NCBI GenBank assembly: GCA_965644495.1
Contig: CBFFSA010000020.1
Span: forward strand, 124,001 to 188,000
DNA: 64,000 bases
Source of the DNA: Perkinsela sp. CCAP 1560/9
Lineage: Eukaryota; Protista; Euglenozoa: Kinetoplastea
Direction: 5' to 3'
Each line of letters begins with the position of its first letter. The first letter of the stretch is position 1. This document shows positions 1 to 64,000 of this stretch, piece by piece. The notes beneath the pieces were generated by a model, which ran no database searches, had not been told where the DNA came from, and saw nothing but the letters and a program-made list of their open reading frames with translations. Both the position numbers and the translations under genes were made by a program.

Positions 1-323
1 TTAGAACTTTCATTTTATGGTTCTCCGAGGAAAGAGTCGACAAGCGCAGTCATGATCCCTTAATATTCCTCCCACCCTTCTCCATCCCACACGCTATCTG
101 AAAATGGTAGTCCTCCACCAGATCCACCTTCAAACCTGTCTCATCCTTTGAAGTATATGTCAAACATATTTTACTTCGTTGGAACCTCAGCAAACAATGG
201 ATTCCTCCTGAGAGGTGAAAAATAATGAGTACTCAATACTGCTACTATAACATTTTTTCCCTATCGTAAAATTTATTTGTTGCAAAATGATAATGGGCTT
301 GCCTCTGGGCGCAACCCAAAATT

Positions 324-386
324 GGGGAAGACCTCCTCGTGGTCCTCCCTGGCACTGCCATCTTACTGATGCTATTAACGCTGACG
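324..386 (+). ncRNA. Decayed relic of the HDV-like ribozyme found at 24667 and 26267
   Basis: ACCTCCTCGTGGT-CCTCCCT-GG-CACTGCCATC...GATGCTA-TTAACGCTGAC aligns with the intact copies; the 5' P2 strand is missing and the catalytic C position is T. Confidence 0.6.
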
Positions 387-432
387 TAAGAACATTCGTA
401 GAGAAATATTTGGAAGTGTAAAGGTATTTTGA

Positions 433-518
433 CCCCCCCACTTAATTGTCATAGCCTAACCCCCCCGCTTATTTGTCCTTTTTTCGAAAAACAGGTGACA
501 AATAAGTGGGGGGGGGGC
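433..518. mobile_element. Small MITE-like inverted-repeat element
   Basis: Ends CCCCCCACTTAATTGTCA and TGACAAATAAGTGGGGGG are near-perfect inverted repeats. Confidence 0.55.
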
Positions 519-519
519 A

Positions 520-1000
520 CAATACTCACGCTTGCCTATGAAAGGGTTGTCTACTTGCAGTCTCGAAAAATTGAACTCAGTGGTATCTTGCTCGTGCAAA
601 GCTGCGTTCGCAACCATGTGGAGAATTTTAGTCACAGTTCTCTGGCAAACTCCGTGATTCCGACAAATTTGACCTGTACTTAAACTATTCGCCGTATCGG
701 CTGATATCATTAGCTTCACAAGGGTCTAATGATCGGTCTAATGATCGGCTGTCCAGGTAATGCGCAGAATGGAAAACTCTAACACGACAAGGATTACCGG
801 AACCTTGGTCGTAATGGGTATTCACTCATAATTGGATTTTCTTGTATGTTTGCATAAATTCCGTGTCGTGCCATTCGCATTCCGGAGCATTCAGTAAATT
901 GAGTCCCCACATCCAATCGTAGGCTTTCTCGCCTAGCGACGCAAACTTGAGGTATCTCCAGGTGCGGACGCATGCGAACTCATCATCCCCCGCCCCCCTC
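520..1000 (-). pseudogene. Probable Merlin/IS1595-like transposase remnant
   Basis: Minus-strand HTH-like ICRNHGVCQRTVTKIL followed by LQVDxxFIGKR, resembling the Merlin VEIDES.FGKRK motif; upstream frames are broken. Confidence 0.4.
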
Positions 1001-1213
1001 CCACGTCCAACAAAGAGCCCATGGACTGTTGAATTCGTTCCTCCTCGTGAGTATGTTCTTTGGCATTCTGCCGGTGGCTGTGTCCTGTAGCACCATCACC
1101 GACGATCGTCTAACGCTGGACTCCCGACCTTATCTTCCCCTCCTGACGGTAAACTGGGTGAAAAATTGGAGAATAGATAAACAATCATTTTTTTCAATGC
1201 GAAAGGGGCAGAC

Positions 1214-1280
1214 GTTAGTTTTCACTGCGCGCCCTCGTTAGTTTTCACTGCGCGCCCTCGTTAGTTTTCACTGCGCGCCC
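1214..1280 (+). repeat. 23-bp tandem repeat, 3 copies
   Basis: GTTAGTTTTCACTGCGCGCCCTC repeated three times. Confidence 0.9.
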
Positions 1281-2479
1281 CAGGGCTGCGCTCACAGTTG
1301 GGCCTGCCCCACTAGGTGATGAAGCATTTTTTTGTTTTTATTTTCACACACGTTGATGAATCAACGAATTAGAGACATAGCCACTTTTTTGTTTCAATAA
1401 TCGAGGGTAGAGCGGTTGTTACAACCACCGCAATAGTGCCCTATGCAGGAGTGGAGGTTTGAGGGGTGAACAAAACTTCCGTTTTTTCCCTTTCAGAAAT
1501 TTCTGTAATTATGAGAGATAACTGTTTTCATGAACTGTAAAACGTATTTTAACTATTTTTGTTCGCTTTGTATATGCGACCGTGCTACAGCCATTTTGCG
1601 GGCAGGGTGTAGAATTATTTCCTTTTCTGCGACCCAATCGCAATGGCGAGATGAGATGTATTTTATCTACAGAGCAAATGGCCACGCAAAAGGGTCGTGT
1701 TAATCTCGTGGAATAATACAACTTATTTTGACACAACTTGTTTTTTCTATAAATGATATTTTTTGTTGCCTTCGGAGACCGGTACCATTTGGGGTGTCAA
1801 ACCTCCCACACGTACTACCAAAGCGTCGAAATAATAATAAAAGCCATGTAGCACCTTATCGCCCCGTATTCATGAAATGTTATGACTTTTATGAGTTATA
1901 CTCCTATGAGTTTGTAGTTCGTTGACATCTATACCATCATAGAGACGGTAGTACAAGAAAAGTCCACGAGAAGGCTGTTGAAATACGGTGGAATACGAAT
2001 CGTATGCAACCCCGCTTTTCCCGGTATCAAATTTATGTGATTGAAAATAGCTTTTGTTTGAGTCTAAAAAGTGGTTTTTCGGCATATTTAGGTGATGCCC
2101 TACCAGGGAAAAATATGTCTGTAGTCCAAGTTGGACTACAATGCTGTTGAACCAACAGCATGTGATAAACGCGGGAGGAAGGCACAAATCCGAAAATTTG
2201 CTCATCTTGGCAGTGAAAAACATCCTGCGAAACTGTTCAAAAATTCACATCTTCAAGTAAAATAGCTCGGTTTGACAGGGGAGGAGGATCCGTGGAGTCT
2301 GCCGACCATCTTGTAAGAGTGCGAGAACTCCATTTTGGTTTAAGTGGTGGTGGTTTCATCATCAATACTCGCGTCTTGTCTAAAGACGTGTCACCCCTGA
2401 AAGAAGAACATCGAAAAGAAAAAGAAAAATCTACTAGTTAGTAAAAGAAAAATCAACCTAGTTTTTTTTAATTTTTTTT

Positions 2480-3480
2480 TGTCAAAGGCAGAGTGCGGTT
2501 TTTACAGAGATGCAAGCAGTAGACTTCAAGTATAGATCGCAGACTTCCTTTATTTGGCTCACGGTATTTGGCCTGTGTTTCTTGTAGAGCTTAAGAATAC
2601 TCCAGAGATCCTCGATCGGGTTTAGATCCGGGGAGTCTGCTGGTCATCTTGGGAGAGTATGAGCACTCTTCACAGCTATGCAAAGCCGCAGAGCCTCAAA
2701 CTGAGGATGAAATTTCCACCAGGTGATTGTTATGGCCTTGTGCCCAGGCGCGTTATCATCCGTAAAGATTTTGTCTCCGATCTTTTCCCATGGAAGATAC
2801 GTCTTCTGTAAATGTGCAACTGCGATAATATAATTTTTCGAGCCCTTTGTTTGGAGGAATGTTTGGAGGAGTGTGTTCGTTGCATTTTTTTGAATTCACA
2901 CCAGTGATGAAGGAAATTGCCATCGACATCAATAGCGCCCCATAACATTATTTGAGGTGGGTGGTCCGTGGGGACTTTCGATACTGGGGAATCCGGGTGT
3001 TGCCAGGTCTTTTTGGATGAGTCCCCAACCTTTATCATAACTTAGCCAGAAAATAGTAGGCGTGAATTTTTTTTGGCCTCGATTGTCCTGTTCTTGTAGC
3101 ATCGCTTGTGCAAAGCGAACCCTGGCTTCCATCTTCGATACACTCAGACAAAGAGTATTAACTTTGGGTCCATATTGCTACTTATGGTGCGATAAAAATT
3201 GGCGTACCTATTCAGGAAGGGATGATCTTGAAGTTTGTGAGCTTCACGTACGCACATGGAATATCTGTAATCGTACGATACGAGCCCTACATAAAAATCG
3301 CTTACGGCAAAAAATCAGTAGCCGCGTCGTAGTGTTCCCATTTAATAATGGAACTGTTATCATCCTGCTCCTCACCGATGGAAACCTTGACAGGAAAATT
3401 CCAGAGTGGACAAGGATTGGTAGAGAGCCGGTATCTCGCGGTTTTCTTTGAAAATACTGTTCTAGAAATTCTTTAACTTC
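2480..3480 (-). pseudogene. Degenerate Tc1/IS630-family transposase
   Basis: Minus-strand ADSPDLNPIEDLWSILK at ~2590-2640, plus IMLWGAI and RVRFAQ motifs; multiple frameshifts; boundaries approximate. Confidence 0.8.
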
Positions 3481-4055
3481 CATCGCTACTGCTTTAAAGG
3501 GCTGAAACCACCTGAGTTTAGCTGGTCTCGCCGGGGTTTGCCTAAGTTTGCGCTTTCTATATTGCATTGGACTACTCAACTTCTTAAAGCACAGCATACA
3601 ATATAGATTTTTTCCTCACAATACAATGTAACATATAATGTATCTTTTTGGATTTCACATTTATCCTCAGTACAATGCTCAATTATGATCTTCCGCCTGC
3701 CGAAGATGAGTTCATCTAAAACGATTTCTCCTCTCCGGATTCTGGGAAATACGGCTCCCTGAGAAAGTGGGTGGTATTTATACTGCCATTTATAGACTGA
3801 CCCGCCCCGTTTAAGCGCACCGGGACAGCCTCCCGTTTAAGCGCACATTTTGGAAACGAGTTTTTCCCGTTTATTCCTGTCAAAGCGCAGACATCAAACG
3901 CTTTCTTGACGAGAACTCCTCTGAAGGAGTATTGAAAGGAAAGGTATTGATTTTGCACAAATCAATGTGTTGACTGTATTCTACATGCCATAACATACAT
4001 AGCAACAAATTGATTTGAAAGGCTTAAAATTCTATTTTTTGCATACGTTTTGTAT

Positions 4056-4738
4056 ATGGACGACCCAGATCCGAATTTATCATATCCACGCGCAGCCAAA
4101 GTTAGAGGGAACTTGCCACAGGAATTCAAGCTAACACAACTTGTCAAGGATATTGAGAATTCGCTTCTCTCCTGGAATACATCTACCCCTGCATGCAAAT
4201 GGGAAGGCATTGTGTGTGCCGATGGTACACATATCAGCGAAATATATTGGAGCGCGCCCAAATCATTGCCACCGCACCTAAGATTGAAGTCTCCTTCAGG
4301 AAACGTTTTTTCCGGTAGGCTTCATTTGCAGCATTTACCGGAATCCTTGGAAAAACTTTATGTTGCAGGAAATCGACTAAATGGAATCATGGACTTAACT
4401 CGACTTCCTCAGGGCTTAACATTTCTTTCTTTGTGTAAGAACTTTTTTCGGGCAACGTAGTCCTTGATTGCTTACCACAGACCTTGGCACATATCAACAT
4501 CGGACATAATCAGCTGACCGGGTGTCTTGATTTTCGTCACCTACCAGTAACATTGAGAGCGTTGTTCTGCTACGACAATAACTTTGATACTCTAGTTCCG
4601 GTTCAAAATCTTCCCCCGGAACTAAGGTATCTCCACCTTCAAAATAATCCTGAGTTGAAAGGTGTTCTTGAAAAGTCTACTTTTCCTGTGATCCTGACAA
4701 GTGTTGACGTCACCGGCACAAGGCTCACACTCCGGTAG
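4056..4738 (+). pseudogene. LRR protein gene with one frameshift near 4445-4450
   Basis: KVRGNLPQEF, WNTSTPACKWEGIVC cap and LPxxLxxLxxxxNxLxG repeats split over two frames in a T-run (could be a sequencing error). Confidence 0.8.
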
Positions 4739-5870
4739 ATGTGCTGGACTGGATATTTTCTATTTCCTTTTATTAGAATGTAACATAATTTTTTGTAATG
4801 TTTAACACAATTTTTGTAATGTGTAGCAAGGTACAAACGTATCGATTAGGAAGTGTACATAGTGTTAGCAAAGTATTCACATAGAGGATACTCACCTATT
4901 AAGAGAGGGGGGCACGAATGTGGCAAGTATTCTGTCATATTCTGCCGATCACAAAAGATTTGTCCCTTGGCAGGGTAGTGTTAATGTTGTAGCAAACTCA
5001 CGCCACGAAGAGGCGCGCGTTTTTTGAAAAACAATCTTGTTCGTTTGACGTTTAACTTGCGTATATACTGCATACGTTGCGTATAAATTTATACTTGCGC
5101 TTAGACGCATGCTGATGTATACCCCCTGACATTCTTGACGAAAAATCCGGACATTCTTGAAAAATAATGACTAAAAACAGGCAAAATCAGAAGAGTCACG
5201 GGCGTTTTCATTGAAGGGATGTAAAAGAGTAAAAGGAATTTCTTTTGAACACGAAGACTAAATCTTTGTGTTGCGTACAAAGAATGAATAGGACAATAAA
5301 AAGATGGCGCTCGTTAGATGCCAAGAAGAAAAAATTTAATCAAAGGAAGAATATTTTGCCCTGTTCATTGTTAAACACATCACAGTAAACTTAAAAATCC
5401 GGACAATATCAGTATGAGTTAGAGTTCATCTGCGCTCTCGTCCCCCACAGAGAGGATCGGACCCACTTTCTTCGGCTGACTTCCAGCCGTCTTCCAGCGC
5501 GTCCCAGCACTTTCCTTGAAAATAAGGCCGATTTTCGGTCCCCACCTATTCCGTTCGTTGACCCCTTCTTTCTCTCCGTCGCGATCCTTTTCTATTTTTA
5601 TATCTTTCAGAGAATTGAGATGCGATTCTGCCAACTTTGAGCTCTGACTTAAGTCCACAATTATATTTGTCAAAAGCCTGAACTTCTAACTCCGACGAAA
5701 CACGAACATTTTGCCTCACATCTGAGCGTGAGTCTCTAATGGGTCACCCTTTTAGAATGTCTACGAATCCTAGACGGCCATCGAGGATTCATCTTAGGGG
5801 ACGATACTTTGATTCCATGGGTCTCATTAGGTTAAAGGACAAAGACAGTATATGAATCAAAGAAAAATTA

Positions 5871-6042
5871 CTGTACACTCCGTTTATAATAGCCTCGACC
5901 CCTCCCCCCTTTATAGGTTCTTTTTTTTGGCAAACTGAGGAAGATTTGTTTTTCTGTAACACTTTCTGTGCCAACTTTCAATCGCCCTCCCCCCTTTATA
6001 GGTTGATTTAGGCAAAAGCGAGGCTATTATAGCAAGGTACAG
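5871..6042. mobile_element. MITE
   Basis: Inverted ends CTGTAC...TATAATAGCCTCG and CGAGGCTATTATA...GTACAG; internal direct repeat CCCTCCCCCCTT(T)ATAGGTT. Confidence 0.6.
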
Positions 6043-6123
6043 TGAATATTACAGTAAGTATTATAACAGTAGTTCTTTACTATAATTTAATCTATATACT
6101 CTGTATCTATCTATATATCATTA

Positions 6124-7463
6124 TAAACCCCGCGTCACCAATAAGTGACCCCCCCTTATTTTTAGCACAGGGGGTCGTGGGGGGGTTATCATACCACGTT
6201 GTCGTTCAAAATTTTGAGGTCTGTACGTTCCCGCTGTTTTTAGCTCATTTTAAAACTTTAAAATTCAGTAAAAGAAAATTTAAGTTTTTCAACCTTTTTT
6301 CCAAAAATGCCAAAATCACCATATCGACTCCCAAGAGGGGGGCTGACTTCTAGTGGAAAAGTTCTTTTAAAGATGAGGCACGGACAAGGAGTACCAATAA
6401 AAGAGCTAGCCCGTGATTTCAACGTTTCTAGAAGGATAGTTAAAAAATATTTGAACGAAAAAAAACTACCCCAGTATACACTTTGAGTCCTGAGCGAAAA
6501 AAAATAATGAAAACTCGTAAAACGAAAATTGAGAAGATATAACCCCTCTTGACCCAGCTGGAGTACCGAGACTCAATTCATCAAGGCGCATAGCAGCCCA
6601 ATTGAAGAAAAAGAATATACAAGTTTCAAAAAGAACTGTACAGAGAGACTTATCATCCCTGGATTACAGTTATGCCGCTCGACCGCTATGCCAAGGGCTT
6701 ACCGAACGACGAAAAGTAAAAAGAGTTCAATTTGCGTTTAATTACAATATGGATACTTCCCGTGTCATCTTTACAGACGAAAAAATATTTGATACGAATG
6801 ATGGCAGAAGAAAAATGTGGGTAAGGCGCGGTCAAAAAGCAGCCCCGCGTCAAAAAGTACGTTGGGCACCAAGATGCCAAGTTTGGAGTGCTGTAGGGGT
6901 GGGGTGGAGGTACTTGGTAATTCTACAAAATGACACATCTATTACAAGTGAGACGTACATAGAAACATTAAAAGAGGTAGATTTTCCCCCTAATCGTATT
7001 TTTCAGCAAGATGGGGCAACGGCTCACACTGCTCGTGCCTCAAAGGAGTACATTGAAAGCGCAATGAGTGAACTTCTGAAAAATTGGCCCCCCAACTCAC
7101 CAGATCTTTCCCCAATAGAAAACGTCTGGTCTATGGTCCAAGGGGCGGTGGACGAACAGACCCCATCGGATAAGCCTTCACTCATCCGATGTGTACGCAA
7201 AGCGTGGTCTCGCTTGTCTCAAAATGTGATCGACAAAACGGTCTTAAGCTTTGACTCACGCCTTAAGGAGTGTATAAGATTGAAAGGCGAAAAAGTGAAA
7301 AAATGGTAATTCCTCAATAAAATATACGCATTCGCTTCTTTTTGTTTCATTTCTTCACGCGCAAAGTCCTTGTGTTGAGATCTGCAAAACGCAACAAAAA
7401 TCAGCTCAAACGAACATTTGTACGAAAAAAAGTGGGGGAATACTTTCCATGACGCGGGGTTTA
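6124..7463 (+). mobile_element. Tc1-family DNA transposon with frameshifted transposase N-terminus
   Basis: Perfect TIRs TAAACCCCGCGTCA / TGACGCGGGGTTTA flanked by TA; HTH at ~6374-6455; catalytic IFTDEK, QQDGATAH and SPDLSPIE (DD35E spacing) in ORF 6602-7309. Confidence 0.92.
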
Positions 7464-8045
7464 TAAATATAATATAATCTTTATTATAAGAGTAGTTCTT
7501 TACAGTAAGTATTATAACAAGGTACAGTAAGCTTCTTCAGTTCGTCTTTTCAGTCGACTTCAAAGAACCATTTCACCACACAAAGAGTAATGCTTTGTGA
7601 TGCCTTCTTTAGAGGAGGGAATGTTTTCAATGGTGATTGAGCGTTCGTCACGCTCTTCGCGCGCAGTGTAAAACGTGGAGAGATTCAAGTGTTGTCATCT
7701 CGTTTACGCTTTGCATCTCTTTCCTTGTCGGACATACCGTTTCCTTTATTTGATTGACTCTCTGCCGAGGTCATACTACTGACAGTAGTATGAGATTATC
7801 TGAGATTACCACTGATGATCTTACAGGGCATCGATGAATTTTATTGCGTATATCAGGTAAAACTGTCGCAAAGTGTCTTAGAATATCTTAGAATAATACC
7901 GAATCACATTTGTTTTTTGTTAGAATGTTTTTTCAAAAATTTGTTTTTTAGGGTACATTTTCACCATAGTCCACCCGAAACTAAATATGCAGAAGAAATT
8001 AGGTGGCTACCTCTCATGCTCCGCTGTAGACCCCACTCTTTTTTA

Positions 8046-8125
8046 TAGCGGGTACGGTACCCGATATAGTGGGTACAGGCGGGTACGTACCCGCCGCATC
8101 TGGCCAAGGTACTGTACCCCCGCTA
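8046..8125. repeat. Short inverted-repeat element (mini-MITE-like)
   Basis: TAGCGGGTACGGTACC ... GGTACTGTACCCCCGCTA with internal GGGTAC repeats. Confidence 0.45.
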
Positions 8126-8442
8126 GTTATCTGTCACTACTTTTCGGGAAAAGGTGACAGAAAAATATGGGGGTAGGGGTGTGACAGATAACCAGGGGGG
8201 TCTGTCACCAAAAAATAGAAAGAGAGAGAGTCACAAAAAAGGCATCTGTAACCCTGAGAAAATTCCTGTCTACCCTGGATTTCTTTCTTTTCTTCGTGCG
8301 CACGACCATTTACGTTCAAGATGAAAGGAAAGGAAATAAAAGGTTCGTTCTCTTGAAAAAGATGAAAGCACACTTTGAGAAACTTACATCCGCACATAAG
8401 GAATGAAAAACATAATTCTAAGAAATCTAAATATTTTTATTT

Positions 8443-9453
8443 ATGAAGTGCTACTTCATGTCATCTGTGCAGTTAGCACTTTTTATAACTTTCAAAGATA
8501 CGCAAGCGCCACCGACAAAGAGACGGAGACTTAAGTCCAATTTTTCACCATCTGAAGCACCGGAAGACATTTCACAAACTAAAAAACCAGTTACTCGTAC
8601 CGGAAAAGTGAGAGGAGCGAAACTACCACTGGAATACGACCTTGTACGATTTGTAGCGGATATAAAAGGCCCACATTCTTCCTGGAAGGCATCGACACCT
8701 GCATGTGAGTGGAAAAGTGTGATATGCGATGAGGATTCACGTGTCGAAAATATCGATTTGAGCTTCATGTACCTCAGTGGATCACTCCAATGGAGTTACT
8801 TACCCCGTACGGTGCTTTCTTTTGCCGCATCTGACAATCATCTTACAGGAACAGTACCATTTGACTTATTGCCACCGGAACTCACGGATTTATGCCTACT
8901 TCAGAACGCGTTTAGCGGTGAGTTAGATTTTACACATCTCCCCGATACATTAAAGGAAATTAATTTGGCTTGGAATTACTTTGACGGACGTGTAAACCTG
9001 ACCCATTTGCCACCCAATTTGCTGAGTTTAAAACTTTATCACAACAAATTTTCCGGGAATCTTAACCTGTCCGATTTGCCGAATACTATACGAAACGTTT
9101 TCTTATTTGACAACCAATTCAAAGGTTCCGTTGACTTTACTCATTTGCCGGCACATTTAGTTGAACTTACTCTTTTTAATAACAACCTTTCCGGGGGTAT
9201 CGACCTTTCTAGTTTACCACCCACTTTAAAGAGGCTTGACTTGAGTGACAACGAGTTTCACGGAATAGTGATGCTTAACGATCTGTCTACCGAATTACAA
9301 ATACTCGTTTTGGAGAATAACGAAGATCTTTGTGGTGAGATTGATGTGCGTGCCATTCCAGAAGCTCTGGAAGAGGTACTCGTTAAAAATACCAAAATAG
9401 AGGTAATCGGACGTGAGCTTCCAACGGCGGATACACTCTGGCCCCCTTTATAA
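8443..9453 (+). CDS. Leucine-rich repeat protein (336 aa)
   Basis: Cap WKASTPACEWKSVIC then about nine 24-aa LxxLxLxxNxFSGxLDFxxLP repeats; intronless. Confidence 0.9.
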   Translation: MKCYFMSSVQLALFITFKDTQAPPTKRRRLKSNFSPSEAPEDISQTKKPVTRTGKVRGAKLPLEYDLVRFVADIKGPHSSWKASTPACEWKSVICDEDSRVENIDLSFMYLSGSLQWSYLPRTVLSFAASDNHLTGTVPFDLLPPELTDLCLLQNAFSGELDFTHLPDTLKEINLAWNYFDGRVNLTHLPPNLLSLKLYHNKFSGNLNLSDLPNTIRNVFLFDNQFKGSVDFTHLPAHLVELTLFNNNLSGGIDLSSLPPTLKRLDLSDNEFHGIVMLNDLSTELQILVLENNEDLCGEIDVRAIPEALEEVLVKNTKIEVIGRELPTADTLWPPL

Positions 9454-9507
9454 TAAAGGGGGATCCGTATAAAATTAATACGACCCCCTGACACACGAAT
9501 CTTTATA

Positions 9508-10585
9508 CTCTCCCTCTCATTAATTTTTATAAATTATAAATTATATAAAAAAGTGAGCTATAATTATAATTACAAAAAATTAATGATCCCGTATAAATGA
9601 CCGCTATTCCAAAAACAGGTCGGCGTTAGTACGATCTGTAAGATGGTAGTGCCAGGGAAGACCGCGAGTAGGTCCCGACCATGCTTCCCCATGCTGAATT
9701 TTTTCAGTGAATCGCGTTTTACAAAAATCAGTATCTTCATCTCAGGAAGAAAATCCCCCCCAAAAAGATTGTCTTTTCCCCTACATGAGCATTTTTTCAT
9801 GAATCAATATCTGAAGCTGAGAGTCAAATAAGCAAAAGAAATCACATAGAGGTAATGTACTATAAACAAAATAAAGTTTGTATTTTCTCACCATCTGCCT
9901 CCAGCATAGAAATCAACCATTTGCGCTTTTCTGTAAGAAATTTCTTCGAAGGAAGTCTATCCACGTTCACAAAATAATTTTCTTTTTTAGGCTCTTCGTT
10001 AAACGCGGTGGTTGTTTTCAACTTAGAAGTCACTCATGCTGCGTGCTTCGCGTTGAAAACTACCACCGCGTTTAACGAAGAGCCTAAAAAAGAAACTTTG
10101 GCCTGGAAAGGTGAAGAAAACGGAAACATTCTAGACAAAAATAGCTGATTTTTGGGTAAAAGTGGGACCATTTTTGCGTATTTTAGCTCTCAGAGCACTA
10201 AACCCGACATTTGCGTGCGGGAAATCACTCGTAGGCAGGAATGAAAGCCTACTGAACGTATTGGGTAGAGAATGCGACTCCAACCACACCATTCTTTCGA
10301 CCCAAAAAGGCCCCTTTTATAAATTTTTCTTCTATTATATTACTGTGTTCCTCTTTATATTTTCACTTTTTTTGTTCACTTTTTTTTACAATAATCGAGG
10401 GTAGAGCGGTAGTTTTACAACCACCGTAATCCATCTTAAGTAGAATAAAAGAAAAAATTCTTTGGTTTAGAAAAAAATTAAGAAATAACGTTCGATTAAT
10501 TTCTGATTTATAACAATTAATGATCCCGCATAAACTAAATTTTTATAACTCGAAATCCATTTATATAAATTAATGAGAGAGGGAG
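9508..10585. mobile_element. Non-autonomous TA-flanked DNA element with Stowaway-like CTC(T/C)CTC ends
   Basis: TA-CTCTCCCTCTCATTAATTTTTATAAAT versus ATTTATATAAATTAATGAGAGAGGGAG-TA; subterminal AATTAATGATCCCG repeat at both ends. Confidence 0.7.
9979..10095. repeat. Fold-back inverted repeat with 44-bp arms
   Basis: 9979-10022 is the reverse complement of 10052-10095 with one mismatch. Confidence 0.9.
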
Positions 10586-11234
10586 TAATTTTTTTTCCCC
10601 CGCAGTAATATTGCAGAAATCTGAAGTTACCCAGTAGTGTTGTTTTGCGTCGCCGTGCTTTCGTTTATGCCGCTGACAAGTACACCTATTGTTTACATTA
10701 AACACAAATTTTATTACAGCAAAAACCAAAACATTTAGTCACCCCCTCATTTCCTCCTGCTTAACACACTTTTTAGCACAATTTCCCCCCTCTTTCTCCT
10801 TTTCTCCTTTCGATTCCCCCCAACCTACAAACCTTTACCCCCCCTTTTTAGCCTTAAAACAACTTGGCATCTTAAAAAAGGTCTTAAAAAAGGTCTCTCT
10901 TAAAGGGAGGTCTTTATCCGACCTCCCTTTAATGTACAGTGCGGGATTTACCGGTGAAACGGTTATTAAGGATAAAAGTAATTAAGGCAGAACCGATTTA
11001 AAAATTAATTATTGCCTTAATTAAAGTGGCGCTGATAAAAGCCCGAAACAGTCTTTATTTAAATATTGTAGTTTGTAGCATAAATATCAAATTTCTGCTA
11101 AAAGTGTTCAATTCTTGATCATTTTTCATGTTTTTCGAACTTTTCTAGACGAGCTTCGCCTGTTTCGCCTACCTTTACGGTCTTCAACCAGTTCAACGTG
11201 TGAGAGAAAACCTAAAACGACCATTAAACTCAGG

Positions 11235-11398
11235 CTGAGGTGGACGACGGAGATACCAATAGTACTGGTGCGGCAGTTTTCTACAGAAAGAACGGCATCT
11301 CCACCTTTGCATGCGCCTGTGTTCATGCCATAAGGGACATTTTTCCTGTGGGAAACTGCCGCATCTGTACAATTGGTATCACCCTCGTCCACTTTGGC
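11235..11398. repeat. Diverged inverted repeat with ~60-bp arms
   Basis: Opposite-strand ORFs translate to similar peptides (MDDGDTNSTGAAVF and MDEGDTNCTDAAVS) because the arms are complementary. Confidence 0.8.
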
Positions 11399-11683
11399 CT
11401 GGGTTACATACAGTGGTCGTCAGCGTAGCATGACCCCGTTTTACTTATCTGTTTTTACTCATTTTTGTTGTGAGAGCTTGTGTTGGATATTAAAAATTTC
11501 CTGTTTTGCACCTATCGCAGAAAAGTGAAAAGAAAAGATGAAGGAAGAAGGAAAAAAATTATTAAAGTAGTAACAAATCGTCTTAAAAACCCTACATCCC
11601 TTTAATGTAACTATCATGCAAATCACAAAAAAAACGTCTTAAACCAAACCTACATCCCTTTTGTTCTCCCCACCCTTTTTCCC

Positions 11684-13921
11684 ATGTCCTTTTCTCTGGA
11701 CCCCCACAACCCCTGCACCGTCACCACCCAGGGCTTCCCCCTCGATCTCCCGAAATGTCTCCCTAAGCTGTACGCCGCACTCGCGGGTCGTATTCTAAAG
11801 AATGACGGGATGAGTAACCCAAATAACGGGAATGAAACCCATAAGAACGAAAACTATCCCACGAAACCACAAAGTGTTTTAGGGGAGGATAAGATTTCCT
11901 CTTCTTCTTTCACCCCTCCCTATCTCCCTTCCTTGTTGGATTTACAACTTGGGGAGAATGGGAAAAAAGCCTTGTTGTTTTTTACCAATGAAACGGAGGC
12001 TCGGGTGGCCGCAGACGCCCTTCACGGGGTTGAGGGGTGGAGTGCGTGCCAAGGGGGGCAGGAGAGGAGCAAGGGAGGGGCAGGAGCAGGAGCAGGGAGA
12101 GGGGTGGTGGTGCCACCAAGTTTGATGAGCGCCTCGGTAGCTGCCGCGGAGGGGATTTCGAGTTCTTCGTTTTCGACAGTGAAGGCTTCGTCGGCGTGTT
12201 CTTCGTCGTCTTCGCCCGCAGGCGTGCACGATGTTTCGGGTTCAGCGCATAAAAGTAGCCGAGCGGGGGAGGATAACACACATGGGCGTAGTAATAAGTA
12301 TGGAAAAGAGGAGAAAAAAGAATTTAAGCCGGCGGGCTGGAAGAAGTCGACGAAGGCAGTGGATGAAAACGAGAACCGAATCGATGAGAGGAATACATTA
12401 GAAGCCGAAAAACAAGGTTCAGGTGCTACACATGCGGCGCACAAAGAGGAGTTACCTAGAAAATACCCACTACGTTCCCAAACCCCTCGTGAGGCTCCAC
12501 AGCCGATTGACATGGCACCGCGTGAAAATAAAAACACTCATTCATCAGCTACCTTGACGCAACCCAACGCTTCGCAAAACAAGCCCGTTTTACCGGAAAA
12601 TAGCACACTCCCTTCACGTAAACGAGGCAGTGCCACTCACCCCGAAGCCACCCATGAAAAATCAAAACTACGAAAACCCGAACACCCCCCTGCGTATGCA
12701 AAAGAGGCCAGCGAAACAGCCTCTGCGCACCCCTTTGAAAAGAGCCCACAAAAACAACACACCCATGGAAAGAAATCGCCCTTATCCCATCCCGCGGGCG
12801 CACCGGAGTCCGCCTCCTCCCCTGCTTTAGCGAAAGCTCCATTTCCAGCCCCACACCGCAGCCATAAAGATAAAGAGAAAGAAGTTTTGTATAACACAAA
12901 TAAAGAAAAAGCAGAGCACCAAAAAAAAGCAGAACAAAAAAAGGATGAAGCCTCGACGCCATCCCCGATGGAAACTTTGAATAACACAGAAAAAGAAATA
13001 AACCTAGAAAAAGATAAAACCAAAACAGAAAAGCCAATGACTGAAAAAGCAAATGCGGAGGTTATTGCTGAACGGTTACGGAGTAAAAAGAAGGTGGAGA
13101 GTGTCTTATCTCCGATGGCTGAAAAAGCGCAACCCCATGCGGGAGGCGTCGCCCAGAACTCAAATGCTGGATTCTTAGCCCACAAAAACAGCGCAGATCA
13201 CGTCGCCCATGAGAAGCTAAAGAACTTTGAGAAATCGCTGTCCCCAGTGTCTGCGGTCTCCTCCGGTTTTTTCTCTTCATCTTCCGCGTCCTGCCGGGTT
13301 CGTGTCTCCCCGTTGCCATTGTATGTCACCGAGGAGGTGTTGGAGGATCGTCTCGAGGCGAGTGAGATTGTGCCTTTAAAGTTTAGAATAGAAACAGAAT
13401 CGGTTGTGGAGAAGAAAGCACAAAAACAGGAAGATATAAAACCTAAAGATGAAAAAGGAAAAACAAGAGAAGAAGAAGAAGAGAAGAACATGAGAAATAA
13501 ACCGGAAACCTCCCCAGTACGATTTACGTTGTTGTTCTTTTCAAATGTCACCGATGCGAGGAATGCGATTTTGGGGATTCATCAGAAATGGAAATTCAAG
13601 GGTGTGCCTTGTGTGGCGCAGCTGGAGGAGAAAACGGTAGAGGAGAGGGATTGGGAGGCCGCGCTCTCGGTGGTGGGAAAACCGGAACACGCGGTTGTGG
13701 TGACGGGGTGGACAAACTTTGCGTGTACCGAATTGCTGCTATTTAAACTGTTTTCTCCTCTCGGGGCGTTGCTTGGGGCTCATGTGCTGAGCCCGCAGAA
13801 AGGGATGATTGAGTTTCGAAATGAAACGGAGGCCACGGCGGCGATCGCGTTTTCTACGACCCAAGGGTTTTTTATTAACCAGGAGCGCCTGTGGGCGTCG
13901 CGGTTGGTGCCACCGGAGTAG
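11684..13921 (+). CDS. RRM-type RNA-binding protein with a long disordered linker (745 aa)
   Basis: RRM-like segments ALLFFTNETEARVA, VRVSPLP..VTEEVL..LLFFSNVTDARNAI and LFKLFSPLG..GMIEFRNETEATAAI; pyrimidine-rich tract upstream of the ATG. Confidence 0.8.
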   Translation: MSFSLDPHNPCTVTTQGFPLDLPKCLPKLYAALAGRILKNDGMSNPNNGNETHKNENYPTKPQSVLGEDKISSSSFTPPYLPSLLDLQLGENGKKALLFFTNETEARVAADALHGVEGWSACQGGQERSKGGAGAGAGRGVVVPPSLMSASVAAAEGISSSSFSTVKASSACSSSSSPAGVHDVSGSAHKSSRAGEDNTHGRSNKYGKEEKKEFKPAGWKKSTKAVDENENRIDERNTLEAEKQGSGATHAAHKEELPRKYPLRSQTPREAPQPIDMAPRENKNTHSSATLTQPNASQNKPVLPENSTLPSRKRGSATHPEATHEKSKLRKPEHPPAYAKEASETASAHPFEKSPQKQHTHGKKSPLSHPAGAPESASSPALAKAPFPAPHRSHKDKEKEVLYNTNKEKAEHQKKAEQKKDEASTPSPMETLNNTEKEINLEKDKTKTEKPMTEKANAEVIAERLRSKKKVESVLSPMAEKAQPHAGGVAQNSNAGFLAHKNSADHVAHEKLKNFEKSLSPVSAVSSGFFSSSSASCRVRVSPLPLYVTEEVLEDRLEASEIVPLKFRIETESVVEKKAQKQEDIKPKDEKGKTREEEEEKNMRNKPETSPVRFTLLFFSNVTDARNAILGIHQKWKFKGVPCVAQLEEKTVEERDWEAALSVVGKPEHAVVVTGWTNFACTELLLFKLFSPLGALLGAHVLSPQKGMIEFRNETEATAAIAFSTTQGFFINQERLWASRLVPPE

Positions 13922-14351
13922 GGCTGAGAACGATTAGGGGAGATAGCGGAACATCACAGGATGCGTCGGAGATTTAATACGTGTGGACCACGTATTTTTT
14001 TTTTTTGAGTTTGTACTATATGATGATGAAATAAAGTGGTAAAGGTATTAGCGTTCATATTATACTTACCTTGCGCGCTTGTTGTTTTTCTTATTGTTTT
14101 TTCTTGTACTGTAAGTATGTCATTGTACTTTTTATCGATAAAGAATGTGAAGGCTAAAAACCTTTTTTAAAAGCATTTTATTGCACAACTAATATACCTA
14201 GCATTTGCAGGCTCTCATAAAGTTTCAAAAGGTAGCATTAACTCGCCTTCCATAGAAAGATCAAAAACATCTTTAGACATAAACTATTGATTCCGACATT
14301 CGGCTACCAACTCTCTTGTATTCCTATTCAAAATACTTGCTATTCTCCCCA

Positions 14352-14960
14352 ATGCTAGAACATCAGCCTCTCTCTGTTTTCATAGCCTCGGATACATTAC
14401 CTCTTCTGCCATCCAAAGTAGCGCGAGCCACTCTACCGCAAGAATACGATTTAGTGCGACTGATACAAAATGTGAAAAATCATCACCGCTCTTGGGACGC
14501 AAATACGCCTGCATGCGAATGGAGGGGGACCGTTTGTGATGCTCAGAAGGATATAGTAGAAATAGGATGGGAACTGAGTGATTTACATGGTGAGTTAAAT
14601 TGGAAATATTTGCCTCAAGAATTGCAAATCTTGTCGTTACATACGAATGCTTTATCGGGTGAAGTTCCCTTTGATCAACTGCCTTCGACAATGTTGCACC
14701 TTTCTCTGTTTTTTAACAAGTTCACGGGAACACCAAATTTTCTTTTTTTACCACCCCGCCTCAGCTATCTATCCATTAGTATGAATCAATTTGATGGCCA
14801 AGCAAATTTCTCGTCACTTCCAACAACTTTAAACTATTTGTATGTCAGAGACAACGAAGGGCTCAGTGGAACACTCCCAATCGAATCCATGTCGAGGGTC
14901 GGGTTTAGTTACAGTATTACAGGGACGCAGATTAAGGTGCATTACACCAACAGTGGATGA
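14352..14960 (+). CDS. Leucine-rich repeat protein
   Basis: KVARATLPQEYDL, WDANTPACEWRGTVC cap and about four LRRs. Confidence 0.88.
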   Translation: MLEHQPLSVFIASDTLPLLPSKVARATLPQEYDLVRLIQNVKNHHRSWDANTPACEWRGTVCDAQKDIVEIGWELSDLHGELNWKYLPQELQILSLHTNALSGEVPFDQLPSTMLHLSLFFNKFTGTPNFLFLPPRLSYLSISMNQFDGQANFSSLPTTLNYLYVRDNEGLSGTLPIESMSRVGFSYSITGTQIKVHYTNSG

Positions 14961-15035
14961 GAAAAGCACGAAATGGAAGAATTTTCCCGTTATCCTCGAA
15001 AATACAAATAGCCGTGCATAGTTGATCATTTTTTT

Positions 15036-16034
15036 ATGACGCCTGTCAACTTCAAATATTGTTTTACCCGTCGATTATCTCATTTACCCATTGCCTTAGC
15101 ACTTCATTTATTTTCTTCTACTATCGATTTCATGATACCAATTCTACATTTTTCGGACGAAGCGAAGCAACCAAATCGGTATGGATTACGGCTTAGCGAC
15201 AAAGACTCATCCGGTGCCAAAACATTAAGCGCTCATACGGCGCGTACACAGTCTCGCCCATCAAAGATAGGAAAGATAAACTTACCGCTAGAATTCGATC
15301 TTCTTCGAATGTTAAGCAATGTTACTGCTAGCTTTCAAGGTTACGACTGTCCCATAAAGTCCTGGAATGAATACACGCCAGCCTGTGAGTGGGAATACTT
15401 CAGGTGTAATTCACACGGTCAAGTGAACAGTCTCGAAGTTAGGGGAAACGAAAAGTTACGGGGTACCTTGCAGTGGGCATACATGCCCCAAACGTTCGAG
15501 TCCTTTTATATAGCGCGCCATGACCTGCAGGGGAGTATACCTTTGGAATATCTATCACGGGAGATGAAAGATTTTGATGTCAGCCATAACGCCTTCAATG
15601 GAAAATTGGATTTTCCACAGCTTCCTATAACGCTGGAGAAGCTTCGGTTAGGGGGGAACATGTTTGAGGGTACGCTTGATTTAACGAACCTTCCTATAGG
15701 CCTTACCGAGCTTCAGGCGAACAGCAACAAATTTTCCGGAAGTGTTGGCCTGAGTACTTTGCCTCCACAACTTAGAATGCTTGACCTTAGTGAAAACGCT
15801 TTTACCGGCACCCCGGATTTATGTTCTTTCCCACCTTGTCTACGAAAAGTATTTCTAAATGACAACGACTTCGATGGTTGCGCTCAATTTGATTTCCTTC
15901 ATGAAGGATTGCATGTGCTTCAGCTCTATAACAACCCTAATCTTTGTGGTCGAATAAATATGTCATTTCTGCCCACAAAATTGAGTATCTTTTCGATTCC
16001 GCACTACGACACGAACATTCAACATGGATATTAG
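15036..16034 (+). CDS. Leucine-rich repeat protein (alternative ATG at 15132)
   Basis: LPLEFDL, WNEYTPACEW cap and about seven LRRs; paralog of 18594-19475. Confidence 0.9.
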   Translation: MTPVNFKYCFTRRLSHLPIALALHLFSSTIDFMIPILHFSDEAKQPNRYGLRLSDKDSSGAKTLSAHTARTQSRPSKIGKINLPLEFDLLRMLSNVTASFQGYDCPIKSWNEYTPACEWEYFRCNSHGQVNSLEVRGNEKLRGTLQWAYMPQTFESFYIARHDLQGSIPLEYLSREMKDFDVSHNAFNGKLDFPQLPITLEKLRLGGNMFEGTLDLTNLPIGLTELQANSNKFSGSVGLSTLPPQLRMLDLSENAFTGTPDLCSFPPCLRKVFLNDNDFDGCAQFDFLHEGLHVLQLYNNPNLCGRINMSFLPTKLSIFSIPHYDTNIQHGY

Positions 16035-16238
16035 TTTTTCGGAGGAGAGAGGAGGAGAATAAATTGTATTTCTAGCAAACCGCGCTTTGTATTTGTCCCG
16101 GTGAAATAGCGAGCTACAGATGCAAGCCACATGTATAAACTACAGATACAATACACGGCCACGGTCGCGGTAACGAAGAATCATAAGAGAATAAAGGTAT
16201 TTCACAAGGTTTTTTGCGCTGCTGAGCGACGAAAAGTA

Positions 16239-16573
16239 CCGTCAAAGTACTTATTAACAATATTAATAATTAACGGAATGTCTTTTTGGGCAGAAATTAT
16301 TCCGTTCATTATTATTCCAATGATTTTTACTAAATTTCTACAAAACTTTAAGCGTCAAGAGAAGCGGTCTGCCGATACGTCTTAATCGATTCATCTTTTC
16401 GCGGTAACGTCGCTTTTTTTTTTCAGGAGAGAAATACGTCGAATTTTGTTGATAAACAGACCGCCCACTGACTAAAATTTTTGGGAAGATTTTGGTGAAA
16501 ATCTAAAAAAATATAATTATTCCGTTAATTATTATTCCAATGATTTTTATTCTGTTAATAAGTACTTTGACGG
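16239..16573. mobile_element. MITE with TA target duplication
   Basis: TA-CCGTCAAAGTACTTATTAACA ... TGTTAATAAGTACTTTGACGG-TA; absent from the paralogous 3' flank near 19670. Confidence 0.85.
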
Positions 16574-17559
16574 TATAACGAAAGTATAACAGAAATATCT
16601 TTTTTGACGTAACGATACAGGGGTGAACAGAAATCTTGCCCCCCCCCCCTGCGGAAAATTGATTGTTTTTATCCGTTTTTGCTCATCTTTGTAGCATTGC
16701 GGAGATCTCGTTTTCCTAGAGAAGGGCTTTGCCACCTTTTTTCATAGTGACCCCCTGGTGCTCATACGGCGACCCGAAAATCGACCAAAAACAACTCAAA
16801 TTTTGAAAATTAAGTGAGAAAATGCAGAAAATGCCGATCAGTAAGAACTAATACGTGATCTAAACTTTGTAGATTAGTACCCAGAAAGTCCGCCGTCATT
16901 TTCTAATACTATTCGTTTTTTTTTGGATTTAGGGTTTGTAGGTCTTGTTTTCATAGTTTCACAAAAGGGTAAAATGTACGTGACGGGTAAAAATTTGCTA
17001 AAAATCATGTTTTTTATCCCAGGAGAGCTCTAAGGAGCCATTAAGAAAGAAATGCAGCAAGACTATTCGCCATGAGAACGAGATTCATCAAACATTTTAG
17101 AAAAACTTTGGTCCTTTTCTGCTAATTTTTTAATATTCCTATACCTCGTAATATTCCTATACCCTCTTAATATTCCTACCAGGAATATTAACCCGGACAG
17201 TGGTTTAAAATAACCAATAAGAAACTTTTATGTTGTAATTTTAAAGTAGGCAACATTTTACCGGGCCGCTGTTGTTCGTGTGCTGTCCACTATTGTTGGA
17301 GGTACTGAATACCAGCGAGATTCGGTTTTCCGAGACCATTAATTTTTCGTGGATGTCTGCCTCCCTGAAGTTAGGAAACCGCCTATCAAGTTAGAGAATG
17401 GGTGATTTTCCGAATAACTTGCTCTGTCAAACACATTTGTGACAGTTTGTTCTTTGATTCGAAGGAGAATACGTTTCTCCGTATTTTTCAAAGCAACCCA
17501 ATCGTAAACCACGTAAAATAGAAAAGAATTCAAATTTATCATAATTAGCGGACACCCGC

Positions 17560-17965
17560 GTTCCTCCTTGTTCCGCGGAGGATAGTATCGCGGCGTTGCC
17601 TTTCTGAACAGCAACATTAATAGCTTGTAGTGCATGACGCAGGAAACCTTTCCTGTCCTGCGTATACCTTGCGATCTCCTTTAGGAGGAGTACGGTGCGC
17701 TTCCCTGTCACACCAAAAACGGTAAATGCAAGGGGGTAGAAATGCATATACCTTTTCGTCGCCATATCACTGTGCGCTTTTTCTTTTAAGCTTTCCACCC
17801 TTTCTAGAGTGTTGCCAGGTGCTACCCATTCGGCCTTAACATAAGAAGGGGCGAGGGGGTTAACGACGGTTACGTCCACCAGACATACCTTCCCTCCCGG
17901 CATAAAGCAGACGTCGGGGCCCCGACCATCGGAGAATCGGGGTTCATGATTGTCAGGAGTGAATT
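17560..17965 (-). pseudogene. 5'-truncated CRE-like retrotransposon (RLE domain only)
   Basis: EPRFSDGRGPDVCF...VDVTVVNPLAPSYV...FYPLAFT closely matches the C-terminus of the CRE ORF ending at 24374. Confidence 0.85.
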
Positions 17966-18176
17966 CAAATCAAATGCTCTCCTCATGCAGCGGAGAGGTT
18001 TCCTTCTCTATTTCGGCATGGGAGCGAAAGTTAAGGTAGTGTTAGTGGGAATGAAAAACTGGAGGGGACGTTACATGTGCAGGAAGTGGTAAAGGGTTTG
18101 AGGTACGATGTGAGGGAGAGGCGCATTTTTGTTAAAGCCGGCAGGGGGTCGCTGTACGCAAACCACTGCAATATTA

Positions 18177-18490
18177 CCGTATACCCCCCCCAGTAAGATA
18201 CCCCCAAGTAAGAGAGGTTTGACCCTTTTTGGGCTGACCCCGAGTAAGAGAGATTTGGCTTGGGAGCCCCACAGGGGGCGTATAGGTGGTAGGGGGTGGG
18301 TGTCTGCATGTTGGGGGTCTCGGGGGTAACCCAAAGAAGCGTTTTAACACGTTTCCAGAAGAAAAAATAGAAAAAATAGTCAAAAAAGTTGGGAGAAAAG
18401 AGGAAACTGGACAAAAAAGCATACCCCCCCAGTAAGAGAGATTTGGCCATTTCGGCCCAAAACCCATTCTCTTACTGGGGGGGTATACGG
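18177..18490. mobile_element. pogo-like MITE
   Basis: TA-CCGTATACCCCCCCAGTAAGA ... TCTTACTGGGGGGGTATACGG-TA; internal AGTAAGAGAG repeats. Confidence 0.88.
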
Positions 18491-18593
18491 TAATAAAGGA
18501 ATTTTTTGTCGTAGGTGCATTACCTTGTTTCTTAATTCCTATTGCCCAGTATATTTTTGTGTGGCGTATCTATTTATTTTTACTGTCCATTTA

Positions 18594-19475
18594 ATGGCAC
18601 TAAGTCTATGCTTTTTCGACAAAAAGGACCAGCCAAAGCGGGTCGGATTTCGGCTTAGCGATAAAGAGTCATCCGGCGCCAAAGTATTGAATGTTGATAC
18701 TGAATTTACAGAAATTCGCCCCTCGGAGACAGGCAAGATAAATCTGCCGCAAGAATTCGATCTCCTTCGAATGCTAAGCAACGTTACGAATTTAGACGAA
18801 AAAAACTGGAATGAATTCACGCCAGCCTGTGAGTGGCACCACGTAGTTTGCAATTCACATGGTGAAGTGAGTTATTTCAATGTCCGCCACTTTGGAGTGC
18901 GGGGTACCTTGCAGTGGGCATACTTGCCGCAAACACTGGAGGGCTTCTCTATGGCTGACAATGACCTGCGGGGGAGTATACCTTTGGAACATCTATCACG
19001 GGAGATGAAAGTGTTTGATGTTAGCCATAACGCCTTCAATGGTGAATTGAATTTTCCACAGCTTCCTATAACGCTGGAGAAGCTTCGGTTAGGGAGGAAC
19101 ATGTTTGAGGGTACGCTTGATTTAACGAACCTTCCTATAGGCCTTACGGAACTTCAGGCGAACAGCAACAAATTTTCCGGAAGTATCTGCCTAAGTACTT
19201 TGCCTCCACAACTTAGAATGCTTGACCTGAGTGAAAACGCTTTTACGGGCACCCCGGATTTATGTTCTTTCCCACCTTGTCTACGAAAAGTATTTTTGAA
19301 TGATAACAATTTCGATGGTTGCGCTCAATTTGATTTCCTTCATGAAAAATTGCAAGTGCTTCAGCTCTATAACAACCCTAATCTTTGTGGTCGAATAAAT
19401 ATGTCATTACTGCCCACAAAATTGAGTATCTTTTCGATTCCGCACTACGAAACGCAAATTCAACACGGATATTAG
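18594..19475 (+). CDS. Leucine-rich repeat protein
   Basis: Paralog of 15036-16034 with a near-identical C-terminal half; about 250 bp of 3' flank also duplicated. Confidence 0.9.
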   Translation: MALSLCFFDKKDQPKRVGFRLSDKESSGAKVLNVDTEFTEIRPSETGKINLPQEFDLLRMLSNVTNLDEKNWNEFTPACEWHHVVCNSHGEVSYFNVRHFGVRGTLQWAYLPQTLEGFSMADNDLRGSIPLEHLSREMKVFDVSHNAFNGELNFPQLPITLEKLRLGRNMFEGTLDLTNLPIGLTELQANSNKFSGSICLSTLPPQLRMLDLSENAFTGTPDLCSFPPCLRKVFLNDNNFDGCAQFDFLHEKLQVLQLYNNPNLCGRINMSLLPTKLSIFSIPHYETQIQHGY

Positions 19476-19780
19476 TTTTTCAGAGGAGACAGGAGAAGAA
19501 TAAATTGGTTTTCTAGCAAACCGCATTTTGTATTTCTCCCGGTAAAAAAACAGGCTCCAGATGCAAGCGACAGATATAAACTACAGGTACAATACACTGC
19601 CAAGGACACGATAGCGAAGAATCATAAGAGAGTAAGGTATTTTACAAAATGTTTTTTGTGCTGCTGTGCAACGAAAGTATAACACAATTAAAATATCTTT
19701 TTTGACGTAACGGTATTATTTTAACTATATTATTTTCACATGTGTTATTTGTAAGATGAATTATGTTGTTATTTTGTAAG

Positions 19781-22700
19781 ATGAACCACGATTTTCTGGG
19801 AACCTTCAACAAACACCAGCGAGATGATGGAGTGCCCTTCGGGCTGAAGAGGGAAGTGACGGCCAACCGGCTGTCATGTGCCGTCCGGGAGATAGAGAGA
19901 GAGTACCTGATGACAAGGGACGCCCTCTACACCGAGTGGCTAGACCTCCTCTGTCAGGACGCTCGCCAGGAATACAGACACTGTCAGCTTGTCATAGACA
20001 AAGCCCACCTTTGTCAGACCTGCGGACAAGTTTTTCGTGACCAGCGCCGCCTGATCGAACACAAAGCCGTCCATGAAGTGGCCGCGGCCCGAGCGATGGT
20101 TTCCCGCCTTTCCTCTGAGCACCGGCAGGGAGCCATGATGATTGCCGAACATCAGTGGGCCTCTGCCGCCGACCTCTTCGGCCGTCTCTTTCAAGAACTC
20201 CAAAACCTATATGCTCTCCCCCCCGGCCCCTCCCCCGGCCCCACCGAAATGCAAAACTTGGAGGTGGACGAACCTCCCCCTCCCTTTGCCGCCGAATCTC
20301 CCGCCCTCACAAACACCCTAACTGACGCCCCTAGCGGGCCTTACTCATCACCCCCCAACCAGCAAGGCGGACACCAACCCCCATGTTCGACGCAACTCCC
20401 CGAAGACAGTTGGACTAGGGTCAATTTACACCTCGGACCCCACTTAGCCGGACACATCCAGGTCCCCGTCCCGGCCAGAAACCCCCTACAAGGACTCGTA
20501 CAAGCAGTAGGCTTCACTTTGGGGGTCCCCCCCGACCGCATAAGCCTAACCCACGAACCGGGAGGGTCTTACCTCGAGACCGATGAGGACCTGGCAGAGG
20601 CCGAGTGCATTTGGGCCTCTCTGCTAACCCCAAACCATGGCCCCTCCCACGGTCCCCACGTCAAAGTCTTCGACGGATCGGCAGCAGGGGCAAGTATTGA
20701 GACGCCATCGGACCTCCCAGGTGAACACATCCCCTTTTTCCTATGTCACGCCCTGGGGATAGCCCAGTGCTTCGCAGGAGCCTGGACCCCGTTCGTGTCG
20801 GAGGACGGAACGGCTTGCTGGAGCTTCACACCGACGGAGGGTCTGATAGCCGACTCGGGATGGTCGGCCGAGTTAGTCCGATGTAACCTCCGCAGAGGGT
20901 GCATCGAGGCCAACCCGGGACCACGTCGCGGAAAACGGAAGAATACCTCGCCTAAATCCTCCTGCCCCGAGGACAGTAACCTCGTGAACACAACAGGACA
21001 GACGAGCCAGACGAGCACATACACCGAGGATACTCCCACCCCGCGACCAGACCTGCACAGTACAGACCCAAATTCCACATCCCAGCCTCAGGAGGGGGTC
21101 ATGCAGGACGCCTGCGTGGATAGCGCCGAGGCTGGCAGCCTCAGAGCGGGCCCGTATCCAAAATCCCATTGTAATGGGGGGCCCATCCTGACACCCAACA
21201 GCTCTTCATCGGGCCCTAAGTATACATCCCCTGTTCTGGGGGGGGCCATGCCGAATGCCAGCGAGGATTGCGCCGAGGCTGGCAGCCTCAGAGCGGGCCC
21301 GTATCCAAAATCCCATTGTAATGGGAGGCCCATCCTGACACCCAACAGCTCTCCATTGGGCCCTAAGCATACATCCCCTGTTCTGGGGGGGGCCATGCCG
21401 AATGCCAGCGAGGATTGCGCCGAGGCTGGCAGCCTCAGAGCGGGCCCGTATCCAAAATCCCATTGTAATGGGAGGCCCATCCTGACACCCAACAGCTCTC
21501 CATTGGGCCCTAAGCATACATCCCCTGTTCTGGGGGGGGGCCATGCCGAATGCCAGCGAGGATTGCGCCGAGGCTGGCAGCCTCAGAGCGGGCCCGTATC
21601 CAAAATCCCATTGTAATGGGGGGCCCACCCCGCTCTCTCGCGGGACGCTGATCGAGCACATCGCGGCGGCTGCAAATGTGCCCAAAATTCCTCAGCGGAC
21701 GACAGGAGAGGGGGGGTCATTGGTGGTGGGAGGGCCGTCTTCTATCATAGGAAACCTGCAATCCACCCCGACAACCCAGGGCGCTCCAATTGAGGAACGA
21801 GGACAAGCCCCTTCCCCCGAAAACTTAGCGGAGCTCCTCGGGAGGGGGTCCTTACGTAAACTCTATGCAATCCAATGCCCGGCATGGAAGGAATACACTG
21901 CCAGCGTATGCCATGACTTCCTAAACAAGTCAGCGGAGGGCAAGGTCGAGATGGCCTGGAACCTCCTCCTTGCCGTTAAACGCTTCCTCTTCCTCCCTGA
22001 GGACAAGCTGTCGCAACGACAGCTAGCACGCGAACTCAGAATGCGTGCCCACCTAGAGGGTTCGGAGACCTTGGCTCCATCCCCGAGTCAGGCCAACGGC
22101 CCCCCATGGTCCGTCAAAAAGAGGGTGGAGGAATTATGCAGGGCGGGATGCTTCTCTAGGGCAGCCAAAACGATGGAGGCGCCCCTCAATCCACCGGCCA
22201 ACCCCACGGCTGCCCTCGAACAGGCTAAGCGCCTACACCCCACAGGTGGGCCCTACACTGCGGGGAAATTCCGCTACAATAAAGACCGGCACGGAACCCT
22301 ACCCTCCCCTGCCGATGTGGCCAGGAAGGCTCAAAGCCTGGCCCCTATCCGCGCCCCAGGACCCACGGGGTGGACCAAGGAACTTCTCATCCCAGTCCTA
22401 ATGGAGGACGGACCCCGGGACTGTGTCACGTGGATAATCCACGGGATCATGACAAACTCCCTCCCCCCCTCAATGAGGGAACTGCTCACGGGGGCGTCCT
22501 TAAAACTCTTTACGAAACCGGACGCCCCGGCGGGGCACCACTCTTCCTACAGGCCCATCGCCATGGGGGAGTGCATCCTCAAGGTGGCGGGACTCCTTGC
22601 CCTGGAGAAAATCCGGGGACACCTCCCCACATACTTTCAGGGCATCCAGTTTGGAGCCCAATATACGCAGGGGTGTGAGCACATAATATACAATGTGCGG

Positions 22701-24417
22701 CAACACTTTAGGGATAGGCCGAATGAGGTCATCGTGGCGGCAGACCTCGAGAATGCCTTTAATAGCATCTCAAGGTCGGCAATTTTTAGGGCGGTAAGGG
22801 GGGATCCGAAACTTCTCCCCATTGAGGGCATTACCCTCTTCAGCTACGGTACAACAAGTACCCTTCAACTTGGGGAAGGCCAATCCATCACGAGCTCAAG
22901 GGGGGTCAAGCAAGGTGACCCCATGGCTCCCATCCTATTTGCCATAGGGATCCAGGGGGCAATCGCCAGAGTGGCGGCCAACTTCACAGGCACACTGAAA
23001 GTCTGGGCGTACCTGGACGACGTCACCTTCGCTGGTGAACCTAGGGTATGCGCGGAAGCCCTAGAGGCCCTCCGCGAGGAGCTGAAACATCTTGGGCTGC
23101 GGCTAGACACCGCCAAATGTAAAGTAGCCACAAGACACAAGGACCTCTTCTCCGAGTTCTCCGGATCTCGTATGGTTCACTCCCTCGGGGGGGTCAAGCT
23201 ACTGGGGGCGTTCATCGGGGTGTCGGAGGCTAGGGAAGAAGAATGGGTGCTTTCCAAGGCCCCCAAGGTAATCTCCTTCTTGGGGAAACTTAAGGACATT
23301 AGCAGGCAATGTGCCTTGCCCCTCTTAAGACTCTGTGGGAGTCCTCGATGGAATTACATCGTAAGGACCCACGAGCCCCCGGTCACTAAAGAGGCCAATA
23401 CCCAGGTCGACAAAGCCGTCCTGGCATGTGCTGAGGCCTTGCTCGGGGGGATGGGCTCCTTGGGAAAAACGCCGTTTTCTAATAACCTCTTCACGGCAGA
23501 TTTCCTGGGGACCATCCCCTTCGAGCACAAGGCCGAAGACATGCAGGCCAAGGCGAAGAACGCTCTACAGGGCCGACCCCAAGGCATGTCAGCCAAGGAG
23601 CAGCGACGCAACCTCTGTGACGTCGCGTTGGGGAAAGCCCCGACGGCTACCCAACTGGTCTGCATGCGACAGACCCAGCGCTTTCACTCCACTAAGTGGA
23701 GGAACGCATGGCCGAACAGGCCGGAGTATTACATGCGGGACCCACAGTGGGAGACTGCGGCCCGTCTCCGGTACTTGGTCGCCCCTACCTCGGAGCCTGA
23801 GCTCCAGTGCGTGTGCGGTGCAACCCTCCGCAATGAGGATTTTTGCGTACACGCACTGGATTGCAAGAAGGTTAAGGGGAAGACCCAGGCCTCCCGCCAC
23901 AAGGAGGTCAAGGAAACCTTCCGAAACCTTCTAGTCCAGTATGGGTTCAAACCGGACTTACACGAACCGAGGTTCGACAATGGACGGGGGCCGGACTTAT
24001 GCTTCCAGCTGGGACGGAAGACCGTCCTTGTGGATGTAACGGTCGTGAACCCACTGGCCCCGTCCTACGTGGAGAAGGAGGCCGCAGAGCCTTCTCACAC
24101 CCTGAGGATGGCCGAGGCCAACAAGCGGCGCTCCCACGATGAGATGGCGACCGCCCGAGGGATGGAATTTTACCCCTTGGCTTTCACCACGTACGGGATC
24201 CCGGGCCCAGAGACTTTGAACTTCCTAACCAAGGTGGCCCGGGCCCACACATCCGACAAGAACGGATGCATGTCTCACCTCCTGATGGCCATCGGGGTGG
24301 CCATCCAGAGAGGGAACGCCCAGATTGTACAGGCGGCGGTACAAGACTGGTACCGCCGCGGGGTACGAGGTTAGCTGGGCTAGGGGGTTTAGGGAGGGAA
24401 CCAAAAAAAAAAAAAAA
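19781..24417 (+). mobile_element. CRE-clade non-LTR retrotransposon (C2H2 finger, 2A-like motif, RT, RLE), nearly intact
   Basis: ORFs 19781-21616 and 21543-24374 join by removing one G from a G9 run (G8 in sibling repeats); RT motifs YRPIAMGE, DLENAFNS, GVKQGDP, AYLDD; CCHC finger and PD..DVTVV endonuclease; 28-nt 3' UTR then A15; 5' boundary uncertain. Confidence 0.92.
21100..21625 (+). repeat. 147-bp (49-aa) coding tandem repeat, about 3.5 copies
   Basis: MPNASEDCAEAGSLRAGPYPKSHCNG... units start at 21248, 21395 and 21543. Confidence 0.95.
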
Positions 24418-24666
24418 GGGTTCACAAGCCAGGCCGAGGAGTGGTCGAAAGACCCGGTCCGGAACGCGCGAATGGTTAGGGAGTCACCCGCACGCCGGGT
24501 GAGGTGAAGCTGAGGGAGACCTTACCCTCCCTGAGAAGTTGAAAAGTGGGGTAGGGGAAAGTAGAGAAGTAGGGAGAAAAGTGGGAAAAGTAAGTCAAAG
24601 GGGGAGAAAGTGAGAGAGAAAGAGGGGAAAGTGGAAAATTTTCAAAAAAAAAAAAAAAAAAAAAAA

Positions 24667-24739
24667 GGGGGAGCATGGTCGGGACCTCCTCGTGGTCTTC
24701 CCCGGCACTGCCATCTTTCAGATGGTACTGACGCCGACC
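24667..24739 (+). ncRNA. HDV-like self-cleaving ribozyme (predicted)
   Basis: P1 GGGGGAG/CTTCCCC, P2 GGTCGG/CCGACC, P3 ACC/GGT, L3 TCCTCGT, P1.1 CC/GG, P4 TGCCATC/GATGGTA, J4/2 CTGA; G1 directly follows a poly(A) tract. Confidence 0.85.
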
Positions 24740-26266
24740 TTTAACCTAAAAGTGGGGTAGGGGAAAGTAGAGAAGTAGGGAGAAAAGTGGGAAAAGTAAG
24801 TCAAAGGGGGAGAAAGTGAGAGAGAAAGAGGGGAAAGTGGAAAATTTTCAAAAAAAAAAAAAAAAAAAAAAACCCGGTCCGGAACGCGCGAATGGTTAGG
24901 GAGTCACCCGCACGCCGGGTGAGGTGAAGCTGAGGGAGACCTTACCCTCCCTGAGAAGTTGAAAAGTGGGGTAGGGGAAAGTAGAGAAGTAGGGAGAAAA
25001 GTGGGAAAAGTAAGTCAAAGGGGGAGAAAGTGAGAGAGAAAGAGGGGAAAGTGGAAAATTTTCAAAAAAAAAAAAAAAAAAACCTCCCCGTCGGCCAGCA
25101 TCCTGTTTCGCGACCGTGTCGCTGTTGACACAGGCCCGCGCCTGCGCCCTCCCATATAGCAAGGGAAGGGTTCACAAGTCAGGCCGTGGAGTGGTCGAAA
25201 GACCCGGTCCGGAACGCGCGAATGGATTGGGTCTGTATTGCTTGTTTTAGTTTTTACTGTTTCTTGTTTGTAGTATATACTTAGGGGAGATTAAATTGCT
25301 AGTTTTGGGCTGAGAAAAAACAAAAGGTACATCTGTGGAAACAAAAAGAATTGCTAATTTGATTGCTTGTTTTCAACTCGTATACCCCCCCCAATGGACC
25401 TACTTGGTTCGTCTACTGGGTCAAAATATAGAGGCAATGCCGCGATTCATACTTAAAAAAAAAAAAAAAAAGGGGGGGGGGGCACCCCCATCAAATACAC
25501 TCCTTTTTGTCGGCATCCCCCTTCCCCGTCTCGTCCCATCACCCCCCTGCGCCGCATCCCCCCACCTCACCCTCCCTCCGCAGAGCGCTTGCCCCCCTGT
25601 TGTGTTTCTCTCTCGCGTCCACCACCCCCGTGTCAGCAGCCAAAAGTATACAATACTTGCTCACGGGGTGGGGGCAGAGTTCCTGGCAGATGGTCCCGTG
25701 CTTCGCCTCCTCTCACCCCTGCGTCAGTCGCCCCGTGTCTCTCTCCGCGCTCTTCTCCCTCGGCGTGACGACGTCTTTGTGTTTCGTGGCCTCCACGTCT
25801 CCCACCCTCGTACGGCAACCAAAAGTATTTATTACTGCTAACGGGGTGGGAGCGGAGGTGCAGGACCATACGGGCCTCGGTGCATGCGGATCGGTGAGTG
25901 GGGTAGGGAGTGAGGGAAGGGAAGTACGAGAGGGCTAAGAGGAGTAGGTGTGGAAAGTATGGGGAGTAAGGGAAAGTGAAGGGCCGTAAGTGTGGAAATT
26001 GTGGAAAAGTTGGACTCCATACATAAAAAGTTAGACTCAATACTATTCCCCCCAATTATTTGCAAAAAAAAAAAAAAAAAAAAAAAATATTCGCGGAACG
26101 CGCGAATGGATTGGGCATAAATTGCTTCTTTTTATTATTATTGTTATCAAAATCATAAATACTGTAACTTAAGGCAGGTTGAATTATTAGTTTTGGGCTA
26201 CAACATGTGAAATTGCTAATTTGATTGCTTGTTTACAAATCATATACAAAAAAAAAAAAAAAAAAA

Positions 26267-26339
26267 GGGGGAGCATGGTCGGGACCTCTTCGTGGTCTTC
26301 CCCGGCACTGCCATCTTTCAGATGGTACTGACGCCGACC
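26267..26339 (+). ncRNA. HDV-like ribozyme, second copy (L3 TCTTCGT)
   Basis: Identical to 24667-24739 except one C-to-T change in L3/P1.1. Confidence 0.8.
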
Positions 26340-26664
26340 TTTAACCTAAAAGTGGGGTAGGGGAAAGTAGAGAAGTAGGGAGAAAAGTGGGAAAAGTAAG
26401 TCAAAGGGGGAGAAAGTGAGAGAGAAAGAGGGGAAAGTGGAAAATTTTCAAAAAAAAAAAAAAAAAAAAAACCCGGTCCGGAACGCGCGAATGGTTAGGG
26501 AGTCACCCGCACGCCGGGTGAGGTGAAGCTGAGGGAGACCTTACCCTCCCTGAGAAGTTGAAAAGTGGGGTAGGGGAAAGTAGAGAAGTAGGGAGAAAAG
26601 TGGGAAAAGTAAGTCAAAGGGGGAGAAAGTGAGAGAGAAAGAGGGGAAAGTGGAAAAAAAAAAA

Positions 26665-26694
26665 CGATAAAGATACAGTTTCTGTACCTTGTTG
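26665..26694 (+). other. Spliced-leader exon sequence at the 5' end of a retrotransposon
   Basis: CGATAAAGATACAGTTTCTGTACCTTGTTG contains the kinetoplastid SL core GATACAGTTTCTGTAC and ends in TTG; no GT donor follows. Confidence 0.88.
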
Positions 26695-29600
26695 AATTAT
26701 TTTTATTAACCCACTATTTTCCCTATCAGGGTCTCACCATGCCACACGACGACCTCTTCGATGCGAATGCAGTACCCATGGACGACGACTCTTTCCGTCA
26801 GGAAGAAATTTCGCACAACACGGGTGCTTGGGACCAATTTGCAGGAAACGCACATTTAATTCCCGGTCAGAGCTCCTACGATGAACTCTTGTACACAACA
26901 CCGATTCCCAAACATATCCCCAAACACTGGGCAAAAAGAGCCGCCAAGATCGCCGGAGAGGCTCCCACGCCGGACACGGGAAGAATGACGGAAGATGAAG
27001 AGACGAATCACTCCCTCGTCGTGGAAGCAAGCCCGAGAAACACACCGGAGGTTCCTGACGCCCAAGTACCTTCTCCAAACAAGGCCTCGAAGCGCAAGAA
27101 CATAAATCCGGTACCGATCCCGCAGCACTGTACTCAGCGCGTATGCCCAGCTGAAGGATGCACTTGGAAGACTCCTCCTCACGGTGGGCAATGGCAAGCA
27201 TTTTACAATCATGTGGCCCACCGACACGGAGAAAGCGTACCAACCACTTGGTGGGAGGGGGAGGGAAGATTTCTTTGCAAGGACTGCGGCAGGCACTACG
27301 ATAAGAACAAGGAGAATTCTCACCCCAAACAGTGCAAAGGCCGTAACCACCCCGTGCGATCTCAAACCCCACCTAGGCCAACGACAAGTCTCGAAAATGC
27401 AACTGAAATTCCTCCAGAAAACATGCTATCAACGTTGAGCTCTATCTGCGCGCTGCCCATAAGCACATGCAAAGATGTCCCCCATTCCTGTAGGTTTCTA
27501 TGGGCGAGCATTTTGACACAGGTCATGACATCTGCTGTGCAAGAAAACACAATGGAGGCATGGACGTTACTGGCAATGCTCCCTAAATGCGTCTTACCTG
27601 CACCTTACCGAGGCGGTCGCAAAGGACACACGTCATACTCTACATACGTGGAAAAAAGCATGGAACTCTGGCTAGAAGGGGAGTACCTCTTGCTCTGGGA
27701 ACAGGCCCTAAAGGATCACGCCAAAAAACGCTCCAAGCCTAGAAGTTCCGAAAATGAAGAAGAAAGAGCGGCAATCAGGGCAGAAATACTGTCACGTCAA
27801 GGGGAATACTCTAGGGGAATAGCCGCTCTAACCGCAGCACCCATGGCGCCGGACAACGAGGAGACCCTTGCGAAGCTTCTATAAAAGCACCCAAATCCTC
27901 ACGAAAACCCACTTGAGAACGATCTTCCACCGATTGAGGGTAATCCCCTGCGTCTGGAGGAAGTTTTCGCAGAGGGTCTTCTGCCGGAACAATGGGTCTA
28001 CGTCCAGAACACATCCAGGCCGCCATTTTGGAACACGCCGACAAGAAGGTGGGTCCTCTTTCGTTCCTCACTCGCCTCGTGAACCACATGCTCCAAGGAA
28101 AGGCACCGCCAGAGGTACAACTGTTCTACGCTGGAGCCCGTCTCTGCGCTCTGGAGAAAGGTGAAGAAGATGTCCGACCCATAGCAGCAGGCGAAACCCT
28201 CAGACGTCTAGTAAGCAAAGCGGCATGCGTCGCCGTAAAGGAGAAGGCTGAAACTTTATTCCGGGGAAGACAGTATGGTGTGGCTGCATCCGCGGGGGCC
28301 GAACGAGTAATTCATCTGTGCCGGAAAACAATGCTAAACAACATGGGGAGCGACAGTCTTGTTCTCTGTAAGGTAGACCTCAGAAATGCGTTCAACAACG
28401 TCAGCAGGCCTGTCTTCACTTTGCTCACACGTCTCAATTTTCCAGAACTTTCACCCTGGGTGGAATGGTGCTACACAAACCCGAGTTGTCTTACCTACGG
28501 GAATCACTTCCTATCCTCAGCCGAAGGCGTCCAGCAAGGTGACCCATTGGGTCCGCTTCTCTTCTCTCTAGTCCTTTCTGGGGTAACCGAGGAAATATCA
28601 TCCCGATCAAACCTAGATTCGCAACTATGGTATTTGGACGACGGAGTTCTCATGGGGGAGGCGGCGGAGGTTCGAAAGGCGCTTGACGTTTTTTCCGAGG
28701 TTGGTTCACAATGCGGGCTATTTCTGAATCCGAACAAGTGTGAAATAATAACGCCACCTGCCTCAGCCCATCACACGACTTTATTTCCGGAAATACCTAC
28801 CGCCAAAATTCGTGTTGACGGGAATTTCGATATTCTCGGATCCCCGATTGGGTCTGCGGAGCACTGCGCGGAGTTCCTAATGTCTCACGCCATCGAACCC
28901 GCACGCGAGACTCTCGCAGCAATAGGGCTAATAGGCGATCCACAAGTTGCCATCGCCCTCATCCGCCAGTGCACTGGCTTCTGCCAAATGGTGTACACTC
29001 TCCGCACCACACCCCCCCAGGCTCTTTTTCAACTTTGTAGCCTACTAGACGAAACCGTTCTTAAAGCTGTCGAGTGGGCACTTTTCCCCCTGGAACCCCA
29101 CGCACGTGACCAAATCCAACGAAGGAAACGCCACGGAGGTTTCGGCCTTAGGTCTGCAACACTCCACGCGACAGCCGCTTACGTTTCTTCCGTCGCGCAC
29201 GCCGCCGACATAGACGACTGGGATCCTACAGAGGCTGATGGATTCGCCATTTCGGTACAAGACGTAAACCGTAAAGCAGGAGTAGCGCTAGTGGATCCCA
29301 ACACGGGGCGCACACCCAAGCAGGACAAGCCACTCCCATACTCAGGCCACCATCACAACTTCCTCCCGAAAAGGAAACGCCCACGGAGCACTCAAAACAA
29401 AATGGAAGCGGACAGGGCAACCGCGCCGGAGATGGTCATCCCTCGACAGCAGCAACTCAGCCAGGCTATCTCACAGCAGGAATTCACCACAGCACCGAGC
29501 AGGCTGACCCTCGCACTCGCGCACGGTGGGTTTCAGAGTCGGGTAAGGGAGCAGGTAGCTGGGCTTTCGTGACGCCCTCTAGGAGCAAAGGATACGCCTT

Positions 29601-30830
29601 CACACCAACAGAGTTCCGCACGCTGTCCCGCTGGTGGCTGGGATCCGACATCTATCAAGAAGATCGCCCTTGCCCAGCGAAGGGATGCACATTACCTCTG
29701 CAGAAAAATGGGGAACATGCATTGTTATGTAAGAACGGACATGGCCTCATCACCCGTCACAACGCGGTCTGTGAGCAATTCACAGCATTCTGCAGAAAAG
29801 CCGACATAGCTCCGCAAAGGGAGAAAAGCCTGGGAAATCGTGGTCCAAGAGGGGGTCTCACCAGACCTGCTGACGTGTTTCTCCCGAATTACACCCTGGG
29901 AAGTGGTATGGTGTTAGACTTCGCAGTCACCCACGCACAGCAACTAAAGTATTTGGACTCTGTCCGGAATGCTAGCTGGGTGGCTGCGGGATCTTTCGCT
30001 GAACACTACTCAGCAACGAAGGATAAACAACGCCAGGAAGCGGAGGAAGCGAAATTACTTTTTACGGCCATGGTAGTTGAATCCTTTGGCTCGTGGAGTA
30101 AAAGCGCGATGGCTGTTTTGTGGAAGGTGGGGGCGTTACGCGCAAACGCGTCAAACGGTCTACTCACAGACACTCAAGCCCGAAATGACCTTCTCAAAGA
30201 GCTGAACGTGGCTCTCATGCGCTCCCAGGCCCGGATGATGGTCTCTAGGATAGTCGTCAGTGACCCTGACGCTCCCCTGGAAGGGGCCTAAGGGATCTCG
30301 GGAATACCCACTGGGACATAAACCGCTGGTCCGGATGCTGGTCGGTGCCGACAGGGTCTATGCTCACGCCTAGTCCGTCAGGGCTAGGTACCCCAAGTGA
30401 GGTAGGACAAGGGTAGGGAACTTTGTTCCTCCCCGTCGGCCAGCATCATGCTCCGCGACCGTGCCGCTGTCGGCACAGGCCCATTGCTTGCGCCCTCTCG
30501 TACAACAAGAGAAGGGTTAACAAGGCAAGCTGGGAGTGGTCGAAAGACCCGGTTCGGAACATGCATGAGGAAGATGGGAGCGCGAATGGATTGGAGAAGA
30601 CCTCGCCTCCCCCCTTTTTTATCATCAAAAACCCTCTTGTGGCGTAGGTGCGAGGCGAGGCAGAGGGAGACCTTACCCTCCCTGGAAAGGTGGAAGTTCG
30701 GTAAGGGGAAGTGGGAAAGTTGGGAAGTGGGAAAGTTGGGAAGTGGGAAGGTTGGGAAGTGGGAAAGTTGGTTCGCTAGTTTTTATATAGTTGTTAAAAA
30801 GAGGAAAAAGATTTAAATAAAGAAAAATAT
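26665..30830 (+). mobile_element. Second CRE-clade non-LTR retrotransposon, disrupted by small deletions
   Basis: C2H2 and CCHC fingers (26739-27884); RT VRPIAAGE, DLRNAFN, GVQQGDPLGP, WYLDDG (27992-29572); RLE CPAKGC..HALLC, RHN, RPAD (29569-30291); 3' boundary uncertain. Confidence 0.9.
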
Positions 30831-30971
30831 AATCTTTAAAAAAATTGCTAATTTGATTGCTTGTTTTCAAATCACTACCCCCCCCCCCCCCCAATGGACC
30901 TACTTGGTTCGTGTACTGGGTAAAAATATAGAGGCAATGCCGCGTTTCAAAAATTATAATACAAAAATAAA

Positions 30972-31516
30972 ACAGGCCCGCGCCTGCGCCCTCCCGTATA
31001 ACAAGGGAAGGGTTCACAAGCCAGGCCGAGGAGTGGTCGAAAGACCCGGTCCGGAACGCGCGAATGGTTAGGGAGTCACCCGCACGCCGGGTGAGGTGAA
31101 GCTGAGGGAGACCTTACCCTCCCTGAGAAGTTGAAAAGTGGGGTAGGGGAAAGTAGAGAAGTAGGGAGAAAAGTGGGAAAAGTAAGTCAAAGGGGGAGAA
31201 AGTGAGAGAGAAAGAGGGGAAAGTGGAAAAAAAAAAAAAAAAAAAAAAAAACAGGCCCGCGCCTGCGCCCTCCCGTATAACAAGGGAAGGGTTCACAAGC
31301 CAGGCCGAGGAGTGGTCGAAAGACCCGGTCCGGAACGCGCGAATGGTTAGGGAGTCACCCGCACGCCGGGTGAGGTGAAGCTGAGGGAGACCTTACCCTC
31401 CCTGAGAAGTTGAAAAGTGGGGTAGGGGAAAGTAGAGAAGTAGGGAGAAAAGTGGGAAAAGTAAGTCAAAGGGGGAGAAAGTGAGAGAGAAAGAGGGGAA
31501 AGTGGAAAATTTTCAA
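30972..31516 (+). mobile_element. Two tandem copies of the SINE-like unit
   Basis: Both start at ACAGGCCCGCGCC (about 279 bp apart), are separated by poly(A), and have the same body as 24418-24643. Confidence 0.88.
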
Positions 31517-31684
31517 CTCAATAAAATACATCCCACCTTTATGCCTTACAGATCAATGTTAATGGAGCCCATGCAAGTGGGGCTTGCACTGGCTGGCACA
31601 GATTGGCACTGGCTGGCATATAATTTATTTTATTTTATCACCCCATGCTGAGTCACAGGCCGCAAAAAACACACGTTCCGCCAG

Positions 31685-32256
31685 TTAACCACTTCCGATC
31701 CCCTGGAAAAATGGCCGTTGTGGCTTGCACTGGCTTGCACAAGTTGGAACTGGCTTGCAGTGGCGGTATGCATGGGGTCCAATAGGGTATACTATGCTTT
31801 CTTCCCATCCCTCTGTCGTCTCATCTCCTATATCAGTGTCTTTGATGAGTTGGACGACTGTCTCCATATTTTCATCATCCTCACTGTTGTCCCCTTCCTT
31901 TATGTCGCTACTCTGTTGTGCAGGCAAAGGTGATGGGATCCCCAAAACACTTGGATACCAAGTCTTCGCAATGTTCTTCCTCGTGAGTCTGTTCTGTACG
32001 CCGTTAGGGAATAACAGCGAGTATAGGTTATTCACAACATGCAATCCGCATTCATTCGTTAGCGGTTCTTGCTGCTGAACTTTCGCATATTTTACTTTTA
32101 CGTTGCTTGCAGAGGTGCCGATAATAGGCCTTAAGTGCGAAGCCAAGCTTTCCAAGTAGTCCTGGCGGGCAGTGGGAGAAAATGCCTGGTAACTGTCAAA
32201 TACGGTCATTCCCAATCAGTGGTAATGCACAAGAATGAAATGGCCGTTGAAGATTT
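31685..32256 (-). pseudogene. Ulp1/SENP (C48) cysteine protease fragment, probably from another mobile element
   Basis: GHFILV (His), VFDS (Asp) and QQQ...NECGLHV (Gln, Cys), with an in-frame stop between His and Asp. Confidence 0.7.
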
Positions 32257-33750
32257 CATTTCAGTTTCATACCGGGCGAGCCGGCAGAGAATTTAATTCG
32301 GTTTGCACACATACAACGTGTCTAACGAAAGTCTAATCAATCTTGGCGTGGTTCATCGGACCATGCGGGGTCCTCGCGCCGTGTCCAGATCACATAACTC
32401 CCGAAGATTGCACTTCGGATCATGTGTTGTACGCAGGAAGATGCCTCTTCTTCCCCATCGAACAGGACACTGACTAGTGAGGAGGTCGTGTTAGGCATTC
32501 CACGCGCTCCTATTTCAAAAACTATCGAATAGCAGGGTACATTTTCTGCACGACGCTTGAACATTAGCTGGTTGTACTTGTTTCGTTTGCGCTGATGAGC
32601 CTCAGCGAGATTCTCTTCCCAAGGTACTGTGAGTTCGATAATGTATTCGCATCCATTCTTGAGTTGCACTCAGCCGTCTGGCCGCAACAACGATAGATCG
32701 TTTGCCATCCAGTTCGGGGGGTTGCGCAGTCCCGGAATGTCAAAATGGGCTTTCGAAGTGTACGGAGACTTTAGGACATGAGTCGCGAGCTCTTGAAGCA
32801 CCAGATTATGTCGATATGAGTATCGTCCTTGCTCCAAGGATAAGGTACAGGAGGAGAGGACGTGACGCGGTGTTTGTATTTCTCTAGAACATACATGTAT
32901 GGGGCATGTCGTATTTGAGTGTGATGATATTCCCCATCTGTGGAGAGCGGCGCGGGAGGGGAGAGGTGTCAGGGTCATAATCGATGCTGCAAATCGGGAA
33001 AGCTTATGGTTATTTATTCCATTTATCGCTGCCGCAAACTGTTTAGCTGTGTCAGGATCAGCCGGGAGGTCCCACCATTTTGAACTTAATGAGGCCCGTT
33101 TTTTCAGTTTCTCTAACGTGTTCGTTTCATACTGTTTGCGTAGGGTCTCCTTGGCTCGGTTGATATCTGCAAGATCATCAAGAATATAAGTTGCTGGTCT
33201 TATCAAGCCTCGGCGGCGTAGATTCTTCTCTTCGTCTACCGTTACCCCCCCCCCCCCCCCCCCCTTACTTCACCACATTTAGCCACTCCGCATGTGGTGA
33301 AGTAAGGGGGGTGTCAGAATTTTCGCCCGATTCCTACTCTGTGATAACAGTTAACCCAGGTCAGAGATTGTAAATTTTCATTGATTTCAATATTTATTCA
33401 ATACACGATGGCCCCACCACTTCTATTCTTTAACGCGAGCCAAGTGACTCTATCCTCACCGTTGCCACACGAAACTGTTGCCGTACTGCCCTTCCCCGAT
33501 GATACTTCACCTACCCCATCCACCGCATTAATATTGAATGCATCTAACCATCTTGCTGAGCAGCCGCGGAAGGTTCGGATGGATCTTACCATACAACAAA
33601 AAAACAACCTATGTGCTAGTATAGATGCCGGCAAGTCTGTAAGCGTCGCCGCCCGAGATTACAAGGTCGAGGTAAGCACGGTACATAGAGTTTATCGGAA
33701 AAAAGAAGATTGGCATAAATTTACTCAACTTGGCTTTGGGAAATTGTTTC

Positions 33751-33979
33751 AGTACCACCCCCCTCGAGCAAATCCAGGCATAAAGGGGCGAGGGAGATAC
33801 GAAGCAACAGATGTAGCAGATTCCCATTGAAAAGAAATCGTATCTCCGTGCACGAGAAATGCCTACCTATGCGCTCGCCTGCTTGGAGTCAACTTCGTGC
33901 AGGGAGATACGAATTCCTTTCAGTGGGAATCTGCTACATCTGTTGCTTCGTATCTGCCTCGCCCCTTTATGCCTGGATT
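33751..33979. repeat. Fold-back inverted duplication within the transposase
   Basis: The segment starting AATCCAGGCATAAAGGGGCG is the near-perfect reverse complement of the segment ending CGCCCCTTTATGCCTGGATT. Confidence 0.9.
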
Positions 33980-34088
33980 CTACAAAAACAGTTTCGTCGC
34001 ATCAATCAGTAAAATTCATGGGCGTCATGGAAGTAAGAATTGACAAAAAATGTCAATCTTCTTCTCAAAAGTGGCTACTGAAGGCTTC

Positions 34089-35505
34089 TGAAAAAGTGTC
34101 CAGCTGACCACCCCCAGAAAAAGTGTTCAGCTGGCCACCCCCTGAAAAAGTGTCCAGCTGACCACCCCGTGGAAAAATGGCCAGCTGGCTACCCCCTGGA
34201 AATCTGGCCAACTGGCCACCCCCTGAAAAGTTGACCAGCTGGCCACCCCCTGGAAAAGTGGCCAGCTGACCACCCCCTGGAAAAGTGGCCAGCTGGCCAC
34301 CCCTTTAAAAAGTGGCCAGCTGGCCACCTCCTGGAAAAGTGGCCAGCTGACTACCCCCTGGTAACGTGGCCAGCTGACCACCCCCTGGTAACGTGGCCAG
34401 CTGGCCACCCCCTGGAAAAGTGGCCAGCTGGCCACCCCTTTAAAAAGTGGCCAGCTGGCCACCCCCTGGAAAAGTGGCCAACTGGCCACCCCCGTGAAAA
34501 GGTGGCCACCCCCTGGAAAAGTGGCCAGCTGACCACCCCCTGGAAAAGTGGCCAGCTGACCACCCCCTGGTAACGTGGCCAGCTGGCCACCACCTGGAAA
34601 AGTGGCCAGCTGACCACCCCTTTAAAAAGTGGCCAGCTGGCCACCCCCTGGAAAAGTGGCCAAATGGCCACCCCCTGAAAAGTGACCAACTGGCCACCCC
34701 CTGAAAAGGTGGCCAGCTGGCCACCCCTTGAAAAAGTGGCCAGCTAACCACCCGCTTAAAAAATGGCCAGCTGACCATCCCCTGGAAAAGTGGCCAGCTG
34801 ACCACACCCTGGAAAAGTGGCCAACTGGCCACCCACTGGAAAAGTGGCCAGCTGGCCACCACCTGGAAAAGTGGCCAGCTGACCACACCCTGGAAAAGTG
34901 GCCAACTGGCCACCCACTGGAAAAGTGGCCAGCTGGCCACCACCTGGAAAAGTGGCCAGCTGACCACCCCTGGAAAAAGTGGCCAGCTGACCACCCCCTT
35001 AAAAAGTGGCCAGATGACCACCCCTTTAAAAAGTGGCCAGCTAGCCACCCCCTGGAAAAGTGGCCACCTGGCCACGCCCTGAAAAGGTGGTCAGCTGGCC
35101 GCCCCCTTAAAAAGTGGCTAGCTGGCCGCCCCCTGAAAAAGTGGCCAGCTGAGCACCCCCTGAAAAAGTGGCTAGCTGGCCGCTCACTGAAAAAGTGGCC
35201 AGCTGGCCACCTCCTGGAAAAGCGGCCAGCTGGCCATCCCCTGGAAAAGTGGCCAGCTGACCACCCCCTGGAAAAGTGGCCAGCTGACCACCCCCTGGAA
35301 AAGTGGCCAGCTGGCCACCCCCTGAAAAAGTGACCAGCTGCTCTTTCATGCAGGAGGTGGCCAGCTTGCGACTTTTTTTGGACGTCGCCATTCATCTTGA
35401 GTATATGAAATGCAAACTGTGTTTTTTGGTAGCCAGCTGGCCATTTTTCAAGGAGGTGGCCAGCTGACCATTGTCTCAGGGGGTGGCGAGCTGGCCACTT
35501 TTTGA
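34089..35505. repeat. 27-bp minisatellite (about 45 copies) with a palindromic core, followed by a few inverted copies
   Basis: Unit CTGGAAAAGTGGCCAGCTG(G/A)CCACCCC; core GTGGCCAGCTGGCCAC is a 16-bp palindrome. Confidence 0.95.
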
Positions 35506-36203
35506 AGGGCGAGAAAATCATACCTTTTTTTCGTTCATTTGTTATGCCGTCGGCGAGTGAAACGCGTTTCAAAAAGTGGTTCTGGAAGTTAGTTTAGGAG
35601 CTGAAAAATATTCCCCAAACGTTCAAACAGCTGTAGTCTGTTTGTGTGGGGAACATAATCAAGCATCTTCGCGTTTTTTCTGATTTGAAATATCCGTCTC
35701 TGAGCTGAATTCCGAGTCGCATTTTTGGTAAAAGGGCTCTAAAAACTGTTGAGTGTACTCGTTTTTTTTCATTTTTGGAGCATTACAGAGATTGATTGAA
35801 GAAAAATGTCTCTGTTTTTAAAAATTTGAAAAAATCGTTTTTATGCTCGTTTTATGCCCATTTTGGGCTCGCGGAATTAACCTTAGTAAGCGAGTTAGAT
35901 ACTCACCGTATCTCCCTCAATAAAAAATTATATGAAAAAGGGTTGCCGCAACTGCTTTTGCTACGCGAGTCTCTTTCGGCAGTCACGAAACCGACAATGT
36001 TGGGGTACTTTGCTGAAATTTCAGAGCACTTCTGTTCCCTTACCGACAAAGGAAAAGAAAAATTTTGGATTCGTATTTGCACCTTCGCCAATATTTCGCG
36101 ACGGAGTCAACGGAGCAACCCAAATGGTCCCAAAAGACATGGACGAGCGTATAGAAGCCTTTTTGAATATGATAGCTCTGCGAAATTGTGATCGCGTGGA
36201 TAC

Positions 36204-37307
36204 GCTGTAATCGTAACAGGGGACGAGACCTGTGTTGTGTGGGAGCCCGTCAATGAAATCACATACGACACTAAAGGGACAAAGCGCGTAAAGGTTTTAA
36301 CTACAGGGAAGGAGAAGAAGACACTGGCTGCGTGGTTTTGGGGCCTCTCTGTTACGAACCAACGGCATGCAGAAAGCACGTGGGAGCATAAGGTGTTTCC
36401 TCCGCACTTAATTTGGGAAGCCCATTCAGATTCTGGAAAGGTTTCCAAAGAGGTGCTCCGGGCGGCAGAAAAGTACAATTGTACGGCAACAACGACAACA
36501 AGCGGGTGGAACACAGGAGAGTCATTTAAAAAATGGGCTGAAGCGGAATTCTTTGACAGAATGAAGTATCCTCCGCGGAAAACACTTATTATTTTGGATC
36601 TGTACGCTGCTCATCGGACAGCGGAATTATTATTGTTCTTTCGTGAGAGAGAAATCGATGTTCAATTCGTTCCAGGAGGTTGCACTTCCAAAGGACAGCT
36701 CATGGATATGGCCATCAACCAGCCTTTTAAAAAGTACTACAAGGAATGTTTTGCCTCCTGGCGTGCGTCGACGCATCATGAAATTGTCCGGCCGACGCGA
36801 AGTCTTATAACAAAATTTGCGACTCAGGCTCTGGCAAAAGTGAATTCAGAAGAATACGAAATCGAATTTAATAAGTTGCTTGTTCCAGCACTTTCCAAAA
36901 ATCTCGCACAGATTCCCATAGAATCCAGAGCCGAGCTCAGACTCTCCTCAAGCGTTATCACGGAGTCAATGGTGGATGCATCAGCCATCGCTTCACGCGT
37001 ATCACAACTGAGCATTGTCGAGGAATCTCTTGAACCAAATCAGGTCCCTCGCCTGCCACCGCGCGTTCCTGTAAAAAATCGAATTAGTCCCGCAATCGCA
37101 GCGAAAGCCATGAAGTCCGCCATAGAGTCAGCGCGTAACAGGAACTCAGCGCTTAACGCAACCCCAGTACAGGAGTGTTGTTATTGCACGCGAGCGAATT
37201 TAACTCTACGGGAGTGTAGTGAACCTGGGTGTTTAACGAAATTTCATCACATGTGTGCAATTGAAGAAAAGGGGGAAGAGAATGACAATTTCTGCGCAAA
37301 GCACTAA
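36204..37307 (+). pseudogene. pogo DDE_1 transposase catalytic domain (DD35D) with C-terminal PHD-like finger
   Basis: TGDET, SGWNT, LDLYAAH, VPGGCTSKGQLMD; CCYC..CSEPGC..FHHMC..FCAKH; N-terminal part frameshifted. Confidence 0.88.
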
Positions 37308-40025
37308 CGATGGCCGCAGGTCAGGGCCACTGCATATATTTTCGGCAGTGTTGGGGCTTAGCGCACCTCACCTTCCCCAGCTTTTTACCTCCACAGCACC
37401 GTTTTTAATATTCGTCGTATCTAGGTTTTTCTGTGGTTTTACTTAGTGTCTTGCAAAGACGGGCGATAAGGGTTTTACTGGAGGAACTTGACAACTTAAT
37501 ATTCCCCCCCTTACTTCACCACCCCCCTTACTTCACCACAAAGTATGGGTTTTGGGCCAAAAAGTGGAGGCTAAGTAAGGGGGGGGGTAACGGTATTCGG
37601 GAGCGGAGGGCTTGTAGCACATTCGGGTCACGAGAGCTTTGCATATGGCAAAGAGCTTCCCCGGTGCAAAGGTGCCATAATTGCGATATGTTTGTAAGAT
37701 TCCATCCGCGTGAGGTATATAAGGTTTCACTACTGGTGGCAGAGGCAAAGTTCATCCACTTCTTGATATGGCGGGTAGCTCTTTTTTGTAGGCGGAGTAT
37801 CAATGAATGAGTAAGGCTGGCATGAACAACGAATTGAAAACGCAACTTTGATAGGACGGCGTGTTGGTAGATCCATAGTTTGGATGAGAGGCTGTGTGCA
37901 TTGGCGCTGATTTTTTCGAGCCACGTTATCAGATTTTCGTCCGTTTATTTGAAGAGGATTTTCGACTGCTGGGCCCCTGGAGCAAGAGTCATTCCTAGAA
38001 AGCTGCTACCTTTGTCACATATATGGGGGATGCTGCTCCCGTGAATCAAAATCTTCGGTCTTCGAGTCATATAACCGGGATGGTTTGTGCCCTTCTCCAT
38101 AGACATACACTGTATTGATGTTTGTTACGTCTGCGTCGAAGAAGGAGATCACTCAAGGCTTGGGTGTGCTCAAGAGTCCCGTTAAGCTCCGGAAGAAACC
38201 CTTTCTGTATTGTAGGGTCAATGACACCAGCTTCCAGAAGATGAGTTATAAGTCGGTGCCCGATGATGCTGTGGAACAGTTTTCCGACAGCACTTGTAAG
38301 GGATATTGGTCGCCAATTTTTCGGATTTCCAGTGTCACCTTTCTTGTACGTATGAGTTTCGTTACAGCTGTCTTCCAAGTTTGAGGACAGATTTCATGAC
38401 GTAAGAGATCATTGTACGTTTGCGCCAGTGTTGAGTAGAGGGAAGGGCACCTTTTTAGAATTGCATTTGTGACAGTGTCGCTCCCCGGAGCGCTGCTAGA
38501 TCTTTTCCCTTTCAGAGCTTGGGCGATGTCGTCGCTAGTAATGTCTGCCCATTTCATTTCCACAAGTGCTCGGGGTCCGAGGAAACTGTACTCTGGAAGT
38601 TTGAATTCAGTTTCGGGCGCTGTCAGTACTTTATCAAAATGATCTTGGACATCGGCCAGCTGACACGTCGGGAATTGAGGCGAGGCTTGTGCATCTCGTA
38701 GTTCAGGTCGGCTTAATGTTTCCGCTGCCGCTGTCTATGGATTCCGTGTGAAACTTTCAAGGGCCCACCTTTCTTCCATCTCTTTTCGTTGTAACCGTGA
38801 TTCCTCCTTGTAAATCCTGATCAGTCTACTGCTCTCTTTAATTTGGATCTTTACTTTTTCACGATTAGATTTTCCGTGCGTATAGCGGAGAGATATTTTT
38901 TGGTGTCGAACATCTTTTTCAAGTTCCAGGATATTTCTTTCAAGCGCAAGGGGTCGGCAACGATTTTGAGCATGACCATTGCGAGTGCGTAAGAGAAATC
39001 CTCGTGTTGGGTTGATCTCAGTGGCCAGGTCGTATGCTGATACAGCAAGAGCTGCACATAAGACTTGTGCGTTCTCGAGGGCTTCTGATGGACTCGTAGC
39101 AGGACGCAGTAACTCCGCGCATTTTGCGTATGCATTTTTCTGGACTGTTTCCCATTGGTCATCGCTTAGTTTAACCATTACTTTACCCCCTTCTATTGAA
39201 CGGTGTGTTCGAAACAGCTGCTCCACAGCAATCTGGCGGTTTGAACTTTGTGGAGTGGCATTCTTGTCACCATGAGGGGTTGAAATTGTAGTCGGAGGTA
39301 CGTCTTCGGTTTCTTGAGTCGGAAGGGAAGGAGGTCTAGTGATTTTGCAACATGGGTGTTTGTACTTCATTTTGTCTTTACACTTGTGGTGACATGGGCT
39401 AGATTTAGTTGTCGTAGCTATCTTCCCAGTTTCTGTTTGTCTAATGTTGTGTGGAGATTCTTTCTGGATTACCGTCTGTTGATAGTCCGGGGTATCGATA
39501 GCGTCTTCTTCTTTTTTCAGTGTAATGGAAAGGTGGCGGAGCGCTGGGATGTCTTGCCCACCAAGCCGCTTCCGGATAGCTTTTCCCAGCGAACCCGGTG
39601 ATTTGTATTTGGCGGAGAGCTGCAACACAGGGTCGTTTAGGAGAGTGAACCAGCTTGTATGCCGATGAACGATATCCGGAGTCCCTGTTCTATGTATTTC
39701 GATGTAGTCGCATGCGTTGTTCGATATCAGCTCTGTTATCGTAGCGGCTTCGGCCACAAGGTCGTGAGCTTGAGACTGTTTGGCTAATAGTTTCGTAATT
39801 GCGGCTTCGGCGCCCTGCAGGGATCCTATTCGTTTTCTAACAAGTGCAGATTTGCAGGCTGATTTTACATCGGGAAAGTAATGCCAACAGGATTCGGTAA
39901 TAGCCCGGATTTTAAGGGGGCGTGTCCTGCTTTGAATAAAATGCAGGAGGTCCTGCAGCGCATGCTTATGAGTTTTCTGTGGGTGGCTCGGAGTCATAAA
40001 GGAGAAAACATATAATATAAGAAAT

Positions 40026-40044
40026 CAACAAGGTACAGAAACTG
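40026..40044 (-). other. Partial (19-nt) spliced-leader exon at the 5' end of a retrotransposon
   Basis: Reverse complement CAGTTTCTGTACCTTGTTG, 28 nt upstream of the ATG at 39997. Confidence 0.85.
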
Positions 40045-40964
40045 AGGGAGTTGGTCCATCCTTGTTCAGTATACTGGCCAAGGATAGCAACTCCCCATTA
40101 TCTCGGCGTAGCAAACACGCCTTGGCTTGCCTGGCACTGAGATCAGCCAATGGAAAAAAACGCTTTTTTTCGTTAGAGGCCTCCTTTCTCAGCCCAGGGG
40201 CTTCCCACTTAAGGGGCCCGTTCCCATAACCAAGTGATCTCCCCGGCAACACGATTTCATTCGTGCGTCAAGAAGGCTGGGCTATGGGACCAGGGAGCTC
40301 TAGAACAAGTGCAGCAACTTGTGAGCCTAATTCGTTGGACATGAAATGATAGTGTGATTAAATTAGTTCATAGTAAAATTATTTATAAAAAATAATTACA
40401 TATTCGCTTATTCTGAAAATTGGTAATGCAAACGTTTGAACGGCGGCCATTCTCATGTATTGGTCGCTTTGCTCTTGCATAACTTCCGCATGCCACCTTT
40501 TCTTCATCACCCTTTTCATAGGAATAAATTGTTGTTCGGAGAATGGTTTTTTGGAGAATGTTTTACTGTTACTATTTTGTCAGGGCGCGGAATAACATCT
40601 AAACTGATATTTATACTGATATTTTCTGGGATTTTGTCTCATGTTTTGTCTCATACTTCTCAAGACCATTAGAGCTACACTTTTTCCCCATACTTAAATT
40701 TAGCTTGTATTATTGCAACGCGCGATATTTTGTGCTTACCCATACAGTAATAGTCAACACAATAAGCTTAAAATATGATAATGACTAGTACGGTGATAAT
40801 TTTCTGTATCTCTATTTTAAGAAATTTTATTTATCCGTGCATTTAAAAACAATTCAATGCTGACACACGCGACCCCTTCCCTCACGGCCTTCATCTTAGC
40901 TTCAATCCACCCGAAAAGGGTAGATTGAACCGGTAACCATTCTGTCCAAAGTTCTGCAGGTGTT

Positions 40965-42050
40965 AATGAGTATCGACGACTACGATAACTGTTTCATTTA
41001 TCAGCGCCTTGATGCGTTGAATGATGATGTCTACTGCATCTTGTGGGCTATACGCTTTTGCAACAGCACGTCCGACAGCGGTATTATCTGTTAAAATAAA
41101 AGCGACGGATGGATTGTGTGCCATCAACTGATTTTTCACAACCCTTTTTCGAAGGCTATAGCCTCGTCCATAGCAATCGGCAGTTCCTCCCCTTGCAAAC
41201 TTTGATATTCAACACCTCTTTCATTTCTAAATACTCCTCTTCGTATGGCAGTAATCTCATCACTCAGAGTGTAAGTAGCCCAACGGGTAGGTGTGGGATC
41301 GACTGTTATGCTCAAAATAGAATCTTTTTATGTGGTATAGATGCGATTTTGCATGGGACCACAAAGGCTTTAATGACAATATCAAATGTTTCATAGAATC
41401 GACAGGACTCTTGATTTCGTCCAATTCCGCGTCCCAGTTGACCATTTTGCCAAGAGAACTCTGAGCTTTCGATGCTCTCCCGAGTCCTATACGGTCCGCT
41501 GCCACTACTGATCCCGCGAAGCGGTAAAAACCTAGGAGGCTAAAGTACGTACGAGGAGTGTATTTCATTGTTGTCCGCACTATTTGATGCCATGGTGGTA
41601 AGGGAGTTCAGCACACGCATATCTAATATCGCCCGAGCCTTTGATTCAGTTTTCAGCACGGCCAAATACTTAGATAGAACAGGTATTGTGCCAGTGGGGT
41701 TGCTTTGAAGTCCTCAAGAGCGCCACACGACGTGAGGTACGCCAAGTGCCGAAACCAACGTTTTCCGAATGTATTAGTTGTGTTCCGATGTATTAGTTGT
41801 GATGGGCAGTGGTTCCTTATTCTGAAGAGGGTCCCTATTCAGAAGGCTAGTCGCGTGCACTGTATAAGGTGTATTGGCTATGGATGTGCCAAGCTCAAAT
41901 CTGCCACCTCCTACGGTTTTTAACTCCGCAAGAGGTATATCGTTGTCCGCTATTCTCCCGCGAACGCCGGCCGTTTCTTTGCTAGAGAACGAAACATGAT
42001 GCAAGACAATACCTGGACCCGAACTACGCGTACTATCTAATTGTGCAAAG
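40965..42050 (-). pseudogene. DIRS/VIPER/TATE-like RT-RNase H remnant, repeated in each array unit at +2922
   Basis: Minus-strand PVLSKYLAVLKTESKARAILDMRVLN (RT N-terminus) and FILTDNTAVGRAVAKAYS (RNase H); stops and deletions. Confidence 0.6.
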
Positions 42051-42091
42051 TCTCTCTTTTTGATTATTGAGCTCTCACGACACGAATTTTA

Positions 42092-42258
42092 TACCCCCCC
42101 GGAAATTGGTGACCCCCCTGTATAGTTACTATAAACTTTTTTTAAAAACTTTAAAAAGGTTCGGCGAAAGATTTTCGCCAAGTTGATATTTTAGTTAATT
42201 GTTTTTCCGGAAAAAAATCCGATCTTGGTGGACCCTTCCTGTAGATACCGGGGGGTTA
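42092..42258. mobile_element. Tc1-like MITE, repeated in each array unit
   Basis: TACCCCCCCGG ... CCGGGGGGTTA inverted ends; GTGACCCCCC motif also seen near the left end of the Tc1 at 6124. Confidence 0.5.
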
Positions 42259-42381
42259 TTTGTTCACCTTTTCAGTAAGCGGTCGTAGTAAGTAGGTGCC
42301 TCCACAGTCATCCCAGTGTGAAACACAACCTGTAATTGTACTTATTTACACTACTTCAAGGTTAGGTAAACATTGATTATT

Positions 42382-43107
42382 ATGATGTTTTGCTCACTGC
42401 TTTCGGCTGATGTAACGGAACCGTTAAGAAAGGAAGCCCGAAAAGAAACGAACTCTTCTGACACGACGCTTTCCACAAGTAGTTCTAATGTGACTGGAAA
42501 ATCTCGTCCATCCAAAGTCAGTGCCGTATCGTTACCCGTGGAGTACGATTTGATGAGACTCGTAGAAAACCCTCCACGCTCATGGTCCACCGATACTCCG
42601 GGATGTAGATGGGATGGGGTCAGATGTAACGACAAGGGCGACGTGATTTGGATGAACTGGAGTGGCAGGATGGGCGAGGACAGTAGCAAGAAACTGCAAG
42701 GTCAGTTCAATGTAAAATATTTGCCGTACGAACTGAAACATTTACGCCTAACGGGAAATTCTCTGTCGGGTGAGTTTCCGTTCGATCAGTTGCCTCCGAA
42801 ATTGGAAGACATTGACATATCGAGGAACCAGTTCACGGGTACTCCAGATTTTCGTCATTTGCCACCCTTTCTAGTCTATCTTAATATGTCCGACAATAGA
42901 TTTCATGGTCATATTGAATTTGATTTCGTGCACGAAAACTTGCGTCAAATGAGCTTAGCTTTTAATGCAGAACTTGAAGGCTTCCTAAAAATCAGAGACG
43001 AGATAAAGAATCTGTATTATACTGTAGCACGAACAAAGATTACAGTAAGCAATGGTGTGATGGTCCTAAATCGACCGATCGGGAGCGTTTGTGGAATATG
43101 TGGATGA
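42382..43107 (+). CDS. LRR protein, array copy 1
   Basis: LPVEYDL, WSTDTPGCRWDGVRC cap and about four LRRs. Confidence 0.88.
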   Translation: MMFCSLLSADVTEPLRKEARKETNSSDTTLSTSSSNVTGKSRPSKVSAVSLPVEYDLMRLVENPPRSWSTDTPGCRWDGVRCNDKGDVIWMNWSGRMGEDSSKKLQGQFNVKYLPYELKHLRLTGNSLSGEFPFDQLPPKLEDIDISRNQFTGTPDFRHLPPFLVYLNMSDNRFHGHIEFDFVHENLRQMSLAFNAELEGFLKIRDEIKNLYYTVARTKITVSNGVMVLNRPIGSVCGICG

Positions 43108-45303
43108 AGGTACGTTGATATCTACAGTGGGGAATAGGCACGGAAAACGTCAGCATACAAAAAATACTTCAACGGTTGCAAAGATATAATACATTGTGTT
43201 AGATGGGCCTATTTGAACAATAAATAGCGTTATAATAGGCGCAATAATGCTTCACTTTGACCATAAAATAATAATATAGTGTTAGTTTGAATATTATCTT
43301 GTTATTTATAAAAAATAATTACATATTCGCTTATTCTGAAAATTGGTAATGTAAACGTTTGAACGGCGGCCATTCTCATGTATTGGTCGCTTTGCTCTTG
43401 CATAACTTCCGCATGCCACCTTTTCTTCATCACGCTTTTCAGAGGAATAAATTATTGTTCGGAGAATATTTTTTTCGGAGAATGGTTTACTGTTACTATT
43501 TTGTCAGGGCGCGGAATAACATCTAAACTGATATTTATACGGATATTTTCTTGGATTTTTCCATGTTTTGTCTCATACTTCTCAAGACCATTAGAGCTAC
43601 ACTTTTTCCCCATACTTAAATTTAGCTTGTATTATTGCAACGCGCGATATTTTGTGCTTACCCATACAGTAATAGTCAACACAATAAGCTTAAAATATGA
43701 TAATGACTAGTACAGTGATTATTTTCTGTATCTTTATTTTAAGAAATTTTATTTATCCGTGCATTTAAAAACAATTCAATGCTGACACACGCGACCCCTT
43801 CCCTCACGGCCTTCATCTTAGCTTCAATCCACCCGAAAAGGGTAGATTGAACCGGTAACCATTCTGTCCAAAGTTCTGCAGGTGTCAATGAGTATCGACG
43901 ACTACGATAACTGTTTCATTTATCAGCGCCTTGATGCGTTGAATGATGATGTCTACTGCATCTTGTGGGCTATACGCTTTTGCAACAGCACGTCCGACAG
44001 CGGTATTATCTGTTAAAATAAAAGCGACGGATGGATTGTGTGCCATCAACTGATTTTTCACAACCCTTTTTCGAAGGCTATAGCCTCGTCCATAGCAATC
44101 GGAAGTTCCTCCCCTTGCAAACTTTGATATTCAACACCTCTTTCATTTCTAAATACTCCTCTTCGTAAGGCAGTAATCTCATCACTCAGAGTGTAAGTAG
44201 CCCAACGGGTAGGTGTGGGATCGACTGTTATGCTCAAAATAGAATCTTTTTATGTGGTATAGATGCGATTTTGCATGGGACCACAAAGGCTTTAATGACA
44301 ATATCAAATGTTTCATAGAATCGACAGGACTCTTGATTTCGTCCAATTCCGCGTCCCAGTTGACCATTTTGCCAAGAGAACTCTGAGCTTTCGATGCTCT
44401 CCCGAGTCCTATACGGTCCGCTGCCACTACTGATCCCGCGAAGCGGTAAAAACCTAGGAGGCTAAAGTACGTACGAGGAGTGTATTTCATTGTTGTCCGC
44501 ACTATTTGATGCCATGGTGGTAAGGGAGTTCAGCACACGCATATCTAATATCGCCCGAGCCTTTGATTCAGTTTTCAGCACGGCCAAATACTTAGATAGA
44601 ACAGGTATTGTGCCAGTGGGGTTGCTTTGAAGTCCTCAAGAGCGCCACACGACGTGAGGTACGCCAAGTGCCGAAACCAACGTTTTCCGAATGTATTAGT
44701 TGTGTTCCGATGTATTAGTTGTGATGGGCAGTGGTTCCTTATTCTGAAGAGGGTCCCTATTCAGAAGGCTAGTCGCGTGCACTGTATAAGGTGTATTGGC
44801 TATGGATGTGCCAAGCTCAAATCTGCCACCTCCTACGGTTTTTAACTCCGCAAGAGGTATATCGTTGTCCGCTATTCTCCCGCGAACGCCGGCCGTTTCT
44901 TTGCTAGAGAACGAAACATGATGCAAGACAATACCTGGACCCGAACTACGCGTACTATCTAATTGTGCAAAGTCTCTCTTTTTGATTATTGAGCTCTCAC
45001 GACACGAATTTTATACCCCCCCGGAAATTGGTGACCCCCCTGTATAGTTACTATAAACTTTTTTTAAAAACTTTAAAAAGGTTCGGCGAAAGATTTTCGC
45101 CAAGTTGATATTTTAGTTAATTGTTTTTCCGGAAAAAAATCCGATCTTGGTGGACCCTTCCTGTAGATACCGGGGGGTTATTTGTTCACCTTTTCAGTAA
45201 GCGGTCGTAGTAAGTAGGTGCCTCCACAGTCATCCCAGTGTGAAACACAACCTGTAATTGTACTTATTTACACTACTTCAAGGTTAGGTAAACATTGATT
45301 ATT

Positions 45304-46029
45304 ATGATGTTTTGCTCACTGCTTTCGGCTGATGTAACGGAACCGTTAAGAAAGGAAGCCCGAAAAGAAACGAACTCTTCTGACACGACGCTTTCCACAA
45401 GTAGTTCTAATGTGACTGGAAAATCTCGTCCATCCAAAGTCAGTGCCGTATCGTTACCCGTGGAGTACGATTTGATGAGACTCGTAGAAAACCCTCCACG
45501 CTCATGGTCCACCGATACTCCGGGATGTAGATGGGATGGGGTCAGATGTAACGACAAGGGCGACGTGATTTGGATGAACTGGAGTGGCAGGATGGGCGAG
45601 GACAGTAGCAAGAAACTGCAAGGTCAGTTCAATGTAAAATATTTGCCGTACGAACTGAAACATTTACGCCTAACGGGAAATTCTCTGTCGGGTGAGTTTC
45701 CGTTCGATCAGTTGCCTCCGAAATTGGAAGACATTGACATATCGAGGAACCAGTTCACGGGTACTCCAGATTTTCGTCATTTGCCACCCTTTCTAGTCTA
45801 TCTTAATATGTCCGACAATAGATTTCATGGTCATATTGAATTTGATTTCGTGCACGAAAACTTGCGTCAAATGAGCTTAGCTTTTAATGCAGAACTTGAA
45901 GGCTTCCTAAAAATCAGAGACGAGATAAAGAATCTGTATTATACTGTAGCACGAACAAAGATTACAGTAAGCAATGGTGTGATGGTCCTAAATCGACCGA
46001 TCGGGAGCGTTTGTGGAATATGTGGATGA
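45304..46029 (+). CDS. LRR protein, array copy 2
   Basis: Protein identical to copy 1. Confidence 0.88.
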   Translation: MMFCSLLSADVTEPLRKEARKETNSSDTTLSTSSSNVTGKSRPSKVSAVSLPVEYDLMRLVENPPRSWSTDTPGCRWDGVRCNDKGDVIWMNWSGRMGEDSSKKLQGQFNVKYLPYELKHLRLTGNSLSGEFPFDQLPPKLEDIDISRNQFTGTPDFRHLPPFLVYLNMSDNRFHGHIEFDFVHENLRQMSLAFNAELEGFLKIRDEIKNLYYTVARTKITVSNGVMVLNRPIGSVCGICG

Positions 46030-48225
46030 AGGTACGTTGATATCTACAGTGGGGAATAGGCACGGAAAACGTCAGCATACAAAAAATACTTCAACGGTTG
46101 CAAAGATATAATACATTGTGTTAGATGGGCCTATTTGAACAATAAATAGCGTTATAATAGGCGCAATAATGCTTCACTTTGACCATAAAATAATAATATA
46201 GTGTTAGTTTGAATATTATCTTGTTATTTATAAAAAATAATTACATATTCGCTTATTCTGAAAATTGGTAATGTAAACGTTTGAACGGCGGCCATTCTCA
46301 TGTATTGGTCGCTTTGCTCTTGCATAACTTCCGCATGCCACCTTTTCTTCATCACGCTTTTCAGAGGAATAAATTATTGTTCGGAGAATATTTTTTTCGG
46401 AGAATGGTTTACTGTTACTATTTTGTCAGGGCGCGGAATAACATCTAAACTGATATTTATACGGATATTTTCTTGGATTTTTCCATGTTTTGTCTCATAC
46501 TTCTCAAGACCATTAGAGCTACACTTTTTCCCCATACTTAAATTTAGCTTGTATTATTGCAACGCGCGATATTTTGTGCTTACCCATACAGTAATAGTCA
46601 ACACAATAAGCTTAAAATATGATAATGACTAGTACAGTGATTATTTTCTGTATCTTTATTTTAAGAAATTTTATTTATCCGTGCATTTAAAAACAATTCA
46701 ATGCTGACACACGCGACCCCTTCCCTCACGGCCTTCATCTTAGCTTCAATCCACCCGAAAAGGGTAGATTGAACCGGTAACCATTCTGTCCAAAGTTCTG
46801 CAGGTGTCAATGAGTATCGACGACTACGATAACTGTTTCATTTATCAGCGCCTTGATGCGTTGAATGATGATGTCTACTGCATCTTGTGGGCTATACGCT
46901 TTTGCAACAGCACGTCCGACAGCGGTATTATCTGTTAAAATAAAAGCGACGGATGGATTGTGTGCCATCAACTGATTTTTCACAACCCTTTTTCGAAGGC
47001 TATAGCCTCGTCCATAGCAATCGGAAGTTCCTCCCCTTGCAAACTTTGATATTCAACACCTCTTTCATTTCTAAATACTCCTCTTCGTAAGGCAGTAATC
47101 TCATCACTCAGAGTGTAAGTAGCCCAACGGGTAGGTGTGGGATCGACTGTTATGCTCAAAATAGAATCTTTTTATGTGGTATAGATGCGATTTTGCATGG
47201 GACCACAAAGGCTTTAATGACAATATCAAATGTTTCATAGAATCGACAGGACTCTTGATTTCGTCCAATTCCGCGTCCCAGTTGACCATTTTGCCAAGAG
47301 AACTCTGAGCTTTCGATGCTCTCCCGAGTCCTATACGGTCCGCTGCCACTACTGATCCCGCGAAGCGGTAAAAACCTAGGAGGCTAAAGTACGTACGAGG
47401 AGTGTATTTCATTGTTGTCCGCACTATTTGATGCCATGGTGGTAAGGGAGTTCAGCACACGCATATCTAATATCGCCCGAGCCTTTGATTCAGTTTTCAG
47501 CACGGCCAAATACTTAGATAGAACAGGTATTGTGCCAGTGGGGTTGCTTTGAAGTCCTCAAGAGCGCCACACGACGTGAGGTACGCCAAGTGCCGAAACC
47601 AACGTTTTCCGAATGTATTAGTTGTGTTCCGATGTATTAGTTGTGATGGGCAGTGGTTCCTTATTCTGAAGAGGGTCCCTATTCAGAAGGCTAGTCGCGT
47701 GCACTGTATAAGGTGTATTGGCTATGGATGTGCCAAGCTCAAATCTGCCACCTCCTACGGTTTTTAACTCCGCAAGAGGTATATCGTTGTCCGCTATTCT
47801 CCCGCGAACGCCGGCCGTTTCTTTGCTAGAGAACGAAACATGATGCAAGACAATACCTGGACCCGAACTACGCGTACTATCTAATTGTGCAAAGTCTCTC
47901 TTTTTGATTATTGAGCTCTCACGACACGAATTTTATACCCCCCCGGAAATTGGTGACCCCCCTGTATAGTTACTATAAACTTTTTTTAAAAACTTTAAAA
48001 AGGTTCGGCGAAAGATTTTCGCCAAGTTGATATTTTAGTTAATTGTTTTTCCGGAAAAAAATCCGATCTTGGTGGACCCTTCCTGTAGATACCGGGGGGT
48101 TATTTGTTCACCTTTTCAGTAAGCGGTCGTAGTAAGTAGGTGCCTCCACAGTCATCCCAGTGTGAAACACAACCTGTAATTGTACTTATTTACACTACTT
48201 CAAGGTTAGGTAAACATTGATTATT

Positions 48226-48951
48226 ATGATGTTTTGCTCACTGCTTTCGGCTGATGTAACGGAACCGTTAAGAAAGGAAGCCCGAAAAGAAACGAACTCT
48301 TCTGACACGACGCTTTCCACAAGTAGTTCTAATGTGACTGGAAAATCTCGTCCATCCAAAGTCAGTGCCGTATCGTTACCCGTGGAGTACGATTTGATGA
48401 GACTCGTAGAAAACCCTCCACGCTCATGGTCCACCGATACTCCGGGATGTAGATGGGATGGGGTCAGATGTAACGACAAGGGCGACGTGATTTGGATGAA
48501 CTGGAGTGGCAGGATGGGCGAGGACAGTAGCAAGAAACTGCAAGGTCAGTTCAATGTAAAATATTTGCCGTACGAACTGAAACATTTACGCCTAACGGGA
48601 AATTCTCTGTCGGGTGAGTTTCCGTTCGATCAGTTGCCTCCGAAATTGGAAGACATTGACATATCGAGGAACCAGTTCACGGGTACTCCAGATTTTCGTC
48701 ATTTGCCACCCTTTCTAGTCTATCTTAATATGTCCGACAATAGATTTCATGGTCATATTGAATTTGATTTCGTGCACGAAAACTTGCGTCAAATGAGCTT
48801 AGCTTTTAATGCAGAACTTGAAGGCTTCCTAAAAATCAGAGACGAGATAAAGAATCTGTATTATACTGTAGCACGAACAAAGATTACAGTAAGCAATGGT
48901 GTGATGGTCCTAAATCGACCGATCGGGAGCGTTTGTGGAATATGTGGATGA
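48226..48951 (+). CDS. LRR protein, array copy 3
   Basis: Protein identical to copy 1. Confidence 0.88.
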   Translation: MMFCSLLSADVTEPLRKEARKETNSSDTTLSTSSSNVTGKSRPSKVSAVSLPVEYDLMRLVENPPRSWSTDTPGCRWDGVRCNDKGDVIWMNWSGRMGEDSSKKLQGQFNVKYLPYELKHLRLTGNSLSGEFPFDQLPPKLEDIDISRNQFTGTPDFRHLPPFLVYLNMSDNRFHGHIEFDFVHENLRQMSLAFNAELEGFLKIRDEIKNLYYTVARTKITVSNGVMVLNRPIGSVCGICG

Positions 48952-51147
48952 AGGTACGTTGATATCTACAGTGGGGAATAGGCACGGAAAACGTCAGCAT
49001 ACAAAAAATACTTCAACGGTTGCAAAGATATAATACATTGTGTTAGATGGGCCTATTTGAACAATAAATAGCGTTATAATAGGCGCAATAATGCTTCACT
49101 TTGACCATAAAATAATAATATAGTGTTAGTTTGAATATTATCTTGTTATTTATAAAAAATAATTACATATTCGCTTATTCTGAAAATTGGTAATGTAAAC
49201 GTTTGAACGGCGGCCATTCTCATGTATTGGTCGCTTTGCTCTTGCATAACTTCCGCATGCCACCTTTTCTTCATCACGCTTTTCAGAGGAATAAATTATT
49301 GTTCGGAGAATATTTTTTTCGGAGAATGGTTTACTGTTACTATTTTGTCAGGGCGCGGAATAACATCTAAACTGATATTTATACGGATATTTTCTTGGAT
49401 TTTTCCATGTTTTGTCTCATACTTCTCAAGACCATTAGAGCTACACTTTTTCCCCATACTTAAATTTAGCTTGTATTATTGCAACGCGCGATATTTTGTG
49501 CTTACCCATACAGTAATAGTCAACACAATAAGCTTAAAATATGATAATGACTAGTACAGTGATTATTTTCTGTATCTTTATTTTAAGAAATTTTATTTAT
49601 CCGTGCATTTAAAAACAATTCAATGCTGACACACGCGACCCCTTCCCTCACGGCCTTCATCTTAGCTTCAATCCACCCGAAAAGGGTAGATTGAACCGGT
49701 AACCATTCTGTCCAAAGTTCTGCAGGTGTCAATGAGTATCGACGACTACGATAACTGTTTCATTTATCAGCGCCTTGATGCGTTGAATGATGATGTCTAC
49801 TGCATCTTGTGGGCTATACGCTTTTGCAACAGCACGTCCGACAGCGGTATTATCTGTTAAAATAAAAGCGACGGATGGATTGTGTGCCATCAACTGATTT
49901 TTCACAACCCTTTTTCGAAGGCTATAGCCTCGTCCATAGCAATCGGAAGTTCCTCCCCTTGCAAACTTTGATATTCAACACCTCTTTCATTTCTAAATAC
50001 TCCTCTTCGTAAGGCAGTAATCTCATCACTCAGAGTGTAAGTAGCCCAACGGGTAGGTGTGGGATCGACTGTTATGCTCAAAATAGAATCTTTTTATGTG
50101 GTATAGATGCGATTTTGCATGGGACCACAAAGGCTTTAATGACAATATCAAATGTTTCATAGAATCGACAGGACTCTTGATTTCGTCCAATTCCGCGTCC
50201 CAGTTGACCATTTTGCCAAGAGAACTCTGAGCTTTCGATGCTCTCCCGAGTCCTATACGGTCCGCTGCCACTACTGATCCCGCGAAGCGGTAAAAACCTA
50301 GGAGGCTAAAGTACGTACGAGGAGTGTATTTCATTGTTGTCCGCACTATTTGATGCCATGGTGGTAAGGGAGTTCAGCACACGCATATCTAATATCGCCC
50401 GAGCCTTTGATTCAGTTTTCAGCACGGCCAAATACTTAGATAGAACAGGTATTGTGCCAGTGGGGTTGCTTTGAAGTCCTCAAGAGCGCCACACGACGTG
50501 AGGTACGCCAAGTGCCGAAACCAACGTTTTCCGAATGTATTAGTTGTGTTCCGATGTATTAGTTGTGATGGGCAGTGGTTCCTTATTCTGAAGAGGGTCC
50601 CTATTCAGAAGGCTAGTCGCGTGCACTGTATAAGGTGTATTGGCTATGGATGTGCCAAGCTCAAATCTGCCACCTCCTACGGTTTTTAACTCCGCAAGAG
50701 GTATATCGTTGTCCGCTATTCTCCCGCGAACGCCGGCCGTTTCTTTGCTAGAGAACGAAACATGGTGCAAGACAATACCTGGACCCGAACTACGCGTACT
50801 ATCTAATTGTGCAAAGTCTCTCTTTTTGATTATTGAGCTCTCACGACACGAATTTTATACCCCCCCGGAAATTGGTGACCCCCCTGTATAGTTACTATAA
50901 ACTTTTTTTAAAAACTTTAAAAAGGTTCGGCGAAAGATTTTCGCCAAGTTGATATTTTAGTTAATTGTTTTTCCGGAAAAAAATCCGATCTTGGTGGACC
51001 CTTCCTGTAGATACCGGGGGGTTATTTGTTCACCTTTTCAGTAAGCGGTCGTAGTAAGTAGGTGCCTCCACAGTCATCCCAGTGTGAAACACAACCTGTA
51101 ATTGTACTTATTTACACTACTTCAAGGTTAGGTAAACATTGATTATT

Positions 51148-51873
51148 ATGATGTTTTGCTCACTGCTTTCGGCTGATGTAACGGAACCGTTAAGAAAGGA
51201 AGCCCGAAAAGAAACGAACTCTTCTGACACGACGCTTTCCACAAGTAGTTCTAATGTGACTGGAAAATCTCGTCCATCCAAAGTCAGTGCCGTATCGTTA
51301 CCCGTGGAGTACGATTTGATGAGACTCGTAGAAAACCCTCCACGCTCATGGTCCACCGATACTCCGGGATGTAGATGGGATGGGGTCAGATGTAACGACA
51401 AGGGCGACGTGATTTGGATGAACTGGAGTGGCAGGATGGGCGAGGACAGTAGCAAGAAACTGCAAGGTCAGTTCAATGTAAAATATTTGCCGTACGAACT
51501 GAAACATTTACGCCTAACGGGAAATTCTCTGTCGGGTGAGTTTCCGTTCGATCAGTTGCCTCCGAAATTGGAAGACATTGACATATCGAGGAACCAGTTC
51601 ACGGGTACTCCAGATTTTCGTCATTTGCCACCCTTTCTAGTCTATCTTAATATGTCCGACAATAGATTTCATGGTCATATTGAATTTGATTTCGTGCACG
51701 AAAACTTGCGTCAAATGAGCTTAGCTTTTAATGCAGAACTTGAAGGCTTCCTAAAAATCAGAGACGAGATAAAGAATCTGTATTATACTGTAGCACGAAC
51801 AAAGATTACAGTAAGCAATGGTGTGATGGTCCTAAATCGACCGATCGGGAGCGTTTGTGGAATATGTGGATGA
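51148..51873 (+). CDS. LRR protein, array copy 4
   Basis: Protein identical to copy 1. Confidence 0.88.
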   Translation: MMFCSLLSADVTEPLRKEARKETNSSDTTLSTSSSNVTGKSRPSKVSAVSLPVEYDLMRLVENPPRSWSTDTPGCRWDGVRCNDKGDVIWMNWSGRMGEDSSKKLQGQFNVKYLPYELKHLRLTGNSLSGEFPFDQLPPKLEDIDISRNQFTGTPDFRHLPPFLVYLNMSDNRFHGHIEFDFVHENLRQMSLAFNAELEGFLKIRDEIKNLYYTVARTKITVSNGVMVLNRPIGSVCGICG

Positions 51874-54069
51874 AGGTACGTTGATATCTACAGTGGGGAA
51901 TAGGCACGGAAAACGTCAGCATACAAAAAATACTTCAACGGTTGCAAAGATATAATACATTGTGTTAGATGGGCCTATTTGAACAATAAATAGCGTTATA
52001 ATAGGCGCAATAATGCTTCACTTTGACCATAAAATAATAATATAGTGTTCGTTTGAATATTATCTTGTTATTTATAAAAAATAATTACATATTCGCTTAT
52101 TCTGAAAATTGGTAATGTAAACGTTTGAACGGCGGCCATTCTCATGTATTGGTCGCTTTGCTCTTGCATAACTTCCGCATGCCACCTTTTCTTCATCACG
52201 CTTTTCAGAGGAATAAATTATTGTTCGGAGAATATTTTTTTCGGAGAATGGTTTACTGTTACTATTTTGTCAGGGCGCGGAATAACATCTAAACTGATAT
52301 TTATACGGATATTTTCTTGGATTTTTCCATGTTTTGTCTCATACTTCTCAAGACCATTAGAGCTACACTTTTTCCCCATACTTAAATTTAGCTTGTATTA
52401 TTGCAACGCGCGATATTTTGTGCTTACCCATACAGTAATAGTCAACACAATAAGCTTAAAATATGATAATGACTAGTACAGTGATTATTTTCTGTATCTT
52501 TATTTTAAGAAATTTTATTTATCCGTGCATTTAAAAACAATTCAATGCTGACACACGCGACCCCTTCCCTCACGGCCTTCATCTTAGCTTCAATCCACCC
52601 GAAAAGGGTAGATTGAACCGGTAACCATTCTGTCCAAAGTTCTGCAGGTGTCAATGAGTATCGACGACTACGATAACTGTTTCATTTATCAGCGCCTTGA
52701 TGCGTTGAATGATGATGTCTACTGCATCTTGTGGGCTATACGCTTTTGCAACAGCACGTCCGACAGCGGTATTATCTGTTAAAATAAAAGCGACGGATGG
52801 ATTGTGTGCCATCAACTGATTTTTCACAACCCTTTTTCGAAGGCTATAGCCTCGTCCATAGCAATCGGAAGTTCCTCCCCTTGCAAACTTTGATATTCAA
52901 CACCTCTTTCATTTCTAAATACTCCTCTTCGTAAGGCAGTAATCTCATCACTCAGAGTGTAAGTAGCCCAACGGGTAGGTGTGGGATCGACTGTTATGCT
53001 CAAAATAGAATCTTTTTATGTGGTATAGATGCGATTTTGCATGGGACCACAAAGGCTTTAATGACAATATCAAATGTTTCATAGAATCGACAGGACTCTT
53101 GATTTCGTCCAATTCCGCGTCCCAGTTGACCATTTTGCCAAGAGAACTCTGAGCTTTCGATGCTCTCCCGAGTCCTATACGGTCCGCTGCCACTACTGAT
53201 CCCGCGAAGCGGTAAAAACCTAGGAGGCTAAAGTACGTACGAGGAGTGTATTTCATTGTTGTCCGCACTATTTGATGCCATGGTGGTAAGGGAGTTCAGC
53301 ACACGCATATCTAATATCGCCCGAGCCTTTGATTCAGTTTTCAGCACGGCCAAATACTTAGATAGAACAGGTATTGTGCCAGTGGGGTTGCTTTGAAGTC
53401 CTCAAGAGCGCCACACGACGTGAGGTACGCCAAGTGCCGAAACCAACGTTTTCCGAATGTATTAGTTGTGTTCCGATGTATTAGTTGTGATGGGCAGTGG
53501 TTCCTTATTCTGAAGAGGGTCCCTATTCAGAAGGCTAGTCGCGTGCACTGTATAAGGTGTATTGGCTATGGATGTGCCAAGCTCAAATCTGCCACCTCCT
53601 ACGGTTTTTAACTCCGCAAGAGGTATATCGTTGTCCGCTATTCTCCCGCGAACGCCGGCCGTTTCTTTGCTAGAGAACGAAACATGGTGCAAGACAATAC
53701 CTGGACCCGAACTACGCGTACTATCTAATTGTGCAAAGTCTCTCTTTTTGATTATTGAGCTCTCACGACACGAATTTTATACCCCCCCGGAAATTGGTGA
53801 CCCCCCTGTATAGTTACTATAAACTTTTTTTAAAAACTTTAAAAAGGTTCGGCGAAAGATTTTCGCCAAGTTGATATTTTAGTTAATTGTTTTTCCGGAA
53901 AAAAATCCGATCTTGGTGGACCCTTCCTGTAGATACCGGGGGGTTATTTGTTCACCTTTTCAGTAAGCGGTCGTAGTAAGTAGGTGCCTCCACAGTCATC
54001 CCAGTGTGAAACACAACCTGTAATTGTACTTATTTACACTACTTCAAGGTTAGGTAAACATTGATTATT

Positions 54070-54801
54070 ATGATGTTTTGCTCACTGCTTTCGGCTGATG
54101 TAACGGAACCGTTAAGAAAGGAAGCCCGAAAAGAAACGAACTCTTCTGACACGACGCTTTCCACAAGTAGTTCTAATGTGACTGGAACATCTCGTCCATC
54201 CAAAGTCAGTGCCGTATCGTTACCCGTGGAGTACGATTTGATGAGACTCGTAGAAAACCCTCCACGCTCATGGTCCACCGATACTCCGGGATGTAGATGG
54301 GATGGGGTCAGATGTAACGACAAGGGCGACGTGATTTTGATGAACTGGAGTGGCAGGATGGGCGAGGACAGTAGCAAGAAACTGCAAGGTCGGCTCAATG
54401 TAAAATATTTGCCGTACGAACTGAAACATTTACACCTAACGGGAAATTCTCTGTCGGGTGAGTTTCCGTTCGATCAGTTGCCTCCGAAATTGGAAGACAT
54501 TGACATATCGAGGAACCAGTTCACGGGTACTCCAGATTTTCGTCATTTGCCACCCTTTCTAGTCTATCTTAATATGTCCGACAATAGATTTCATGGTCAT
54601 ATTGAATTTGATTTCGTGCACGAAAACTTGCGTCAAATGAGCTTAGCTTTTAATGCAGAACTTGAAGGCTTCCTAAAAATCAGAGACGAGATAAAGAATC
54701 TGTATTATACTGTAGCACGAACAAAGATTACAGTAAGCAATGGTGTGATGGTCCGAAATCGACCGAGCGGGAGCGTTTGTGGAATACATGGACCAAGGTA
54801 A
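54070..54801 (+). CDS. LRR protein, array copy 5 (variant)
   Basis: Seven amino-acid changes plus an altered C-terminus relative to copies 1-4. Confidence 0.88.
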   Translation: MMFCSLLSADVTEPLRKEARKETNSSDTTLSTSSSNVTGTSRPSKVSAVSLPVEYDLMRLVENPPRSWSTDTPGCRWDGVRCNDKGDVILMNWSGRMGEDSSKKLQGRLNVKYLPYELKHLHLTGNSLSGEFPFDQLPPKLEDIDISRNQFTGTPDFRHLPPFLVYLNMSDNRFHGHIEFDFVHENLRQMSLAFNAELEGFLKIRDEIKNLYYTVARTKITVSNGVMVRNRPSGSVCGIHGPR

Positions 54802-55910
54802 GTTAATATCTGTAATGGGGAATAGGCACGGAAAACGTCAGCATACAAAAAATATTTCAACGGTTTCAAAGATATAATACATTGTGTTAGATGTCCCTAT
54901 TTGAATAATATAGCGTTATTTGAATAATATAGTGTTAGTTTGAATATTATAGTGTTATTTATAAATAGTGTTTACAGATTCGCATATTCTGAGGATTGGT
55001 AATGCAAACGTTTGATCGGGGCCATTCTCATGTATTGGTCGCTTTGCTCTTGCATAACTTCCGCATGCCACCTTTTCTTCATCACCCTTTTCATAGGAAT
55101 AAATTATTGTTCGGAGAATGTTTTTTCGGAGAATGTTTTACTGTTACTATTTTGTCAGGGCGCGGTATAACATCTAAACTGATATTTATACTGATATTTT
55201 CTGGGGGTTTTTCCATGTTTTGTCTCATACTTCTCAAGACCATTAGAGCTACACTTTTTCCCCATACTTAAATTTAGCTTGTATTATTGCAACGCGCGAT
55301 ATTTTGTGCTTACCCATACAGTAATAGTCAACACAATAAGCTTAAAATATGATAATGACTAGTACAGTGATTATTTTCTGTATCTTTATTTTAAGAAATT
55401 TTATTTATCCGTGCATTTAAAAACAATTCAATGCTGAAACACGCGACCCCTTCCCTCACGGCCTTCATCTTAGCTTCAATCCACCCGAAAAGGGTAGATT
55501 GAACCGGTAACCATTCTGTCCAAAGTTCTGCAGGTGTCAGTGCTTATCGAACATCCAAAGAAGTACGTGAAAGCCAAAACGTATGGTGGTGAAAGTGGAG
55601 TGAGTGTAGTGACCCAAAAAGTAGTGAGTGTAGTGAGGTCACTACAGACCACCTCCAGGGTATGAATAATCCCCCTCGTCACCTGTTTCTTGATCAGATT
55701 CATCTGGAGAAGGTTTCCGAGTCTGACGCATTTATCAGATAATGATTTCTTCTCTCTCTTACTTACTTTATTCTTTTATTCAATTTTCCACAAAATAGGC
55801 AAAATACATGGAACCTGTTTAAACGTTTATAAAGAGTCAGGTTAGAGAACTTGAAAAACGCAGAGGAAACGTCGCAGAGGAAAGCAAATTAACCAATTTC
55901 TCTTTGTTCC

Positions 55911-56776
55911 ATGATTCAGTTTTTGCAGTGTAGTGAACACCAAGAACCACTAAAGAAACGAATAAAGAAGGAAAGCGACCTGTCCACGGCTGCACCTACG
56001 GGAATCGCGTCCTCCACTAGAGGTACCCAGCCTGGGAAAGTAAAAGGCGCAACGTTCCCGCAAGAATACGACTTAATGCGACTTGTTGCTAATATCGTAT
56101 CATATCATGATCGTAATAATATGTGTAGAGAATGTATTTGAGGCACTAAATCCCGATCTTTTCCCCACAGGTGGATTCGCTTCACATTCTTGGAGTACAA
56201 ATACATCGGCATGTGAATGGATGGGCGTAAAGTGTGATGAAAATGGATTTGTTCGTGAAATTCAATGGTCGAATCTCGGTCTTACTGGTGGGTGGAAGTT
56301 CAAATTTTTGCTCTCAACGTTAATACAATTTTCCGTTGGACAAAACTTTCTGTCTGGTGACTTTTGTGTTGAATATTTGCCTCCCGCTTTGGAAAAGCTT
56401 GCTATTAACAACAACAAATTTACAGGAACCCTTGATTTACAGAAATTACCGGCTTCTATTATATATTTTGACGTTCGTTGCAACTCGCTAAAGGGTCATG
56501 TTTCTTTTCATTCCCTGCCGCCTCATCTGAAAACATTTTTTAACATTGCTCAATAATATTTCAGGGAAAGTTGATTTTTCTGCGCTTTCTACTTCATTGA
56601 AGAATTTTGGTGTTTGTGGATGCGATCTTGAAGGAACGTTTGATGCCAATTTGAAAGATTTTTATTACAGTGTAAGTCTTACAAATATTACCGTGATCAA
56701 CGACGGGCTTTCCCGCTCGGAACCAAAAGAAGAAGAAGAGATTCAGATAGTGGAGGTTAATATGGTACATGTGTAG
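55911..56776 (+). pseudogene. LRR pseudogene with two frameshifts
   Basis: KVKGATFPQEYDL, WSTNTSACEWMGVKC and LRRs spread over three ORFs. Confidence 0.82.
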
Positions 56777-56843
56777 CAATTTTCATCCTCCCGTGGATGG
56801 GGACCCCATGTCGGGGGTTATTTATATTGGTTCGATAGAAATA

Positions 56844-57286
56844 AAGGGGGGGCTCGTCTATTGTTGGCAACTTTTTTTTTGCCAACAATAGCCGATTGCC
56901 AACAATAGATGATACAATACCCCCCTTAACCAACAATAGATGGAACGGCAATAACATCATCTATTGTTGGCAATCAAGGTAACTTGCACTACTTTTATCA
57001 CCTACACTACCGACAGCCCCCCTCACATACATACATAGTATGAATAGGGTCGAGGATACATACATCCTATGTATGTATCCTCGAAAAAGTGGAAAAAAGC
57101 GGTCTTAAGCGGATATTCCACCTAGGATGACAAGTCACCTAGTACCGATTTCGAGTTCATACATGGCTATGGTTCAAAACAAAATCAAAATTAATTAAAT
57201 GTCAACAATAGCCGATTGCCAACAATAGATGATTTTATTAGTTTGCCAACAATAGATGATTGCCAACAATAGACGCACCCCCCCTT
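56844..57286. mobile_element. MITE with multiple subterminal CCAACAATAG repeats and an internal palindrome
   Basis: TA-AAGGGGGGGCTCGTCTATTGTTGGCAA ... TTGCCAACAATAGACGCACCCCCCCTT-TA; hairpin TCGAGGATACATACAT/ATGTATGTATCCTCGA near 57050-57084. Confidence 0.85.
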
Positions 57287-57772
57287 TAGTTGAAAATAAA
57301 TAGAAGAGATTCTAATTGCATAGTTGGTTTAATATTAATTTTACATTGTATCACAGCAAGTACGTAACTTAAATTGTAAACACCAGTAATTGGATCTTAC
57401 TGAATGTTCGTCTTGTACAAGCGATCTCACCTTAGCCGTAAAAATATAGCCTACACATACAATTTAAATATTTTTATAACGAACGTTTACCAATTACAGT
57501 TCACTAACTGAAAACGTGTACAATTCGACGATAGAAAATATCAATTTAAGTTTTATTTATCTCCTACTTTCCCTATTCAGAGCCATGTAATGAACTTGAA
57601 AAGCCCCATGACCAAAAAATCCCCAGGAAGCCAGTGCTACGAAAGGCACCAGTTACTTCTACAAACACATTAGATATACTCTTACATGTTACGGGTTATA
57701 ACACAGTTTTATTTTGAAAGGACTTTACCTAATAATTTTACATATACGTTTTATATCCTTGAATCTCACATT

Positions 57773-58123
57773 ATGGACGATGGGTCAGACCTCAGACGTG
57801 GAAAAGTACGCCGTGAATTATTACCACAGGAAAACGTACTTGAAGAATTTTTAAGAGGGGAAACACTTCGACATCCTACATGGATTACAGAAAAGAAACG
57901 ATTCTTTGGAGGCATCAAAAAGGTGTCTCCATGTACATGGAGAGGCATCACGTGCGACCCGGAAAATAATATCATCAGCATCATTGGGAGTTACGGCTCT
58001 CCGATCCTTGAAGGGAATTTAAGTTGGCGTGATCTCCCACCCACACTGGTCAGGTTGCAGTTACATCAGTACCCCAAACTTCGCGGCGTTATCGACTTGA
58101 CCAATTTTCCTCCATGTCTTAAT
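57773..58123 (+). pseudogene. LRR gene 5' half, interrupted by a retrotransposon
   Basis: KVRRELLPQE, SPCTWRGITC cap and first LRRs; ends at the SL-headed insertion. Confidence 0.85.
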
Positions 58124-58153
58124 CGATAAAGATACAGTTTCTGTACCTTGTTG
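58124..58153 (+). other. Spliced-leader exon sequence at the 5' end of a retrotransposon
   Basis: 30-mer identical to 26665-26694. Confidence 0.9.
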
Positions 58154-58188
58154 CTTGTTGTTTTTTTTTTCTAAACTGTATCTCCAAC

Positions 58189-61100
58189 ATGTCCGACAAT
58201 CCCACTTCTCCGCGGAATGTTGACGATGCGCTGCCGGACCTCCCTCGAGCTTCCGGCGGCGTACAGACGCAAACCCTGCACTTCGTCCACAGCAGATCAC
58301 GGCCCGTTAAGATACGACGCCTCACTGATCTGCATTGGACGTATTTCCCGGACATTAAGACCGCGAGCCAATGGTCCATAGTCAGACAAAGAATTCCATC
58401 CCGACAAGGTGCGGAAGTAGCTATCACGAAACTGCTGAGTAAGTGTGCATCAGCACACGATCTCGTAGCTGAACACACCACCTTTGAGGAGCTCGTGGAG
58501 CATAACGCGTGCGACTATATAAAGGTTACGAGGAATGAACACCCCTACACCATCTCCCTGCACCCAAACTGGGTCTCGATGCACACCGACCCTGCCCTCA
58601 GCCTGCGAGACAAGTATTCCACCCCAAGCACGCTAAATAAGGCAGCCCTGAAGGCCATACAGGGAAGAGAAATATCGGGACTGAAGCACATAAAAATCGA
58701 GCTCATAAGAAACCAGGAATCACCAAGCACTGAAACCGCGGAATACGAGAAGCCGCGCAGGATAGAAGAATCCCCTCATAAAATCGCTCCCCCAAGAACG
58801 CCAAAGCCCCAGAAGGGTAAAACTGATCAACACAAGGGACCATGCAAGCACCGCTGCTTGAGCAAACTCTCCTGTGCTCACAAGTGCTGTAAAATCTATG
58901 GACCGCTGCCGAGTGAGGACGCTACATATTGCTCATCAGAAGGAGCACTGCCACCTGAGATCGTCCCAGAAGGAACCGCAAATAACACCAACCCAGGAGA
59001 TCCAAGTAAATATACGCCGGAAAGCACCTCTTCGGAACCTGCGACACATACAAAATGCAACACACATGCGTCGAACGGTCACCGCAAACCTACCGTACAT
59101 GATGAACCTTCCGCCCCGCATCCATGTCGTCATTCCTGCAAGAACAAAGCTACGTGCGGACATCTATGTTGTAAACGAGGCATTAAATCTTCGCATCTGG
59201 ACTTTCCAACTTCCGCGACTTCTACAAATGAAAATCTACAAACGAAGCTATGCAACGCAATATCACGGGAGGGCGCTCACACAACTTTAGAACGCGGGTT
59301 AAACCCGGCAACACAACCTCCACCTGATGTCCAAATGGTCCCACCTGCCGAGGGAACCCAAACAGAGGGGGCCGACGTCAACCAGAACTCCGTAACACCA
59401 AACCTCAACGACAACGATAGTGATTTCCTACGGAAAGCTGCTAAATTGGCTGGTTGGGCCATGCGTAACGTTATAAACTTCTACCGCCTTCCCAATACTA
59501 GCATCAACGGACCAACAAACGGGAACCAGCAAACTGTGCAAATCACGGATGCGACGTGCACTGACAACAAAGATAGCACTATGCACAACCCTGCGCCACT
59601 CCCTGACGCGACGCCTAGCAGTGCAGCGCATTACCCACAGAACACCGTACACGTGGAACCATGTCGTCACCGATGCTCGGCCAAGCTACGCTGTCTGCAT
59701 AAATGCTGTAAGATATATGGACCGCTTAGGTACAATGAGCCCCTCGTCCGACCTTCTCCTCTTCCTCCTCCTTCGCACACTACGGAACTTCGAGTTCCAT
59801 CATGGGATGAAACCAGCGAAAGGGAGCGCCTCCATCTGCTTGAACAACACAAAACCATAACAGGGGGAAAAATGTGCCTAAAGCTTAACGACGATCAATG
59901 GAAGGCGGTTGAAAACAAGGCATACGATACATGTCGAAGGCTGCAATACCCAACAGTAGACACCCCGGAAATCGCAGTGAAAAACGCAGAACTCCTGGGT
60001 GCCTCTCTGGCAGTGGCGGCATACGAAATTGCACAAGAGATTAACCCCACTAAAGGTTTCCTCACGCGATCGAAACGCGGACACGCCCGATTCAAGCACC
60101 GGCCACTTTCGTCTGAAAATGCAGCCCACGAAATGACGAAACACATACGCAACCAAAAGAAATCACTACGCTACACACACGGAACGGAACGCCAAGAGCT
60201 CCGTCGCTGCATTAAGGAAAGTGAGAAGCTAGAGAAAACATACACAGAAGAGGCCAAAGCACATAGGAAACAGCTAGAAAGACAATGGGCCCATAGCAGA
60301 TTCACGCGGAACCCGTGGACAGCAGCATCCGAGGCCTTGGACCGCCCCTCGACCTCCGCCACCGCCGAATATCCTGAATGCGATTTACCTACGATAGAAA
60401 AATATTTCACAGAAAGCACAGCACCTCCCGCCGAAGAGCATCGCCTGCCGCCGAACAACGTACTTGGTCCTCTACCCATCAACGAAATGGAATGGTCTCC
60501 ACTGACCGCGCAAGATGTCGCAGACGCGCTCAGCAGCAAAAGAAGCGCAAGCGCGCCAGGGCGTGATACGATTACAAACGCACTTCTAAAACAATGCAAA
60601 TACCTGTACCCCCGTATAGCGAACACGTTTAATGATCTTCTGCGCTACGGCGTCTGCCCGCCATGCTGGTCCTCCGCCGTAGTTAAACTCATTCACAAAG
60701 GAGGCGAAAAACACATCCCGAAAAACTGGAGACCTATCTCCCTGACTAGCGCTCTAGGCAAACTTTTCAATAGCATGATCGGACACCAAATTTTGACGCA
60801 TACCGTGTCCTCCGGCCTCCTAGATACAAGCGTTCAAAAAGGCTTTCTTCCGAAGATGAGTGGTACACTGGAACACACGCAAGCTCTCTCCGAAATACTA
60901 CAATATTACCGCCGAAACAAAAGGCAATATTGTCTCACGCAGTTTGATCTCAGCAATGCATTCGGCTCGGTCCCCCATAACATCATCTTCGAGGCACTGC
61001 GATGGGCAAACGTCTCGCCACAAATCGTGTCCTACGTTGAAAGCATGTATTCACATGCGGAAATGCGTATTAAGTGTGTCGAAGGTTTGTCACGTGCTAT

Positions 61101-62775
61101 ACCGATACACAGAGGCGTACTACAAGGTGATACCCTGTCGCCCATAATTTTCAACTTAGTGATGGAAACTGTACTACGATACCTCAAGCAATCGTGCCCC
61201 CGGTATGGCCTTGACTACCCAGATACTCCAAGGCATTTCCTGAAAGCCTACGTTGACGACCTGACGATACTGACTAGCAGCGATACCGACATGCAGCACG
61301 CGACCAACACACTCGAAACTGCACTGAGACGAATAGGACTCTCAATCAACGTAGACAAGAGCCGTACACAGTGCATGTCCATGCGTGAAGGCAGTGAGCA
61401 CCCGGGTTACATGACCAGGAAGCCGAGACTCAGTATCGAAGGCAAAGCGATACCACATATATGTGACCGTGGAAGCACTTTTCTTGGAATGACCATAGCA
61501 CCAGGAGCACAGCAAGCGAAAGAACTTTTCAAAAAGCTGGATGTCAGACTAAGAACATGGCTTCGGAATGTCGACGAGAGTGCACACAGTCTCCCCGAAA
61601 AACTTTGGATCTACAACAGAGCGATCGTATCCCGTCTGCGCTACGCCCTCACCGTTCACCCGTGTGTCACTTTCAACTTTGTATTGCGATTGCAGAAAAG
61701 AATTACACGTCACCTTAAGAAATGGATCAATGCAGCATCCACGACTTGCACCGAAATTCTTTATACTGAACGAGGGTGGAACCTTAAAAGTTTATCCAAG
61801 CTGTGGTCCGAATGCTCTATCCTAGCCTTAACACAGATGCACAAGTCGCGGGACCCATCGATACAGGCGGCACTACGAGCCCGAATCAAGCAAGAAGAAG
61901 AAAAACGATCCTCTGGTTATATTCGTCCAAGCGCTGACGCCATTCAACACCTTCATGACGCGCGGAAGGCGCAACAGATAGCCCGTGATAACCATGAATC
62001 TTACGTCATAAATCAGCTTCAGAGACGGGCACCGACAGCAGCAAAGTGGTGGAGCCTCCCCTCCGAGGCTGATCTCGCGAAAGAGTTCTCAGCGGCCCTG
62101 AACAACCTCAACAGTGAAAAACTTTCTCGCTTCGCAGCTTCAGTACTAACGCTTTCACCCCTACCATCCAGAACCAATCTTCGGCTTTGGGGTCTCCGGC
62201 GTGAGAGTGTAACATGTCCCATATGTAAACTCGAACCTCAAACAACAAGGCACGTGCTCTCGGGGTGCAAAGAGTCCCTTCAGCAAGGGAGATACACCCT
62301 CCGTCATGACATGTTACTTGAAGAGCTCGGAAAACACTTGCTGCGTTCGCCGTATACCAAGAGCGTACACCTAGATATCCCCGGATTTAGGAATGCCCCG
62401 GCATGGCTCGGCACCCGTGAGGACCTTCTTCGCCCCGACGGTTTGATTACACTTAAGGATGGAAGTGAGTTCATCATTGAGCTCACTGTGCCCTGGGAAG
62501 AGAACCAGTCTCAGGCGCACGAGGGCAAATCCCGTAAATATAATGCTCTCTTCCATGAACGACGCATTAATCACCCTAGGACGGCCCTTGTTGTATTCGA
62601 AGTGGGAGCCCGCGGCTCGTTACTCACATCTTGTCGAAACCTCAACCTCCTCTTTGACGAGGACACAAAGCTTGCGGAAAAATGTCGAGAAAGTCTAATG
62701 CAGACCGCCCTTCGAGGCAGTTTCATTATCTGGCAGAACCGCGAGTCTGCCGTTTGGACAGAAGGACGGGTATAA
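58189..62775 (+). CDS. Retrotransposon polyprotein (three Cys/His fingers, RT, CCHC, RLE; 1528 aa)
   Basis: NWRPISL, QKGF, DLSNAFGSVPH, GVLQGDTLSP, YVDD; CPIC..HVLSGC, QGRYTLRHD, RPDG, ELTVPWEE. Confidence 0.96.
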   Translation: MSDNPTSPRNVDDALPDLPRASGGVQTQTLHFVHSRSRPVKIRRLTDLHWTYFPDIKTASQWSIVRQRIPSRQGAEVAITKLLSKCASAHDLVAEHTTFEELVEHNACDYIKVTRNEHPYTISLHPNWVSMHTDPALSLRDKYSTPSTLNKAALKAIQGREISGLKHIKIELIRNQESPSTETAEYEKPRRIEESPHKIAPPRTPKPQKGKTDQHKGPCKHRCLSKLSCAHKCCKIYGPLPSEDATYCSSEGALPPEIVPEGTANNTNPGDPSKYTPESTSSEPATHTKCNTHASNGHRKPTVHDEPSAPHPCRHSCKNKATCGHLCCKRGIKSSHLDFPTSATSTNENLQTKLCNAISREGAHTTLERGLNPATQPPPDVQMVPPAEGTQTEGADVNQNSVTPNLNDNDSDFLRKAAKLAGWAMRNVINFYRLPNTSINGPTNGNQQTVQITDATCTDNKDSTMHNPAPLPDATPSSAAHYPQNTVHVEPCRHRCSAKLRCLHKCCKIYGPLRYNEPLVRPSPLPPPSHTTELRVPSWDETSERERLHLLEQHKTITGGKMCLKLNDDQWKAVENKAYDTCRRLQYPTVDTPEIAVKNAELLGASLAVAAYEIAQEINPTKGFLTRSKRGHARFKHRPLSSENAAHEMTKHIRNQKKSLRYTHGTERQELRRCIKESEKLEKTYTEEAKAHRKQLERQWAHSRFTRNPWTAASEALDRPSTSATAEYPECDLPTIEKYFTESTAPPAEEHRLPPNNVLGPLPINEMEWSPLTAQDVADALSSKRSASAPGRDTITNALLKQCKYLYPRIANTFNDLLRYGVCPPCWSSAVVKLIHKGGEKHIPKNWRPISLTSALGKLFNSMIGHQILTHTVSSGLLDTSVQKGFLPKMSGTLEHTQALSEILQYYRRNKRQYCLTQFDLSNAFGSVPHNIIFEALRWANVSPQIVSYVESMYSHAEMRIKCVEGLSRAIPIHRGVLQGDTLSPIIFNLVMETVLRYLKQSCPRYGLDYPDTPRHFLKAYVDDLTILTSSDTDMQHATNTLETALRRIGLSINVDKSRTQCMSMREGSEHPGYMTRKPRLSIEGKAIPHICDRGSTFLGMTIAPGAQQAKELFKKLDVRLRTWLRNVDESAHSLPEKLWIYNRAIVSRLRYALTVHPCVTFNFVLRLQKRITRHLKKWINAASTTCTEILYTERGWNLKSLSKLWSECSILALTQMHKSRDPSIQAALRARIKQEEEKRSSGYIRPSADAIQHLHDARKAQQIARDNHESYVINQLQRRAPTAAKWWSLPSEADLAKEFSAALNNLNSEKLSRFAASVLTLSPLPSRTNLRLWGLRRESVTCPICKLEPQTTRHVLSGCKESLQQGRYTLRHDMLLEELGKHLLRSPYTKSVHLDIPGFRNAPAWLGTREDLLRPDGLITLKDGSEFIIELTVPWEENQSQAHEGKSRKYNALFHERRINHPRTALVVFEVGARGSLLTSCRNLNLLFDEDTKLAEKCRESLMQTALRGSFIIWQNRESAVWTEGRV

Positions 62776-62868
62776 CGTCTGTAAAAGATAGGTCTGGGCA
62801 GCGTCATATGCGCCCCCCAGGCCTATCCGCATATTCTCTGCCTTATAAAGGTATGATAAATTAAATAA

Positions 62869-63402
62869 GTCATCAAGACGGGATTGTCCGGGACGGTAAC
62901 GTTCGTCCATCTCCCGCTCATGATAAAAAACATAAAACTCAATGAGAGCCTTTTTACAGGCGAGATCGATTTCGCCACCCTACCGGTAAATTTAGGATTG
63001 CTGGGATTACGCGGGAACCAGTTCACGGGCCTTGTCGCACTCACCGCATTGCCCGCGGGGCTACGGACGTTTGACGTGGCCTCAAACCATTTTACGGGAC
63101 AGCTCGATCTAAGTGCTTTGCCTCCGAATATGGTACATCTCAATCTCAGTAGCAATGCCTTCGAGGGGGCGCTCGTCTTCCACGCGAATCTTCCGTCCTC
63201 GTTGCTCTATCTCGGACTCTATGGCAATGCGCTCTCCGGGATTGTTGATTTTTCTCCCATCATGGAGCACAAAATCTTAACGCGGTGTCGTTACCTTTCA
63301 CGCACGTATGGGATTAATTTGTACAAAAACCATTTTACGGATTGGGGCCCAAAAAATAGTAAATTTGGAGGAAGATTGCCGATGGGTGTGCTGTTTACTT
63401 AG
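62869..63402 (+). pseudogene. LRR gene 3' half
   Basis: Resumes mid-repeat (VIKTGLSGTVTFVHLP...) directly after the retrotransposon. Confidence 0.85.
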
Positions 63403-64000
63403 TGCCTTTGCATGCCTTGGTGTGAGGTGTGTGCGTGTCTTTTAAAACCATAATAAAGAATAAACTCGTATTATGAACAAACCTTTTTTTGTTAATCATC
63501 AAACCTTTTTTGTTCATCATCGGCGGTTGGTTAAGAGTAGATGAAAGACGAACTACTACCCCCTTTTTCAAGAATGATAGATGCAAGCCAGGGCATGCCT
63601 ACCCTCTGGGGCTAGGGGCTGATTCCACTTATCCACTAAGCAAGGACGAAGGCCATTGTAAAGACGTCCGCGCCTAGCCTAACGAACGGGTTAGAGCGCG
63701 GAGCTCCGTGGGAGAGAAGGTGAACCCCATTTCGCTCCATGGGAGAGCGAACACCCCATTCTGCCCCTTCCCCAGTTTGAAAAGGCAAAGCTATAGCCTG
63801 AGATGCGGCCTCCCGGGATCCGTGGGCATCCAATGGATCCCACTCATCATGTTGGGCAGAGAAAGAAACCGAAGCGACGTATGCCGCGGCACAGTAGAGA
63901 GACGAAGAGTGCGGACCAAAGCCCCCATGCTTTTTTCCTCGTTGGGCCTGGGTACGTCCGGAGGGATTCCGTGAGCAGATGACATCTTCGAGGGCGCGTA

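What the first reader, a model, noticed from the sequence alone, without database searches (positions are those of the whole stretch)
26665..58153. Retrotransposons of two clades begin with the spliced-leader exon (SL-capped retrotransposition)
Seen: the identical 30-mer CGATAAAGATACAGTTTCTGTACCTTGTTG forms the exact 5' end of a CRE element (26665) and a HERO-like element (58124). Its last 19 nt head a third element on the minus strand (40026-40044). The match ends at TTG each time and is followed by three unrelated 28-44 nt UTRs and the ORF ATG, never by a GT intron. No SL sequence appears at the 3' ends, and the targets are not SL genes (a poly(A) tail, an LRR gene, a Ulp1 relic). Known: GATACAGTTTCTGTAC...TTG is the kinetoplastid SL core, and CRE/SLACS/CZAR insert into SL RNA genes. 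Inference: these elements retrotranspose from SL-capped RNA to dispersed sites. The cap could come from trans-splicing out of polycistronic transcripts or from co-transcription of a master copy in an SL gene. Both long copies stop at about the same place, as expected if the methylated cap-proximal bases block RT.
Basis: partly seen in the sequence, partly recalled or inferred. Interest (0 to 1): 0.92.

Follow-up and report, generated by a model that had tools for sequence, protein, structure and literature searches.

The report
Retrotransposons headed by spliced-leader copies
In this trypanosome-like protist, jumping genes of two very different reverse-transcriptase lineages start with a DNA copy of the cell's own spliced leader, so they were copied from RNAs carrying that leader; the same was found on other windows of this genome, and how the leader is renewed each round is still open.

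Summary
The 30-mer is exact at 26665 and 58124, and its last 19 nt lie at 40044-40026 (minus strand).

It is the 3' part of the real 38-nt spliced leader (SL). Two tandem SL RNA genes lie next to a 5S rRNA gene on another contig, each with the exon followed by GTATGAG. A metagenome relative has the identical exon.

The SL 19-mer occurs 489 times exactly in the 21-Mb assembly, and 655 times with up to 2 mismatches. It is joined exactly at the exon end to more than 70 different leaders.

Retrotransposition from SL-bearing RNA is well supported. In three recombinase-type families on other loci, an AG acceptor site and its SL-joined product lie side by side. One 2015 contig, probably RNA, joins the SL to a gene array that has no SL in its DNA.

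- There is no common stop near the cap. Most copies reach SL nt 1-3.
- The 19-mer is preceded by a conserved 342-nt structured repeat.
- The "CRE" and "HERO" clade labels are unverified, though both elements are R2-type.
- No AG-bearing master was found for the AATTATTT-leader LINEs.

A by-product: retrocopies read T at SL nt 2, where the genes have A.

This scan had already reported SL-headed retroelements on at least eight other windows of this genome.

The parts
26665..26694 (+). SL relic (SL nt 9-38; could start at nt 7 because an A run precedes it) heading the CRE-like LINE
   Evidence: Exact match. Identical to the exon of the SL RNA genes, L032:1805-1842:-. The four other ~100% copies share the A run, the 30-nt head and the leader, but not the upstream module.
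26695..26738 (+). 5' leader of the CRE-like LINE, starting AATTATTT
   Evidence: The same 8-nt start follows the SL in 21 of 79 sampled contexts.
26739..27884 (+). ORF1 of the CRE-like LINE (381 aa)
   Evidence: Weak LsmAD hit. 23 of 90 sampled SL-headed units have a homologous ORF1.
27992..30291 (+). RT ORF (27992-29572) and, in another frame, the C-terminal zinc-knuckle plus nuclease-like region (29569-30291)
   Evidence: RVT_1 E=8e-18. The C-terminal part is 63% identical to the uninterrupted relative P0126. The frame change may be real or an assembly indel.
30292..30963 (+). 3' UTR and tail of the CRE-like LINE; the end is approximate (30846-30963)
   Evidence: Repeat families D12, D15 and D16 and the sequence. 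The same tail type precedes the next SL head in L074.
24405..26664 (+). Head-to-tail chain of 5'-truncated tail modules, each ending in an A run; its last A run is the landing site of the CRE-like copy
30964..31512 (+). Two more tail modules that close the chain
19763..24417 (+). Fourth LINE (RT in ORF 21543-24374), 5'-truncated by about 530 nt and so without a head; its full-length relative L099 is SL-headed
   Evidence: 92% aa identity to the L099 unit.
58124..58153 (+). SL relic (nt 9-38) heading the HERO-like LINE
   Evidence: The flank-to-SL junction is also present in a contig of DNA run X2 (record 1).
58154..58188 (+). 5' leader; its first 7 nt repeat the SL end
   Evidence: The repeat is absent from copy L109.
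58189..62775 (+). Single 1528-aa ORF with RT, CCHC knuckle and restriction-like endonuclease
   Evidence: RVT_1 E=3e-32. Residues 772-1478 align to solved R2 proteins from the RT through the nuclease, E=4e-32.
62776..62868 (+). 3' UTR with no poly(A). The part shared with other copies ends at 62865; TAA at 62866-62868 may be a variable tail.
   Evidence: Contig breaks and differing flanks after 62862-62865 in runs X2-X4.
57760..58123 (+). LRR gene, upstream half; it ends with codons CTT AAT
   Evidence: Translation.
62869..63400 (+). LRR gene, downstream half; it resumes in frame at GTC
   Evidence: Other copies are followed by LRR codons (LSYNKFTG).
40026..40044 (-). SL nt 20-38 in front of the third (HERO-like) element
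38735..40025 (-). 28-nt leader and 420-aa ORF, a degenerate HERO-like paralogue; a weak RT fragment follows at 38067-38378
   Evidence: 39-42% aa identity to the N-terminal 700 aa of the HERO-like ORF. Weak RVT_1 hit.
40045..40386 (-). Conserved structured 342-nt repeat ending ...CCCT, directly upstream of SL nt 20
   Evidence: 92.5% identical to L023/L024 and 81% to L006. Fold z = -4.4. About 40 genomic matches, with the last ~115 nt occurring as inverted pairs 1-10 kb apart. No Rfam match.

Best explanation
The three heads are DNA copies of the cell's own spliced leader. They arose when reverse transcriptases of R2-type LINEs copied element RNAs that carried the SL at their 5' end, most probably added by trans-splicing. 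Shown: the SL is genuine; it is joined exactly at its exon end to the element leaders; it lies inside the inserted DNA at non-SL-gene sites; head length varies between copies. Inferred: the enzyme usually runs to SL nt 1-3. The 5' junction is then made at an A run of an older tail, either by insertion there or by a jump of the enzyme onto another RNA's poly(A), or at one codon boundary of LRR genes. This trims the head to different lengths. Still open: how the AATTATTT-leader LINEs renew the head each generation.
For: SL identity:
- Two tandem SL RNA genes lie beside a 5S rRNA gene.
- The same exon with a different promoter occurs in a metagenome contig.
- Five or six retroposed SL RNA copies end at about nt 105 followed by an A run.

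Scale:
- 489 exact 19-mers, 655 with up to 2 mismatches, control 0-1.
- 274 copies keep at least 34 nt.

Junction:
- In 79 distinct sampled contexts the match always ends at ...TTG.

Trans-splicing:
- In L066/L094 the source reads ...TTAG|ACAG|ACTTTTC, and both SL|ACTTTTC and SL|ACAGACTTTTC products exist.
- L081 and L094/L095 show the same for two more families.

RNA:
- A 579-nt contig of run X5 (probably RNA) joins SL nt 2-38 to the leader of a 15-copy tandem array. That array has no DNA-encoded SL within one mismatch.

Heads are remade per event:
- 99%-identical HERO-like copies have 30-nt and 28-nt heads at different flanks.
- SL nt 2 varies within single families, for example L061 against L096.
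- Heads are 75% exact while the element proteins differ by up to 45-70%.
Against: - No source copy with AG in front of the AATTATTT leader exists in the assembly (0 hits). Ten of 79 sampled SL-joined contexts fit the same pattern.
- Some families occur with and without a short prefix between SL and leader, and the shorter junction is not preceded by AG.
- The host array leader seen on the X5 contig is preceded in the genome by AT, not AG.
- All five CRE-like copies share the same A run plus 30-nt head.
- The GTAC-type SINE heads share point mutations (L026 and L027). At least in that family, heads can be inherited as DNA.
- RNA evidence rests on one contig of a run whose RNA nature is a guess.
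Confidence: 0.78

Rival explanations
1. One-time capture. An ancestor acquired the SL once, and the relic is now the element's own DNA-encoded 5' end. It is re-transcribed each round from an internal start or by 5' processing, so the RNA imitates a trans-spliced mRNA without being spliced.
For: - No AG-bearing masters for the AATTATTT LINEs.
- Identical 30-nt heads in all five CRE-like copies.
- Recurring 28-nt heads in L030 and L108.
- Shared head mutations in GTAC-type SINEs.
- The conserved AATTATTT start could be a signal.
Against: - Heads differ between 99%-identical copies.
- SL nt 1-2 vary within families.
- Heads stay identical to today's SL while leaders and proteins have diverged widely.
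- No HDV-like ribozyme was found at the HERO-like 5' end by Rfam.
- Nothing tested here shows promoter activity.
Confidence: 0.12
2. Co-transcription. A master copy sits inside an SL RNA gene and is transcribed from the SL promoter, as proposed for SLACS/CRE.
For: Relatives of these LINEs (CRE, SLACS, CZAR, NeSL) are known to live in SL genes (established knowledge). The assembly may lack part of the SL gene array.
Against: - Both assembled SL genes are uninterrupted.
- All seven exon-plus-intron sites were inspected and none holds an element.
- Many unrelated families, including recombinase-type elements and SINEs, would each have to sit exactly at the exon-intron boundary.
- The AG-source and product pairs show real trans-splicing.
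Confidence: 0.03
3. The head is added during reverse transcription. After reaching the 5' end of an unspliced element RNA, the enzyme jumps onto the 3' end of a free SL exon (the trans-splicing intermediate) or onto another SL-bearing RNA.
For: - Junctions without AG and optional prefixes.
- Partial SL pieces in front of full heads in L056, L063, L072, L083, L086 and L090.
- Poly(A)-to-SL chains in the window.
- End-to-end template jumping is known for R2 enzymes (established knowledge).
Against: - The free SL exon is a rare, spliceosome-bound intermediate.
- The junction is clean in most copies.
- The idea cannot explain the RNA-level SL junction of the host array.
- It cannot explain the AG-exact junctions.
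Confidence: 0.05

Closest known systems
Dinoflagellate retrogenes with relict DinoSL (PMC5585692, PMC6050394, PMC12014239)
   Same: A DNA-encoded spliced-leader relic at the 5' end marks a copy made from trans-spliced RNA. Stacked or partial relics record repeated rounds.
   Different: There the copies are mostly host genes, and the leader is 22 nt. Here the carriers are the mobile elements themselves (autonomous R2-type LINEs, SINE-like and recombinase-type elements) in a kinetoplastid-type genome. Heads usually run to the cap-proximal bases.
CRE1/CRE2, SLACS, CZAR (trypanosomatids) and NeSL-1 (nematodes): SL-gene-specific RLE LINEs
   Same: RT followed by a zinc knuckle and a restriction-like endonuclease, with an association with the spliced leader.
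   Different: Those elements insert into SL RNA genes at a fixed position inside the exon, so the SL is target DNA. Here the SL relic is at the element's own 5' end. It ends exactly at the exon 3' end and sits at poly(A) tails or LRR genes.
R2 elements (solved structures 9nl3, 9dou, 8gh6)
   Same: The HERO-like ORF aligns from the RT through the nuclease. Insertion is site-specific, here at an LRR codon boundary. Chains are compatible with R2-type template jumping.
   Different: R2 frees its 5' end from the rRNA co-transcript with an HDV-like ribozyme. No such ribozyme was detected here, and the 5' end is an SL.
L1Tc/ingi with the Pr77 internal promoter (PMC1874656, PMC8190864)
   Same: Kinetoplastid LINEs that must make a translatable RNA inside polycistronic units.
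   Different: Pr77 gives unspliced transcripts. The elements here carry the SL.

Membership tests
Retrocopies of SL trans-spliced RNA | The relic is identical to the exon of the organism's SL RNA gene | tested here: met
Retrocopies of SL trans-spliced RNA | The relic ends exactly at the exon 3' end and is followed by unrelated leaders, not by the intron | tested here: met
   79 distinct contexts. Only the SL genes and retroposed SL RNAs continue with GTATGAG.
Retrocopies of SL trans-spliced RNA | Source copies carry an AG acceptor where the product carries the SL | tested here: inconclusive
   Met for three recombinase-type families on other loci. Zero hits for AG plus the AATTATTT leader of the LINE superfamily that includes the window's CRE-like copy. 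The HERO-like family could not be tested.
Retrocopies of SL trans-spliced RNA | The SL is present on RNAs whose genes lack it | tested here: inconclusive
   One contig of run X5 joins the SL to the leader of a tandem array that has no DNA-encoded SL. That the run is RNA is a guess, and the genomic dinucleotide there is AT.
R2-type (RLE) non-LTR retrotransposons | RT followed by a CCHC knuckle and a PD-(D/E)xK-like nuclease, with no APE domain | tested here: met
   HERO-like: alignment to R2 structures over residues 772-1478. CRE-like: the motifs were read by eye in the C-terminal region shared with P0126. No PF03372 domain in either.
CRE clade | Insertion at a fixed site inside SL RNA gene exons | tested here: not met
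   The copy lies after a poly(A) tail. The SL genes are intact.
CRE clade | RT groups with CRE/SLACS/CZAR in a tree | not testable with these tools
   No reference sequences were at hand. The nearest named hits are from sponges and dinoflagellates, and the length filter of that search may hide SLACS-size proteins.
HERO clade | RT groups with HERO elements in a tree | not testable with these tools
   Named distant hits are from sponge, turtle, Daphnia and Caenorhabditis. No HERO references were at hand.
Kinetoplastid-type SL RNA gene | A ~38-39-nt exon starting AAC with the CAGTTTCTGTAC core, a GT donor, a short RNA, and tandem units linked to 5S rRNA | tested here: met
   Retrocopies indicate an RNA of about 105 nt.

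The most novel reading that the evidence does not exclude
SL-headed LINE copies are themselves the masters, and the head is renewed without any AG acceptor. Either the DNA-encoded leader lets the element's own transcript pass as a trans-spliced mRNA (self-encoded SL mimicry), or the reverse transcriptase adds the SL by jumping onto the free SL exon. The zero count of AG-bearing sources and the AG-less junction variants leave this open.
Probability: 0.15. Interest if true: 0.9.

Novelty: new variant of a known kind. Interest (0 to 1): 0.68.

Why it matters
- It shows that mobile elements in a polycistronic, trans-splicing genome use the host's SL route to make their RNA, and that their enzymes copy that RNA almost to the cap.
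- The relics date and count retrotransposition events.
- They give exact 5' ends for many families and mark trans-splice sites without RNA data.
- The systematic T (sometimes G) at SL nt 2, against A in three gene copies, may be a genomic record of a cap-proximal base modification.
- I found no report of SL-headed retrotransposons in kinetoplastids in the searchable literature. That library is incomplete.
- The finding is not new to this scan. At least eight other windows of the same genome were reported with the same reading.

Tried and rejected
- Rfam scans found nothing relevant. The whole window at gathering scores gave no match. The 342-nt repeat gave only chance hits. The HERO-like 5' end gave no HDV-like or other ribozyme.
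- The idea that the 342-nt repeat split an SL relic was tested with a pattern for the expected left junction (SL nt 9-19 plus the inverted repeat end). It gave 0 hits with one mismatch allowed, so this stays unresolved.
- I thought the HERO-like head might be a mutated full-length SL, because TCTTAAT upstream resembles SL nt 2-8. I rejected this: those bases are the LRR codons CTT AAT.
- An empty-site allele of the HERO-like insertion was sought in runs X2-X4. No joint skipping the element was seen. Contigs only were available, so this proves nothing.
- No Ulp1 relic was found in ORFs between 36107 and 38563 beside the third element.
- A paper search for the SL sequence itself gave 0 papers.
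After that I used only counts, places and loci already held, and did not read further genome letters through wildcard patterns. Two look-ups of encoding contigs in a public ENA assembly gave L108 and L109.


Full report
**Observation.** The 30-mer is exact at 26665-26694 and 58124-58153 on the plus strand. Its last 19 nt are exact at 40044-40026 on the minus strand. No shuffle of the window gave such matches. Each is followed by a short leader and an ATG, and none by GT. The window is G000:C20:124001-188000 of a 21.0-Mb assembly in 110 contigs.

**Is it the spliced leader?** Yes.
- Seven places in the assembly have the exon end followed by GTATGAG.
- Two of them are true genes: a 297-bp tandem pair on C1 with identical promoters, next to a 5S rRNA gene. 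The exon is 38 nt (L032:1805-1842:-), starts AACTTT and holds the kinetoplastid core.
- The others are retroposed SL RNAs. They match the gene from nt 3-5 to about nt 105, then run into A runs and unrelated flanks.
- A metagenome contig (L110) holds an SL RNA gene with the identical exon, a different promoter region and a diverged intron tail.

**Scale and anatomy.**
- The 19-mer occurs 489 times exactly and 655 times with up to 2 mismatches. Of these, 274 keep at least 34 nt.
In them the SL is joined, always exactly after ...TTG, to 79 distinct downstream sequences.
- Of 90 units with 900 nt of downstream sequence, 23 have an ORF1 like the window's CRE-like element. Six are HERO-like and two resemble the window's fourth LINE. 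The rest are short non-coding or recombinase-type elements.
- In the unbiased sample (the first 30 places of C1), head lengths are: 36 or more (8 sites), 32 (2), 31, 28 (4), 27, 24, 23, 22, 21, and 19 (5). So there is no common stop near the cap, and full-length heads are the mode.

**The elements of the window.**
- The HERO-like element spans 58124 to about 62865. Its single ORF aligns to solved R2 proteins from the RT through the CCHC knuckle and the restriction-like nuclease.
- It interrupts an LRR gene exactly between codons CTT AAT and GTC. Other copies are followed by LRR codons at the same point of the repeat unit. It has no poly(A). In run X2 its body is about 5-8 times as deep as the flanks, and the assembly holds five copies of at least 98% identity.
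- An independent 99%-identical copy (L109) has a 28-nt head, another flank and no CTTGTTG duplicate.
- The CRE-like element spans 26665 to about 30900. It has an ORF1, an RT ORF and a frame-shifted C-terminal region with a zinc knuckle and a nuclease-like motif, 63% identical to the uninterrupted relative P0126.
- It lies directly after the A run of a tail module, inside a head-to-tail chain of truncated tails. Its four ~100% copies elsewhere share only the A run, the head and the leader.
- The two RTs share only 27% identity over the core. "Two lineages" therefore holds, but the clade names could not be tested.
- The third element is a degenerate HERO-like paralogue.
- A fourth LINE (19763-24417) is a 5'-truncated member of a family whose full-length copy L099 is SL-headed.

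**Evidence for trans-splicing.** Three recombinase-type families on other loci show the source and the product side by side.
- In L066 and L094 the genomic source reads ...TTAG|ACAG|ACTTTTC. One product is SL joined to ACTTTTC and another is SL joined to ACAGACTTTTC. Two adjacent AGs were therefore both used.
- L081 and L094/L095 give two more AG-exact cases.
- A 579-nt, high-depth contig of run X5 (2015, probably RNA) holds SL nt 2-38 joined to a leader. In the genome that leader heads a 15-copy 2.77-kb tandem array, and no DNA copy of it carries the SL within one mismatch.

**What does not fit.**
- No place in the assembly has AG in front of the AATTATTT-type leader (0 hits). Ten of 79 sampled SL-joined contexts fit the same pattern.
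- Three families occur with and without a short prefix (AATTATTTT, AATTATTTCCCC, AATT) between SL and leader. The shorter junctions are not preceded by AG.
- The array leader of the X5 contig is preceded by AT in all 15 genomic copies. This may be a strain difference.
- GTAC-type SINE heads share point mutations, so heads can also be inherited.
- I therefore keep three rival routes for how LINE heads are renewed. The main reading, that SL-bearing RNA was the template, gets 0.78.

**The third head.**
- The 19-mer is preceded by a 342-nt structured repeat (fold z = -4.4). This repeat abuts SL nt 20 in front of three different LINE families.
- One of those families, the L006 type, elsewhere carries full heads after poly(A): L070, L091 and L092.
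- The repeat's last ~115 nt occur as inverted pairs 1-10 kb apart, and only the long end touches the SL piece.
My test for the split-relic junction was negative.

**By-product.**
- In 67 non-redundant retrocopies, SL nt 2 reads T in 47, A in 15 (mostly merging into A runs), G in 4 and C in 1.
- Retroposed SL RNAs read G there, and the X5 contig reads T.
- All three gene-context copies read A. The letter varies within single families.
- The simplest reading is a modified cap-proximal adenosine that reverse transcriptases misread. This is an inference. SL gene variants missing from the assembly are not excluded.

**Literature and earlier scan notes.** SL relics in retrogenes are established for dinoflagellates (PMC5585692, PMC6050394). 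I found nothing on SL-headed retrotransposons in kinetoplastids or diplonemids. This scan had already reported the phenomenon on at least eight other windows of this genome. My counts and the AG-pair test agree with those notes.

Noticed in passing
L032:1805-1842:- against the heads in L010, L015, L053, L096 and others: SL nt 2 is A in all three gene-context copies. In retrocopies it is T in 47 of 67 (A 15, G 4, C 1), in retroposed SL RNAs it is G, and in the probable RNA contig of run X5 it is T. This may be the trace of a cap-proximal base modification.
   Followed up: partly
window 40347-57900: Six tandem copies of a 2922-bp unit (99% identical), each with a 244-aa LRR ORF. The array lies between the third element and the HERO-like insertion.
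   Followed up: partly
window 33980-35400: More than 40 copies of a 27-nt tandem repeat under a 316-aa ORF (34622-35572, minus strand) with no Pfam hit.
   Followed up: no
window 36237-37307: ORF with a DDE_1 (pogo/Tc5-type) transposase domain and a PHD-like zinc finger. It is probably a DNA transposon relic.
   Followed up: no
window 21077-21687: Four tandem copies of a 147-148-nt unit at the overlap of the two ORFs of the 5'-truncated LINE.
   Followed up: no
G000:C2:321182-359989: A 15-copy 2.77-kb tandem array whose leader is joined to the SL in the X5 contig. The two genomic bases before the junction are AT, not AG. The gene was not identified.
   Followed up: partly
L072, L062, L056, L063, L083, L086, L090, L015: Partial SL pieces lie directly in front of, or behind, complete heads, for example SL followed by its own last 16 and 10 nt in L072. 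These are signs of repeated rounds or of template switching.
   Followed up: partly
L109:6150-6330: A (G)TACATTTT-type non-coding element with a 29-nt SL head has inserted inside a 99%-identical copy of the HERO-like element.
   Followed up: no
L085 vs L040, L040 vs L082, L088 vs L064: The same leader occurs with and without a short prefix (AATTATTTT, AATTATTTCCCC, AATT) directly after the SL. AATTATTT starts 21 of 79 sampled leaders.
   Followed up: partly
G000:C20:10884-10984 and G000:C49:34326-34426: The same retroposed SL RNA copy with the same flanks lies on two contigs, so the assembly holds duplicated or uncollapsed regions. Copy counts are therefore approximate.
   Followed up: no
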